A stretch of DNA of 64,000 nucleotides from Vermamoeba vermiformis. Its lineage: Eukaryota. The DNA lies in NCBI GenBank assembly GCA_045837725.1, contig JBEWZL010000119.1, forward strand, positions 62,001-126,000, read 5' to 3'. How positions within the stretch are numbered: position 1 is the first letter of the stretch; every line of letters begins with the position of its first letter. Under the pieces are notes generated by a model. The model was not told where the DNA came from and ran no database searches. It saw only the letters and a list, made by a program, of their open reading frames with translations. The translations under genes were made by a program, and so were the position numbers. This document shows positions 1 through 64,000 of this stretch, piece after piece.

Positions 1-708
1 CCGAAGAACAGCACAACGATCCGACGCGCAGCAAGTTCACGGCTGTGGACTATTTTGGACAACAACTGCTCAAAGCGGGCTACAACTATTATGGCAATGA
101 GCCCATGTACAGCGGAATAACTGGCGTGGAGTTCGAAGCGGACATTTACATCGGCGTGGTGTACTATCAGCGCTTGCGACACATGGTCGGTGACAAGTAT
201 CAAGTGCGTGCCACTGGTCCTAAAAATAGACTCACGCGACAGCCCATCAAGGGTCGTAAGAAGGGTGGTGGCATTCGTTTCGGAGGTAATTATTCCGCAC
301 TCATTCTTTATTCTTGACACGTGACTCACGGTGCTATTACCAGAAATGGAAAGAGACAGTTTGCTGGCACACGGCGCGTCGTTCCTGTTGCAAGACAGAC
401 TGTTCATGTCCTCCGACTTCCACATTGCGCACGTGTGTCGCACGTGTGGCTCAGTGCTCAGCACTTCCATCTTTCAGAGCGTGAACAACAGTCTGCACGT
501 CTCGGAGTACTCCGAAGCACGCCGCGCAGAGAACAAACAAGTGCTCTGTCGCTACTGTCTCGACGGCAATGTTGAAGCTGCCAACACGCAAGGTGCCACT
601 TCCAAAAAAGGCAAGAATGTCACGCGCATCTCCATGCCATTCGTGTTCCGCTACCTGATCTCGGAGCTGGCAGCGATGAACATTCGCATTTGCGTCGACG
701 TCGAATAA
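1..708 (+). CDS. RPA2: RNA polymerase I second-largest subunit, 3' end (5'-partial; intron 286-343)
   Basis: [65 protein letters not shown] and a CxxC zinc site are Pol I-type motifs. The GT-AG intron joins the two ORFs in frame. Confidence 0.93.
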
Positions 709-849
709 GAATTCAATTCTCGGGGCTATAAATAGCACCAAACCTGCGAAATACTTGTAATAAATTCACTTTTAACCTCTTATATTTATCAACTCTATTG
801 CACAAACAACTACACAAGTGACGTCTCTGGTGACTAAGTACAACATGAA

Positions 850-2543
850 CTACTCCTGCTTGTCAGGCTTGCTGTCCACACTCTCCTCAGAGATGATCGC
901 ATCTGCTCCGTTCGTGGTCGGATCCGCATCCACGGTGCCATTGAGTGCCAGACGCGCACGGTCCTCGTCCTTGAGGGTCTTGGGGTCCAAGTGGTCCCAG
1001 CGCCATATGAATGCCTCGGTGACGAACAAGACGTGCCTGCAGTGCGCGCTGAATGCACAGGCCCGCACACTCTGTCGCGCACGCTTGTGTTCGAGCGCGT
1101 GAATGCACTCGCCACTGCTCAGCTCGTAGATGTACACCACACCGGTCTTGGAGCCCACGGCGAGGTACTGGCCGTCACTGCTCACATCGAACAGCGTGCG
1201 CGCACCACTCGTCTCGCTCTTGCCCTTGACACGCAGCTCGCGCTCGATGCTGTCGTGCTGCCAGTCCCACACCACCACTCTGTTGTCCACCGACTTGCTC
1301 ACCACGCGTGCGTCGTCGAGACAGCGCAGACAATCTGACATGTGACACCTGTCAATCACGTGCGCGCAGTAACTACATGTAAGATGCACAGCTACGTACC
1401 GATCTCAGATTTGTGCGGAGATTTCAAAGCACGTGATTCAGTGACCTCCACGGGCACCGACAAATCACGTGTCACTTGCTCAGCTTTGCGCTTCTTCGAA
1501 TCACTTCCATTTAAGGCAGGTGCCACCACGTGATTCAAGTCCCAGATCTGCACCGCGCCCTGTTTGTTGGCGGTCAACAGCACAGTGCCGTGCGCTGCAG
1601 GTACAAAGGTCTGTGTGTGCGTCAGTGCGGAACAGTCAACAGCGCGACACGTACCATGGCCGTGGTGTGCGGGGCGTGCAACACAGCGATGCACGGATTC
1701 AAGTCGTCTTCGCGCTGCTCGTCACTCGTCTTGACGCGCTTGCTGGCACGCTGTTGGTACCACTCGCTGTCCGGTGCGAAGGCAGAGATCTCCCATATGC
1801 GCACTGTGCCGTCGCGCGAGTACGATGCGAGCAGTTGACGCGCGTACTTGGCTGCATTGTGCTCGTTCTGATCGCAGCTCGGCAACACTACATCTGTGCT
1901 GCACATCTGTTCAATCGTGTCGTCGTGACCTGTAGCGATGAGTACATGCTTTATCTTAATATAGTTAGCACTATTTACCGTGCAAGATGTGAAAAGCGCG
2001 TGTTCTGCCAATGGAAATGAGATGGATCAGGCGATCGACACCCGCCACCGCGAGCCAAGTGTCGTGCTTATTATCAGGTGCTTGCAACCACTCGCCGCAG
2101 TACAATATGCGCTCTGGATTGTCGTAGTCAACCTTCTCAGCCTCTGGCAGCACTGCTTTTTGTTTTGCAGCGGTCTTGGCTGGATCTTTCTTCTTTTTCT
2201 TCTCATTTTGCGCATTGTTATTGCCCTTAGCTTCATTGATCTTATTTTGCAGCTCTAATAGTGCAGGGGTATCTACATTAACAAAATTCAATATCACATC
2301 CATGTTGTTGCCGCGGTTCTCGTTGTCATAGATCGTCGCTTGCGTGCCACCGATCGACGCAATTAAATTGTGGTTAATTTTGCTCGTCTTGTTGAAGAAC
2401 AGCTCTTCAATAGGCTGCACGTGAGCCTCTTTGACGATCTTCTTCAAGATCATGTTCTTCAGCAAATAGCTGGTGCTGACAGGCTCACTAGCCTCACCAT
2501 TCGTCTTAACATTGCTGTTCGTATTAGCGTCGACTTGAGCCAT
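850..2543 (-). CDS. EED/ESC/FIE-like WD40 repeat protein (4 exons)
   Basis: Spliced product reads KEAHVQPIEELFFN, LAVAGVDRLIHLI...ILHGHDDTIEQM, HKSEIDCLRCLDDARVVSKSVDNRVVVWDW, YLAVGSKTGVVYIYEL, VRACAFS...FIWRWD. These are colinear with EED/FIE blades as I recall them; LRWD1-type is the alternative. Confidence 0.7.
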
Positions 2544-2625
2544 GGTGTTCACTATCAAGCGCGATTGAAATTTAAAATTTGAGCGCGAAACTCAACGGTC
2601 ACACGGCTCAATTCTACGCATTCAT

Positions 2626-2789
2626 AGGACATCAGTTGTCAGGCAGTGTGGCGTGTACTGGACATATGTGGCTGCAATCGAATGTTACATATGCATTGTT
2701 AGTCTGAGTCCAACATAAGGTTGTCACTCGTTGATGACGGACAGATCCAGATCGCGTTACTGTGCAGTTAGATCGAGTGACAGACAACA
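2626..2789 (+). ncRNA. box H/ACA snoRNA candidate
   Basis: Hairpin 1 GGACaTCAG 2627-35 / CTGAGTCC 2704-11; box H ACATAA 2713-18; hairpin 2 TGTCACTCG 2722-30 / CGAGTGACA 2774-82; ACA 2784-86. Confidence 0.75.
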
Positions 2790-2895
2790 TCGCAGCTATT
2801 GCATGATTGTTAATCTCGTTATTTATTGACAAAATTGAATAACAGATTTATTAAGCTGAATAGCGAATACGCTAGTTACAATTGGTGCTATGTAC

Positions 2896-3653
2896 TTAGT
2901 TGGCATTGGATGAGACGTTGTCAGGCTTCTCTTCCAAGAATTTAATCCACTTGTTGAGGAACTCGTCAGCTCCTGTATTCTTGTCCAATGTATCCACAGT
3001 GAACACTGATTCGATGCCAGTTGAGGACTCAGCAACCTTAGGAGCTTCAGTCTTCTTCTTGTAAGACTCTAAATAATATTATTTTATGAGTTCTTGTGCG
3101 CTAGTGCCGTTAATTAGCTGTTTTATATTTGCTGTTCGTACGTCAAGATGCAATAAACTTGCAATACGAAAATATCTGTTGTAATTGATGCCAGATATGT
3201 GTAAAATATTATATATTGATGTATTAATATTATATGACATTATTCATGCGTCTATTAAAAATTATAAAAATTACTGAGGTCAAAATAAATATTTATGGTG
3301 AGAGGGCGCAGATGAAAAATTATTATGACGTACCCAATTGAGAAGGACTCAATAATTTCTTCAATTCGTCATTTTCAGAGCGCAGTCTCAAATTCTCTGC
3401 TTGAATCTGTTTATATTGTTCGCGTTGTTTTTTAACTTTTTCTGCCTTTTCTTCATCTCGTTGAGCCTTCTTGCTCATGACCCAAGCATATTTGTGTGAG
3501 CCCCAAATAACACCAACACCAAAAGCCAACAAGGCTGTAACCTAATAACGTTTGTTAAAACTCAAATTAACTCACCACAGCACTCGATTCGATGGATGCT
3601 TTGTTCTCGTAACATACCACTGTAAATCCGCGAGGGGCGAATACTGTGCTCAT
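2896..3653 (-). CDS. small single-TM protein, probable mitochondrial ATP synthase subunit e (exons 3653-3618, 3541-3334, 3068-2896)
   Basis: In-frame GT-AG joins give MSTVFAPRGFTVVTALLAFGVGVIWGSHKY followed by a coiled coil. An N-terminal TM with GxxxG plus a coiled coil is the subunit e (Tim11/ATP5ME) layout. Confidence 0.55.
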
Positions 3654-3873
3654 TTTTATGATTTAAGGGTCAATAAATAATAATTTCAAGCTCCGTCTAT
3701 CAAAAATTATTGTTCGCGTGATTTTGGGTGGATATTTTTAGTGTTCAATTTTTGACTGTCAAAGTTTGGTGCAAAAAAAGTGACCGTTGCTGCGCGCCAA
3801 ATAATACATTCAAATTTTTGAAGTTGATACTTTTAGATTCGATTCGAAGTGAAGCAGCACAATTAAAATACTA

Positions 3874-6235
3874 ATGAGTTCTCCACAAGAGACTAAAGTA
3901 GCGGATTCAGCAGCTGACGATCTCAGGTACGCAAGCTATTTCTACCCCTTGAAGCTACAACACAAATAATAACCACGCCAATTAATTACAGCTCTATTCG
4001 CAAAAATTTATTCCCAACGGCGCCAATTCAGCCGAACAGATTGGAAGTATTTTTGAGATTGCGACCAGTGCCCGAGACCACCGAGCTCTCAGTCGCACGC
4101 ATCGATGCTCGTCGTGTAATGTTGCGCGACAAGTTGCGTGAGCACGGTGCGGGCACTGAATTCGAGTTTGATGGCGTGCTGGGCCCTCAAGCTGACGAGA
4201 CTGAAGAGGAGAACAAAGAGAACAGCGATCCTGAGAATGATGTCGATGAAGAGGGCAACAAACCAATGCCTAGCATTAAACAAACGAGCTCTTTTTCCAC
4301 ATCTGGCAGTCAGCGATCTGTCTACAAAACTATTGGTCTGCCTCTCGTTAAGGCGCTATTTGAAGGACGCGATGCATTGTTGGCTGCATATGGATCTTCT
4401 GGTTCAGGCAAGACGCACACTATTCAGGGCAATACAGAAGACCCCAAGGACCGTGGTATCATTCCGCGCATCTTGAGCACCGTTTTCGAGTCTATTAACA
4501 TGGCTGGCAAATCCAAGACCGCGAAAAACAAGAACAGTGACCCTGATCAAGTTGGTACGTTAATATATTATTTTAATCTGCCGAAATGATTGCTCACTCG
4601 AGCTCTACAGTTTTGGATGTCAGCGACGAATTCAAGTATTTCATTTGGATGTCATACTACGAGGTGTACAATGAAAAAGTATTCGATCTCTTGGCACCAC
4701 AAGATAAGAAAGAGGCCCTCAAGGTCAAAGAAGACAAATCAGGCCGGATCTTCGTCCGCGACATCACCGAACAGACACTGACGAGTGTAGAGGATGGCAA
4801 GAAGTGGTTGAATGAAGGTCTTCGCAACAGACGTGTGGCCGAAACCTGTCAGAACCGCGATTCATCGCGCAGTCACTCCATCTTGACCATTAAGATTGCT
4901 CAGATCCCCAAAAAAGCTAGCAAAGAGGAGCTGCACGAGAACCCTAAACTCGTTAAATACAGTCGCCTGTCTGTCGTAGATCTTGCCGGCAGTGAGCGCG
5001 CCAACAAGACCAAGACAGCAGGTGATCGCATGCGCGAGGCCAGTCACATCAACAAGTCACTCATGACGCTCGGCATGTGCATTGAGACCATGCGCTACAA
5101 TCAGCTGCACCCCAAACAGACGCAGCAACAAGTCGTGCCCTTCAGACAGTCACAACTCACGCGTCTGCTGCAGGACTACTTCACCGGCAATGCTAAGGCG
5201 GTGATGATTATCAACGTCAATCCGCGCATGCTCGACTACGAAGAGACGCTGCAAGTGCTCAAATTCGCTGCTGTCGCCAAGACCGTCGTCACCACCACCG
5301 CCAAGAAGCGTGTGGTCGCGGTGAGTCACACTGCCTATGTGCCGGGTCAAGCTCGTCCTGCAGCACCGAGTGTGCCCCAACCAGCCCCAGCCACACCACC
5401 AAATATGGAAGTGGGCGAGGTCGATACAGATCAGGTGATTGATGAGCTGCTCGATCAAATCGATGCGCTGCGCAGACAAGTGGTCGAATCAGAGCTCAAA
5501 GCCACTGAAGTCGAGATGCGAGTGCGCAGCGAGGCCAGCAACGAACTTGCCACTCGATTGTGCGAGTTTGAGCAGATCTACGAAGAGCGCCTCGAACAAG
5601 AGCTCAGTGTGATGGCTGCCATGTACCAGAAGAAGATCAAGATTGCACTCGATGCATCACGTGCTGAGCAGAGTGAGGGCCACGCACAGCACTCGGAGAC
5701 TGAGCGCAAGACTGAGCAGGACAGCGCCGAGGCTGACCGTCTGCGCGAGCAAGTGTCGCGCTTGCAGGATGACATTCAAGCACGTGACGCTGTCATCGAA
5801 CAGCTTCGCAAAGAATTGGCCGCACAACAAGAGACCAATGCGCGCACCAGCGAGAGCGGCGAGTTTGACACGCCGAGCAAGAAATTGAGCTTCAAAAAGA
5901 AGTTGAAAGACATGTTGACACCTGTCAAGAAGTTGAAGCGCAAAGAACCAGCCTCCAATCACGAGGACGAGGGCGGGGCGAAGAAGAAGCAGCGCACTGA
6001 GGGTCAGTTCCACTGCATGAGTCCGCAGCAATTCTCGCCCGTCACTTCGCCAAATAAGGAAAATGAGGAGGAGAATGTACCGACCAGTCCGCAACCCGTG
6101 CGCAAGATTGCAGTGTCACGTGCCACCAAGCGACAGGTGCCAGAGGAGGATGAAGAGCCTGCTGTCGTGCCGCGCGTCGGAAAAACACCCATTGCACGTC
6201 GTTTGCGAACACGAGCACCGACTAAAGCCAAATAA
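3874..6235 (+). CDS. kinesin-6 family motor (KIF23/KIF20-like), 3 exons
   Basis: YGSSGSGKT P-loop, NRDSSRSH, DLAGSER, SLMTLGMCIETMRYNQ, VPFRQSQLTRLLQDYFTG, YEETLQVLKFA; coiled coil and basic tail. Confidence 0.88.
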
Positions 6236-6398
6236 GGCAATTTTGTGAATATGAACAATCTTGAAGGGAAATAAGAAACAGAAGTGGATCTGTTGTTGTT
6301 TCCATTTTAGGCAATTGTTTTATTGACCAGCAAGGTCAATGTCTGTACAAATAAACTACAAGCTGTATTATTATTATTATCTACAATGTGGGTCATAC

Positions 6399-9300
6399 TC
6401 AGCTCTCATCCACCGTTCTGAATGCGAATTTGAGCAGTTTTGATTTGCTGGCGGTGGATTGTTCCGCGGTACTACTGGTGTCCTCGGCTATTTCCTTTTT
6501 AGGAGTGGCTAGCTCCTTTTCAGGCGTGTCAGTGACCGCTGATTGGCTGGCCAGGGCTTCACGCTGTTTTTGCAGTCGTTTCCTTTGCACAGTCTTTTTG
6601 AACTTTTTGAGCTCATTTTCGCTGTCACTGCTGTCACTGCTGTCACTCATTAAAATCACGTGACCAGCTTCTGCGGGCTGGTCGGAGTCGCTCATCACGT
6701 GATCATCGCTCGAAACCTCTATCACACGTTTCTGTTCAGTCACTCTCGCAGTGGGTTGTGTTGCCTTTTTTGGACTAGTGCTGTCACGTGGTGGACCGCG
6801 ATAGACAAATTTGTCCAGCGAGACATGTGACTTTTTCAGCGGAGATTGTATCTCGGAGTCTTCCGCGCTGGCAACACTGCTCTGACGTTTCTTGGCACCC
6901 GTTGGAGTGACACGTTTGACATCATCGTTGACAGGTGTCACCAAGTCATCCTCATCGCTGTCACTCATCTCGCGCATTTTTTTCACGCGCTCACGGATCT
7001 TTTGCCGCTTTTGCATGGCTGATTTGCGCTCGTCGTACGAATCCACCTTCTCGAGCAAATATTCAATGAACGAGTTGGCGGTGATTGAATCGAGATTGCA
7101 GTCACGTGACAAGTTCTCATCGACTTGCAGCTTGTCTTCTTGACCATTCAGCGCTTCACCGAGCACTTCGAGCTTGTGATCGATCAGGTCCCAGATCATC
7201 TCGTCAATGGTGCCAGCTGCCACCAAGTAGTGCACGTTGACACTTGACACTTGACCAATGCGGTGCGCGCGATCTTCGCATTGACGCAGCGTGCCTGGAT
7301 TCCAGAACAGTTCCGCAAAGATCACCGTGTTGGCAGCTGTCAAAGTGAGACCAGTGCCAGCAGCTGTCATGGACAGCACGCCCACGCGACAGTTCGGCTC
7401 ATTTTGAAAGTGCGTCACGAGCTCGTGGCGTGCATGACCAGGCGTTCTTCCGTCGATCTGAATGTGCTCGATGCGATGCGTGTTCATGAAGTGTGCAATG
7501 CCATCGAGCACGTCTTGATGGTGGCCAAATACCAGGAATTTGTCGCCACCCTCGAGCAGATCGGTGATGTACTCCAACACGGCTGGTAGCTTGGCAGTGC
7601 CAGTGTCGCGGAACAATTCTTGAATCACGCGGATCTTGTGGAATGAGAGGTCTTTGGCCTTGTCTAACCGTTCTGCGTCTTCTATATTTGGAAACATCAG
7701 TGAGTATATAGCCACAAACTAGCGCAAAGATTGATATTACTTGATTTGGCAGTCTGTTGCAGCCCTTCTCGGATCTCACTCAATTCAGTGCTGATCTTTT
7801 GGATCATTTTCTGCTGTTTGGCCGGTATATTGATCGACACCTGCGTGCACCGATTAATCGACCGACATGGCCAAATAAGGCAAGTGGCATACCTTTTGTC
7901 GCAGTTTAGCAGGCAGTTGCGTGAGTACTTGCTGTTTGAGGCGCCGAATCATGACGCTCTCGCCCAACAGACAGTTCAGCTCTTTCAAGTGCGAGTTGCC
8001 CGTGTAGTCCCAGCGCTGAAACTGATTCTTGTGACCGTTGCAATAGCGTGCTCCGAAGGGCGGGAAGTACGGGAACAGATCCGTTCTGATGGCACTCAGC
8101 TGCGAGAAGAGTTCCACGGGCCGCGAGACAGCAGGTGTGCCCGTCAACAGCACGGCACGCTTGGCTCGCTGCAGGATCGGAATAACTGCCTTGGTGCGCT
8201 TGGCGGAATAACTCTTCAAGAAGTGGGACTCGTCGCAGATGACCACTTTGAAGTTCACTGCGTCTATTTTAGGCGCCATCTTGGTGACGAGATCGTACGA
8301 GATGATGTTGACAGGTGCCAGCACGTCACATTTGCCCGTCATCACGACGTTGATGTCCGTGCTCGGAATATCTCCCAGCCACCGCTCGAGTTGTTCCGCC
8401 CACTGCAATCGGAGCGAGGAGGGTGTGATGATGAGCAAGGGCCACTCATCTCTATAATAGGCCGCGACACCAATGGCTTGAATGGTCTTGCCCAGGCCCA
8501 TCTCATCGCCGATCAGTGCGCGGCCTGCCTTCTCGACCACGAACTGAATGCCCTCCGCTTGAAAGGGCAGCAGTGCATTCACCAGCGAGTTGGGCAGTTT
8601 GGTCCACACCATCGTAGGGCTATTTTTAGCTGCACCGTTCATGAATGCTTTGAATATCCACTCGGGCAGTCGCGTGACATTGACGTGGTGCTGTTTGAGC
8701 GTTGTGAACACGTGCTCGTGTTGCGACAGTTCGTAGCTCCAGCGCTCTGATTCGTCGTCTATTTTTAGATCAGTATACTGTGTACCACACTGCACGACTG
8801 CTTACCATATTTGGCAGTGGGCAGTGATTGCAACAAGCGCACAAAGTTCGGGTGCGTGATGGCCATGGGAATTCTCAGAAAATTCTTGAAGATCACGTGC
8901 TGCACGACGAATCGATCACGTGCCACGAGACTGAACTCGTAGTGCCCTGTCGGCAGTGGTCCGACGTTCAGTGAAGCGCTAGGTCTGGGCGACAGGGGCG
9001 TGTTGGGTGCGCTATTAATAGGACTCGGTGTGCTAGTCGCGGTGCTGGTCGTGACTGCATTCAATGCGGTGTTATTACCATTTATGGCAGGTGTCACGTG
9101 ATTGGTCGGTGCAGTTCTGGGTGCATTGGGTGAGGGACTCGAGACTAGAGCTCGCTGCGCAGTGTTGTGAGGCTGAGTGGGCGTGCTATTTATAGCATTG
9201 GGTGCATTGCCATTTATGGTAATATTTGATTTTGGTGAGCTGACAGGCGGTGTGCTGCTGGTTGGTGACTGCGCGACAGATCTGCCCAACAACTGACTGG

Positions 9301-9715
9301 TGCTGATGAGTCGCGGACTAGCAAGTGTATTGCCATTATTGTAAGGACTAGCATTACCATATTTAGCACCATTAATTGTATTTGCAGGTGAACTTGACGG
9401 ACGAGTGACTTGTTGACGCAGATCTGACTGATTAACGCGCGCAGTATTTGGTGTTGAATTGTTGTTCATATATGGTTGTTGATATGTGTTATAATTAGGA
9501 CTCGTAGTGTAATTGTTGGTGGGCAGTGAATGGCTCGATCTATTATTAATTACAGGTGTTGGGGCGGTGGTATTAATTTTCCCAGCGTTGAAATTATTCC
9601 TAGAATTATTGTTCAAATTATTGGGACTCGTGCTGGTACTAGTATTCGTCTGTGCTGATTGTAAGGCTTGCTCGATCGCAGCCCACTCGCTGTCGTCAAT
9701 GAATTCAGTGTCCAT
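6399..9715 (-). CDS. SMARCAL1: SMARCAL1/ZRANB3-type SNF2 annealing helicase
   Basis: LLPFQAEG, GDEMGLGKTIQA, DESH, LLTGTPAVSRPVELF, KFLVFGHH, AELFWNPG...QCEDRAHRIGQ; HARP-like segment upstream; N/S/T/P-rich N-terminus. Confidence 0.85.
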
Positions 9716-9892
9716 GCTGTCACGATATTATTGCCGTAGTATAAATACTGTACTTGTTTATCTTATCGTGGTGTCCACCAGCAGCTGCATTAAAAAAAAT
9801 TGTTCTTGTTCTCAGAATTTATTTTGTTCGATCCAAAAGTATTGACATCAACATGTGCAATTAACTGATATTACAATACATAAATTGTAAGA

Positions 9893-12638
9893 ATGAGCTT
9901 AGACGTCAATACACAGGCACAAATGCAAGACGAAAGTTACGCAGATCCGTTTGGTCTGACTCATGTCGAGTATACTGCAGACGGTAATTATCGAGGCGCA
10001 ATAATTTTTAATAAATTATTTTATCGTTGTTTTTGTAAAAATCAGGATTAAATTTCTTTTCAAAACACGATCCGATCAGATTCAGATCCACAAGTCTTTC
10101 AAAATTTGTGGCTAATTCAATTAAATTAGAAATATTTTACGCGTATACGCATTTTCAAAATATAACACATTGCTTGCAGGAGGGTTGGCGACAGATCAAC
10201 TGCTCGATCACACCGCGAATGGTGCCGCACCGAACGGGCACGTGGCTGGTGACAGCACCGCGCTGGAATTCAGTGAACAGAGCAAATCTGAGAGCGAGAT
10301 TGACAAGTTGATGCGCGCACTGCAACTCAACCGCGACTACCAGGCCTATTTGCGCGAACAACTGCGCGTGCTCGAACAGGCTCAGCTGCGCAATCGAGAG
10401 CTGCAGCGCGCAGTGAGCGAGACACTGATGAAACAGGCCTGTCAACCTGTCAAACCGAGTCACGTGATTGCGGGGGCTGTCAAGAGCAAAGCCTCCAAGA
10501 GCAAGAGCGGCATCAGATATTTTGTGGACGAGCTCGGCAATGTAAGCTATTTTTAGCATCGATTGCCTTATTTAGTAATGTACTGATCACGTGCCAGATG
10601 CCACCAGACAACGAAGACGGCGCACGACGCAAAGCACAGCTGGCCAAGATGCCCATGTACCACAAGCCCAAGCGATGTATGTCCTAATTAGGCAAGTGCA
10701 TGTACGACAGCTGACACGTGTCAAACAGGGACCCCCGCGGAGTTGAAGAGTCTAGCGAAGGGTGTGCGGCAACAGAACCAACAGCTGCTCGTGAACCAGT
10801 TGTACGACGAGTGCGCGGACAAATCGATCGACGAGTTCAATGCAGATCTGGAGAAGATCAAAACACTGAGCGACCGAGAGCTCGAAGAGAACCTCGAGGG
10901 CATTGATTGGGACCTCGTGGCCAAGACCTGCTGTCCCGATCGCTCGGGCGAGGACTGTCGCATCAAGTGGCTGGCGACCAATCCGCTCGTGAACAAGAGT
11001 GCGTGGCTGCACTGCGCATTGAACGAGACTAACGCGCTGTTCTATATGCAGGTCCGTGGTCCAAAGACGAAGACAAGAAGTTGCTGCAGCTCGCCACCAC
11101 GCACGAGGCTACACACTGGGACCGTGTGGCACAAGACCTGCACACGAACCGCACACCGACGCAGTGCTTGATGCGATATCAGCGCAGTCTCAATGTCAAA
11201 CTGCTCAAGAGGTACGGCTCTATACTTGTAGTGTTAGTGTGCTAATAATGGCAGCAAATGGACGGACGAAGAGGACAAGCTGCTCATGGACAGTGTGCGC
11301 AAGTACGGCGAAAAGAATTGGCAGCAAGGTACGTGATGCAGCTCTATTGCCTTATTTGGACATTGATTGACCATACCGCGCAGTGGCCAACTCACTGGAG
11401 AACCGCACTGGCCAGCAAGCACTGCACCGCTGGATGAAGACGCTCTCCCCGCACATCAAGCGCGGCAAGTGGGAGTGGAGCGAGGACATCAGACTCGCGC
11501 TCTCAGTGCAGGCCTACGGACAGAATCGACTCTGGAACAAATTGCACCGTCATGTGCCGCGCCGCACCGATGTGCAGTGTCGTGAGCGGTGGTGTACGTG
11601 TCTTTGCAAGTATTTCAGTGCACGTGACTGACAATGACCTAATTAGGCAATGTCCTCAATCCGGATCTGAACATGGGCCCGTGGACGCCAGAAGAAGACG
11701 AGAAGTTGTTGGAGTCGGTGGCACGGCACGGATTAGGCAAGTGGGCCCTGGTGGCGATCGATCTCTATCCGCGCACGGACAATCAGTGCTGGCGACGCTG
11801 GAAGACTGGGCGCAAAGATCAGCTGAGTGCCTATCGCAGGACCATTAAGAAGAAAGAACAGCTGCTCGTCAAGAACTTTGCAGGACGCGAGAAAGAGCGG
11901 CCCCATCACATTGACGTGGAGGACTTGGTGGACCTGTCGGAGGAGGGCAGCGAGGACGAGGACGAAGAGCTCGAGCTGAGTGACGACAGCGAGGAGTACA
12001 CTGCCAAAAATAGAAAACGAAAAGCGGCACCGCGCAGCACTCGTGCCAGCAAGCGACGCAAGACGAGCAAAGACATGGACTCGGAGCTGTCCGAGGCCGA
12101 GTTGAGTGACGAGATGACAGGTGACACCAGCAGTCACGCGACTGACACACCTGCACGCAAGACTAAGGCCAAGAGCTCCGCACCTGCAAAGACAAAAGCC
12201 AAGCCGCGCAGTGCACCTGCAAAGAAAGGTCGCAAAGGCAGTGCAGCGAGTGCCACCGCGGAGCCAGCCTCCGAGCCAGTGCTGATCGTGGACCGCGATG
12301 TGCTGATAGACGAGCAGGGTGAAGTGACGGACAGTGCCTTGCCTGTCGTGCTGCCCTCGCCCGTCACACTGCGTGCAGCATTCAAGCTGTTGACGACACT
12401 CGATCAGACAGCGCGGCCAGACACCGCGGCTGATGAGCGCAATCTCGATCTCGTGCTCGAACACGTGGACTCGCCTGACTTCAAACTGCTCGCGGCGTGG
12501 TTCAACAGTCTGTTCTTGTACCCCGCACTCATTGCCAAGGACTTGGGCTTCGTTGCCAATCCGCTGCACCACAGTCACGCTGCGAGTGGCGCGGTGAATA
12601 ACAACAACTGGAACATCAACAACTTGCACGGTAAATAA
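9893..12638 (+). CDS. SNAPC4: snRNA-activating protein complex subunit 4 (multi-Myb repeat)
   Basis: ALQLNRDYQAYL coiled coil, YFVDELGN..PPDNED, then Myb repeats (IDWDLVA, PWSKDED, KWTDEED, GKWEWSED, GPWTPEED) across several introns. Confidence 0.85.
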
Positions 12639-12801
12639 TAGGACTGGTGGATTGGATGCTGAATGGGAGCCGTTGTGCAGTGCGTCAACGACAAGTTTCA
12701 GTGAATCAGTGCTTCATGAATGGCTGTGAATGTAGCCAGTGCAGGGTCAATAGAAGTAAACGAACTTGTTGTTATTGTATTTTAATTTGTCCTCGCTATA
12801 A

Positions 12802-14218
12802 TTACACACTAGTATCGCTGTTCTTGCTCGCAGTCTGCCACGAGTGTCTGACCACCAGTGAGGTCAGAGGTATGCGCTGGCCATCGTATCCGACGCGCAC
12901 GGAAATCTCCGGTCCGAGATTATCTTTCTCGACCGAGTCAATGACTTCTTGTGTCCACGTGTGACTCATGCCCAACCAAAATTGCCTTTTTAGGACGCAG
13001 TTCACTGATGAAGTCACGTGCTTGAGGCCAACACCAGTGTGACACGTGCTTGCCGCGCGGCAGCAGTGAGTCGACTACTGCTAGCTCCACTTCAGGTCCG
13101 TGCTGGTCACTGTTAGAGTGCCCTGGTTGATCAGAGTGCCCTGGTTGATCGCTGCTGTCACGTGACTGGGCCGACAGACCAATCAGCGCACGTGTCTCGG
13201 CACTCAGACCCACGCAGTCACTCATGTACAGCACTGCTCCGAACTTGTAGCCCGCGCAGTCACAGTTCGCACCGTGTTCCATGCTCTGTAATTGGTCAGT
13301 GCTATTGCCTAATTAGGAAAGTGACGTACGAAGGGCGTGATGGTCAGGCCTTCAATCTCAATCGGCGCGGTGTCGTACGTGCGGAAATCGAGCTGTGCCA
13401 CGAATGAACTGCCTGTAGCACGTGCTGTGTTTACCAAATAAGGAAATTTCTGTCGCATGGGCTCGAGGTCTTTGCCGCGCACATAAATAGGCAGCGAACC
13501 GCGCAGCACTCGTGTGTAGTCGCGCAGATCATCGAGCCCGAGTGCCTGGATGTGGCTGTTAGTCAATTGTGCTCAATGCCATGGATGTACTTACAGCATC
13601 AGCGTGGTCGTGGGTGATAATAACAGCATCTAATACGCGAATTTGATATTTAACGAGCCAAGTGAGCGCTGAATCCATGAATGTTTTGCCGCAGTCAATT
13701 AAAATATGTACGCGATAGTCTACGAGCTCATCGTCATCAGGCAGTGGTGTATCAATATCATTTGTCGTAGTGGAGGTGCTGCTCGCTGTATTATTGGTCG
13801 ATGCACCACTCGCAGTGGCGTCGGTTGATGGATTTGCTGGTTTTTGATAAAGAGTCTTTTCGTCTTCATGAGGACTTCTTATTTTACGTCTTATTTCGCC
13901 CTAATTTCATCGTTAATATTAATATTACTGCGTTGTAAGGTATTGAGAATTCAAAGACTGAGATCCGTTCGGAGAAATAACATGCACACGACCACGCACC
14001 TTAGTCTTCTTCGTATTAAATGCGATCATAGCCGATGTATTTCTGCGGCGATGAATGCTGTCGGGGCTGAATCTGGCTGCGTGACAAACTTCACAATGAA
14101 CACCGCCCGTCAAACAACTGAGACGAGGCACACCTTCAGAGGTACCTGAGCCTAATATAATCAGCTCGGGATTCAAATCAAAGGGTTCTATATTCACGGT
14201 CTTCGTAGTGTCTGTCAT
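12802..14218 (-). CDS. PhnP-like metallo-beta-lactamase hydrolase (eukaryotic THxHADA type); frame break near 12971
   Basis: LGSGTSEGVP, RRRNTS, ILIDCGKTF, ITHDHADA, GLDDLRD, EHG, YMSD, GMSH, VGYDG. The last two motifs lie in a different frame from PKKAILVG. Confidence 0.82.
13115..13150. repeat. perfect 18-bp tandem duplication inside the MBL CDS (DQPGHS x2)
   Basis: AGAGTGCCCTGGTTGATC at 13115-13132 and 13133-13150. Confidence 0.9.
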
Positions 14219-14320
14219 TGTGGGGAATTAAAGTCAAAAGCAAAAAAAATTAGTTTTATTTTTGATTTTCATCGCGCGAGCACGTATCACCGATTTCATA
14301 TCGATAGTGCGAATAGTGAT

Positions 14321-16583
14321 ATGGCTACACCAATCGAAGAAGTCGTGCACCAACTCCCTGGTGAGATCCCCGAAGGTTGTTCGGTGATCGAAGAGGGTCA
14401 AGCCAAAGTGTTGAAGCGCGGCAATGAAGTGTTTTACAATCCAGTGCAAGAGTTCAATCGCGATCTCTCTATTATGTCCATTAAGCTCTTCATTCAAATG
14501 CTGCGTGAAGAAGAAGGTAATTTGATAATTAAATAACGAATAATTGCGAAAAAAATTAGAAAAAATTCAGGCTACTTTGATATGATGTTGAGAAGGGCAT
14601 ATTTAACTAATATAATATTTTTATGAACAGTACAAAAGGCAGAAAAAAAGAAGGCGAAGGATCCAAATGCGGTTGTGCAACACAGACCCATTCGTGTGCT
14701 TGAAGCATTGTCAGCGACAGGATTGCGATCGATCAGATATTACAAAGAGATCCCTGGCCTAGCTAATATCACTGCTAATGACATTGATCCCAACGCCGTC
14801 AAAACGATCGAGCGCAACATTTTGTTCAACGGATTGAACACGCAACAAATCACTCCTAACTGCGGCGATGCTAGGTAAGCTAGTCACACAATAATAAATG
14901 TAAACTAACGCAGTGCAGCATGGTGATGTACAAAGCCAAAGACCCGAAGCAGCGCTACACGATAGTAGATCTCGATCCGTACGGTTCACCGGCTGATTTC
15001 CTCGATTCAGCCGTGCAGTCAGTCGAGGACGGCGGACTCTTGGCTGTCACGTGCACTGATCTCGGTGTGCTCTGCGGCAATCACGGTGAGACATGCTTCG
15101 CCAAGTACGGCACGATGCCCATCAAAGGCGCGCGCTACTGTCACGAACAGGCCCTCAGAATCGCCCTGGCCAGCATTCAGCAGCACGCCTCGCGCTACAA
15201 GCGGTACATTGTGCCCCTCGTCTCCATCTACGTAGACTTCTACGTGCGCATGTTTGTGCGCGTGTACACCTCGCCGCAAGAGGTCAAACAGGCCGGTGCG
15301 AAAGTGTCGCACGTGTATCAGTGCACGCAATGTGACTCGTATCACTTGGCACCCCTGGCCAAGATCACTGGCGAGGCTGGGCACCTCAAATTTGCCCCAG
15401 GCAGCGGTCCCCCAGTGAACATGACCTGCGCCGAGTGCAACAGCGTGTTCAAGATTGGTGGACCAGTGTGGAGCGAGCCCATTCACAACGCTGAATTCTT
15501 GTCGCGTGCCTTGCAACACTTGGGCACGGAGGAGAGCAAGCAGATGTACAAGACACACAAGCGCATCTTTGGTCTGTTGAGTGTGGCCAGTGAAGAGTTG
15601 CCCGATGTGCCCTTCTTCTACGTCGTGTCTTCGCTCGCCAACACATTGCGCCTCTCTTGTCCGCCCATCATGCCGCTCAGATCCGCACTCGTCAATGCAG
15701 GCTATCGTGTCTCGCTCAGTCACTGCGAGCCGAACAGTCTCAAAACTAACGCACCGACCTCATTTATTTGGGACATGATGCGCGCTTGGAATTTGAAACA
15801 AGATCAAGAACATCAAGTCAAACTCGACAAGTTGAGTGACACTTCGCCTGCAAAGTTGATCTTGTCCAAGGCTCCGACTGCAAATATTGACTTCACTGCG
15901 AACAAAGACGCCGAGAGCAAGTCACAGAACTTGCCGAGATATTTGCCCAATCCTAGTAAGTACATTTGATGCTACTCTACGACAGTACGGCGATTGACAC
16001 GTGTCATTTTCAGCCAAGGACTGGGGTCCAGGTGTGCGTGCAGGCAGCAAGCGCGACTTTGACACGATGAGCATGCAAGAGATCATTGACAAGCGACGCA
16101 CAGCGAGTCAAGAGAAACAGAACAAGAAGCGCAAGTTGATGGAACAAGGCATTTGCGTCAAATTCCAAAAGGTATCGTTCAGTACTATGCCTCGATCAAA
16201 CGATCGCACGTTTAATTCTAACTATAGAAATAACAATATCTCCAATAACCCTTTTAATCGCAACAATAATAATTCACTTTTTTCAAAAACACCTCGATCG
16301 CAATTCAAAATACACCATAATAGTAATCATTTAAATATGACAACTCGAATATTATCTGCGGTCAAAACGTTTGTAAAATTTTTGTGAGGTGCTAATTGAA
16401 ATAAACATAAATATCCTTGTATAATACACAGCTATTAATACTTTGTAATTAAAGGGATATTGTAAAAACGGTGACAAATGTAAATATAAACACATCCTCG
16501 GCACTGCAGAGACAGCCAACACTAACAACACTAACACAGACAATAATAATAATCCACCTGCCCCTGATGCCATGGTCGAATAA
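14321..16583 (+). CDS. TRM1: tRNA (guanine26-N2)-dimethyltransferase with C-terminal CCCH zinc finger
   Basis: VFYNPVQEFNRDLS, LEALSATGLRSIRY, DLDPYGS, CHEQALRI, PNP..WGP. Intron 16172-16454 joins CVKFQK|GYCKNGDKCKYKH; stop 16581-83. Confidence 0.93.
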
Positions 16584-16648
16584 CTCCGATAATAAACTTA
16601 CTTATTAACAGCACGAGTGTTGTTATAATTATTATTGGCTATACAATT

Positions 16649-17876
16649 TTATTCCGAGTCAGACTCCGAGGACGAGGCAGTGAACATGACCGAGTTGACA
16701 GTCATCGACAATTGACCGCCCTTGTAGCTGCCCTTCTTCTTCTTGGTCTTCTCGTGTCTGAATCTGTCGCCGTGCAAGTTGCGCAAGTCTTTGTCCGCCT
16801 TGAGACCATAGTCCTCACCACCCTTGGCGAGGTACGAGTTGTCAAACAGACGCGAGTCTTTGCCGTCAATCTTCACCTTCTCGGGGTCAATGCGCTTGAA
16901 CGGTGTCTTGGGCGTGGTGGGCTGTGAGCCAGTCTTCTGCTTCTTGGCCGAGTGTTCGCTGTTCTCGGACTCAGCTTCGCGCTTTCGCTTCTTGGAGCTC
17001 TCGTCCTTGGCGGGGGTCTTGGGCTGCTCGTCCTCGCTGTCACTGTCAGAGCTCGAGGATGAAGAGGACTCTAATTTCTTCTTCTTGGCTGACTCGGTCT
17101 TGGCGGGTTCAGCTTTCTTCTCAGGAGTCTTAGTCTCGGCCTTCTTGGCAGGCTTGGCTTCAGACTCGCTGTCGGAGTCGGATGAGCTGGAAGACGAGGC
17201 AAAAGTCTTCTTAGTAGGAGTTTTGTTGTCGGTCTTAGTGTTCTTCTCGGGGGTCTTAGTTTCAGTCTTCTTGGCAGGCTCAACTTTCTTCGGCTTCTCG
17301 TCTTCGCTGTCAGAGTCTGATGAGCTGGACGAAGAAGAGCTGCTGGCGTCCTACTAAGGATTAGAAATTATTGTTTACATTATTATTTTATATTATTACC
17401 TTCTTTGACTTTCCGTTTGTTTCTGGTTTTTTACTGCGGTAAACACGATCTGGTTAGTTGCGATCGAGATCGAAAAGCTTCCACATGGATGACTTACGCA
17501 GCGTTAGCCTTCAAAGAATTTTTGTAGATATCCATGAGGGATTGAGCGCCGTCGGTCTTCTTCAATTTGGCCTAGAAAAAGAGATCAGCGATCAGATCGT
17601 TAAATAAAAAATAGAAACTAATTAATATAATTTCCAATGAACGCGTATATATTCAAATTAATTTTGCGCTGAGAAGTTTGAAAAGCAACGAATTAAATAA
17701 ATCAAATCCCGGCTGCATCTACTTGCGATCTGTAACGGTTAAGTGTCTTCGACGGCAATAAAACTACTTACGGCATCGACTTCCTTTTTGAATGCCTTGA
17801 GAGTCTTTTTCAAACCATTTTCTGACAAGAAGTCGTGAATCAAAGGATACAAAGCGGATGGGGTGACGTCAGCCAT
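16649..17876 (-). CDS. SRP40: SRP40/Nopp140 nucleolar phosphoprotein
   Basis: N-terminal LisH-like LYPLIHDFLSENGLKKT, alternating S/D/E and K/P blocks, C-terminal SRP40 domain PFKRID...YGLKADKDL...FRHEKTKKKKGSYKGG. Confidence 0.92.
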
Positions 17877-17998
17877 TTCTTGTGCTATTTATAAAGAATG
17901 AATAGTTGTTTCGTTAATCACTGAGCTGCTACAAAGCTTGTTGTGGTTGTTTGTTGTCAGTCGGCCGAACAAAAAGAGCACGCGTGAAATATCAATTT

Positions 17999-18229
17999 CT
18001 AGCGCACCACAGCGGTCTCCGTAAGGTTATTTTTGGTAAACCTGTGGTCCTGCTGGCTCTTAAATGTAGTGGAACGATAAGAATCTCTCGTGCACGTTGC
18101 GCCAGGTGTTACGGGCACAAGTCAAACTCGTTGAATCCTTGCTAAGGATTTGAGAACGCGTACGTTCGCTTGCATCCTAAGTTCTCGGCGCCAAGCAATA
18201 CGGTGTGTTCTACACTGTGTATCACAATC
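17999..18229 (+). ncRNA. putative structured RNA of unknown class
   Basis: Several hand-folded helices (ACCACAG/CTGTGGT, AATCCTT/AAGGATT, GAGAAC/GTTCTC, GCGCC/GGCGC) in a GC-rich island of an AT-rich spacer. Confidence 0.35.
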
Positions 18230-18552
18230 TAATTGAATCGGATTGAATAGAATTGATTCGCGCAGAAAAGATTTAGCTCCGTGAATGAAAGACACGAACA
18301 CTCGTCTTTAGAACAGATATTGATACCTTTGACTTGATACACAAGTTGATGACTATTTAACTCATTGGCTGTTAATTTCTAAACGTAAGAAGCTGGAACT
18401 GCCAAGTGGCGCCTTTTTTTGGTCAAATCCAGTGGAAACTCGAAAATATTGATATCATTGCTTTATTCTACTAGGATAATTATTATACGACGCAATTTAT
18501 TCAAATTAATTTTAATTGGACAATTTAACAATATTTTGATAGCCAGATCGTG

Positions 18553-21370
18553 ATGCCGCACTCAATGGATGCAAGCATCATCCTCCAAACGGAGTTGCTT
18601 TGTGGTAAGTGTCTCAAATTAATCATGAGGCCAATTTATTACTTCGATCTCTCGCGGATCTTTCCTAGCATTTAACATAAACACTGTTACTGATGTAATT
18701 ATTAGTGCCTACTCAATGGCTGTTCGTTGATCTAACCAGGGATCATCGAGTTAAGGACTGGATCTCTCCACTTGATAAAATCAATGCGATCGACCACTTA
18801 ACATTCCAACACGACGAGTTGAGCTCTAAAAATATGAAAGAACTAAAAAAACAGTACAAAGCTTCACGTCCTAATTTCTTGGAACAATTTGGAGCACTTT
18901 ACGACAAGGGGTAGGTGGATCAGGTCTTGCAGTGCTCGAGTGACAGCTACTCACTTCTATTCTGCAGCATTAAGGACGGGACACGTGGCAGACTAGCAGT
19001 GTGGTTCATCGGCGATGCAGATGACGAGTGGAGTGCGTTCTTGTTGAATGAACTGCCTCTCGACCTCGCCAATTACTGCTACTGGAAGCAGAAGTACTTG
19101 CCTGTCGTGGTGCGTGTGGGCATTGGCAGTCAAACAGCGACCAACGACTTGCTAAGGGCCCTGAGCTCGCAGTACTTTGACATGCCTGCATTCGACGTCA
19201 AGTACGTGCTATTCTTGTGTGACATGTGTGACATGCCCGTGCTAACATCAAACAGATTCGAGACCAAACCCGATCACGCGCTCGGAGTGTACAGCAATCC
19301 GTATGACACGTGCTGCACGGTGTCTGACGATCAGCCCATCAAAGAGCTGTTGAGCAAGTTGATCCCATTGCACTTGGTCGAGACACAATTTGCCAAGCGA
19401 TACAGGTACTAGTAATTCGACCAGTGCAATGAAATCTAATTCGATTGCAGGAATGACACGCTGGGCAGTGGAGGTCAGCTGTACGTGGTGGAAGAGACAC
19501 TGGTCAGTTCAGTCTCGCACTTCCGTCGCATTGATTGGCTCGTCCTCGCGCAGGTCAGCATGACATACTTCATTCAATATGTATGTTTTATTAACTATTA
19601 ATAGGTGGAATATTGTCCTCGCTTGTGGCAGTTAGACAAACAAAATATCTTCGAGGAATTCCATCACCTGCTCGATTATCGTCATTGGAAGGGCCGTTTC
19701 AAGCAATTGAGTGACGAAGACACTGACTACAGCAAACTCATCGACTTGTCACGCATTTCAGCCGAGGATACGATGATTCGTCGCCGACAACGTGAAAAGA
19801 ATTGGGAGTCAGTACTGACCGACGATAAGAAGCGACACGTGACACATGACTTGACACTGCTCGAAGACAACATGTTCCGCATCACTAGCACCGACATGCA
19901 TTCGTTCAAAGAGTTGATCTTGTGTCTGCAGCGCCAAACACGCTGGACTGAAAGTTTGAAGTGGCTCGACATCATTCAAAAGCGCAAGAAGTATCCACAC
20001 GTGTTCATCAAATTGAAGGGTGTGTCGCTGCTGAAGTCAGGTGATGAAACTGAGGGCCGCAAGTGGTTAGCCAAATATCGCTCTGCCATTTTGAATGAAT
20101 ACGAAGACAGCGTGTTGTTAGGCTCACCAATGAGTGTTGCGGATCAAGCAGCGGTAAGTGCCATGAACTATTTTAGTATCGCACTGCTAACGCCATTCAT
20201 TGCAGACTTACAGTGAAGTCGCAGCAGTGGCCCTGGTCGAAGGTGACAGCAATGTGGCTCTCGAATATGCCGTCAAAGCACTGCAACTGAACAAAAAACT
20301 CGTGCAAGCGTACAAAACATTGACTTGGGCCTCGTGCGAGTCTGGAAAGGGAGACTGGAGCTCTGAAGAGTTAGTGTTCTCATTTTTCATGAGCTACTTG
20401 AAGAATCCGACCATGGGCGAGCAGTACTACACCAAAGTCACCGAAAATTTCCCGAACAATCCGCACTACAGATATTACTACGCTATTTTCTTGTCATTAG
20501 TGTTGAATGACCGTGAACGTGCGGAAGAAATGTTTCAAGAGAGTTTGCGAGCATTTGGCGATCATCCCCGAGTACTCGAGAGGTACGTTTGACTAACTAA
20601 TTGTTACAGCTTAATTAACATATATTAATCACTCTTACAGCTATGCGACGTTTTTATTCCAGAAAGGTCACAATGACTCAGCGGAAATTGAGCGCTATTA
20701 TCGCAAGGCGCTGAAGGCAGATCCAGACAACTTAATCATCACGGCAAATATGGCAGCATTTCTATTAGCGGCTGATCCCAAAAAGAACATGGAAGAAGGG
20801 CTCACCATGCTCGATCGGGTGTTATTCAGCAGCGGAATTCTTGAGCGAGAGCCGGATCTGGCACTTGAATGCTGGTTCTACGCACTCATTTACAAGCCTC
20901 TCGACAGATATTATGAATCTCTGAAAGGAGTCAAATTAGCCTATCGTACTGGAGCGCGTGCCCATGGTAAGTATCTCTGGCACGTGTCAACATGTCAAAA
21001 CTAACCTTAGTGCAGGTTGGGACTTTTCTATGCACTTCGCCTATGCTGAACGCACCAAACATCCTGACTTGCATTGGATCAAAATCCTCGCTGATGTGAT
21101 TACAAATCAGGTAAGACTTTCGTTAATTTGACACGTGTCACTAATTTGACCTGCTTGTAGTGCACCATTGAGCGGTTACAAGGCTGGACTGCATGGTGGA
21201 CAGCAAAGACAGACCGAATCTTCGAGTCCAAGAGTACTAGCGCACTATCTACCAGCACGAGTACTACTGCTGCACCAGCTACATCCACGGTGAACAAGAA
21301 GAAAGTGTTCCCCACTGCTTATTCACGCCAAGCAAAACAAGCTAAACCGGCTGCTAAACCCGAACAGTAG
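18553..21370 (+). CDS. multi-exon TPR-containing protein (probably continues into 21400-22215)
   Basis: Helical repeats ALEYAVKALQLNKK, YYAIFLSLVLNDRERAEEMFQESL, YYRKALKADPDN; canonical introns. Confidence 0.7.
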
Positions 21371-21399
21371 TCGTCAATGATGAAAATAGGCGCGAGAAC

Positions 21400-22215
21400 A
21401 TGACAGCGAGCACGGGCACGGATGCTGGCGATGATGGCACGAGCACACCACCACTCTCCCCGACCACCAAGCAGTTGACTCAGACACTCGCGCGCAGATC
21501 TTCTTCAAACAACACGAACAATTCGATGCGCACTCCGCCTGGCTCACCACTCGCTTTCCGCTTACCATCGCCTGTGGCTAAAAAAGGAAGTGCAGAGCGT
21601 GCAGTCATGCGCTCTAAATCGAGTCTCGACTTCACTGTGGATCAGCTCGCGAATAACGACACGACTGGTCTGAAGTTAACTGCCTCCAAAGAGATCAGTG
21701 CATTTGATTTCTCGCCGCAAGTTGGTAAAGACTCGAAAAAACGAAAATTGAGCGAGTCAAGCGGAGATAACAAGGCCCCAAGAGATTCCACGACACGCGC
21801 CAGTAAAGTTGCCAAATATAGCAAAGATCAGAGCCCTTCAGAATCTCCTCGATCTGCTAGCTCTGCAGAGTCGCCTATGAAGTTAGACTTGTCTTCTATG
21901 GACTCTTCGACTTCTCCCTTGTCGCCGCGTAGATCTCCCCGCGCCAGGAAAACTGCAACGCGCGATCCATCGCCGTTTGCTTTCCCTGATGATCACCCGC
22001 CTGTTGCGCGTAAGCTGCCATTATCCCCTGGCAAGCCAGTCGCCGCCACTACTGTAAAGCGGAACAATGTCAAATTGGATCTCGTAAATGAGCCAGTACA
22101 CGCCAAGTTGGATTTGACAGCAACTGATAGTACAACACCAGTATCAAATGGCTTCAAACCAATACTTCCTAGCAGTCCACCAAAATCTGGCAAGGTCTAT
22201 TCTCGGCGCAAGTAA
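21400..22215 (+). CDS. S/P/K-rich disordered segment, likely the C-terminal tail of the TPR gene
   Basis: 271-codon ORF starting 30 nt after the upstream stop, leaving no room for a promoter; its frame is open back to 21358. Confidence 0.55.
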   Translation: MTASTGTDAGDDGTSTPPLSPTTKQLTQTLARRSSSNNTNNSMRTPPGSPLAFRLPSPVAKKGSAERAVMRSKSSLDFTVDQLANNDTTGLKLTASKEISAFDFSPQVGKDSKKRKLSESSGDNKAPRDSTTRASKVAKYSKDQSPSESPRSASSAESPMKLDLSSMDSSTSPLSPRRSPRARKTATRDPSPFAFPDDHPPVARKLPLSPGKPVAATTVKRNNVKLDLVNEPVHAKLDLTATDSTTPVSNGFKPILPSSPPKSGKVYSRRK

Positions 22216-22757
22216 GATCTTTCTTAAATAGAGCTTTGTTAATACTTTCAATTTTTTCTGCGTCTAAATCATGTAATATAAATGTTTATTTTAATTTTGG
22301 AAAAACCGTATCGCTGATGGCGTACTTTAACTAAAAAATCACCAAAATCTTAAACGAAATTAGCGTAAGAACAGATCTGACAGCAGATCTAAGGTGCGGA
22401 GCTGCGCACATTTATATTTTATTTGACTGAATCTAAAAGATTCATGCTTTACCAAACTTAGGCACTATTATTTTGGAAAAATTTTAATTCGCCCACGCAT
22501 TTTGCGCGAGATTCTTAAAACTCCCATAAACCGCTTCAATGTGCACAATTCACACGTGATCATGAGTGTTACTGATTGGTGGCGTTTAATTTTGGCTAAA
22601 TTTCTCGTGACTCACCCAATCAAGTGAGGCGATCACGTTTTTGCGTGTCATGTGCTAGGATGGGATAAATTGTTTTGAAAAAGATTCATTTTTTTATCCC
22701 CAGATCCAGTCATTACAACCCACAACTGGATTGTACATACTTCTAAAACACTTGTAA

Positions 22758-25700
22758 ATGACTGTATATAGACTGATATTGCTGTTGGCCGCTTTGCTGG
22801 CCGTCGCTTCCGCTGCTACATCGTAAGTGTTGATTTACTGCCATTCTCAGAACTCTCTGAAACTCGTTGATTACGCGATGATGCTAATCTATTTGTTGTA
22901 TTATAGTTGTGCAGCGGATTGGGAGTGCGGTGTAAGCGAATATTGCACTTCAACTCGCACTTGCGGTCCTAATGCCGGTGCATCCGTTTCAGATTTTTAT
23001 CCTTTTGGCGTCAGTAAAGGTAAGATTGTTACCCTATGCCTTAGATCATATTATCATCGAAATTGTGTTAATTAATCGTGCTGAAATGATTTCAGTTCTC
23101 TGAAAACTCGAGTAAAAATCAGTACGTGATCCACAACACTGACTAATCCCTCGTAACAGGTGACACTAAACTACGAGGAGATGATGCCAAAGCGATTATA
23201 TCCAACAATATGAACTTTCCATTCGCTGGCACGACTTACACCAACATTTTCATCGGCAGCAATGGTCTGATCTCATTCGGAAATCAAGGTGGCGTTCCTT
23301 TCAATAACCTGGACCCGCGACCGTTCCCTATTGAAAATTCTACGTTCATCGCGCCACTTTGGATGGACTATGGTAAATTTTACAGTTTCTTGCAATTTTC
23401 AGCAATTTTTAACGCAGATCTCGCTTAGACAATCGCCAAAATCTCGCCAATGATGCCAATTCAATCTATTATCGCACCACTACGGATAGCTCTATTACGA
23501 GCCGAGCTACTGACGATGTTCGCAAGGCATTTGGTCTCTCAGACTTCAATGCTGAACACGTAATCATTGCCACTTGGTTCAAAGTCGGCAAGTGGAAGCG
23601 TGCGACTGACAAGCTGAACACCTTCCAAGTGGTTCTCATCACCGACGGTGTTCAAAGCTTTTCTGTCCTTTACTACAGTCGTAAGTAATTCGCCTTACAA
23701 TTTCAAAGTCAAGGCTCATTTTACTCACACTTCCTAATTTAGACATTGGTACTCGTATTGCTCACGGCTTGTTCGCGCGAGCTGGTTTCAATTCCAACTC
23801 TGCCAAGGTGACTTCAGTCGCATTTGAATTGCCCGCTAGTGGTACTGCAACCATTGACACTACACTGGAGACTACGTCGAATGTTAATTTCAAGGGCAAG
23901 TGGATCTACCAAATCACTGGTGAGATCCGAGGTGCTACCAACGCGAACACTGAATGCTCCGTGGACGACGATTGCGCTGTGGACAAGTGGTGCGATTTGA
24001 CGAACAATGGCGGCAAGTGCGTGCCCAACGAAGGCCTGGCACTCACCGACTTCTATCCATTCGGCAAAGATCAGCCCGATCAAGCTCTGCCGCAAGGTGA
24101 TGACAGCAAGGACCAGCTCTCTTCACCCACGCCATTCATCTTCTTGGGCGAGTCATTCCCGTACATCTTTGTCGGCTCCAATGGTTTGATTAGCTTCGGC
24201 AAGTCAGCTTCTTCGGCCGCATTCAATTCTTTCACGCCCAAACAACTGCCTGTCGCTGATGAGACCTTCATTGCTGCCTATTGGACTGACACCGACACAT
24301 CAGTACCGCTCAAGAACAATGGCAACAACATCTACTACCGCATGAGCACCAACTCCGCCATTCTCAATCGCTTCACCATGGACATTCACAACTTGATGTC
24401 CTCCACTCCTGGCGCAGCTGACTTCAATGCTCGCGCCGTGGCGATTGTCACTTGGTTCCGCGTCGGTCGATACAGCAACATTGTCGACAAATTGAGCACG
24501 TGGCAAGCAGTCCTCGGTACTGATGGTACGAACACTTACGTCATCTTCAACTACGGTCGATTGGCTTGGTCTTATGCCAACCTCCGCTTTGCTCGCATCG
24601 GTTTCAACAACAAGGACACGTACTACGAGTTGACCCAGAGCGGCAGTGAAGATGCTAGCAGCTTGGCGACATCGAGCAATGTGAACAAGAACGGCCAGTG
24701 GGTCTTCAAGGTCGATACTCTCAAGGCTACGACCCCTCCAGTCTCGCCCCCCACGACTACGCCTCCGCCCCCCACTCCTCCCACGACACCACCGGTCGCC
24801 CCTCCTGTCACACCACCAGTCTCCCCTCCTACCCCCACCACTCCAGTCGTGACTGCTCGTCGCAGTGTTGGTCAGCCTCTCACTACTGCGGATCCCTACT
24901 TCCCATTCTTGCGCACTCACCCCGAAACTCCTCCCGCGCAATTGTTGGGTCCTATTCCCATGCCCTACCCGACCAACTCATGGCACACCAACATGTATCT
25001 CAATCAAGGCAACATGCCCATGGTCACCAGCCCTTACGTGGTCCAAGTGCGCAACACTGGCATTCAACTCAGCTACACCAATCGCGTCTTCTCTGCCGGT
25101 GGTGGCTACACAGTGTTCATCAACAACTTGTCTGTCGGCCCCTCTGAAACGATCAATCAGCGCAGGGTCTTGGATTGGGATATCATGTCTGTCACCATGC
25201 TGTGGTCCAACAATCCTCCTACTTCATACAACGCTGACACTATTAACTACGGCACTCGTGCTAACTCCATGATTGCTCCCTTCATTCAAGGCAGTCCTTA
25301 CATCACCACCAAGTGGGACGGTTTGACTCCTACCATCTCCACTTCACACGCCCTTCTCAACGTGAACGGTGGCACAGCTGGTCAAATCTCAGGCACCAAG
25401 TTCAAAGTCACCCTGAACAACGGTCAGACTTGGTTGATCTACGCCTCCAACTCGATCACATTCAACCGCAATGGCAACGCGCTCACTGCCTCTGGTCCCT
25501 ACAGGGGTACTATTCGTGTTGTAGTCCTCACCAACGACAGCTTCGAATCAGTGCTCGATGCCAACAGCGCTTCAGTGCCCATTGCCACCAAGGTTGGCTG
25601 GACTGCCTCTGGCGACACTGCCGTCCTTCAGTTCGATTTCATCACTGAAGACAACTCTGCACCTCTCATGATGACTTTGCCCCACCACCGCGACATGATG

Positions 25701-26870
25701 AATGGTGTCAACTACGTCATGCAAGACGCCTTTGTCACGATGAAGGGTCGCATGTCTGGTGTTGTCGCCAAGAGCTGGAAGATGACTGAGAGACTCACCA
25801 CCATCACTTGGGGTGCTCCTCGTCCTATCCCTTCGCAATACACTGCTGCCATTCGTCAAGCTCTGCAACAAGAGCAAGGTCTGACTCAAACAGCGCAAGA
25901 CACGTACTTTGGTGGCAAGAACCTCGCTGCCATGGGTCGATTGGCACTCATCGCTGACGAACTCGGCGAGACTGCCATTGCTAGTGGCATTCGCGGTCGC
26001 TTAAAGGCTTCCCTTGAGCGCTGGTTCACCAGTCAAACACCTGATCGCTTGGTGTATGATCGCACTTGGGGTGGTGTTATTTCATCCAACGGTATCAATG
26101 ACCGTGGCGCTGACTTTGGCTACGGTTGGTACAACGACGTACACTTCCACTTGGGCTATTTCGTCTACGCATCTGCTGTAGTCGCCAAGGAAGACTCGGC
26201 CTGGGCTGATCAATGGGCCCCTGCTGTCAACGACCTCGTTCGCTGCTTCGCCAATCCAGTACACGACGCCAACTTCCCCGTCACGCGCATGAAGGACTGG
26301 TATGCCGGCCACTCATGGGCTTCGGGTCTGTTCGAGTTCGGTGACGTCAAGAACCAAGAGTCATCGTCCGAGTCCATCAACGGCTACTACGGCCTCTATC
26401 TCTGGGGTCTGGCGCGCAACAACGCCAACTTGCGTGACCTCGGTCGGCTCATGCTCGCTCAAGAGATCCGTGCTACCAACAAGTACTGGCACATGGATGG
26501 TAAAAGCAACGAAATCTACGACCAAGTCTTCGCTGACAACGGCTGTGTTGGTATTCTCTGGGGTACTAAAGTCGACTTTGCTACTTGGTTCGGCGCTAAC
26601 CTCGAGTTCATCATGGGCATTCAAATGATGCCCTACACACCCATCAGCGAGGAGTACATGGTGCCTTCGTGGATCCAGACTGTCTATCCTCGACTCTCCA
26701 CCGCTCTCACACGCACTACGCCTCCTCTCGACGTCGGCTGGCGAGGCTTCATCTACATGGCTCAAGCTGTGATTGACAAGGCTACTGCTTGGAACAATGT
26801 CAACACCCTCACCGGTTACGACAACGGTAACAGCAAGACTAACACGCTCTATTGGGTCGCGACGCGTTAG
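22758..26870 (+). CDS. secreted endo-1,3-beta-glucanase (GH81) with two N-terminal Cys-motif/NIDO units and a P/T linker
   Basis: Signal peptide MTVYRLILLLAALLAVASA; 2x (FYPFG..GDD..GSNGLISFG..FIA..W.D..IYYR..TWF.VG..T[FW]Q.VL.TDG); GH81 motifs PYPTNSW, GSPYIT, DTYFGGK, YNDVHFHLGY, KNQESSSESIN. Confidence 0.9.
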
Positions 26871-27052
26871 ATCTGAACTGTCAATTCACGACTTACTCAT
26901 GTTTATAAATAGTGTACAAAGCGTTTTTTTCATTAAACAATTATTCAAAACACTTGTTGATTGTTCTGCTTGTCTAAACATGTGTTCAAAAAGTGGCTTT
27001 GCATCATGTCAACACCAGTTGGAAACCCACAAGAGCCTAAAAACAGTTTCAA

Positions 27053-28501
27053 ATGCACGCAAAATTATTGGCAGTATTTTGTTTATTACTTGCTGTGAGC
27101 TACGAGCGATACAATTCCACAGTAATCCTTCCTTTAAGCGGCAGCGTTATGGATGGCTTTTCAGCAATTATACAGCGTAAGAATTCGTTTCAAATATTAA
27201 GCGTATTAATAAAACAATAGTCGGTACTCCAGCGCAAGTGTTTCTCGTAATGATAGATACGGGATCTTCAGACTTGCTTATTTACAACTCAGATTGTCGA
27301 GAATGCGGCGCGCACAGATATAATGATTCGCAATCCACGACAGGTAACATAATTTTTATGGCACTTTTCATATTGACAAGTTAAGCGTAGGGTCCGTCAT
27401 CAGCTGTCATTCACCGAACTTTACGTAAGTTAGTCTATATACTCCCATTAGTACGTATTAACAGTTACATTCAGCTGTGATGGTTGTGGAAAACACGATG
27501 AGTGCTTGTTTGATAGCGCGTTTGTAAGTGCAGATCAAGTCTTTCTTGAACGCAGAAATTTTATTTATGATGGCAGGGCGATGGAGCCGAAGGAAACGGA
27601 ACAGTGTTTAGTGACATGATTACTTTGGGTGAAAGCGGTGCTCGAACGACTTTCGGTGCAATAAGCTACGCCAACAAAGAGCTGAAAGAGGTCGGTGACA
27701 CTGCACTCAATTTGCAATCTGATGCTTAGTTAGAGCCCATTTGACGGAGTATTTGGCGTGTCAACTCAACCTGACAATTCGTGGGGAGGTACACAGCTTA
27801 AACTTTATTCTTTAATATGCTAACTGGGACTATTTAGGAGCACCATCGTGGTTGGAGTGGGCCAGACACAATCATCAAGACCAAGTGTTCTCTTTGTGTC
27901 TTCAGTCAGCCAACCCGAGCATGACACTTGGCTCCAGCAAATCCAGCTATCAGTGGACACCAATGTACGGCGCGTATATGACCATTGCATTGTTAGATGT
28001 AGCCGTGGAGGGGAAATCAGTCGCCTTGTCAAACACTACAGCGGCGTACATTGACAGCGGTACTACAGTCAACTTTGTGAATCAGCAGGTACTGAAGAGC
28101 ATGTGGCATATCATGCGTGGCATGTGCTCTCGAGTGCAGTTGAAGGGGGTCTGCAATGTACCACACAACGAATCGATATTCGCTGGCAACTGTGTTGCGA
28201 TGCAGCGAGCAGAGATCGATCAATTTCCTCCTATCAGCTTCACATTCGAAAGCGTGGCACCACTGACACTAGAGCCCTCCCACTACCTCTTCAGCACCTT
28301 CGACGCTGGTCAAGAGGTCTATTGTTGGAGCTTCTATGCCAATGGTAAGCATAATTAATCAAACTCCATTCACCTGATAGTGTTACAGACGACGCTTCAG
28401 AAGACGCAATTTTAGGCAACACGTTCATGCGCGGGTTTAATGTCGCTTTCAGCGCTTCAGATCTGGAAGTTGGATTCGCTGATGTTAGCTCGTGTCCATA
28501 G
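27053..28501 (+). CDS. secreted pepsin-family (A1) aspartic protease
   Basis: Signal peptide, LGTPAQVFLVMIDTGSSDL, FDGVFG, YIDSGTT, ILGNTFMRGFNVAF...VGFA over about 7 exons. Confidence 0.88.
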
Positions 28502-28788
28502 TTGTTTTACGCTACACGGACGGATTGATCACACGAAACATCAGACAACAGATTTATTAGTAATTTTGTGCTAGTTACATTTGTAACGCTGTTGAATTGT
28601 TTGCTGAAAACAAGGGAAATTAAAGTCGCGAATGACCGTGCATTAGTACCACAAATAAACTGTGTTGTCTTCACCACCGCGCCCCACTTCTCTGAATAAG
28701 TAGACTGGTATATCTTCACCGGTGCACTGCCTCTTCTGAGCGGTACTGTAGCACACGCTCGCAAATGAATCGTTGACAGGCCCGATGA

Positions 28789-29621
28789 TCAAGTCACGTC
28801 ACGCAGATCAAATGTCAACAGTTCGCCTCGACTCAGTCCAGTCGTATCATCGATAAGTGGTTGTACTTCAGGTGCGTGATTGACACGTGTCAACAGCGTG
28901 TCATTGGGGTCACTCCAAACAGCTGCGGTGTCGTTCAAGCGCGCTTTCTTGTTGAGTTGTGAGCACGTGTTGATGTCTTCGAGCTCAGCCTGAGTGATGT
29001 TATTGTTGCTATATATACTGCTCGTAGTCTCTGTCGGCATGAGTTGACTGGATTCGCATTCAACGTGTTTGCGTTTGCGTATCTGTCTCGGCAGTACAGT
29101 AGTTGTGTGCGAGCTAATTATGTGGTCGTTCAAATTGTTTTCTTCTAATGGATACAAGCACTATAACAGTCAAAGAGTTAAGGCTTTAGAAAGTAAAACA
29201 AATCTGGTGTGGAATTGGCTAAGAAAAGGGATCTTGTTTAAAAGATACGATTGGAGTCTTCTTGCGTTAGATAACAACGCATTTGTTCTTCGGGTGAGTG
29301 GGGTCATCATCGTGATGCAGGTGCAGTACTTACCCGAATTTTACTTTAATTTAAAAAAAATATTCAAAAATTAATATTAATTTCTGACAATGCTAATAGC
29401 TTGAAAAATACAATAATAATAATAATGCATAATTTATGCGGCAGTATTAGAATAATTTTAAAGTGACGTACCTTGGAGCACAGCCAGATCAAATCAAGAT
29501 CAATATTTAGGTAAGTTGGCCGAAGCTTGCCCTTTTGACATTTCGGACAATAAGTCTCCTCTACAATTATATTCTGCATGCTGCTTGATGGGTCAGTACC
29601 TCCTCCATCGTACGTTGTCAT
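28789..29621 (-). CDS. hypothetical protein with N-terminal C4 zinc-ribbon-like motif
   Basis: CPKC...WLCSK|CLYPLE joined by a GT-AG intron (~29471-29161), followed by a low-complexity tail with KRK. Confidence 0.55.
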
Positions 29622-29933
29622 CTGAGCGAATAAATAACTTCAAATGAATTTTTTGGCAGCGTTACAACCGGACGGCCAGGGGTTAAATTTTTTTTTTTTC
29701 GTGGGTGGTTTTTTTTTGGAAAATTCCTTTTTTTTTCCCCCCATCAAAAAGGCCCTTGACAAGTCTGTACCAGTGCACATTCAGGAATACTAGGCGCCCT
29801 AAGAGCACGATTTGATATGCTTTACACGAAATAGCCCTTTGTTCTTTCAGAGCGCGTCGGTTCAGAAGTTCCAAATTTAGAACGTTGCCGTTTGTGGTTC
29901 CAGGCATAAAACAGCCGTTAAAGTTTTTCAACC

Positions 29934-31375
29934 ATGATTATGCGAACACAACTAATATTTTGCATTGCATTATTATGTTTAAACTCCACGCAATGCTTTC
30001 AGTTTGAGCCGTTTACAAAAGGCAATCTGTTGGTGCTGAAAAAGTTTCGTAAGCAGCGGTTTCGAGTCTTTACCTTTTTAATAACAAAGTAAAACAGGGC
30101 AACCTTTTTCGGCGAATAGAGATTGCGTTGCAGGTGCAATCGCTGAAGTTACAGTGGACGGTCAGATCGTGCAAGAAGTTCTTCTTCCTACCAATGCAAC
30201 GTAAGTCTCATATTTAAGAGCAATAATAATATTATAAGGTTTTTATAGTTAACAATAAAGATTTTAACAAGATTCGCAATTTGATAAACTATTTTAGGGA
30301 AGGTCCGGCTTGCCTCTTGTTCCCTGGAAACTTTAAAAGTCGTTCAACAATAAGTGTCGATGGGTATCTAGCGATTATCCCGTGTTGCAATTTGGATCCC
30401 GATCCTGCAGTTACAACACTGCAGATTAGTTTTGCTTTCGTTCACGGCAATGGTAAATTCGAAGTTACTGATATCAGTAACTTTAAAGTTTTCAACGATG
30501 GAACATATCCTGTTAACGCGGTCAATGATGGCACCCGCATCTATTTCAGTCTTCTCGGGGACAGTGTATGGTCCGCCGTAGGCAGCAGCCCGATTCTTAT
30601 CTACCAACAGGCAAGTGTCAATGCGTTGCTTATTCACAATGGTAGCCTCTATGCATCGAATTGGGAGACTTTGCCGTGCGCAATTATTAAACTTGGCGAC
30701 GGTCTGCCGATCAACGGCCAGACTTCTCAATCGGACTGTTTGTTGCCCGCGCAAACTGCAGATTGCTTTATGTTCATGGACAATTTATTGATCGTAAGTT
30801 ATTATCCGACTGGATTGAACGTGTACAACGCAACCAGTCTGGACCTATTGAGCTCCTCAGACACTGGTGGCGAGGTTGTGCAATTTGTCCCGTTATTTGA
30901 TCAAAACAAAGTCATTGGACACGTTTTTGACGATCCACCGAGCATATACACGTACACTTGGAACAACAACACACGCATGGTAACGGACAAGCAGATCTTT
31001 CTAACGTACGACGCCACGGCGTTTTACTACAGTCCCACCCTCGTGCCCATCAACAGCTGCAAAGATGGATTGAAGAACTTTGACGAAACTGACGTGGACT
31101 GTGGTGGATTGAATTGTGCGGCGCGATGTGAGTTGGGTCAAAGCTGTGCCAGTGATGAGGATTGCGTCAACAACACTTGCATTGGAGGTACTTGTGGCAC
31201 TGTGCCAGTAGCGCCCGTGGCTCAACCGATGGCACCAGCGGCTGCAGAGCCAATCAGTGCACTCCCTCAAGCCCCTCCTGTTGTGCCCAAAGCCAAGACA
31301 AGTGTTGGATCTCAGATAATAATGACAAGTGTTGTAATTGTTGTCTCTCTTTCAGGTTTGTTTAGCTTGTATTAA
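29934..31375 (+). CDS. secreted, probably GPI/TM-anchored protein: beta-rich domain plus Cys-rich ETDVDCGG module
   Basis: Signal peptide MIMRTQLIFCIALLCLNSTQC, PFTKGNLLVL, CKDGLKNFDETDVDCGGLNC..C..C..C, P/A stalk, hydrophobic C-terminus. Confidence 0.7.
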
Positions 31376-31466
31376 TAACATAAAATGCCCTCGTGCTAAA
31401 ATTCAATAGATATTGCACTTACAACATCACCAACACTTACTGTATTCACATGACTACACGATATAT

Positions 31467-34134
31467 ATGAAAGCGACTAGCACTTATTTAACATTATTCC
31501 TCTGCTGTCTTGGGCTAGTGCAGCTCTCGCAGCAACTTTCAGCAGATCTGCGTCAAAAAATAGAAGAAATTGAAACGGTAAGTATATGTTACATATACAT
31601 TATAGTATTGCTTTAATTTTCATCTTTAGTTCGCGAGAGAATTAATAATAATTTTTTTTCAATTTCAGAGTGCTCAAGCACCCTTTATGATCGACGTATT
31701 ATTGCTGGGTACTAATAATAGTCCCTTTAATGTCAATCCGAATTATTTGTCGTCATTGCTATCAGATCTGCAGTCGACATATTCACCGACAATCATTGAC
31801 TTAAAACAAGCGCTGGCAGTCAATTATTCGATGATTTACAACGTCAAATCGATTGACAATGGCAATGAATACGAAGCACTATTAAGGCAACACTTGACTA
31901 AGGTACACTAATAATTCTCAACGCATCTGCCTCACTAACACGCTTTTTAGGCCTCAACTTCAGATCCAATGCGCAGTGCCGAGTACGAGATTGATACAGA
32001 GCACTTGACTAAATACTTCAGTCAATTATGCGACATTTACTCGCTAGATCCCGTCAAGCCTGAAGTAAGCTCTATCTATAGTGAAGTGCTTGCGCTAATT
32101 TCATCGCTAAAAATAGATGCGTGTGTATACCATATTTGTCGTGCACGCCAACAAGCGGAATATTGTGCCATCAGAACCAGCCCTGGAGTACCACTACAAA
32201 GTGGCCAATCAGGGCCCTGCAGCCTCAGTCTGGATCGGCCCTGGTCGCTGGCTGGTGATCGATCTATCGTCAGGTCCAGCACGTCCTTATGGTCCATTAG
32301 AGACCTCTGCAGGCACTGTTGGCGTGCACTCACTGCCCTCGAATGTGCTCGATGCAGAGTACGTCGTTTGACATTTTTTGACACTCTGTCTGACGTTCAA
32401 CCAATCAGAAGCGTCGCTGATCACGTGGCCTCGCTGTGTCTGTCAGCACTCAAACACGTGCTCATTCCTGATTTGGAATATCTCGTTACACGTGATGACA
32501 ACAAAGTACGTCAAAATATTAAATGGAAGGTCTGAGCTAACTTTCCTAATTAGGTAATCATTCCACTGATCGTATTCAGCGATCACAATAAATTTGACCC
32601 GTGGGAAGACATGACACGTGGCATTGACCTGTCACAGATCAGACGTCAAGTGTCAAAGATGTTCCTGCACGGTCAAGAAGTGCAACTCTTCCCCGCACTG
32701 CACTCGCTGCACGCACACAAACACGTGTCAGTCGCGCTGTACAAATCACTGCGCACACTGAATGACTACCACGCGGACAAGCAAGGGTAATGCTGGACAC
32801 TATTCACCTCTCAATGTCATGCACTCACAGCTAGTCCCGTCTAGGCTGTTCAAGGTCAGCACTCGCACTTACCTCGACGGCGTGTCACTGCTGCACGAAC
32901 TCAAATCAGTGCCTGACCTCTTGGCCGAGGGACTGTTGGGCGATCTCGTGGACTTGAAACAACTCATGCCTGAACTCAAACTGCCCGGCAAGGTAAGTCA
33001 ATGCTAATGAGTGATTGACAGACCTCTTGTCTGATTCGATGGCAGAGCGAGGGTCTGAGCAAAGGTGTGCGCATCTTGCCAGTGTACATCTTTTCACTCA
33101 ATAATGCTGAGCCCAATCTCGTGCTCGATAATGGTGCCCTATATGAGGCGTAAGTCAATCATATCAATGACTTAATATGACTCATATTGACCCCGCTTTA
33201 GTACTTCTGAGGGTGTGGTCGTGTTGCAAACTCTGCAGCGGAATATTTCAGTGCCGTACTTCACTGACGATCACGTGACCACATTAGACGGATTGAACAC
33301 GATCAAGAACATCATTGCAGGTAGGATAATATCATATTAACACTACTGAAACTGACTCAAATTCAGGCTTGAGCATTGCTCTTGGAGGTGTCACCGAGCC
33401 AACGCTGCATTATTCGCGCATTCGTGAAGGATTTGTTGAGGAGTATTTGTGGGCTGTGGGGTAAGAAATAATATCGAGATATTCGCATTATAATTAACAT
33501 CTTACTTAGTTACCACCCATTCGGACCCTTCGCGCATTCAGATCACTTGTCTGACATCTTTTCTGACGCTGTCATTCGCAATCACTTGACGAGCAAGTTG
33601 CACGCAGCAGTACACAATGTGCGAAAGATCATCGAAGAGGTGATATCTTTGCAAAAGTTTATTTGTCGATTGACGATCGCAAGTTGATCACGTGGGAAGA
33701 TCTCTTGTCACGTGCTGGCAACAAGCCCATTGAAGCGTTCAATACCAAACTGCTCGGTTTCTTGGGCTCAGTCCACAACCACTTGAAGTTGAGCACGGGA
33801 TATTTGCAGCACTACGAGTGAGTACTCAACTACACTGTTACCACAGACTAATGTTTCAAACTGTAGTTTGGCCATGGCCTCGCCTCTGGCCGAGTCAGCT
33901 TATCAAGCCAGTGTGTTGGGCCTCACAGCAGTCAGAAATGATTTGGCACAGTTAAGTTTGACCATTGAATGCTGCGCTCAACGAACTCCTAACAAAGCAC
34001 GTGGTCTGCCTTGGTTAGAACTAGCGCGTGGCTTGTTGTTTGCACTGATCGTGTTTGTCGTGGTCAGAGTGTTGACTGCGCGCAGAAAACTGCGACCAAG
34101 TGACATCGAGTTCAAGCGCAAAAAAGAGCAATAA
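31467..34134 (+). CDS. conserved uncharacterised type-I membrane protein (resembles the plant At4g16180/At5g58100 family)
   Basis: Signal peptide; WIGPGRWLVIDLSSGPARPYGP, ILPVYIFSL, YLWAVGYHPFGPF; C-terminal TM and basic tail; many introns. Family assignment is from memory. Confidence 0.7.
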
Positions 34135-34174
34135 AAAGTGTCACGACACAATTAAGCAATCGTATTTACTGCCA

Positions 34175-36152
34175 TTAAGGCTTCCACAACTTCAACAAAC
34201 CTTCGTCGCTGTAAGTGCACAACAAATTTCTGTGCGGGTGATGCGACAGACCAATCACTTCGCGCTCGTGTACTTTGGGAATAATGTGCTCGAGTTTGCT
34301 CGTGGCAGTGGAGAAACAATAGAGCGTGTTGTCTTCTGTCACACCGTAGATCCACTCGCCCTTTGGTGACACGGTGAAGGACACAAAGTCTGCTTTCTCT
34401 TTTTGACCCGATGAGAATGATTTAATGACCTAATGGAGGATACTTAAAATCAACTCTATGTAGTACAAAAGCCTTTGTCTTACCTGTCCCGTGATGCTCA
34501 TCACGTACAGCACAGGTGATCTGTTGGACACGACGAATTGGTCGTTGGTGCGCGGCAACATGTGCAGCGCAGTGACAGCGAGTTCAGAGGTGAGATTGCC
34601 AGGCGTGAATGTCTGCACGCAATCAGTGGTCTTGCTGTCCCACACACGGATAGTGCCATCACTTGACGCTGACACGACGGAGTTGCCATCAGCGCTGAAC
34701 ACTGCCTCGTTGACATAACTCGTGTGACCGCGGAATATCTTCAATGTCTTGCCGGATTTAATGCCGTGGATTCTGATCAGAAGTCAGATATTGCCTAATA
34801 AGGAAAGAAAAGTAGTTCATACCTGACAGTTTGATCGAACGAGCCAGACAAAATTTGCATGCCGTCCTTGGAGAATGACACGCACGTGACACCTCCAGTG
34901 TGCGCTGCATCGAATCGTCTGAGACACTTGCCAGTGCGGATCTGCCACACCTTGATTTGTCCGTCTTGACTGCCACTCACGAGATGTTCGCCGTCCTTGG
35001 TGAAATTCAAGCACAACACGCTGGTCTTGTGCGCCATCAACTTGTCTTCAGCTTGGTACTGCAATTCTTTCTTCAATTTGCCTGTCATAAAGTCCCACAC
35101 TTCAATGAAGCCGTCCACACTGCCTGTCACCAAGAACTGCCCGTCAGGTGAAAATCGAGCACATTCTGCGTGCACTTTTTCTCCGAATTTAATTGAGCGC
35201 TCCATTCTGCGCGGAAATGTCTCCGCTTCTTCTTTCTCAGGACCCTTGCCGCGGAACAAATCGTGTTGCGCTCCTGCGGGCAATTGTCCTTGCAACTGTT
35301 GATATTTCAATGCTTGGCCTAATAATAGCAACAATCGAGACGGCGGTGCCACCACAATTTCCTTTAAAATATCTATATTTGGTAATTAATAAGCGAGCTA
35401 TTGTGAAATTTCAAACTAGCGTACCTTCAGCTAATTCCGCTCGTTTCTTTTCTTTAGTAACGCCCGAATAAAGCTAAAAACAATATTATTAATGCCCTAT
35501 ATATATGTTAATATAATTCATGCCGTACATCTTTTGGATCTGAATAGCCGCGAGCAATCATGTGTTCTAAGCGCAAATATCGTTCAGGCTGTTCTTGTTT
35601 CAACAATGACATGGGCTTAGTCTGTCTTAATAGTGCTCGTGCTACTTCTGTTTCTTTTACTTCGACGAGCTCTAATACAATCTATAGGAATAAATTAGAA
35701 CCGAAGCTGAAGAGTAGATCTGGCTTACCTGTTCGTAAAGGTTTGTCATCTTATTTAAAGGAATTTTCAATGGTGAAATAGCTGCTAGTACGTGGTCCCA
35801 ATTGCCATTTTTAATATTATTTGATAGTGTTTCCATATTATCGACAGCGTTCAAAGAGACTTGAGACTCTTTCTGTATTGTGCGAAAAAATAAATTAATA
35901 TTTAATAAAATATTGGGAGATAATAGCACGAATAAATAAGCTGTTACAAATTATTTAGAATTTTTTTAACGAGATGGATCCAAAAGCATAAACTTTTCTT
36001 ACCTGTAGAGTATCGAAAGAGTTCATAAGCCCTTGTTCTTTCAAAAATTGTAATACGAGGCGAATAACACTAGTTCAAATCAGTTACCGAATTAACTTCA
36101 CAAACTCGCCATCTATCACTTACTCGCCGGATTCTACTTCTATTAAGCTCAT
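34175..36152 (-). CDS. SMU1: spliceosomal WD40 protein SMU1
   Basis: [82 protein letters not shown]...LKLWKP. Confidence 0.96.
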
Positions 36153-36373
36153 TATGAAGTGTGTATCTTAACGAACTAGCTTTGTGCTTGCTGGTGTTAT
36201 CAAGTAAAAATAAACTGCCGTCCAAAATGTAAATATTTCTGTTCTACCAGATCTCACGCGATCGCAAATAATTATTCATAAGGTGATATTTATTAACATC
36301 GTATTTGACAGCATCACGCAAGAGCGGATTCGAGTCCAAATCTCTCGCGTTCAGCCCTTCAAAATTGTTTTTC

Positions 36374-38485
36374 TTAAGCGTGGTGACCGTTGACTTTCGG
36401 CACGTCCTCCGAGCTCTGAATTTCGCGCAAAGACTTATCAATAATCTTAATGCACTCGTTCATTTCGCTCTCGGTGATCACCAAAGGCGGGGCCAGACGA
36501 ATGATGGTCTCGTGCGTGGGCTTGGCCAAGAGACCGTTCTTCTTCAAGGCAATGCACACGTCCCAAGCAGTGCGGGTGTATTCGGGGTCCATTTCAATCG
36601 CGCAGAACAGACCACGACCGCGCACAGACTTGATGAAGGGGAATTCTTCTTGGAACTTGCGCAGCGTGCTCAACAACTTGTTGCCCATTTGTTCAGCGCG
36701 CTCGACAAGCTTCTCTTGCTTGATCACTTCCAAGGCTGCAATGCCAACAGCCGAGGCGAGAGGATTGCCTCCGTAAGTACTTCCGTGCTCGCCTGTCATT
36801 GACACGTGTCAGTCAGTCACTTCCAACAATGTTTCACGAAGGCACTGTTACTCACCAGGTTGGATGCACAACATGATTTCAGCATCAGCCAAGATCGCAG
36901 AGAGAGGCAGGACTCCGCCTGAGATAGCCTTGCCCAGGACTACAATGTCCGGACGAATGCCTTCCCATTCAGAGGCCAACAATCTGCCCGTGCGACCGAG
37001 ACCAGTCTGGATCTCATCAGCAATGAACAAGACGTTGTGTTGTTTGCAGAGTTCGTAGCATTGCTTCAAGTAGCCCTCGTCGGGAATGACGACACCGGCC
37101 TCACCTTGAATAGGCTCCACTAAGAATCCGCACACTTTTTCTCCGTACTAAAAACACATCTGTCAGTTTCTGGTTCTGTGTGTGGCAATGCTAATAATAA
37201 GCAACACTAGTGTTGTAGCTTTACTTACTTGTTCCAAAGCAGTCTTGAGAGCTTCGACGTTGTTGTATTCAACTTGCACGACGCCAGGAATGAAGGGACC
37301 AAATCCATCGCGAGCAGAAGGATCGTTGCTCATGGAAATGATGGCCAAAGTACGGCCATGGAAGCAGCCCTTGCAGGCAATAATGACACCCTCGTATTGA
37401 GGGATTTTCTTCTTCATGTAGCCCCATTTACGTGCCAATTTGAGCGCAGTTTCAACAGCCTCAGCACCTCCGTTCATCGGCAACATCATGTCGTATCCAA
37501 AATACTCTGTGGCATACTATTAAATGAACAGTTGTTAGTTCAGAGTCTCCAGATTACATTGCAAAAGCGCGGCAAAAAAAGATTTGAGAATTGGTTGAGA
37601 TGTGAACGAAACGAAGATTCGATTGAAAAATATAAATTATTGGGTGAATTGGCTTATAATTAACTAACGATAAAATATAATATTAAATTAAAATTGTCAT
37701 GTTAAGGCCGCCGGGCCAAACGAAAATCCATCGCGAAGTCATCCAACCAACACAATTTATCTGTTTTGTGTTAATAAGGGCTTACCTTAGCAAAACGGGG
37801 GAACACCTCGTTATAGAATGCTCGGCTGCTCAAAGTAATGCGATCAGCTTGGTCTTTCAACGCGCCAATGATCTTTGGATGACAATGACCTACGCAATTA
37901 AAAAATTGTAAGAATAATGGTCTTAATATATTATGACGACCAATTTAACTATTAAGATAAATAAAAGAGTGCTATTACAATATTTGCAAAATCGTGGATT
38001 GTTCTAGATTCAGTGCTTGCAAGTATTAAAGTCGAAACGTCTGATATTACCTTGGTTCAAAGCAGAATAGGCACTGAGGAAGTCAAAGTAGTGCTTGCCC
38101 TCAGGATCCCACACATCAACTCCTATTTAACAAAGGGACACGATCAGAAATTATTCTTGAACCATAAAATATTGAATAATTTTATTTACCCTTGGCTTTG
38201 GCGAACACAACGGGAAGAGGATGGTAGCTGTTCATATAATAGCATTAGAAGCGAGTTCTAAACGTTGCAATAACAAAGAGTTTGGATTTCGTAAGAATGA
38301 TTTCACTGTTGCAAAGCGCAGCTGTAGACTTACTTATGGGCAGCGTGCTTCTCCTCCATATGAATTAACTGCTCACTGGGCAATGCTTTACCAGGGCAGT
38401 AGTCGGGCTGTTCTTCTTCGATGTCGTAGTGCACGGGACATCTGCTCTTTTCATTGGAGGTTAAAGTAACTACTACTTGCGACAT
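36374..38485 (-). CDS. OAT: ornithine aminotransferase
   Basis: [85 protein letters not shown]. Confidence 0.95.
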
Positions 38486-38583
38486 TGTTTGGTTTGTAAG
38501 GGGTTAATATAGTTGGGTTTACGGTAGTAACACTTTTCTCATCACAGAAACAACAATAGACTAAGCCTTGTTGTTTACACTTG

Positions 38584-38810
38584 CGGGTTAGAGATTGAAA
38601 TGACCAGATCCTGAATACCCGAATTTAACGCCCCGAACTGGACCGGGTGGCGGGAACATGTGAACACGGGAGAGAGGTAGTTTAATTCATATTGTACCCA
38701 CACGAGTGCATAAGAGGTTCTCAAGGCCGAGGTGAGTGTTCGCTAGTGTGGACAGCGGATGGGACTCCGAACCTCCGGTTCGATGGTTCAACGAGTTTGA
38801 GCTATTTTTT
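38584..38810 (+). ncRNA. putative Y-shaped structured RNA ending in a T6 tract
   Basis: GAGGTTC 38714-20 / GAACCTC 38769-75, GTTCGCT/AGCGGAT, GACCGG/CCGGTT, GGGAACATGTGAA/TTCATATTGTACCC; TTTTTT at 38805-10. Confidence 0.4.
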
Positions 38811-39078
38811 ATGTATCTAAGTATCATTGATTGGTGTTTTAAGTTTCTAAGGTCCTTCTAGCTTAAGAACTCTTAACTTTGCGAGATTTGATACCGATCT
38901 CAATCAGCAAGGTTTTTTAAGTAGACGTTGAGCATAATTATAGGCTGAATATTAGCCATTTTATCCGTTTATTGGCTTTAGGGACGATTCTTTGTGCGTG
39001 TCATTCATTCAATTTTTTGGATTTATTATTCGCAACGCAGACAGAGAAAGGAACACTATTAACCGCCTGCAGTACTAT

Positions 39079-41356
39079 ATGGCAACTAACGGCGACGATT
39101 TGTCCTCTCGTGTTAACGAGCAGGCTCAATGTAAGACGATCTGGATTCGCATCTCGATTCGATCGCAAGCTGATTTGTTTTTTCCAAACAGATTTTGATA
39201 ATTTATTGTCCATGATTCCCGCAAAAAATTACTTCACCAAGGAAGTGTCGAACGACGATTGGGTAAGAATAATCTCAATAATGAATCCCGATGCATTTTT
39301 TACGCGGGGCTTAGATTAATTGTTATAAAATCAACAGGAGAAGAATTTCAATAAAAAGAAGAAGAAAAAGAAGAATAAAAAAGACCAGAAAGAAAATCGA
39401 GGACAGAAGAGAAAACGAGTACGTGCTAGTTGAGGATTTGTCACAAATAATCATGCAAACTGCTTCAATATACATTAATATACTAGTGATATTTAATTAT
39501 TATTTAATAACGTTAAATATTAATTGCATCTGACTTTTTCTGATCAGGATCCAGATGCATTGAAAACAGTTCCTGAAATATTACAAGAGCGATATGAAAA
39601 TAAATTGAAGGGAGTCACAGATGCTAATGGTGAGGTTGAGGATCGCGATGTTCAACCTCCTCCCGCGAAAAAACAAAAACTCGATCACAAGAAGCAGATC
39701 GAGAAACCGATCAAGAAACAAGAAAAGAAAGCTCCTGAACCTGTCGCTGAAGACAGTGATGATAGCGAAGATGAACATGATGACGATGAGGTTAATGATG
39801 ATGATGAGGCCATGGAAGTCCAAGAAATTGATGAGGATTCTGACAGCGACTCAGATGACAACCCTAAAAACCGAATCCGTAATGTGGAGTCTGAGAAACA
39901 CAGCGAATTGAAGAAGAAGTTATTAGAAAAGATCAACGAAATGCGAAAATCACGCAGCGTGCCTTTATTAGGAGGTAATATCGACTTTCGATTTTGGATC
40001 GCGTTTCATTTTATTTTTAAAATTCAGCAAAAATATCTAAGGCATAGTTGTCATCACCAATCTATATAATACGCAAATCATACCATAATCATGTCGAGAT
40101 CTGGTCTCTAACATACTTTCTATTATTAGATGATTTCCGACCTCTCGACGAAGACGTTAAATCAAAGCGATTGCGCCGAAGACTTGAAAAATTAGAAGAA
40201 AAGTAAGTATAGAGCTTATATTTGGAATTAAATATGAATTTGTGACGGAGATAATTATTGCGCGTTGATAATTTGTGTCACAATTACAGTGTGAATTAAT
40301 CGTTGATTTCCAAATTAGGAAAAAGAAGGGCCTTATTAAGGATGAAGAGGACTCAACTGAAGGCAAGAAAAAGAAAAAGCCGCAAAACAAGAAGAGCAAG
40401 GTGGATCGTGCCCAAGCTGCTGAAGAGAAGAGCGAGAGCGAGGCCAATGGCAATGACGCAGAGAGCGGTGATGAGAATGAGAGCGGCGAGGAAGAGAACA
40501 GTGCCAATGGTGAGGCCATGCAGGAGGACGAGGAGAATGAAGGTATGAAACTGTTCAATAATTATCTTTTTACGGATCTGTTTCGATTTATCCAACTAGC
40601 GATACAATTTTATTCGTATTTTAATCTTGATATGGATCATTACTATATGAGTGCATCATTAACGGTTATTTGTCGCAGATCTTCAGTTCGGTACATTTGA
40701 TTTCAGCACAGGCAAGCCGATGCCGACTTACTTGCTCAAAAAGCGAAAACAATTGCCCAATCATATCTTGTTGAAGAAGGTGAGTCTCTTATAATGCAGC
40801 ATAATAGTGCCATATTTAAATGGGTGTGAAAATTGAGCGGTGGATCTAGACCTTGTCTCGAGATGTTTGCGGTTCTAATTACGCTCTATTTACAGGCACA
40901 AGAAAATAAAGAAAAGATGGAGAGCTTGCCCGAAGAGATCAAAGAAAAGAAGATGTGGGACACTGCCTTGAAGAAGGCACAAGGTGTCAAGGTGAAGGAC
41001 GACGCAACTCTGATCAAGAAATCAATCAAGCGCGAGAAGTCTAAGAAACGAAAGAGCGCTAAAGAATGGTGCGTCGCTTATTATTGTGTCCTATGAAAGC
41101 GTTGATCTAATTGTTATTACTATATTAGGAAAGAGAGAGAAGACGCAGTTAAGAAACAACAATCCGAGCGACAGAAGAAACGAACAGAAAATATTAATAA
41201 GAAGATTCAAGGCAAGAAAGAAAAGCGCTTAAACAAGATTGTAAGTTGATTTTGTCGTTATTCGATCTTAAAGTCGGTGCTAATAATTGTTGCCTATTAC
41301 AGAAAAAGAGACGACCAGGTTTCGAAGGTGCCAAATCCAATTTCATCAACAAATAA
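39079..41356 (+). CDS. SURF6: SURF6/RRP14 ribosome-biogenesis protein
   Basis: RRP14-like YFDNLLSMIPAKNYF; SURF6 C-terminal WDTALKKAQGVKVKDDATLIKKSIKRE..KRKSAKEW...RPGFEG. Confidence 0.92.
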
Positions 41357-41923
41357 TGCGGACAATAAAATACTAACATTTATTCGAAATACATCGTCGA
41401 TTGTAATTAATAGCGAATATAAAAACCACTCTCAAAATACACCTTTTTCTTTTGATGGTAAGTACGTTATTACAGTAGTATCGCACAATTCATCGTAATA
41501 TTTACAGGTCTACACAATGCTGACCGGCAGTGACGGCGCTGAGAATCAATAAATAAAACAGAGCGGTTGCCTTGCCCTTAGTAGCAGCCACTGCTCCACC
41601 TGGCAGTGGTCGTCCTCTTTGCGTTGTAGCAGGCACAGCAGCGACTCGTTTATCTGACTCGATGGTTTCAAGATAAGAGTAATGGTCAATCGGACCTTCA
41701 GAACTGAGTTTCAATGTGCGAAGTGTTGTACTTGAATGACCTTGACGTGCTACCAAATCATATCAGTGCGCGCGTACAATGATACCAATCAGAGGTACTG
41801 CAATAGATGCCGCCAGATTAGCTGCATTGTGCACAGTCGCCACTGTGAGCGTTTGATTTAGTGATATCTCCGCTCTTGAAGTCATATCTCCTTCTATAAA
41901 CCACGTAGAGGTCATTATTCACA

Positions 41924-42877
41924 ATGTGTACCATGAATACCACACGTTGCTTCTTAATATTGGCAATTTTACCTTTTATTGCTCTAGCTTTGCCGGCCAG
42001 ATGCCCAGCAACAGTACGATCTCCGGATGGATCCACCTACAGTCTGAATACTATTGAGGGGGCGTAAGTATTCGATGATTTAACCTAAATTATTCGATTA
42101 ATGATTATTATTACGAATATTTTCGCTCACCAACTTAACTTTCAGAACTATCAGCGGCAGCTATTTAGACTTTGGCAAACATCAGAATGTGTTCGTAAAT
42201 ATTTCCATATGCGGCAATTTAGACTCGCCGTGCGGCTCAGGCAACTGCATTGTACCTAACTCTGCCGGTACACCTCCGATCTAGTTGTAATTCGTTCCCT
42301 TTTACTAATAGCTTGCAGCGGTATGTGCATATGAAACACACCTTAAGCGGGACTCAGAGGTCGAAGAATGCTACGGCAGTTTCGACCAAAGAACCAAAGT
42401 TGTCGGATTAGGTGCGTAACAAGCTAGTGCACTGAATATAGCTAATTATAGCATAAGATAACAACGCTGGCGTGACTATTACCTACTATGACGGAGATAT
42501 GTACAGTCCTAGCCAAAATTACTCGACGAAACTCATATTAAATTGCGATGTAACGCGTAAGTAGATCTGCTCTTGTTTCGTCGGTGTTCAGTGCTCTAAT
42601 AACCAATGCTATGTTAGTTGAGAAAGGCTTCATTGAGTTAGACAAAATAGAAAGCAATGCAGGTGCACTGGAAGTACAAGGTCGGATGTGGTGCCCTAAA
42701 TCTGCTCTTCCTTGGATTGAAACCGACATCTACTACAAGGATCCTGACTGCAATAGCTTTAATGTGTACATGGAGACTCGAAATAACGTTGCTACCTGCA
42801 CTCCAGGCTGCTTCACGGGCTCGTTGCCGAATACCTCGATCGAAGTTATATGCCAACGCGCTAACGCAAACAAATAA
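41924..42877 (+). CDS. small secreted MRH (mannose-6-phosphate receptor homology)-like protein, 5 exons
   Basis: Signal peptide, DGSTYSL, VNISICG, SAAVC, GVTITYYDGD, STKLILNCD; in-frame GT-AG joins; TATAAA about 30 bp upstream. Confidence 0.6.
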
Positions 42878-43496
42878 AATTATGAACCAAATTATAATAA
42901 CGTAGAATTAGTAAATGAGAGATAGTAAGCTAAATATGGACGATCAGGTGAGGGGAATCACAAATAAATCGATTTAAAAAAGGTTTAAAATTGTAAAAGG
43001 CGCATAATGATTTTACATATTATAAAGGCATTAAATTCGAAGTGTGACGCATGTAATGACGATGTACAAATTAATTAGTTTAGTTAAAATTCCGCTTTCC
43101 GATCGGAGCAATTCCACCCACCCGAATTAAATTGAAACAGTTTTCGAGTAGATATTTAAATATTATTAATTCATGCATATGAGTGCGACCGAGCGCAACA
43201 CGTGAATTTTTAAACACAATTTCAAATTTTACGTTACCGTTAAAATTAGCTGTGGGAGCTTGTTGCTGCAAGTTACTAAGGAGGGCTACATGCGCGCGGT
43301 AGTGTTGTTCTGAAGGGGGAGATATAAATCTGGCGATAATCACGTGTTTAAAATTAATGCAAGGCTGTTGCAATCAATTTTTTCCTATCGAACCGTTTTT
43401 GCAGCAACAGATTAACAAAAACAGTGCTATGGAATTGTAGATATTTATTTATAGAGGAGTTAGAATTATAGCACATATTTATTCGTTTGATCAGAC

Positions 43497-46400
43497 ATGA
43501 GCAAGCGAAAGCCACAGAAAGTAGATTGGAGTAACAAAAAATACTCGTCGATTCCACCGACCCTAATACAGCAACAATCATTGTCAAATGTTGTGGAATT
43601 AAGATTATCGAATAATTCATTAAAAGAACTGCCGTGGGAAATTTTGGCGCAAGCGATGCCTAATCTGCGGAGTTTATGGCTCAACAAGAACGAATTTGCA
43701 GACCTACCAGCAGGAGTAGCTCAATTAAATGGATTAAGAAAATTGCATTTGGAAGACAACAAAATTACCATGGTTACACCCCAGATTTCGAAGCTAGAGG
43801 AACTGAGGAAACTGTATCTAAATAATAACAAATTAATTCAGCTGCCAGCGGAAATGCATAAATTAGCACAATTAACGAGGCTCAACGTATCAAATAATAG
43901 CCTCAAAATTATCCCATCGGAGTTCCATTGCTTGACCCAACTTAAAACGCTCAACATCGACAACAATCCAATGATCTCGCCACCGCCATTTATGTGCGCG
44001 AGTGGCACCATCCCTCTGCTCAATTTTCTAAGGCAGCAATATGACTCGTTGCAAAAGAGAGGCAACAGACACAACATTTCTTCAGCGAGTTTGAAGAATC
44101 TGCCGATGGATGACGGTTCAAAGACGGGTGGTAAAACGCCTCCTGTATCCAAGAGGACCTCTTCACGGCCACGAGATCGAGATCGAGAGCGGTCCAATTC
44201 GCTAACGGTAATTACTTTTATAGCAATTACAGCAGTTCAAAACTTTCAAATTAATTAATGGATCTTAACTTCCGAAAAGTACTTTTGAACGTAGTGAAAA
44301 TTAATAGTCTATATGGCCAAGATATTATTAGAGTAAATTTTGAACCCCAACCCCTCCCAAGATCCGGAACACAATTTTAATTCATTAATTTAGAAATTTA
44401 AACTGCGTTTAAAAACGGTTTTTATTTCTAATAATAACTTTATTGTTAATACCATAACAGTTCTATCATATTGTAGCTGATTGTTTATAATTTTACTCAT
44501 TCGAATTTTTTACGTTACAGCATAGCGATGGCTACACGAACTTTGGGGCTAATCAACGCGTGTATATATTAGTGACTCATTGTGTATCTCAATCACAAGG
44601 TCTACGTCCTTATATGGAAGACAGATACGTTGTAATTCCTGAAGTCAAACTCGATCATCTGCACACAGATGAGAGCCTGCAGCTCGTTGATACATTTAAA
44701 ACCAATAAGAAGCGCAAGAAGAGAAGGAAGTCAGACGCTTCTAGTGCCAGCAATGAAAAAGGAGTAAGTTGTAACGTTAGATCACCAGCGAGACCAACAA
44801 ATTGCCTTTTAAGGAAATTCACAAAACTTATTTGCCCTTCACTCTAACCTCATAATATGCTACGCAATCAATTATATGATCTAATCATGATTTTTTGCAT
44901 TTTTTTAGGAACCAAAACAAGAAGTTAAACCTGGTTTAGAAATGCTCAATGAAGGTGATTATAATTTAACAGGCTTTTAGCCCTCGACATTTATTAAATT
45001 ATGTATTATAGTCCCCGAAGAGAACAATGATAGCACAAAGACCCCCAACGGCTCTTCAGATCCGAGCACCACAGCACCGAACACCGGTAAATCCGACACT
45101 GTTCCAAGCAGTGCTCGCGGACTGAAGAGCTCTTCATCGAGCAATGCAGCAGGAGGCAATAGCGGTGCAGAGCAAGCACCTTCGCCCGATTCAGTTGAAG
45201 GCTTGAAGGCCAAAGAGAAGAAAAAGAGAGCGAGTGACAGACCCAAAAAGACTGGTACCCCAGCAGCACCGAGTGACACGCAAACTAATCCTCATTCAGA
45301 GCCTAATTCTTTGAATCCTGGCGAAATGCCAATGAAATCGTCTTCGAGACCTGAGCTGTTTAAACACAAACCACTGGATCCGACGAGCGAACAGGCCAAT
45401 AACAACGAGGCTGTGAAAAAGAAGCCGTCAAAGAGAGATTTGATTCGCGAAGAACGAAGCAAAGATCTCAAGAGTCAGCTGAAAGACATGAGCATTAAGG
45501 ACAAGGACGACAAAGAAGACAAAAAAGAAGAGACCAACAGCAACAAAGAAAACAACGCAAACAACAATTCCAAAGAAGAAAATAATCAAAGCGAAGACAA
45601 AAATACAAAGGATGATGCAGAGAAAAACTCAGACGAGTTAACAAAGCGTGCGTCAAGTCCTCGCATATACATCACAGACGATACTGTGCTTGATCCCGAT
45701 GCACCGGCTGTGACCATCGACGCCACACCAGAGACCATCGAAAAGCAGGTCAAAACAACGTCCAAGCGCGGCTTCAAAAAGCTCCGCACGGGCAGCGGTA
45801 CGTTAAATGCTTCATGAACTCATTGGTGTTCTTGCTATTCATTACTGACGCTGGTTTGCTCTAGTGGGCATCTTTGGCGTGTACGACGGACACGGTGGAG
45901 GTCGTTGTGCTGATTACACGGCTGACAATCTTCACATCAACATTATGAACGAGAAAGAAGCGCTCAAGAACGACGACTTCAAGACAGCTTTCCACAAAGG
46001 ATTCCTCAAGACCGACGATCAGTTCTTAACCAAGTGTCGCGAGGAGGTTCGTGGCATCATAGTTTGTTGTCTTTAAGTCGGTTATTAACACGTGATTAGG
46101 GCTGGATGGACGGCAGCACAGCGGTCTTCGTCATGCTGAAAAACAATCGATTGATGTTGGGCCACACTGGTGACACGCGTGCTGTGTTGTGTCGCGGCAA
46201 GAAAGCGATTGAATTGACATCTGATCACAAGCCTGATCGCCAAGACGAGCAAGAAAGGTCAGTACTCTTCGCACTTACTATCGCTTCGAGGTTGTGCTTA
46301 CATTAAGCCCTTTAGAGTTGAAAAGCTTGGAGGCAAAGTCGAAGTGAGCGCACAAACAGGTTGGGTCCCCCGTGTCCAAGGACATCTCGCTGTGTCACGA

Positions 46401-46814
46401 TCACTAGGCGACATTCGGCTGAAAGAACCCGTGACATTTGTGTCTGCTGAGCCTGAATACAACGAATATGTGTTGGGTCCTAACGACCAGTTCTTCTTAA
46501 TTGCCAGTGACGGCATTTGGGATGTCATGCACAATCAGGTACGTGGCAAGGTTTATTGACATTTTTTGACACTTAGCTAACTTTAATTTCATTCGCAGCA
46601 AGCAGTTGACATAGTGCGCAAGTGTCCTGACAAGTATTCAGCGAGCGAACAACTCGTGAACAAAGCGCTCAAGCTCGGCAGTCGCGACAACATCACCGCA
46701 CTGGTGGTGTGGCTGAGCTGGAACATGGAGTACGTCGAACCTGCGATGATGTCCAGTCCCGAGGCCTCTGTTGATTCTGACAGCGACAGCGGCGCGAAAG
46801 AAAAATCTCTGTAA
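43497..46814 (+). CDS. LRR-PP2C protein phosphatase
   Basis: About 6 LxxLxLxxN repeats; PP2C motifs QGLRPYMEDRY, FGVYDGHGG, DGSTA, GDTRAVL, DHKP, LAVSRSLGD, ASDGIWD, GSRDNIT. Confidence 0.88.
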
Positions 46815-47098
46815 CATATCACTCCTGTACGTATTTTAACCAACACCCGAAAAGTAAATAATTCTAAAAATGGAAATACGATAATAACTATCACAAATAA
46901 TAATATTGAACAAAATAGCAATTAAGACTACGACAAAGATACTGCGCTAGATGTCGAAATGCTAAGTACCTAATTTTGGGTCCGCAATGAAATTCCGCAG
47001 CATTTTTTCGTGCGGAGCAAAATGATCGTTTGACACCAAAAATGTCAAAGCAATTCATCCAAAGAAAGTCATTAGTATAATGAAGTGTTGTATTAACG

Positions 47099-48823
47099 CT
47101 ACAGTTTGGCAATGTCCACTTGCAATACAACGTTGTGCTCGATCATCCTCTGAATCTGATCCGCAGTGAAACCGTTCTCGACCAAAATATCGCGTGAGTG
47201 TTGACCCACTTTAGGCTGAGGCTTGACAACATTAGTGCCTGGTGTGCGTGACAGCTTGGGCGCTGGTGCTGGTGCCACTTCTTGTTTGGATTCACTGAAA
47301 GAACAAGTGACACGTGTCAGCCAAATGAAATTTTTGCAGTACTAATGGTCAGATCAGCTTACTTTGAAATCAATAACTTTCGTGCGACAGTGTTCGGGTG
47401 CTCATTAAAGTCGTGAATATCAACTACTGGCGCCACACACGCGTCACTGCCGTCAAAAATAGAAGTCCACTCCTCTTGTGTCTTGCTCGCAAATTTTTTC
47501 TTCAATTCGTTGCGCAGATCAGGCCACTTGCCACTATCAAATTGAGGCCAGTCTTCTAGATTAAATCCCAATAACTGCAATAATTAATTAATATTTTTCG
47601 AGGCAGATCCTACCGCCGAAACATACCTCCATCGCTTTGTTATAAAATTGCGGTTCTAACGAGCCAATTGACATGTATTTACCGTCCTGAGTCTGATATA
47701 CCTATACATATCATATTTAGTATTAATGTAATAATCAAAAGTTAATTTTACCTCGTAGAAAGGAGATCCACCGTCGAGCATGTTATTGCCACGTGAATCC
47801 GTCAAAACACCGTGGCTAATAGACCGATTAATATTATAGTAGTTATACCATACACTTACAATTTATGTTTGTATAAGAATGAGCCAATATACAGTACTCC
47901 ATCGACCATTGCATTGTCGATCACTTGACCTTTGCCAGATCTCGTTCTGAAATCATGAGGTGAGTATAGATAAGGTTAATTATGGTATGCATACCTTTCA
48001 AATAATGCCAATATAATACCGAAGGCGCATAATAAGCCTCCAGCGGCAAAATCAGCTAAAATATTGATCGGAAACATTGGTGGCTCGTTTGATCGACCAA
48101 GCATCTGAAATTGAATATAAAATGTAAATATAGCCAATAAATAATATGACGTTATGTAATTTACCGATAAAATGCCGGAAAGAGCCAAATAATTGATGTC
48201 GTGGCCTGCGATATTCGCGTAGGGACCTAAAATACGGATCAAGGCATTAGAATAGAGTATGATGGTAAATATGGGCACTAGATAGTATTTATATACCTGT
48301 TTGACCAAAGCCTGTCAATCTCGCGTAAATGAGTCGCGGATTTCGCTTGCAAAGTTCGTCAGGGCCTAATCCGTTCTTTTCCAACACACCAGGGCGGAAA
48401 GGGTCGATGAGTACGTCAGTCTATTATTAATATCGATTAGTTAAGTGCTTTTAAGCACAACCAAGCAAGATCAAGAACAGAGACATTTTTAGATCCGGAC
48501 TACGAACAATGAAGTCAAAAAAAATATTAATAATTAGCATAGTAATATTTTAAATATAATAGTCAATAAATACGCTCGATCTAATTTTGGTTCTGTCGTA
48601 CCGTTTCGATTAATTTGTAAATAATATTTCTGGCTTGTTGTTGCTTCAGATCCAATGCAATAGACCTCTTGCCACGTGACAATGTATCGTCATTGACTAG
48701 TCCTGCTGCTTGTGTTCTGTCTACTCGCACTACATCTGCTCCAAAATCGCTCAAAATCATTCCGCAAAAGGGACCTGGTGCTAAACCAGCGAATTCGAGA
48801 ACTTTAACGCCTTTAAGAGCCAT
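47099..48823 (-). CDS. AMACR: alpha-methylacyl-CoA racemase (CaiB/BaiF family) with C-terminal PTS1 -AKL
   Basis: [70 protein letters not shown]; ends DIAKL*. Confidence 0.93.
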
Positions 48824-49363
48824 ACGTATGTATGTACAGTATATACAATGAATAAGTAGCGCTTTTGTGCTTCTCTGTAAAAAGATCTGGTTAAAATTGT
48901 CATCATTTCCTGTTGTGCGTTGTTCAAGGTAGCAGGCGAGAAGGAGTAACTTTTCATTCAACGGAATCGTATTGTATTTTGCGGCGTTAGTTGGTTTCTT
49001 TTTGCGGTGGTTTTGTTCTTCGTTTCAGATGTAGCAAGGTAAAAATTTATTCGTTTTTGTTTATCAAACTAAGCATAATCAGTAGCTGGAAGAACGTGAT
49101 GCCTAGCTAAAATTAAAAAAACAAGAGAAAAAAATATTACCTAGTTAATTCCACTAATTTTTTCAAGTCTGAGACTCGACCTCGTTGAATTTATTCAATA
49201 TGTACGTTTTTTATTGGCAAGTGCTTATGTAGTATTAAAATTATGCAATTTTTTTTAATGAAAAACGAATTAACCCAAAACCATAATTTGCTTACTAGGC
49301 GACTCGATATTTAAGCTACTATTAGCTTAATTTTAGAGTTCGACGTAAAACAATATTATTAAT

Positions 49364-50233
49364 ATGCTCGATTGTAGAATGAAGAGACGTAATTGCCACG
49401 ACACATCCGCCAAGCACAAAGCGAAGAGGCCAAAGCACGGTGATGGTGCAGCGAAAGCAACACTCGCTGAACCAATTTTGGATCCTTTTATCCCCGTGGA
49501 TGTTATTAAGCACCATATTATTCCATTTGGAGCACTGGATTGGCTATTAATATCTAGGGCAATTCATCAAGTTGCCATGCACCACATTGTAGACGATGAA
49601 AGAGTTATTGCAAGACAAGATGCAATGCTGAAAGAAGCTGTGATACGACAGCATTTTAAACTGGTAGAACGGTTACTTGAAGATGACAGGTATACATCAG
49701 AACACACGTTAGAAGAGGCCATTAATACAATAATTTTCGATAGTGATGATGATGGTGGATTTAAGGAAGTTGGAGAGGAGGATAAAAGGCTTATTAAGCT
49801 TCTGTTAAGCCACAAACTATTTGCTACAATCTGGCCTGACAATATCTTAAGGACTGCAGTTCAAAATGGATGGATTGACGTTGTCCAGCATATTCTTGCT
49901 ACAAGCAAGCATACATTTGAAAATTGGCATGGGATTGCAATATATTGCAGTGCTCCTGTTGAAACACTTAAACTCATTAGGCAAGACCCGAGGTTCCGTT
50001 CAAACGATGAGAAGACTGCTAAACAGCTAAGGAATGCAATATCTCGAGGTAACATAGGAGCAGCGATCCTAATTCTGGAGGATGAAAGGACGAATTTTGA
50101 AAGTGCGGTGAGGATATTAGGTCGGTTTAGAGAAGGTGTAAAAATTTTGTTAGCAGACCCGAGATTAGTACAATCAACTTATTATCAAAACATAATGTGC
50201 GAAACAATAGCTGAGTTCGATGAACTGCGTTGA
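49364..50233 (+). CDS. intronless divergent ankyrin-repeat-like protein with F-box-like N-terminus
   Basis: EAVIRQHFKLVERLLEDDR, TAVQNGWIDVVQHIL, NAISRGNIGAAILILEDER, VKILLADPR; IPVDVIKHHIIPF. Confidence 0.6.
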   Translation: MLDCRMKRRNCHDTSAKHKAKRPKHGDGAAKATLAEPILDPFIPVDVIKHHIIPFGALDWLLISRAIHQVAMHHIVDDERVIARQDAMLKEAVIRQHFKLVERLLEDDRYTSEHTLEEAINTIIFDSDDDGGFKEVGEEDKRLIKLLLSHKLFATIWPDNILRTAVQNGWIDVVQHILATSKHTFENWHGIAIYCSAPVETLKLIRQDPRFRSNDEKTAKQLRNAISRGNIGAAILILEDERTNFESAVRILGRFREGVKILLADPRLVQSTYYQNIMCETIAEFDELR

Positions 50234-50401
50234 AGCAAGATATTGTACTTAAAGATCTTTCATCGATGAGAGATCTGATTTGAATAAACGACACCGTTTT
50301 TGGTGGTGACACTTGCATTCTATTCTGTGTCAAGTATAAATAAAATCTAATACAACCAAAATTAGGCAATATAATTCCCACCTAAGTAATCGGGTCAGAA
50401 C

Positions 50402-50527
50402 GGCTTTGGAACTTGAGGGTAGGTCAGCGGATGTATCAATCCAATAACAGCGATTCAAATCTCAACGACTTCTCCGCTATTGAGTAGTCCGCGAGTCACT
50501 GCCGCTTATTAAGCACTTTTCAAAGCT
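50402..50527 (+). other. long imperfect intergenic hairpin
   Basis: Six nested helices, e.g. GGCTTTGGAA 50402-11 / TTTCAAAGCT 50518-27 and GCGGAT/GTCCGC. Confidence 0.45.
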
Positions 50528-50653
50528 ATCCTGCGTTGTTTTATTATTTGTCGTTCGAAATTTAGACGGTTTTTGAACTTCGCACTCGTTTGAAACAAAA
50601 ATTTCATTTTAAACTCATCTAATTCACAGAAGAACACTACTGTGGCTTAAATC

Positions 50654-52949
<2,296 letters not shown>

Positions 52950-53186
52950 CAGCACCGAGGCTGTATGGTGTGGGAGCAGCTGTTTGTAATTACCAACAAA
53001 AGACCGAAATAAATAATTTTAAAAGTTGGACTACATGCACTACTACCAAATTTGTACAAGACCTTTCGAAATGTTTTTCGTTAATGCCGTATGAAAAACA
53101 GGTATTAAGAATAAACAACAAAAAGATTACGCGTTTATTAGGTAAAGCTCTAACAGCTTTCCTTTTTTAGCGCAAGTTCAATCCAC

Positions 53187-54566
53187 TTAGCTTTGATTGA
53201 CGTTATCAAACTCGCCAGCGACCTTGACCACGGCACGATATCTGTAGCCTTTGTTCTGCTCAAAGTTGTCGAGCACTTTGTTCACGTCGCGAATGCTGAA
53301 CAGTTCAGTCTCGGGCACGATATTATACTTGGAACAGAACTGCAGTGTTTTCATCGTGGACTCGCTGTTGCCGTTGTTCGAAGTGACGAACTTGCGCTGC
53401 TTGTAGAGCAATGGGAACACGGGCAAGTTGACCTCGCCTTTCGAAGGCAAGCCTAACAAGCAGAAGATGCCGTTGGGCTTGACAAGACTGATGAACTGGC
53501 CCCAGTCTGGGTTGTGGTAGCTCGTGTTCACGACGAAGCCAAACTGTTCTTCAGCGGCCTTGAGCTCTTCTTTCGAGTTCTCATCGATAAATTTCACAGC
53601 GCCCATCTTGAACACATCCGCTTCTTTGTCAGCCGAAGATGAAATCACACTCACTTCCAAACCCATCTGCGCGGCCATCTTGACGAATAAATGGCCCAAA
53701 CCACCGAATCCGATCAATGCGACTTTAGTACCAGGCGGCAGATCGTACTCGAGGAGGGGTGAAAACACCGTGACACCAGCACAGAATAACGGGGCTGCTT
53801 TCTCCGAGGGAATATTGTCGGGGATAGGAATGGCCCAGCGACTGTCAATGCGCAAATACTCTGAAAATCCACCGTTGTTGCCGTCAAACGCGATTTGAGG
53901 AACGCCGCCAGGGCACAAGTTGTCACGACCCTTGCGGCACATCTCGCACTAGGATAAAGGCAGGTTAGTATGTAGTATATTATAGCTGGCAAGCTGCTTA
54001 CGTGGTGGCAAGATCTCTTCCACCAGCCAACTCCGACGCGATCTCCGATCTTCAACTTTCGGATGGGCAGATCTTCGTTCAACGGAGCCAACGCGGGATT
54101 AGTGCTTTGTTTTAGAGGAATTTGTTTGCCATCAGCTTGAATGCCAGGACCTGAGGCATTGGGACCTAAAGCAGTCACGATACCAATGATCTCGTGACCT
54201 GGTGCGAAAGGATACTTTGCTGCACCGATCTCATTGCGCAAGCAAGCAACTAATGGAAATTAGAACGAGATCAGGATTGTTTTAATGATATTTACCATCG
54301 GTGTGGCAGACACCGCAATGGGTTACCTGGATTTCGACCTCGTCCGCTCCTAAAGGTTCTGAAATGAATTCCCATTGCTTAAGATGAGTCAATGGCGCAA
54401 ATCCTAATTTAATGATTAGTATTCATGTTATTCTAAGCATTAGTTTCGTACCAGCATAGCATCTAATGCGACGCTCGCCGTTCTTTAATTCGCGCTGATC
54501 TGGCTTGTGGGTCAACTCAGTAAATTTGCCCACGACTTGTTGGGGGATAGCTTTTAATGCTTCCAT
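53187..54566 (-). CDS. zinc-dependent alcohol dehydrogenase (cinnamyl-ADH/Ahr type)
   Basis: HCGVCHTD, PGHEIIG, GDRVGVGW, structural-Zn cysteines, APLFCAGVTVFSPL, GFGGLGH, RYRAV. Confidence 0.92.
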
Positions 54567-54955
54567 GGTGATAAATGTAAATAGAATAATTCTTTGTAAT
54601 TTGTTTTTTCTTTAAATAACAGATCGCGTGACAAAACGAGAAAATCAATAAAAATTCAACAAATATTTTTATAAAATTGCTAAGCAATAATTTTGCAATG
54701 TAACTTGAAGATGCAGTAATCAAAAATACTTTTACCGAATGACAACAATAGGAGCTTTTGATCTTCGAAAAAAGACTGATTAAATCATCTCAGGTAACGC
54801 GCAATTATATGGGGTCCATCATATATTCAATTAAATACGTCGTACTATAATTTGGTGCTATTGAGTTCAAAGTACGTTGTTTTTGAGGACAAAATCTTCA
54901 GGCCTATTTAATTTTTTGTGTGTCAAAAGTCCCGAGGCAGCACAACGCTTAAAAT

Positions 54956-57121
54956 ATGGATATTGATTGTGTAGTAGTGTTTGATCTTCGAGATAAGTAA
55001 GTAATCATTTATGTGGCCTGATCTTTCGATTAAATTTTTTTTTATAGGTTGGAAGTTAGCGCCTTGTCAGAAATTAAATGCGCTGCTTTAACAATAATTT
55101 TAGCATTACATAAGCAATCACTAGCTCATGGTTTTACTCTATTAAAAATCGAGGAGTCAGCATCTGGAATTTTCCTCGAGCCAACAAATAATTTGGAGCC
55201 TATTCAAGTAGCTATCGAGGCCATACTAGAGAGAAAAATTCTAAGAAATATTGAAGCAGCCGAATATATCAACGAAGTCTCAAAATCAATTGGTGATAAA
55301 GTCCTGTCATTGACCATATTTTCCAACGGATCCAAAGAGTTGATCACCGATGCCTTTCTTAAATTACAGTGCAATATGGAAGTATTCTTCTTAGGCCCTA
55401 CATCGTGCAACATGTCATCACTTCAAGCCCAAGCCAACAAATTTGCTTCGGGTGATGCGAGTTACTGTCTGGACTTTATTGATCGTGTCAATATGATCGA
55501 TCAAATGCAAAGTGGCAATGAAATTTCACACGAGAGCGAGAAGCCTGCGAATGTAGATATACCAAAAAAGGAAATTGAAGTTGTACAGAAGCCCGAATCA
55601 AGCCTACAACCAGTGGCCTCGAGCAGTATAAATTTTGCCACGACTAAACGGCTCGATGTGGTACGTTAACAATTGAAATTAATATAATTATATTAACATG
55701 GTATACTAGCCTCGTCGAGCTAAAGCTAACGGCCGACCTCCGACGAAGAAAAAACGATCAGCAGCCGCGCCTGACACCCAAGAAAGTGATGCTGAACACG
55801 TGCCTGAAAGTCAGCCCGTTGATACCAAACACGAGCCTGAAAAGCAGCCCACGACACCTGAAAAACAGCCGACCAGTCCTGAACGCAAACCTGCGCCGAA
55901 CAAACCCTTGCCCGAACTTCCAGTGGCTAACATTGCCCCGTCCTCACCGCCTGAAACAAAATCCACCGCGCCGAACAAACCTCTACCCGAAGTTCCAGTG
56001 GCTAACGTTGCCCCGCCCTCGCCACAAACTGAGCCAAAATCAACTGCGCCGAAAAAACCTTTGCCCGAGATTCCCACTCCTCAAATCGCCCCGCCGTCTC
56101 CAAGGTAAGAAAAAACAATACTATTATTAATAAAATTAACGTGTCCTGTTAGGAGCCCGAAAGCTAGTCCTCGAATTGAAATCACAGTGATCAGCAACGC
56201 AATTGCTGATAGCGCGGTAAAGAATCAACATGAAACTGCATCAGTGCCGCCATCATCGAGCACGGAGCCCGTGTCCAATGAAAGTCCTAAGAGCCAAACT
56301 AACGAGGCTGAACCTAACGCCGTTACACCTGTGCCAACTGAACACAAGCCAGAAGAGCCACAAGTCACAGCCACACCGACTAAAACACTCGAGACAGAGT
56401 CACCGTCAATACGACCACCCTCGCGCTATGGCGTGGAAATACCAGAGTCTGAGAGGATTGATCGAAGTATCAAACAGGCCATGTGGAAGACGTACAAGAA
56501 GTCGAGTGATGATCACGAGTCGACAGATGAATACAGCAATTGGAGCGATCAGAGCGAGTACAGTTCAATGGAACAGGCCAAAGATAAAGACACCGCGAGG
56601 AATTCTAATTCTAGCCAGAAGAGCCAAGGCAGTCAAACGAGTCAGACAAGCAAGGCTAGTCAAGCGAGTCAAGTGAGTCAGACGAGCGATGCACAGTCAC
56701 AAAAGAGTGTTAGCCCTGAAGATCTGAAGCGCGTGTGGGTCAAAGTCAACACTGAAGGCGTCGGATCTAGTCGCTACACGAGCTATCAGATTGAAGTTTT
56801 GGTACGTACTTGACCTCAATAATGCACTCTATATCAAGCGCTACCTTCAACTTAATCAGCATATTAACTCCTAAGTTGTCTATTTAGGTTAACGGCAAGA
56901 GTGTTGTCGGCCATAAGAGATACTCAGAAATTCGAACGTTGTACGATACATTACACTTTTCCGTCAAGAGCGAGTTCGGCAGATTTCCCTCGAAGACTAC
57001 GAACAAAATGGACACGATGGTTATTTACACGCGCCAACAGTACTTTTTGAAGTTCTTTACAAAGCTATTGGAGATTAATCAAGAAGGCGTAGTTAAATTT
57101 TTACAAACTGATAGCAGCTAA
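54956..57121 (+). CDS. Pro-rich protein with C-terminal PX domain
   Basis: YTSYQIEV, KRYSEIRTLYDTL, FPSK, RQQYFLKFF; central KPLPExP repeats. Confidence 0.72.
55893..56104 (+). repeat. three imperfect 75-78 bp coding repeats (APxKPLPExP..[IV]APxSP)
   Basis: GCGCCGAA starts at 55893, 55968 and 56046. Confidence 0.85.
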
Positions 57122-57551
57122 GTAAAAGTAGTTTACTTGCATAAGGATGTGGATTTCCCGATCGTATTTTAAGCCATTGGAATTCTTGACCAAAGGAACA
57201 TCTGGGAGTCCGATCCAACTTCCAGGTTCTTTCCGCGATAGACTTTAACTAGAATAGCTTCGGCATATAGAACATTGAAGCGATTCCTTATGTTGTTAAT
57301 GACTTTGTCAAGACATCGTGACTTAACTGAGAAAAAATCATGACTTAACTCGACTAGCCGTTTTTTTTTGTCTTAGTTTTTATCTATTCACTTGGCGCGC
57401 AGATAGCCGCGAATATTTTGTCGCGATAACCTTTGTATATTTATGTTTATATTGTAATCATAGGCGTGGCCAAGCAGAGGATTCAGGTTTCCGATTCTGG
57501 CTTTGGTTTAATCTGATCAGTTTTTCTTTCCGATTGAAAAACTAAATTATA

Positions 57552-59350
57552 ATGACATCTTTAGGTAAGTATAAATAGAAAGTTATTGTTTTTACGCTTA
57601 AGATATTTTATTTTGCAAATTGAACTAAGCAACGATTTAATAGACATCCCGGCGAGCTTGCTTGCCTCAGATTTAACCGCTGAGAATGGTCCAGTGCAAA
57701 AAGTAAGTAAATAATTTTTATATATCGATTTTTCTCGTTTATTTGAGCTAAGGAACTAATCCAGAAACAGATCAAGGCATCGAAGGATGTTGGCAAAGAA
57801 AACGTGACCGTAGCAACGAAGCAAGAGTACAAAAAGCCTGCCGATCGAAAACGCAAGCTGCCATTACAAGACTCAGAAGCGCCGAGACCGCAAAAACGCG
57901 CCAAGATCGAGAAATCTGAGGAGATCCTCGCCGCCAAGCCAGATCCGCTCGCAGCCGATTTAAAAGCCGAACTTAAGGACTTATTATTCAAGTCTGATCT
58001 AAACCTACACTTAAGCACTGAAGATGCCAAGACTGAACTCGCGATCGATCCCGAGCTCTTGCAATCCCCAGACAAGTTTAAAACACCCGTCAAAGCTGAA
58101 ACACCTAGTAAAACTATTACACCAGTCAAGGCAGAGTCAACTCCGGTCAAAACAGAACCACATCCGTTTGATATTCAGCAAGGCATCGAAATATCTAAAA
58201 TCACCGAAGAATCTCGGCTATTTTTAGGCAATGCCGATGTGGCCAGTAATTCTGCATGGTACGTCTTAATTACAGAATAATATTTCTACCGATTACTAAC
58301 GCCATGTCTTTATTTAAATGCAGGTTATTATCAGCGAATGTAACGCACATTGTTAACGTGGCCTCAGAGGTCCCGAATTACTACGAGAAGATATTTTTTA
58401 ACGACGATGAATTCCAGTTTACGTACAGAAAGTAAGTTACGCGATACCCGAGTTGACACGTGTCACGTTGACTAATTGGATCTTGTTTAGGGAGCCATTT
58501 AATGATAGCGAACACGAAAATATAATGCCCAAGCTGCACGATTTAACAGATTTCATTAAGAAAGGCCTTGACGCAGGCAGTGTATTAGTGCACTGCAAGA
58601 TGGGTCAATCGAGATCTGTCAGCATTATTTACGCCTATTTAATTAAGCACGGAGGGTACGTACAGCGATATTGCCTTATTTGGAAATAACGGAGCCTAAT
58701 TTTCCTAATACAGAATGACACTACAGTTAGCGAAGAGATTTATCGAAGAGGAATTGAAAATTTTGACTAAATTGAACAATGGGTTTAAGAGGCAGTTGAT
58801 GGAGTTTGAAAAAGAAATTAGAAACGTGACTGAAGCCTCGCACGACTTTTTTGTGTTGCCCAAGCGGATCTCAACGCCGCCAGCGCAGTTCAGGACCCTC
58901 GATCACTTTGTAAGTGCCACTGACACGCTCTATATGATGCAATCTAACCATGTGAATCCCTAGTCACAGAAGAGCAGGAGTTTGAACAGCTCGCCTGCCA
59001 CGCCACAACGTCGAGTCAATTCAGCCTCACCACGCAAGACACCAACTGGACGCAAGACGAACTCGGCGCGCAAGGCCAAAGCCAACACGAACAAGTTGTT
59101 GCGTGCTGCAGTTGGTGTGCCGAGTGTGAAAGATATGCTCGAGCGACAGTTGCACCAAAATCCGTCAAGCACGCAGACGAGTAATAACAATAATGTGAAT
59201 AGTAGCGATATTAATAACAACAATAATAATGTGAATAGTACTAATTCAAAGAGCGATAGTGAAAGCTCGCATAGTGATAGTGAGTCTACGCCTAGCTTGC
59301 CTGAAGGTGTGCGGATCTCACTCAAACTTAGCGGTGTAAAATATAAATAA
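57552..59350 (+). CDS. dual-specificity protein phosphatase
   Basis: LFLGNADVA, VTHIVNVASE, PFNDSE, VLVHCKMGQSRS (HCx5R), NNGFKRQLMEFE. Confidence 0.9.
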
Positions 59351-59701
59351 TAACAAAAGGCAAGTTGAAAAACGAAAGCATATTATTTTTGCAATACCTG
59401 ATAATGGGCATATATTTGATAATTAATCAGGCAAAGGATGTCATGCTTAATTACTTACTTGTTAGATCTCGTGCTCTTCATTAGCGAAAGCGTGACGCCA
59501 AGGTTTTTCAGCAAGACTAGTCCACTTTCTCAGAAGAAAGCTACCACGAATGTTCCTGCTAGTTACAGAAATGGATAAAAAGATATTTTCGTGCACAACG
59601 TGGGACCGCGAAAATTCGAAAATTTTATGGCTAAACCGGATATAAATAACTGAGGCTATAATATTAAGTTCCTGATCGTGTCAAAGCAACAACACATCAT
59701 T

Positions 59702-60043
59702 ATGCGATTGGATGTTTATCACTTGGCCTACTTGGGCCTTTGGGGTGGCTACTTAGTCGCATTGACGATCTACTTCGTGCTGAAGATGTGCATTCAACGA
59801 AGACCCAATCCTGAAGCTGGAGAAAAAACGAAGCTACTCGAATCCGGAAAACAATCCACTGCAGCTCCAGGTCAAGGCACCGTCATTCCAGTCAGTTGCG
59901 GGGATCGGTTCTGTATTGGTCCAATCTTTCTCTCATCGAAGCCATATATCACTACACGCACATTCATCATTTGGTACATCACTTGCTTTATTTTGATGTC
60001 GGCGTTACTTGGCGTCGGCTTTTTTTTCCTGTATCGGATCTAA
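59702..60043 (+). CDS. small intronless two-TM membrane protein
   Basis: Hydrophobic segments LAYLGLWGGYLVALTIYFVL and FIIWYITCFILMSALLGVGFFFLY; EKTKLL dileucine-like motif. Confidence 0.6.
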   Translation: MRLDVYHLAYLGLWGGYLVALTIYFVLKMCIQRRPNPEAGEKTKLLESGKQSTAAPGQGTVIPVSCGDRFCIGPIFLSSKPYITTRTFIIWYITCFILMSALLGVGFFFLYRI

Positions 60044-60163
60044 ACATAACTAACACGTCAAAATAAACACCCATTTATTGCCCTAGCTACGCACCAAAGA
60101 TATTATCTATCGCCTTAATAGCCGTAACAAGTTGCATAACGTCAAGTTTTGATCGCTGGCACG

Positions 60164-61952
60164 TCAGATCAAATGTGAAAAGATCTGTGTCCACATTTCG
60201 AGCGGAAAATTCGTGTTATTGCATCTCTTGATATTATTATATAGCACCACCATATCCATGTATCTTCTGTTGTTATTGCGAAGGATCAAATCGACTTCGT
60301 AAGCATCGGAGAGCGGAGCGAACTGCCACAGTGAGATCGAAGCGTGAGTTGTGTCATTTAAAAATATTTCAACCACGTTATCAAGGCTTATTGGAGTTAT
60401 TTCCAAATATAGTAATGTCGTATTGATCTTCAGAACTTGCATCAAACGCTTGAAAGACTGATCGCTGACTCCAAAGTCCTTGCTTGACCCCACTTGGATA
60501 ATTAGGCTGCGTATCGTCTTATTCTTGAGTAACATATTCCATATAGACTGATAATTGTCGTTAATCGAAATATGGCGCAGATCCAATTTCTGAATCTTGG
60601 TGTTTTGTTCCATTACTCGCATGAATTCTATCGTATCATTGTTTTTGAACGAATCGGTGCTAACAATTCTGAGTACTCGCACGTTGTTATTTGGCGAATT
60701 GAGTCCTTGAATGAGCAGATCCACATCAAATTCCGTTGAGATCAGTTCGAGTTTGGTCAACTGAACGGTTTTGAGCATTTGACAAAGTGCCATATGCAAG
60801 TCCTTGCTTGGAAGTGATGGCGTGCGACGCATACATAGATCGGGACCAAATTCTAGTGCTTTGAGGTTTCGTTTGGGATTGTCAATGACACTTTGACATA
60901 TTGACAGGGCGTTGGTAGCATACAAGCTGATTTCAACGAGTGTTGTGTTCACTTTGAATGCGTCTAATAAATCCTGTGTGATCGTTAAATCAGCCACCGT
61001 GAGTGACTTGAGCGTTGTATTTTTTGTTAAAAAACGGCCAAGTTGAGTTTGAAAGTCTGTAAATTTTGTCAACGTTAACTTTGTAAGCTTTGTGTTGTTG
61101 TCCAATATATCAAAAAAAACTTCCATTTGCTCGCCATTCTGAGAATTATTTCCTCCTAGTTCCAGAACTTGTAAATTGTTCGAGGTGGTTGGTAACGTTA
61201 GAGGTTTTAGTAATGAAAAGTCACATCCGGGCTGCATGAATCCCATATGTAGCTGCGTTAAAGACGTGTTTAATACTATTGCAGGAAATACGTAGTTGTT
61301 TGCCGTGGCTGCGCCAAATGAAAATTCCAAAGATCGGATTGTAGATGAGTTTTTAAGCAGATCCGAGAATTGTGGCAAAGACTTATCTGAAAAGCTACCA
61401 TATCGACAAAGTATATGTAATTCTGCCTTAGATGTTTGAATAAACTTGATGTCTTCTTTTAAGCCGAGTTCGGTGATAGTGATCTTCTTCAAGGACGGTA
61501 TCTTTTGCAATCCTTTGTATAATTCTGCGCCATTCTCTTTGCCGAGCCAACCATCAAATATTAGTTCTGTTATTGATGGAATTGCGCGGATCAGCTTGCA
61601 AAAATCATATGGGACTTTTTTTGAGACACGACAATCAACTACCATGGTCTTTAAATTCCTGAGTTTTTCTGTATTTTTGCTTTTTTTAAGGTATTTAATA
61701 ATGTCATGTACGTCCTCGGCAACCATGCTGGTCCACTTCATGCATCTGATTTTTTGAATGTCGACGCCATTTAAATATTCGTTGGCGGAGGCTCCTTTTC
61801 TCTTAGTCCACATCAAAGTCTCCTGTATGTATTATTTCTAATTAAATTATGCAACAAAAGTTGTTTCGACCGCGGGATCAGCGCAACGCGGCTCTAATAA
61901 CGTTTCGATTCATAACTCGTACCAAAAAATTATACTGACGATCCGGATCCAT
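60164..61952 (-). CDS. RNI-like LRR protein with C-terminal F-box-like motif (exons 61952-61923, 61822-60164)
   Basis: Repeated N[TK]TLxxLxL units; ends FPLEMWTQIFSHLI*; in-frame join MDPDRQYNFL|ETLMW. Confidence 0.72.
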
Positions 61953-62350
61953 TATTTGGGTGTGCTGTTCAACTCGTGTCGCGTAAACAAAAAAAGACAA
62001 ATAGGGTTTGTTTATTTCCGAGCGACAAAGATTGAAACAGCACGAAGTAAGGTTATTACATCGTAAGGAATAGAACTTGTAAGGTCTATGTCTTCGCCGA
62101 TTCTCAAAGGACCAGATCCAATCGGAGTCGAATGACACACGCCTAAAAAAAAAAAAGATTGTCCTTCAACGGCGTCGAGCAAGTGTTGCAAGGTATACTT
62201 CTATTGCCAAGGTCTATCTCGGATATACTATTTGTTGCAAAATCGGTTTGGGGGTTGAGTTCACGTTCATGAAATTAGTGAGTTTCACCGCCGAACAGAT
62301 AAATAAAGTAAAAATTCATTCGGAAATATAATCTTACGACAACAGCAAAG

Positions 62351-64000
62351 ATGCTAACTATTGCGATCGTATTATCGGCGATTGCCGTTCTCGTTACGTG
62401 GCTCTACAGCCGCATCCCTAAACGACTCCCGCAACACTTGCCAGGATGGAGCATGTTAGAGTCTATGATGAACCTAAGAAAATTTAGAAAAGCGATACTT
62501 GATTCTACGAAGACTGGGGCGAAATGGTGGCGAATGTACATTATTGGCCAAGAAACACTGATCGCGACGCATCCTGACACTGTAAAGGTTCGTTGTTACT
62601 GAAACATAATTATTTACTATGCTTTAGCATTTATACTAATATTCTTGATTTTTAAATTTAGTTAGTATTGACGCATCCAGAAATTTTTCCTAAGCAAGAC
62701 ATCCCTGCCTTCTCTAAGAAGATGGCTCGTATATTTGGCAAAAATTTATTGACTTTGAACGGGGATGACTGGCAGTAAGTGCATGGCGAAGCTGAATATG
62801 AAATTTAAATTTCTGGAACTGAGCTTGGACTTTTAAAGGAATCATCGACGTGCCCTGAGCCCGGCTTTCCATTATGACGCTGTTAAGAGTTTTATTCCCT
62901 TATTTGTCAAGAAAACAAACGAATTATTGGAGATCTGGAAAGGAATCGAAGACAAACCCGTCTTTGCCCAGCCCACCTGGATGCCTAAATACACTCTCGA
63001 TGTCCTGAGTATGTTAAATTAGACCTTATTATTAGAATATCTGGACATCTGACACAATTCTCATTTTCTAAGGCACATCCGTCTTTGGCTACGATTTTCG
63101 TGCTATCTATGGAAACGAAGACAGCGAGCTTGATGCCTATTATACTTCCGTTAATTATGGTGTCAAGCCACTTCAAATTGCCCGCATTCTGGTGCGTATT
63201 TTGATACACAACAATCAGGATACAAAACTAATTCGCTTGAAGTTATCGCTCATCACTCACGTCCCTTTGACTTGGGATCTCGATGCCGCCGTCGGAGTTA
63301 TGGACAACTTTTGCCGCAAACTGATTCTCGTAAGAGCTGCACTATGATGATGCTGTTCAGCACCGGGATCTGACTTCTTTTACTAGGAACACGAGCGAAA
63401 CTTGGACAAGACAGATAAAGACCCTAATAAGTTTGACATTGTTGATATGATGCTGCAAGCTGAACCTAAACTTACCATTGACGAGGTATTAAATAACAAT
63501 TTCAGATCCGTCTTGCTACCGCCACTTTAGCTCATATTTTCACTTACAGATGGTTTCTGATGTCTTCTTATTCTTCGTGGCTGGTCACGAGACGACGTCT
63601 TCAGCACTCTCGTGGTTGTTATACTACTTGGCACAATATCCTGAGATCCAAGAGAAGGCACGAAAAGAGGCTCAAACAGTGCTTCAAGGACAAGAGTTCA
63701 CTGCCGCACATTTACGCGAATTTACTTACATCTCCATGGTACTCAAAGAGAATATGCGCATTCAACCTCCCATCGCTGCTTTGTCCACCAGAAAGTGCGC
63801 TCAAGACACCGAGTTTGAAGGCATTAAAATTCCTGCTGGCGTAAGTCACAACACTTCTGATATTGATAAATATAATGCTAACGTGCACTAGACTCGTATT
63901 GGACTTGGATTCGAAGCTGTGCATCACAACCCTCAGTTCTGGCCGGAGCCAGACAAGTTCATTCCCGAACGATTTGAACTCAAGAAAGGCGAGTCTATTC
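62351..64000 (+). CDS. cytochrome P450 (3'-partial)
   Basis: N-terminal anchor, WxxHRR, I-helix FFVAGHETTS, ExxR (ENMR), PERF. The heme Cys lies beyond the window. Confidence 0.93.

Follow-up and report, generated by a model that had tools for sequence, protein, structure and literature searches.

CArG boxes in the window

The window, a 64-kb stretch of Vermamoeba vermiformis DNA analysed over its whole length, codes among others for an RNA polymerase second-largest subunit, WD40 proteins, a kinesin, a SNF2-family helicase and a Myb-repeat protein (Table 1). It contains 27 CC(A/T)6GG (CArG) boxes, compared with a mean of 4.0 and a maximum of 12 in 300 shuffles within 200-bp blocks. The preliminary description had reported 20+ boxes against ~5 expected, and this excess holds under composition-local shuffling. 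The word is present at all 23 of its coordinates, and the letters of the two 16-mers that it quoted (at 40310 and 52559) are exact; four boxes had been missed (marked in Table 1). The 15 other SS-W6-SS combinations occur in 0-5 copies each. The 27 boxes with a spacer of 6 contrast with one at spacer 5 and six at spacer 7.

Box locations in the window rest on our own gene models, according to which eight boxes are inside introns and three lie across a 3' splice site; those that are neither intronic, at splice sites, at a stop codon nor intergenic are coding. The 15 of 26 RNA joints listed, from unstranded sequencing reads that are ~90% identical, back introns 8759-8805, 11594-11646 and 13284-13329 and include neither 7841-7892 nor 10677-10728. 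The latter intron does hold both a CArG box and the palindrome TGACACGTGTCA, as had been described; the label 'SNAPC4' given to its gene agrees with the Myb domains, up to which the identity was checked. Some details needed correction. The introns containing the boxes at 40310 and 44805 are not tiny, as they measure 116 and 145 nt. Nine of the ten bases of the box at 8805, which lies across a 5' splice site, are exonic. At position 12985, our model has a false-looking GC-donor intron. Three runs show a one-base deletion at 12974, which makes an assembly frameshift likely, and this box is therefore probably coding, as initially proposed. The match at 49472 may be due to chance, given its poor flanks and its proximity to an ATG.

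Table 1. CArG boxes and related words in the window (window coordinates; PD, preliminary description; L007, contig of a relative)
Feature	Position	Strand	Context
CArG box	602..611	.	CDS, RNA polymerase second-largest subunit gene
CArG box	1507..1516	.	CDS, WD40 gene; absent from PD
CArG box	5399..5408	.	CDS, kinesin; absent from PD
CArG box	6050..6059	.	CDS, kinesin; absent from PD
CArG box	6228..6237	.	overlaps stop codon of kinesin gene
CArG box	6302..6311	.	between two convergent genes
CArG box	6494..6503	.	CDS, SNF2-family helicase gene
CArG box	6764..6773	.	CDS, SNF2-family helicase gene
CArG box	7871..7880	.	predicted intron 7841-7892; identical in L007
MEF2-type word CTA(A/T)4TAG	8759..8768	.	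intron 8759-8805, at its acceptor end; kept in L007
CArG box	8805..8814	.	spans exon and 5' splice site; two A/T swaps in L007 (Lys to Leu), box kept
CArG box	9078..9087	.	low-complexity N-terminal CDS; lost or absent in L007
CArG box	9210..9219	.	low-complexity CDS; identity island vs L007
CArG-like word, one mismatch	9357..9366	.	CDS; perfect CArG box in L007
MEF2-type word	10547..10556	.	intron 10542-10597; kept in L007
CArG-like word, one mismatch, full flanks	10566..10575	.	intron 10542-10597; perfect in L007
CArG box	10683..10692	.	52-nt intron 10677-10728, Myb-repeat gene; kept in L007
CACGTG-centred 12-bp palindrome TGACACGTGTCA	10712..10723	.	intron 10677-10728, on branch point; one change in L007
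CArG box	11350..11359	.	predicted intron 11329-11383
CArG box	11638..11647	.	across 3' splice site, intron 11594-11646
CArG box	12985..12994	.	CDS probable; assembly frameshift likely at 12974
CArG box	13308..13317	.	intron about 13284-13329
CArG box	13434..13443	.	CDS
CArG box	32545..32554	.	across 3' splice site, predicted intron 32506-32553
CArG box	34794..34803	.	predicted intron 34773-34822, WD40 gene
CArG box	40310..40319	.	across 3' splice site, predicted intron 40203-40318
CArG box	44608..44617	.	CDS; absent from PD
CArG box	44805..44814	.	predicted intron 44764-44908
CArG match, poor flanks	49472..49481	.	93 bp from ATG, intronless gene; possible chance match
CArG box	52559..52568	.	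predicted intron 52543-52592
CArG box	55562..55571	.	CDS
CArG box	58674..58683	.	predicted intron 58656-58713

Enrichment in the genome and shape of the sites

The whole genome contains 9,040 CC(A/T)6GG boxes, compared with 1,887 for controls, and 837 copies of an 18-bp SRF/Mcm1-type palindrome, compared with none for controls. In an 864-kb sample made up of six contigs, chosen non-randomly and annotated with our own gene models, CC(A/T)6GG occurs 278 times and the other SS pairs 23-73 times. By compartment, there are 101 boxes in intron cores (5 expected) and 112 in coding DNA (33.3 +/- 5.4 after synonymous shuffling). In distal intron cores, there are 96 strict boxes for 4.6 expected and 51 extended boxes for 0.21 expected, and the enrichment factors observed are 21-fold, about 240-fold and over 1,000-fold. 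Coding DNA and junctions together account for more of the excess sites than intron cores.

The boxes tend to be preceded by TT and followed by AA, each in ~70% of cases in symmetrised matrices, which corresponds to dyad symmetry. They occur in both orientations in introns, and all three reading frames are used in coding DNA (48/46/18). Other palindrome-shaped SS-W6-SS words show no rise in the window or in the 864-kb sample, which argues against a general excess of palindromes. Other motif classes, namely MEF2-type and CACGTG-type words and other palindromes, behave in the same manner as CArG boxes, and no fixed spacing was found between CArG boxes and CACGTG or MEF2 words.

If the boxes were splicing or RNA elements, or if branch points, acceptors and codons gave rise to them as a by-product, this would account for the 26 boxes that straddle acceptors, for the presence of CTAA(C/T) in 26 of the 101 intron-core boxes and for the bias towards a T-rich sense strand, 32 vs 14 among the three most frequent asymmetric cores. 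However, the distance to either splice site is not fixed, only 6 of those 101 boxes contain a possible branch point and a separate one is found in 79 of 99 box introns. CC is found at acceptors 26 times compared with 4, 3 and 1 for the other pairs. Together with these acceptor-pair counts, the two orientations, the symmetric flanks and the use of all frames rule out branch-point, acceptor and codon artefacts. Controls for AT content, codons (Pro-Lys-Lys among them), branch point and acceptor do not remove the enrichment, and we consider this explanation very improbable.

The core, the dyad flanks and the orientation of the boxes agree with the SRF/Mcm1-type identity initially suggested for them, as far as sequence can tell. 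The genome also harbours MADS-box genes of the matching type I, as it codes for two SRF-type and two MEF2-type proteins; one of the SRF-type proteins matches SRF (E 1e-23) and Mcm1 (E 8e-21) in the PDB. The shape of the motif and the presence of these genes suggest that the boxes are very probably bound by MADS proteins.

Position of the boxes within genes

Only 1 of 349 first introns contains a box, compared with 113 of 1,381 later introns (P 1e-10). Similarly, the 59 kb of intron up to 500 bp from the ATG hold 4 boxes, and the 107 kb further away hold 96. In contrast, short and long later introns are equal in this respect (82/996 and 31/385). The preliminary description had proposed that tiny introns serve as reservoirs of sites. 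This is incomplete, as distance to the promoter governs the boxes and intron size does not.

The last 400 bp of genes contain 3 boxes when they face a promoter and 17 when they are convergent (P 0.003), a difference that has gone at 400-800 bp from the stop (16 in tandem and 17 in convergent arrangements). The depletion of promoter-facing gene ends argues against a role as upstream activating sites of the gene that follows. Divergent intergenic DNA harbours 5 boxes for 2.5 expected, and tandem intergenic DNA 16 for 5.1, i.e. a ~3-fold enrichment. The enrichment close to promoters that characterizes classical promoter or upstream activating elements was not found. The boxes sit deep in genes and shun promoters, which is the reverse of the usual unicellular layout.

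Host genes

Box-dense genes (142 exons, 10 of them from the window) have roles in repair, transport, RNA decay and metabolism or code for a nucleoporin, and many of the exons have no Pfam hit. No common pathway was found among them, and they do not support a cell-cycle regulon, as hinted at by the kinesin and the helicase of the window. Genes with high-expression codons have 2.0 boxes per 10 kb, compared with 4.1-7.9 elsewhere, in a codon-based proxy of expression with which control words correlate too (rho -0.15 vs -0.20).

Box numbers are overdispersed from gene to gene (1.9) and weakly correlated between neighbouring genes (rho 0.18), and several motif classes are found together within one gene. 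These features would be expected of intragenic enhancers or silencers that act on their own promoter 0.5-3 kb away, intergenic space being small. Gene regulation is what MADS proteins are known for, and the sampled promoters mainly contain poly-A and CA-rich words, so that factor sites must lie elsewhere. However, the absence of a common pathway among the dense genes, the presence of at least one box in 41% of 260 long genes and the avoidance of the first 500 bp, in spite of the free space in 59 kb of proximal intron core, all speak against this explanation. Actin genes are classic SRF targets in animals, yet two actin genes have no upstream CArG box within the loci examined. We therefore consider such a regulatory role rather unlikely.

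Conservation in a relative

Our evidence for conservation comes from one 3.4-kb contig of a relative (L007). Four of the five alignable boxes are kept in it, and two near-sites of the window are perfect boxes there. Identity in introns is 66/74 inside motifs and 77/141 outside. A/T positions within kept sites do vary between the two sequences, and one kept box, at 8805, persists despite an amino acid change. Since several boxes are kept in the relative, they probably do a job. Relatives at ~2-20% divergence exist in public runs, and a comparison of TRM1 homologues found no near relative among named organisms (best ~50%).

The preliminary description had also envisaged that bound sites are protected from mutation. 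Neutral accumulation of bound sites that mutate more slowly would fit both the conservation and the many motif classes devoid of common function. By our derivation, however, if binding does no more than slow mutation, the enrichment at equilibrium is bounded by the factor by which the mutation rate falls. Mutational protection is thus too weak, as a 21- to over 1,000-fold lower rate would be required, and the A/T-to-A/T changes and turnover inside kept sites also contradict it. We regard it as a most improbable cause.

Molecular drive would be another possibility, whereby a protein-bound allele, less cut in meiosis or repair, donates in gene conversion, so that any strong binding word would spread whatever its use, with the addition of GC-biased conversion. 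It would explain why many unrelated motif classes are raised together, and the depletion of boxes at short range would fit overlapping protection. In addition, density doubles at the highest masked intron GC, and does so even for the MEF2 word, which is AT-rich (4.7 vs 1.1-2.0 per 10 kb), GC-rich domains reach tens of kb, and Spo11-family matches were found at two loci. In contrast, the correlation of CArG density with intron GC is weak (rho 0.13), with enrichment in AT-rich regions as well, and in fission yeast, motifs bound by factors create hotspots and are themselves lost rather than gained. The accessible parts of the literature, including PMC7968521, do not support the protective version. 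Drive is improbable in our opinion.

Spacing and possible functions

Box pairs less than 100 bp apart are depleted (8 vs 19.8), and those at 130-200 bp are enriched (33 vs 16.4). Genome-wide, the hump is broad (214 pairs at 120-149 bp and 213 at 160-189 bp), with no second peak (138 at 245-274 bp and 130 at 330-359 bp), and no GC3 oscillation was seen around the boxes. A tight one-nucleosome spacing, as suggested by coding pairs at 162-178 bp, was not borne out genome-wide, where 120-149 bp is as common. One repeat family represents 5 of the 50 pairs listed in each of two listings. The spacing gives no support to phased arrays or to a close match with the length of one nucleosome.

Surplus perfect sites might serve as decoys that hold, buffer or stabilise factors away from promoters. 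This would cover promoter avoidance, the involvement of many factor families, the indifference to gene function and the preference for weakly transcribed genes. However, a pure sink explains neither retention at the same place between relatives nor spacing of more than 100 bp, and the benefit per site would be tiny among about 7,000 excess sites, which makes storage improbable too.

Replication-origin or cohesin/condensin helper sites in quiet gene bodies seem even less probable. In yeast, Mcm1 binds origin elements and enhances origin activity (PMC10361152, available text), and clusters of the window lie near convergent gene ends. However, no GC/AT skew switch was detected at 38-71 density peaks, with inconsistent differences of ~0.03 or less at low power. 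Furthermore, the sites, at one per 4.8 kb, lie closer together than is expected of origins.

The explanation that we tentatively prefer, with slightly less than even confidence, is that selection maintains the boxes as bound sites, with a general function in the chromatin of gene bodies that are weakly transcribed. Candidate SRF/Mcm1-type MADS dimers would bind them as double-stranded DNA sites. Selection probably keeps the boxes; it would be weak and act at thousands of places, where they would occupy sequence with spare freedom, i.e. intron cores, synonymous positions and disordered protein stretches, beyond ~500 bp from any promoter and for the most part in genes with low transcription. Their function would most likely be general rather than pathway-specific. 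Along with MEF2-type, CACGTG-type and other factors, bound dimers would organise gene-body chromatin by placing nucleosomes, maintaining the competence of rarely transcribed genes or suppressing internal starts, for which roughly one site in each patch of 120-190 bp would suffice. The chromatin role itself is a guess.

Comparison with known systems and implications

The Mcm1 palindrome is TTTCCTAATTAGGAAA, and the box flanks found here are similar. Intronic CArG boxes and dual-coding exonic sites are known in plants and animals, and as here, they place MADS sites in introns and words over codons. However, those cases are gene-specific, often in first or large introns, whereas the boxes of V. 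vermiformis are genome-wide, in 50-nt later introns, with a clear bias of synonymous codons. Yeast general regulatory factors work at promoters and tend to open chromatin. Such nucleosome-displacing factors (Mcm1, Cbf1, Reb1, Abf1 and Rap1) share with our system the CArG/CACGTG families, many sites and no regulon, and Mcm1 and Cbf1 shape nucleosome-depleted regions; their sites mark those of promoters, which the boxes avoid (PMC7822557, accessible sections). Dictyostelium has two genes each of the SRF/Mcm1 and MEF2 types, and both this gene set and the core consensus of the two site classes are shared here (PMC3640940, available portion). Known CArG/MEF2 sites have been looked for, and found, upstream of their targets, whereas those described here are depleted upstream and found in 41% of long gene bodies without pathway logic.

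The unicellular holozoan Capsaspora likewise has a compact genome with sites partly within genes. In the accessible text of PMC4877666, its ATAC-defined sites show enrichment in proximal intergenic DNA, 5' UTRs and first introns and depletion in gene bodies, with few in introns beyond the first, which the authors describe as an animal feature. That layout is reversed here, with the proviso that accessibility there and motif matches here are different measures.

The CArG word is textbook knowledge; the same cannot be said of its placement across the genome. No paper describing this pattern was found in the literature searched, mostly outside subscription papers and without supplements, and in the text available, the 12-bp palindrome is mentioned only in two unrelated virus papers.

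The DNA uptake sequences of Neisseria and Haemophilus are short words with thousands of coding copies, for which selection and drive are debated. The likeness lies in the multiplication of a short word within coding DNA; the present case differs in being eukaryotic, with several promoter-avoiding palindromic families that match nuclear transcription factors. If drive were the cause, it would represent a eukaryotic counterpart to uptake-sequence accumulation. Thousands of near-perfect sites in 50-nt introns offer a clean test of non-promoter sites and of selection versus drive.

If the boxes are bound and functional, V. vermiformis would be a unicellular eukaryote whose factor-binding sites are found chiefly in coding DNA and in introns after the first, away from promoters, a layout that would go against the promoter-proximal view of unicellular regulation. 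A broader and more doubtful reading is that of an inverted regulatory genome, with most of the transcription factor vocabulary (SRF, MEF2, CACGTG and others) out of promoters and in later introns and codons, where multi-factor clusters would influence transcription or chromatin from afar. If true, this would be a distal architecture of the kind regarded as an invention of animals, strong enough to bias codon choice and, at times, the protein itself.

Abundance and placement of CArG boxes

The window holds 27 CC(A/T)6GG words (CArG boxes, candidate sites of the SRF/Mcm1 type), against a mean of 4.0 and a maximum of 12 over 300 shuffling trials in 200-bp blocks. They comprise all 23 positions reported in the preliminary description and four others, at 1507, 5399, 6050 and 44608; 18 of the 27 fall before 13.5 kb, where GC is higher. 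The remaining 15 SS-W6-SS combinations occur 0-5 times each, and CC-GG pairs enclosing five or seven A/T once and six times, respectively. The whole assembly (43.3 Mb, 309 contigs) contains 9,040 boxes vs 1,887 reversed controls. The 18-bp palindrome WTTDCCWWATWWGGHAAW, a pattern taken from our own sample, has 837 copies genome-wide and no control counterpart. The strongest motif class is the companion 12-bp palindrome TGACACGTGTCA, with 2,793 copies vs four controls.

Compartments were analysed in a non-random sample of 864 kb (800 kb from six contigs plus the window; 2% of the genome). A gene finder trained on it yielded 410 genes with about 2,040-2,090 introns (median 59 nt). Seven introns had RNA support, from reads of a strain with about 90% identity; the models matched six of them exactly and the seventh to within 2 nt. 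We classified 277 of 278 boxes: 111 in CDS, 101 in introns, 35 at splice junctions, 2 at edges and, with dinucleotide-shuffle expectations in brackets, 5 (2.5), 16 (5.1) and 7 (1.8) in divergent, tandem and convergent intergenic DNA, respectively. By the same shuffles, intron cores have 101 boxes vs 5.0 expected. For coding DNA, within-gene shuffling of synonymous codons predicts 33.3 +/- 5.4 boxes, whereas 112 are observed, spread over all three frames; control words show a deficit (387 vs 461). The enrichment survives the controls for AT content, splicing signals and codons that the preliminary description had set as refuting conditions. Only 6 of the 101 intron-core boxes could serve as branch points, and a distinct branch point is present in 79 of the 99 introns with a box; acceptors of the form SS-W5-AG/G begin with CC 26 times, vs 4, 3 and 1 for the other pairs. 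The gene at 12802-14218 probably contains an assembly frameshift, since three runs (two of RNA, one of DNA) lack one base at 12974.

CArG boxes shun promoters, a pattern that the preliminary description missed. Introns within 500 bp of the ATG carry 4 boxes in 59 kb, and those beyond carry 96 in 107 kb. By rank, 1/349 first, 9/310 second and 113/1,381 later introns carry a box (P 1e-10), the rate in later introns being the same for short and long ones. In the window, 26 of 27 boxes lie >500 bp from the ATG of their own gene. The final 400 bp of long genes contain 3 boxes if another promoter follows and 17 if the neighbour is convergent (P 0.003); at 400-800 bp this contrast is gone (16 vs 17). 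Words enriched in promoter DNA are chiefly poly-A and CA-rich, and the boxes lacked the promoter-element features for which they were tested. In Capsaspora, accessible regulatory sites concentrate in first introns, 5' UTRs and proximal intergenic DNA, and few lie in introns after the first (PMC4877666). That layout is the opposite of the one found here, although it concerns accessibility and ours motif matches.

Promoter avoidance extends to MEF2-type words, TGACACGTGTCA, TCACGTG, TTCASTGAA, GAAATTTC and GACAGGTG. In the sample, TGACACGTGTCA occurs almost exclusively in later introns or CDS (66 intronic, 17 CDS and no divergent or tandem intergenic copies). Like CArG boxes, MEF2-type words, CTA(A/T)4TAG, are enriched in introns and CDS (52 vs 6.4 expected in CDS); 46 of 86 intronic ones touch splice-site ends. 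Distal introns are also enriched in TTCASTGAA (28 vs 0.4 expected), TTCATGAA, GAAATTTC and GACAGGTG, whereas GGATCTGA is enriched in proximal introns as well, and the CAGATCYG class, unlike the others, is level along the gene.

Coordinates of motif copies, motif-rich domains and a repeated element (L, locus handles; C, contigs of the assembly)
Feature	Position	Remark
TGACACGTGTCA	window 10712; regions of 15998, 21130, 36800, 47306, 52135, 58455	
MEF2-type words	window 8618 region, 8759-8768, 10547-10556	
GC-rich domains	window 1-14000; L073-L077; L042-L046	nearly all genes motif-dense; intron GC 41-57% vs about 30%
Repeated three-box element	C11:461979-462299; C13:663023-663343; C27:72676-72996; C45:6288-6608; C57:166-486	

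Conservation and spacing

A single metagenome contig of a relative spans about 7.7-11.2 kb of the window, with 80-84% nucleotide identity in coding blocks. It retains the boxes at 7871, 8805, 9210 and 10683 and three MEF2-type words; the box at 9078 is not retained. At 9357 and 10566, where the window has words with one mismatch, the relative has perfect boxes. Box 8805 stays intact through two A/T swaps that change Lys to Leu, and box 9210 forms an identity island in a region 54% identical. Across five introns, identity is 66/74 inside motifs of all classes vs 77/141 outside (P 1e-7), for this one sequence pair and with motif windows defined on our genome. Such a distribution matches constraint acting on a predicted binding specificity.

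In the sample, with compartment-preserving jitter, 8 box pairs lie 10-100 bp apart vs 19.8 expected, and 33 lie 130-200 bp apart vs 16.4, in bins picked after data inspection. Genome-wide, 30-bp spacing windows (uniform expectation 57) contain 111 pairs at 50-79 bp, 214 at 120-149, 213 at 160-189, 138 at 245-274 and 130 at 330-359. Boxes thus avoid close pairing and show a single broad hump rather than a periodic array. An element with three boxes spaced 147 and 164 bp recurs on at least five contigs; a repeat family adds about a tenth to both hump windows. Intron centres in sampled genes have a spacing peak at 120-160 bp.

Genes and factors

At least one box occurs in 41% of 260 long genes, with counts overdispersed 1.9-fold. 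The densest genes include RecQ, SNF2 helicase, kinesin, Nup85, PAN2, GAA1, beta-adaptin, a chloride channel, citrate transporter, pyruvate phosphate dikinase and P450; Hsp70, Nop56/58, CTP synthase, papain protease and RPA1 are among the motif-free. Domain matches, which many exons lack, revealed no common pathway among box-dense genes. The fifth of genes most actin/Hsp70-like in codons has 2.0 boxes per 10 kb vs 4.1-7.9 elsewhere; the correlation is rho -0.20 for boxes and likewise -0.15 for control words. By this ranking, 13/116 introns in the top tenth carry any motif vs 21-25% in the lower three quarters. Motif density doubles at the highest masked intron GC. Intron GC is autocorrelated across 12 genes, and GC-rich, motif-rich domains extend over tens of kb. 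GC climbs with distance from the ATG in sampled genes (introns 0.30 to 0.41, CDS 0.44 to 0.52). Intronless genes in the sample have no motifs across 6.9 kb, which faintly suggests that genes acquired recently are without motifs. Two intronless AT-rich ORFs, 49379-50233 and 60164-61813, are nearly motif-free and have no Pfam match.

The genome is compact, intron-rich and that of a microbial eukaryote. Its actin best matches PDB entries 4efh, 1nlv and 3chw, Acanthamoeba and Dictyostelium actins, which makes a place in Amoebozoa probable; a TRM1 homologue search gave no named relative above ~53%. The actin family has 123 matches, six sharing an identical top score, and many actin-like genes are divergent and intronless. 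A search for MADS-box genes, suggested in the preliminary description, found four, by reading two SRF-type and two MEF2-type; one SRF-type gene, compared further, best matches SRF and Mcm1. Five bHLH matches are also present. The 2+2 MADS complement is shared with Dictyostelium; SRF-type proteins target CC(A/T)6GG and MEF2-type proteins CTA(A/T)4TAG (PMC3640940). By sequence and by the presence of a factor gene, these candidate sites are of a known kind, the CArG box.

Possible roles

The earlier proposal that bound sites are mutationally protected does not explain the boxes. By our derivation, slower mutation at bound sites enriches a word at most by the slowdown factor; in distal intron cores the counts are 96, 51 and 57 against expectations of 4.6, 0.21 and 0.003, respectively. 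This excess is too large for such a mechanism, and a directional force is required; if the population is large, even weak selection would be enough. That the boxes are downstream enhancers seems unlikely to us. Conversion drive, for which Spo11-family matches are present in the genome, and a function as decoys are both improbable. Replication origins would fit the activity of Mcm1 at yeast origins (PMC10361152), but a low-power comparison showed no skew switch here, and this reading is less probable still. We tentatively favour a general chromatin role of the candidate sites within quiet gene bodies: words of many factor families share the pattern, no regulon emerges, promoters are excluded, the sites saturate locally and their positions are conserved. 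Mcm1 and Cbf1 shape yeast nucleosome patterns (PMC7822557).

Mostly freely available articles, in their main text, yielded no account of such a layout. It is conceivable, if somewhat doubtful, that this is an inverted regulatory genome, in which factor-binding words would have moved from promoters to later introns and codons and would act distally.

Follow-up and report, generated by a model that had tools for sequence, protein, structure and literature searches.

A 12-bp palindrome recurring in short protist introns looks like a paired DNA-binding protein site rather than a splicing signal

Intergenic and promoter DNA is where one would normally look for transcription-factor sites, and the hexamer CACGTG is the core of the E-box/G-box bound by bHLH and bZIP dimers; TGA...TCA is not known as a flank of HES, USF or MITF sites. 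At the RNA level, the intron-poor protists Giardia and Trichomonas carry an extended branch-point motif (ACTAACACACAG) that, as far as is known, is universal in their genomes, lies at a fixed distance from the AG and is not palindromic, and the U2 of human and yeast carries CAAGU 5' of GUAGUA. In the sections of the cited papers on which we draw, the canonical DNA of the TGIF1 homeodomain is ATTGACAGCTGTCAAT (PMC6158717), the MEIS3 HT-SELEX motif is TGACAGGTGTCA and the HES5 sites are CGGCACGTGCCA and GACACGTGCC (PMC5449588), the Mcm1 site (P-box) is TTTCCTAATTAGGAAA (PMC1779545), and spreading introns with inverted repeats are documented in Amoebophrya (PMC7789003) and as the stwintrons of Hypoxylaceae (PMC8469720).

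We analysed a 64-kb window (the whole stretch of DNA considered here), in which a first-pass annotation had reported eight perfect copies of the palindrome TGACACGTGTCA and judged this far above chance. All eight copies are present, against a mean of 0.01 expected from dinucleotide shuffles, with none of 100 shuffles yielding eight or more. Using Markov models of orders 0 to 5 on the window, we obtained expectations of 0.004-0.23 copies; since no model up to order 5 exceeds 0.23, with the abundance of CACGTG already built in, words up to 6-mers do not account for the 12-mer, and lower-order word bias does not predict its count in these 64 kb. Also accepting CC or GG at the centre resulted in 11 copies against 0.03 expected. 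Gene models were built ab initio in this analysis for this one 64-kb window and reproduce the observed RNA junctions, and on these models the strong copies and two related strings are placed as follows.

1343..1354, centre variant, TGACAGGTGTCA on the sense strand, in the 65-nt intron 1335-1399 (- strand) of a WD40 gene; its TTGAC is the sole branch-point candidate, with a CACGTG 2 nt upstream
5916..5927, centre variant TGACACCTGTCA, in the coding tail of a kinesin gene (+ strand), reading L-T-P-V-K
6929..6940, centre variant, TGACACCTGTCA on the sense strand, in the coding tail of a SNF2-family helicase gene (- strand), reading V-T-P-V-N
10712..10723, perfect palindrome, in the 52-nt intron 10677-10728 (+ strand) of a Myb/SNAPC4-like gene; CTGAC is the only well-placed branch-point candidate, and CCTAATTAGGCAA lies within the same intron
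15995..16006, perfect palindrome, in the 58-nt intron 15956-16013 (+ strand) of TRM1; the sole branch-point candidate is its TTGAC, at 16 nt from the 3' end
20978..20989, one-mismatch copy TGGCACGTGTCA, in intron 20967-21015 (+ strand), which precedes intron 21111-21160 of the TPR-repeat gene
21129..21140, perfect palindrome, in the 50-nt intron 21111-21160 (+ strand) of the TPR-repeat gene, with CTAAT and TTGAC candidates downstream
28881..28892, perfect palindrome, within an open frame on the minus strand (gene at about 28789-29640), reading LLTRVN, with the stop 92 nt away
36800..36811, perfect palindrome, in the 63-nt last intron 36793-36855 (- strand) of ornithine aminotransferase (OAT), with CTGAC before the palindrome and 7 nt to the exon
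47308..47319, perfect palindrome, in the 68-nt intron 47295-47362 (- strand) of a CoA-transferase III (AMACR-like) gene; its CTGAC is the well-placed branch-point candidate
52134..52145, perfect palindrome, in the 98-nt intron 52114-52211 (+ strand) of an ADP-dependent glucokinase-like gene, 21 nt inside the intron and remote from its branch region
58454..58465, perfect palindrome, in the 59-nt intron 58432-58490 (+ strand) of a dual-specificity phosphatase gene, 23 nt inside the intron, with GACTAAT downstream

The consensus of the 11 strong copies is TGACA-(CG, less often CC/GG)-TGTCA, all of them fitting TGACA-NN-TGTCA (two inverted half-sites with a 2-bp spacer), and with a CG centre the 12-mer is its own reverse complement. 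Variation among them is confined to the central dinucleotide (CG in 8/11, CC/GG in 3/11, GC in none), giving an E-box core of CACGTG in eight copies and CACCTG/CAGGTG in three. The window has many CACGTG hexamers with other flanks, and the recurrent 12-mer is built only with the TGA...TCA flank. Among 20 imperfect genic copies read in sense orientation, the 5' half carries 18 mismatches and the 3' half 17, most of them at the mirrored positions 3/10 and 6/7, so that the pattern is strand-symmetric. The base at -1 (sense orientation) is a pyrimidine in 10/11 copies while the mirrored +1 base is A in only 6/11, an asymmetry that hints weakly at an influence of the sense strand (branch point). 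Apart from a weak T at -1 we found no similarity among the flanks of the copies, the longest shared extensions around the 12-mer (14-16 nt) being between pairs only; with flanks unrelated, this is a motif and not a repeat family. Two unrelated introns also share an 18-nt string in which the TGACAC half-site is directly repeated at a spacing of one helical turn. One-mismatch copies are fewer than perfect ones (five versus eight), which is sharper than most transcription-factor motifs and counts against a site of that kind.

TALE-homeodomain dimer sites, as given in the cited sections, are likewise 12-bp inverted TGACA repeats with a 2-bp spacer; the MEIS3 string there matches the 6929 variant exactly and, as reverse complement, those at 1343 and 5916, and the weak AT/T preference 5' of TGACA seen here agrees with the TGIF1 probe. 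The two differ in that the centre here is mainly CG, giving TGACAC half-sites, with the GC form of TGIF absent, and in that the published sites come from animal in vitro selection and from promoter and enhancer contexts whereas ours lie in introns and CDS. The bHLH/bZIP E-box/G-box shares the core of the 12-mer (CACCTG in the variants), around which symmetric 3-bp flanks make up the 12-bp palindrome. The one-mismatch copies TGGCACGTGTCA and TGACACGTGGCA approach a HES-type flank as described in the same sections, but the TGA...TCA flank of the 12-mer is not the HES5 flank given there (PMC5449588), and the location in gene bodies, with no copy in intergenic DNA, is atypical for sites otherwise placed in promoters and enhancers. 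A second motif, TTGCC(W6)GG, is also over-represented, with 14 copies in the window in both orientations against 0.13 expected, four of them of the form CCTAATTAGG; CTTTCCTAATTAGG occurs twice in the window. This companion resembles an Mcm1/SRF-type MADS box, with the difference that its flank is TTGCC/GGCAA and not TTTCC/GGAAA. Its sites are mostly in the introns and bodies of a few neighbouring genes and fall within 40 nt of CACGTG eight times against 2.3 expected (p = 0.0045), a closeness that may be compared with that in composite regulatory modules.

Seven of the eight perfect copies lie in GT..AG spliceosomal introns of 50-98 nt on the ab initio models (P for at least seven of eight = 2e-6 to 4e-5 at an intron fraction of 0.12-0.18). 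Including the variants, eight copies are intronic and three are in-frame coding (one perfect and two variants), with none in intergenic or promoter DNA of the 64-kb window on these models (0/11, P = 0.005-0.026). The 12-mer is present in about 8% of introns, and around one third of the genes in the window have a strong copy, one per gene. The CDS share rises with degeneracy: one-mismatch copies comprise two in introns and three in CDS, and 11-13 of the 15 two-mismatch copies are in CDS. All three coding copies use one stop-free frame, xTG-ACA-CsT-GTC-Axx, within low-complexity protein tails. The copy at 28881 had been called coding, which agrees with its minus-strand open frame and with minus-strand RNA junctions just upstream, and the five partial copies named earlier (315, 10588, 11621, 20981 and 46088) are all inside predicted introns. 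The TRM1 intron was confirmed by spliced reads (junction 15955->16014; 55 reads in X21, 60 in X23 and one X6 contig), indicating that splicing proceeds normally there; junction 21109->21161, for the intron of the TPR-repeat gene, was supported by two and six reads in one table only, giving RNA support for at least two motif introns among the junctions listed. The OAT intron was confirmed by its flanking exon translations, which abut as ...LCIQP followed by (G)..., and the exons around other motif introns encode CoA_transf_3, ADP_PFK_GK, DSPc, Myb, TPR and WD40 domains. The distance to the nearest gene start is 0.5-2.5 kb, without pattern. The lack of intergenic copies and the inconsistent gene-start distance speak against a DNA-binding reading, and restriction to transcribed DNA would equally suit an RNA-level element.

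Such an element, which in the pre-mRNA could be an extended branch-point region, a short hairpin or an RNA-RNA contact by self-complementarity, with an effect on the splicing of certain introns, mostly 3'-proximal, seems unlikely to us, although the 11 copies all fall in transcribed DNA. For five of the eight intronic copies the branch-point overlap is real: there the motif's own YTGAC, at 15-22 nt from the 3' splice site, has no rival as branch-point candidate. It is not consistent, however: in the remaining three introns 29-66 nt separate the motif from the 3' splice site and a canonical CTAAT is closer, downstream of the motif. Across the introns the motif starts 18 to 44 nt from the donor. 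The first-pass annotation had placed YTGAC at the expected branch point in four introns, which is roughly right, with YTGAC the only well-placed candidate in four perfect-copy introns (plus the 1343 variant); the 5-13 nt that it gave as the distance to the AG are runs to the exon, the AG dinucleotide itself being 3-11 nt away. In its extended form, YUGAC followed by ACGUG might lengthen the U2 snRNA duplex, the intron ACGUG being able to pair with the CAAGU of U2 with one mismatch; the -1 pyrimidine fits such a reading, and partial copies repeat a branch point plus ACGTG (TTAAC-ACGTG at 46088, CTGAT-CACGTG at 10588). Against it, the remaining branch points of YTGAC or CTAAC type lack the ACGUG extension, the right half GTGTCA takes no part in pairing with U2, three copies are coding, and mismatch tolerance is symmetric between strands. 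We found no U2 gene in the window and no Rfam family in it at gathering score. Motif introns are not folded in excess of others (mean z +0.50, n=8, versus +0.22 for 89 others; Mann-Whitney p = 0.45), the hairpin of the 12-mer alone reaches just -2.1 kcal/mol, and minimum-free-energy folds contain it in only a few of the eight introns, so that of the branch-point hairpin suggested earlier the overlap stands, while the variable position, the downstream CTAAT in three introns, the weak hairpin and the absence of extra structure count against it. The Giardia/Trichomonas motif is similar in fusing the branch-point sequence with AC into a longer motif near the 3' splice site, but the 12-mer is confined to a small share of introns, at variable distance, and also occurs in CDS.

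A different origin, as the remnant of a mobile or templated insertion (an introner-like core, or a minimal inverted-repeat element of two fused 6-nt termini) that enters genes and survives in introns or as an in-frame insertion of four codons (12 nt), appears quite improbable. Eight identical copies with few intermediates are typical of copy-and-paste, 12 nt is a multiple of three and 3/3 coding copies keep the same stop-free frame in low-complexity tails, and further strings of 13-18 nt are common to unrelated introns in the window; set against this are the unrelated flanks, the varying position inside the intron and the lack of intergenic copies, where insertions should be best tolerated. 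By inspection, no terminal inverted repeats or target-site duplications were seen at the eight motif introns and their exon edges, and the footprint of intron-generating insertions proposed earlier, for which no shared flank was found either, is not borne out. A soil-metagenome contig aligns across 10398-10827 with 0 gaps, so that the copy at 10712 is not a presence/absence polymorphism in that relative. The introners of Amoebophrya and the symmetrical stwintrons of Hypoxylaceae, in the sections cited, also place a recurrent sequence of inverted symmetry in many unrelated spliceosomal introns, but they are similar along the intron length, where here only the central 12-mer is common and its position variable, and their inverted repeats, of 8-20 nt or 45-55 nt, occupy the ends of the intron and are frequently accompanied by direct repeats at its boundaries, none of which is present here. 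That the 12-mer is a neutral overlap of CACGTG and TGACA, both inflated by codon context, mutation bias or biased gene conversion, we consider most improbable. CACGTG is indeed the fifth most common 6-mer in the window (69 copies), and in the 29.4 kb of predicted CDS both words exceed synonymous shuffling (CACGTG 33 versus 14.7, TGACA 72 versus about 34); many unrelated words also have z > 5, which indicates strong context biases in the genome and equally makes this null weak and the CDS excess not unique. A bias of this kind would have to act over 12 nt, mainly in introns, and would not be expected to yield strict palindromic symmetry with centre-only variation, nor does a Markov model holding all 6-mer frequencies reach the eight copies seen. 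The motif drive suggested earlier thus retains the CDS excess, under that weak null, and lacks any model of order 5 or below that predicts the 12-mer.

We favour, at a probability of roughly 45%, a putative site for a dimeric DNA-binding protein (TALE-homeodomain-like or bHLH-like) within transcription units, for which introns are permissive. From the form of the site we infer a symmetric dimer that would recognise TGACA-(CG or CC/GG)-TGTCA on DNA, each subunit reading a TGACAC half-site, with a TALE-type homeodomain pair or a bHLH/bZIP-type dimer on the CAC[C/G]TG core as candidate binders; any effect of such binding is likewise conjectural. In the window, the transcription units of about one gene in three would each keep a single strong copy of the site. 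Because short introns are free of coding constraint, the full 12-mer can exist there, and an exonic 12-mer would survive only in the one tolerable reading frame or in degenerate form. Each half contains YTGAC, a branch-point sequence that the organism uses anyway, so that a copy 15-22 nt from the 3' splice site would double as branch point; this overlap would be opportunistic and not the cause of the motif's existence. Pfam scans detected no homeodomain in the open reading frames of the window, and the metagenome scan yielded no close relative (best match 62%). Overall, the observation of the first-pass annotation is confirmed and its interpretation partly supported: among its options an intron-resident protein-binding element fares best, given strand symmetry, changes at the centre only, the fit to TALE and E-box sites and the nearby MADS-like boxes, except for the restriction to introns, which the three coding copies and the mostly CDS location of degenerate copies turn into a gene-body motif.

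The proposed dimer site accounts neither for the 3' bias of copies within genes nor for their fairly even spacing along the window, 5-10 kb apart and often adjoining convergent gene ends. A chromosome-level address, in which a dimeric protein binds one strong site in the 3' part of about every third gene, is distinctly unlikely in our view; it could serve as a transcriptional roadblock or in termination between packed convergent genes, in antisense initiation, in nucleosome or cohesin phasing, or in replication initiation. If true, small introns would be protected slots for DNA sites, and introns would have a function at the DNA level. An ordinary regulon motif would instead make this a routine cis-element in an unusual location.

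The 12-mer is sharp enough to be used as bait for its putative binding protein, and its overlap with the branch point offers a natural test of how a single sequence can be read both by the spliceosome, as RNA, and by a dimeric protein, as DNA. If a protein site is indeed kept within transcription units, a compact protist genome would house DNA elements in introns of 50-100 nt, which would bear on the long-standing puzzle of why short introns persist.

The palindrome TGACACGTGTCA (TGACA-CG-TGTCA) occurs eight times in the window, at 10712, 15995, 21129, 28881, 36800, 47308, 52134 and 58454, where the first-pass annotation had located it and far beyond chance (mean of 0.01 copies in dinucleotide-preserving shuffles, with 0 of 100 shuffles reaching 8). 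Allowing C or G at the two central bases yielded a total of 11 copies (TGACASSTGTCA) against 0.03 expected, the additions being the centre variant TGACACCTGTCA, which lies in this orientation at 1343 and 5916 and as the reverse complement at 6929; spacers other than these centre C/G pairs did not occur in the window. With up to two mismatches, we retrieved 28 copies against 3.3 expected. The recurrence of the 12-mer is a solid observation.

Gene models were built using our own exon-chaining finder, which scores coding sequence with a 3-periodic Markov model, splice sites with donor and acceptor matrices, and introns with a length prior. It recovered the RNA junctions 10999-11051, 14517-14630, 15956-16013, 23020-23159, 23373-23428 and 23681-23742, as well as the minus-strand RNA introns 17351-17399, 17434-17497 and 17572-17771. 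The finder is imperfect, with some genes fused or lost, and was used for class fractions and the intron list only; a minus-strand gene at ~12.7-14.2 kb was miscalled as plus-strand introns, and those 5 introns were left out of the intron statistics. Three model sets assigned 50-54% of the window to CDS, 12-18% to introns and 28-38% to intergenic DNA. The stretch is gene-dense, and its Pfam genes comprise a kinesin, an SNF2 helicase, Myb (SNAPC4-like), TRM1, SRP40, a TPR gene, a GH81 glucanase with a NIDO domain, an aspartyl protease, two WD40 proteins, OAT, an LRR protein, a CoA-transferase III (AMACR-like), an ADP-dependent glucokinase and a dual-specificity phosphatase. Introns are GT..AG and 44-130 nt long, with a donor consensus of GTAAGT/GTACGT and branch points resembling CTAAC, CTAAT or YTGAC. 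Predicted CDS strongly avoids GTAAG (2 against 21.7 in synonymous shuffles) and GGTAAG (0 against 8.7), which would fit selection against cryptic donors. GC content is ~0.47-0.51 over 1-27000 and ~0.37-0.45 over 27000-64000, and AT-only palindromes such as TATTAATA are abundant in intergenic DNA.

Over 10001-30000, RNA runs that carry the same species label mostly match the window at 90-95% identity (read counts of 19/209/911 and 26/253/1015 for the identity bands 99+/95-99/90-95); they support junctions, not intron sequence. Contigs from a run of a different study reach 99% identity or more, so clearly diverged strains seem to share the species label. Foreign TRM1 proteins are at best ~50% identical, which indicates a poorly sampled lineage; searching metagenomes with OAT's last exon gave 572 relatives and no close one (best 62% identity).

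Copies of the palindrome and its centre variants in the window
10712, perfect, in intron 10677-10728 of the Myb (SNAPC4-like) gene
15995, perfect, in intron 15956-16013 of TRM1
21129, perfect, in the intron starting at 21111 of the TPR gene
28881, perfect, coding in a minus-strand gene, open frame reading LLTRVN, upstream introns seen as CT..AC junctions
36800, perfect, in intron 36793-36855 of OAT
47308, perfect, in the intron starting at 47295 of the AMACR-like gene
52134, perfect, in the intron starting at 52114 of the ADP-dependent glucokinase gene
58454, perfect, in the intron starting at 58432 of the dual-specificity phosphatase gene
1343 (-), centre variant, in intron 1335-1399 of a WD40 gene
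5916, centre variant, coding, reads LTPVK
6929, centre variant, coding, reads VTPVN

In our gene models, short introns hold 7 of the 8 perfect copies (P = 2e-6 to 4e-5 for at least 7), which bears out the initial claim that the palindrome recurs in small introns of unrelated genes; the reading of the 28881 copy as coding likewise held, given the open frame and the junction-supported upstream introns. Removal of the TRM1 intron was seen in 55 and 60 junction reads (read sets X21 and X23, respectively) and in one X6 contig, and a junction 21109->21161 in the TPR gene in 2 and 6 reads. The OAT exons around 36793-36855 translate as ...AEIMLCIQP followed by an 11-letter stretch, and the exons beside the remaining motif introns encode the domains expected of their genes or have an open, uninterrupted frame. 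Taken by class, the 11 copies are 8 intronic, 3 coding and 0 intergenic (P = 0.005-0.026 for none intergenic). The three coding copies share one frame, xTG-ACA-CsT-GTC-Axx; frame 1 would bring in a TGA stop whichever strand is read, and the remaining frame would require Asp-Thr-Cys. Perfect copies divide into 7 in introns and 1 in CDS, one-mismatch copies into 2 and 3, and 11-13 of the 15 two-mismatch copies lie in CDS, a gradient of degeneracy as expected of a motif favoured in gene bodies and perfect only where coding constraint is absent. At most 1 of the 28 copies is intergenic (P = 3e-5 to 1e-3, uncorrected for the AT-richness of intergenic DNA).

A neutral word bias would make the palindrome a by-product of common shorter words, and CACGTG is indeed frequent (69 copies, rank 5 among 6-mers). 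Markov models of orders 0-5 predicted 0.004, 0.007, 0.008, 0.02, 0.056 and 0.23 copies of the 12-mer; the order-5 model covers the abundance of CACGTG. Lower-order k-mers thus fall short of the 8 copies found; a full prediction by them is what the first-pass annotation had named as fatal to its claim. We hold neutral word bias to be very improbable. Within 29.4 kb of predicted CDS, CACGTG occurred 33 times, where shuffling synonymous codons within genes gave 14.7 +/- 2.8 (3rd of the scored 6-mers), and TGACA 72 times against ~34 (2nd of the scored 5-mers). We dropped this excess as a decisive sign of selection and give it little weight, because many unrelated words exceed z = 5 and the synonymous-shuffling null is therefore too simple. 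That the copies are relics of mobile insertions is somewhat less improbable, though still unlikely. Their 90-nt flanks on both sides show no relatedness among copies, and the longest common extensions reach 14-16 nt in single pairs only. Introner families and symmetrical introns carry repeats at intron termini and whole-intron similarity (PMC7789003, PMC8469720), unlike the palindrome introns.

A role of the palindrome at the RNA level ranks ahead of both, and we still consider it unlikely. The motif had been said to lie often over the branch point, and this stood for 5 of the 8 intronic copies: in introns 10677, 15956, 36793, 47295 and 1335 (named by start), its CTGAC/TTGAC is the sole YTRAY candidate at a suitable place, 15-22 nt before the intron's 3' end, with a second, identical CTGAC 4 nt upstream in intron 36793. 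It did not stand for introns 21111 and 58432, with CTAAT 16 nt and the motif 29-34 nt from the 3' end, nor for intron 52114, whose motif lies 66 nt from its 3' end. YTGAC is the likely branch point in many motif-free introns too, so the overlap is real, yet neither universal nor required to explain the motif; by our estimate, random placement in such short introns would give ~40% overlap. The branch-point hairpin proposed at first pass found no support in predicted folds: the 12-mer alone forms a 4-bp hairpin (-2.1 kcal/mol), mean fold z-scores against mononucleotide shuffles were +0.50 for the 8 motif introns and +0.22 for 89 other short introns (Mann-Whitney p = 0.45), and self-pairing of the palindrome was absent from most predicted folds of motif introns. 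Rfam gave 0 family matches across the window. When 20 imperfect genic copies were oriented by gene strand, mismatches clustered at the mirrored pairs 3/10 and 6/7, and their split (18 in positions 1-6, 17 in 7-12) showed no sense/antisense asymmetry. In sense orientation, 10/11 copies have a pyrimidine at base -1, against 6/11 with A at the mirrored base +1, a difference that we estimate not to be significant and that reflects at most a weak sense-strand effect, fitting branch-point use.

Other motifs recur in the same stretch. TTGCC(W6)GG, a CArG/MADS-like box, has 14 copies where 0.13 are expected; they take both orientations with respect to their host genes and are mostly intronic, and 11/14 lie within the first 13.4 kb. 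Four of them include CCTAATTAGG, which forms the core of yeast's Mcm1 site, TTTCCTAATTAGGAAA (PMC1779545). CACGTG and CC(W6)GG lie at most 40 nt apart in 8 pairs, where circular shifts give 2.3 (p = 0.0045).

Companion motifs in the window
TTGCC(W6)GG boxes: 602, 6228, 6302, 6761, 7871, 9207, 10683, 11347, 11638, 12982, 13305, 34791, 44802, 58671
CACGTG/CC(W6)GG pairs, near: 1507/1527, 6764/6785, 9078/9095, 10683/10715, 11621/11638, 12956-13015/12985, 13419/13434

Several pairs read CC(W6)GGCA(G/A)GTG, with an E-box-like CANNTG adjoining the CC(W6)GG box. Apart from the donor, a CCTAATTAGGCAA box and, after 15 nt, the palindrome with 5 nt behind it, the 52-nt intron 10677-10728 contains almost nothing. 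An identical 18-mer, TTGACATTTTTTGACACT, lies at 32368-32385 and 46556-46573 in the unrelated introns 32359-32408 and 46539-46598; it comprises two TGACA half-sites, the same as the palindrome's, as a direct repeat 11 nt apart. We also observed GCTATAAATAGCAC at 725 and 9183, a MEF2-like palindrome of the form CTA(W4)TAG, ATCGAGCACATTC at 7460, 32341 and 35154, and two palindromic 8-mers, CAGATCTG with 8 copies and GATCGATC with 7.

Using our own gene spans, 10 of the 11 TGACASSTGTCA copies fall in the 3' half of their gene, at a mean relative position of 0.73 (one-sided sign test p = 0.006; Monte Carlo on the mean p = 0.003), and perfect copies are evenly spaced, 4.8-10.5 kb apart (CV 0.28, n=8), both patterns being post hoc and drawn from 64 kb. 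The probability of a minimum gap of at least 4826 is 0.0026 under uniform placement and 0.015 with the 7 intronic copies redrawn among the 119 predicted introns (CV test 0.09). The 3'-biased copies are often in the last intron or C-terminal tail, and one coding variant lies in each of two convergent genes, 319 nt before the stop in the kinesin gene and 530 nt before it in the SNF2 gene. A link to convergent gene ends was rejected as not significant (9/11 motif genes against 18/28 genes overall, hand count), and the window's gene list gave no link between copies and promoters.

We found no paper describing the 12-mer as a genomic motif, nor anything equivalent on CACGTG, palindromes or introners in introns or amoebae. 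The exact 12-mer string appears in two Ebola virus studies, apparently as oligonucleotide text, and the 10-mer string in 23 papers whose titles and abstracts indicated no use concerning introns or protists. TALE-homeodomain dimer sites are built in the same way, TGACA-N2-TGTCA, as in ATTGACAGCTGTCAAT, the DNA used to crystallise the TGIF1 homeodomain (PMC6158717), and the MEIS3 site is TGACAGGTGTCA (PMC5449588). The core matches a class B E-box or G-box as well, and the HES5 sites are CGGCACGTGCCA/GACACGTGCC (PMC5449588).

A predicted site for a dimeric protein is the most economical reading of the palindrome. We tentatively propose, at a probability of about 0.45, that in V. vermiformis it may act at the DNA level as a site for a symmetric dimeric protein, placed within transcription units and kept perfect in introns, where its use as a branch point would be secondary and opportunistic.
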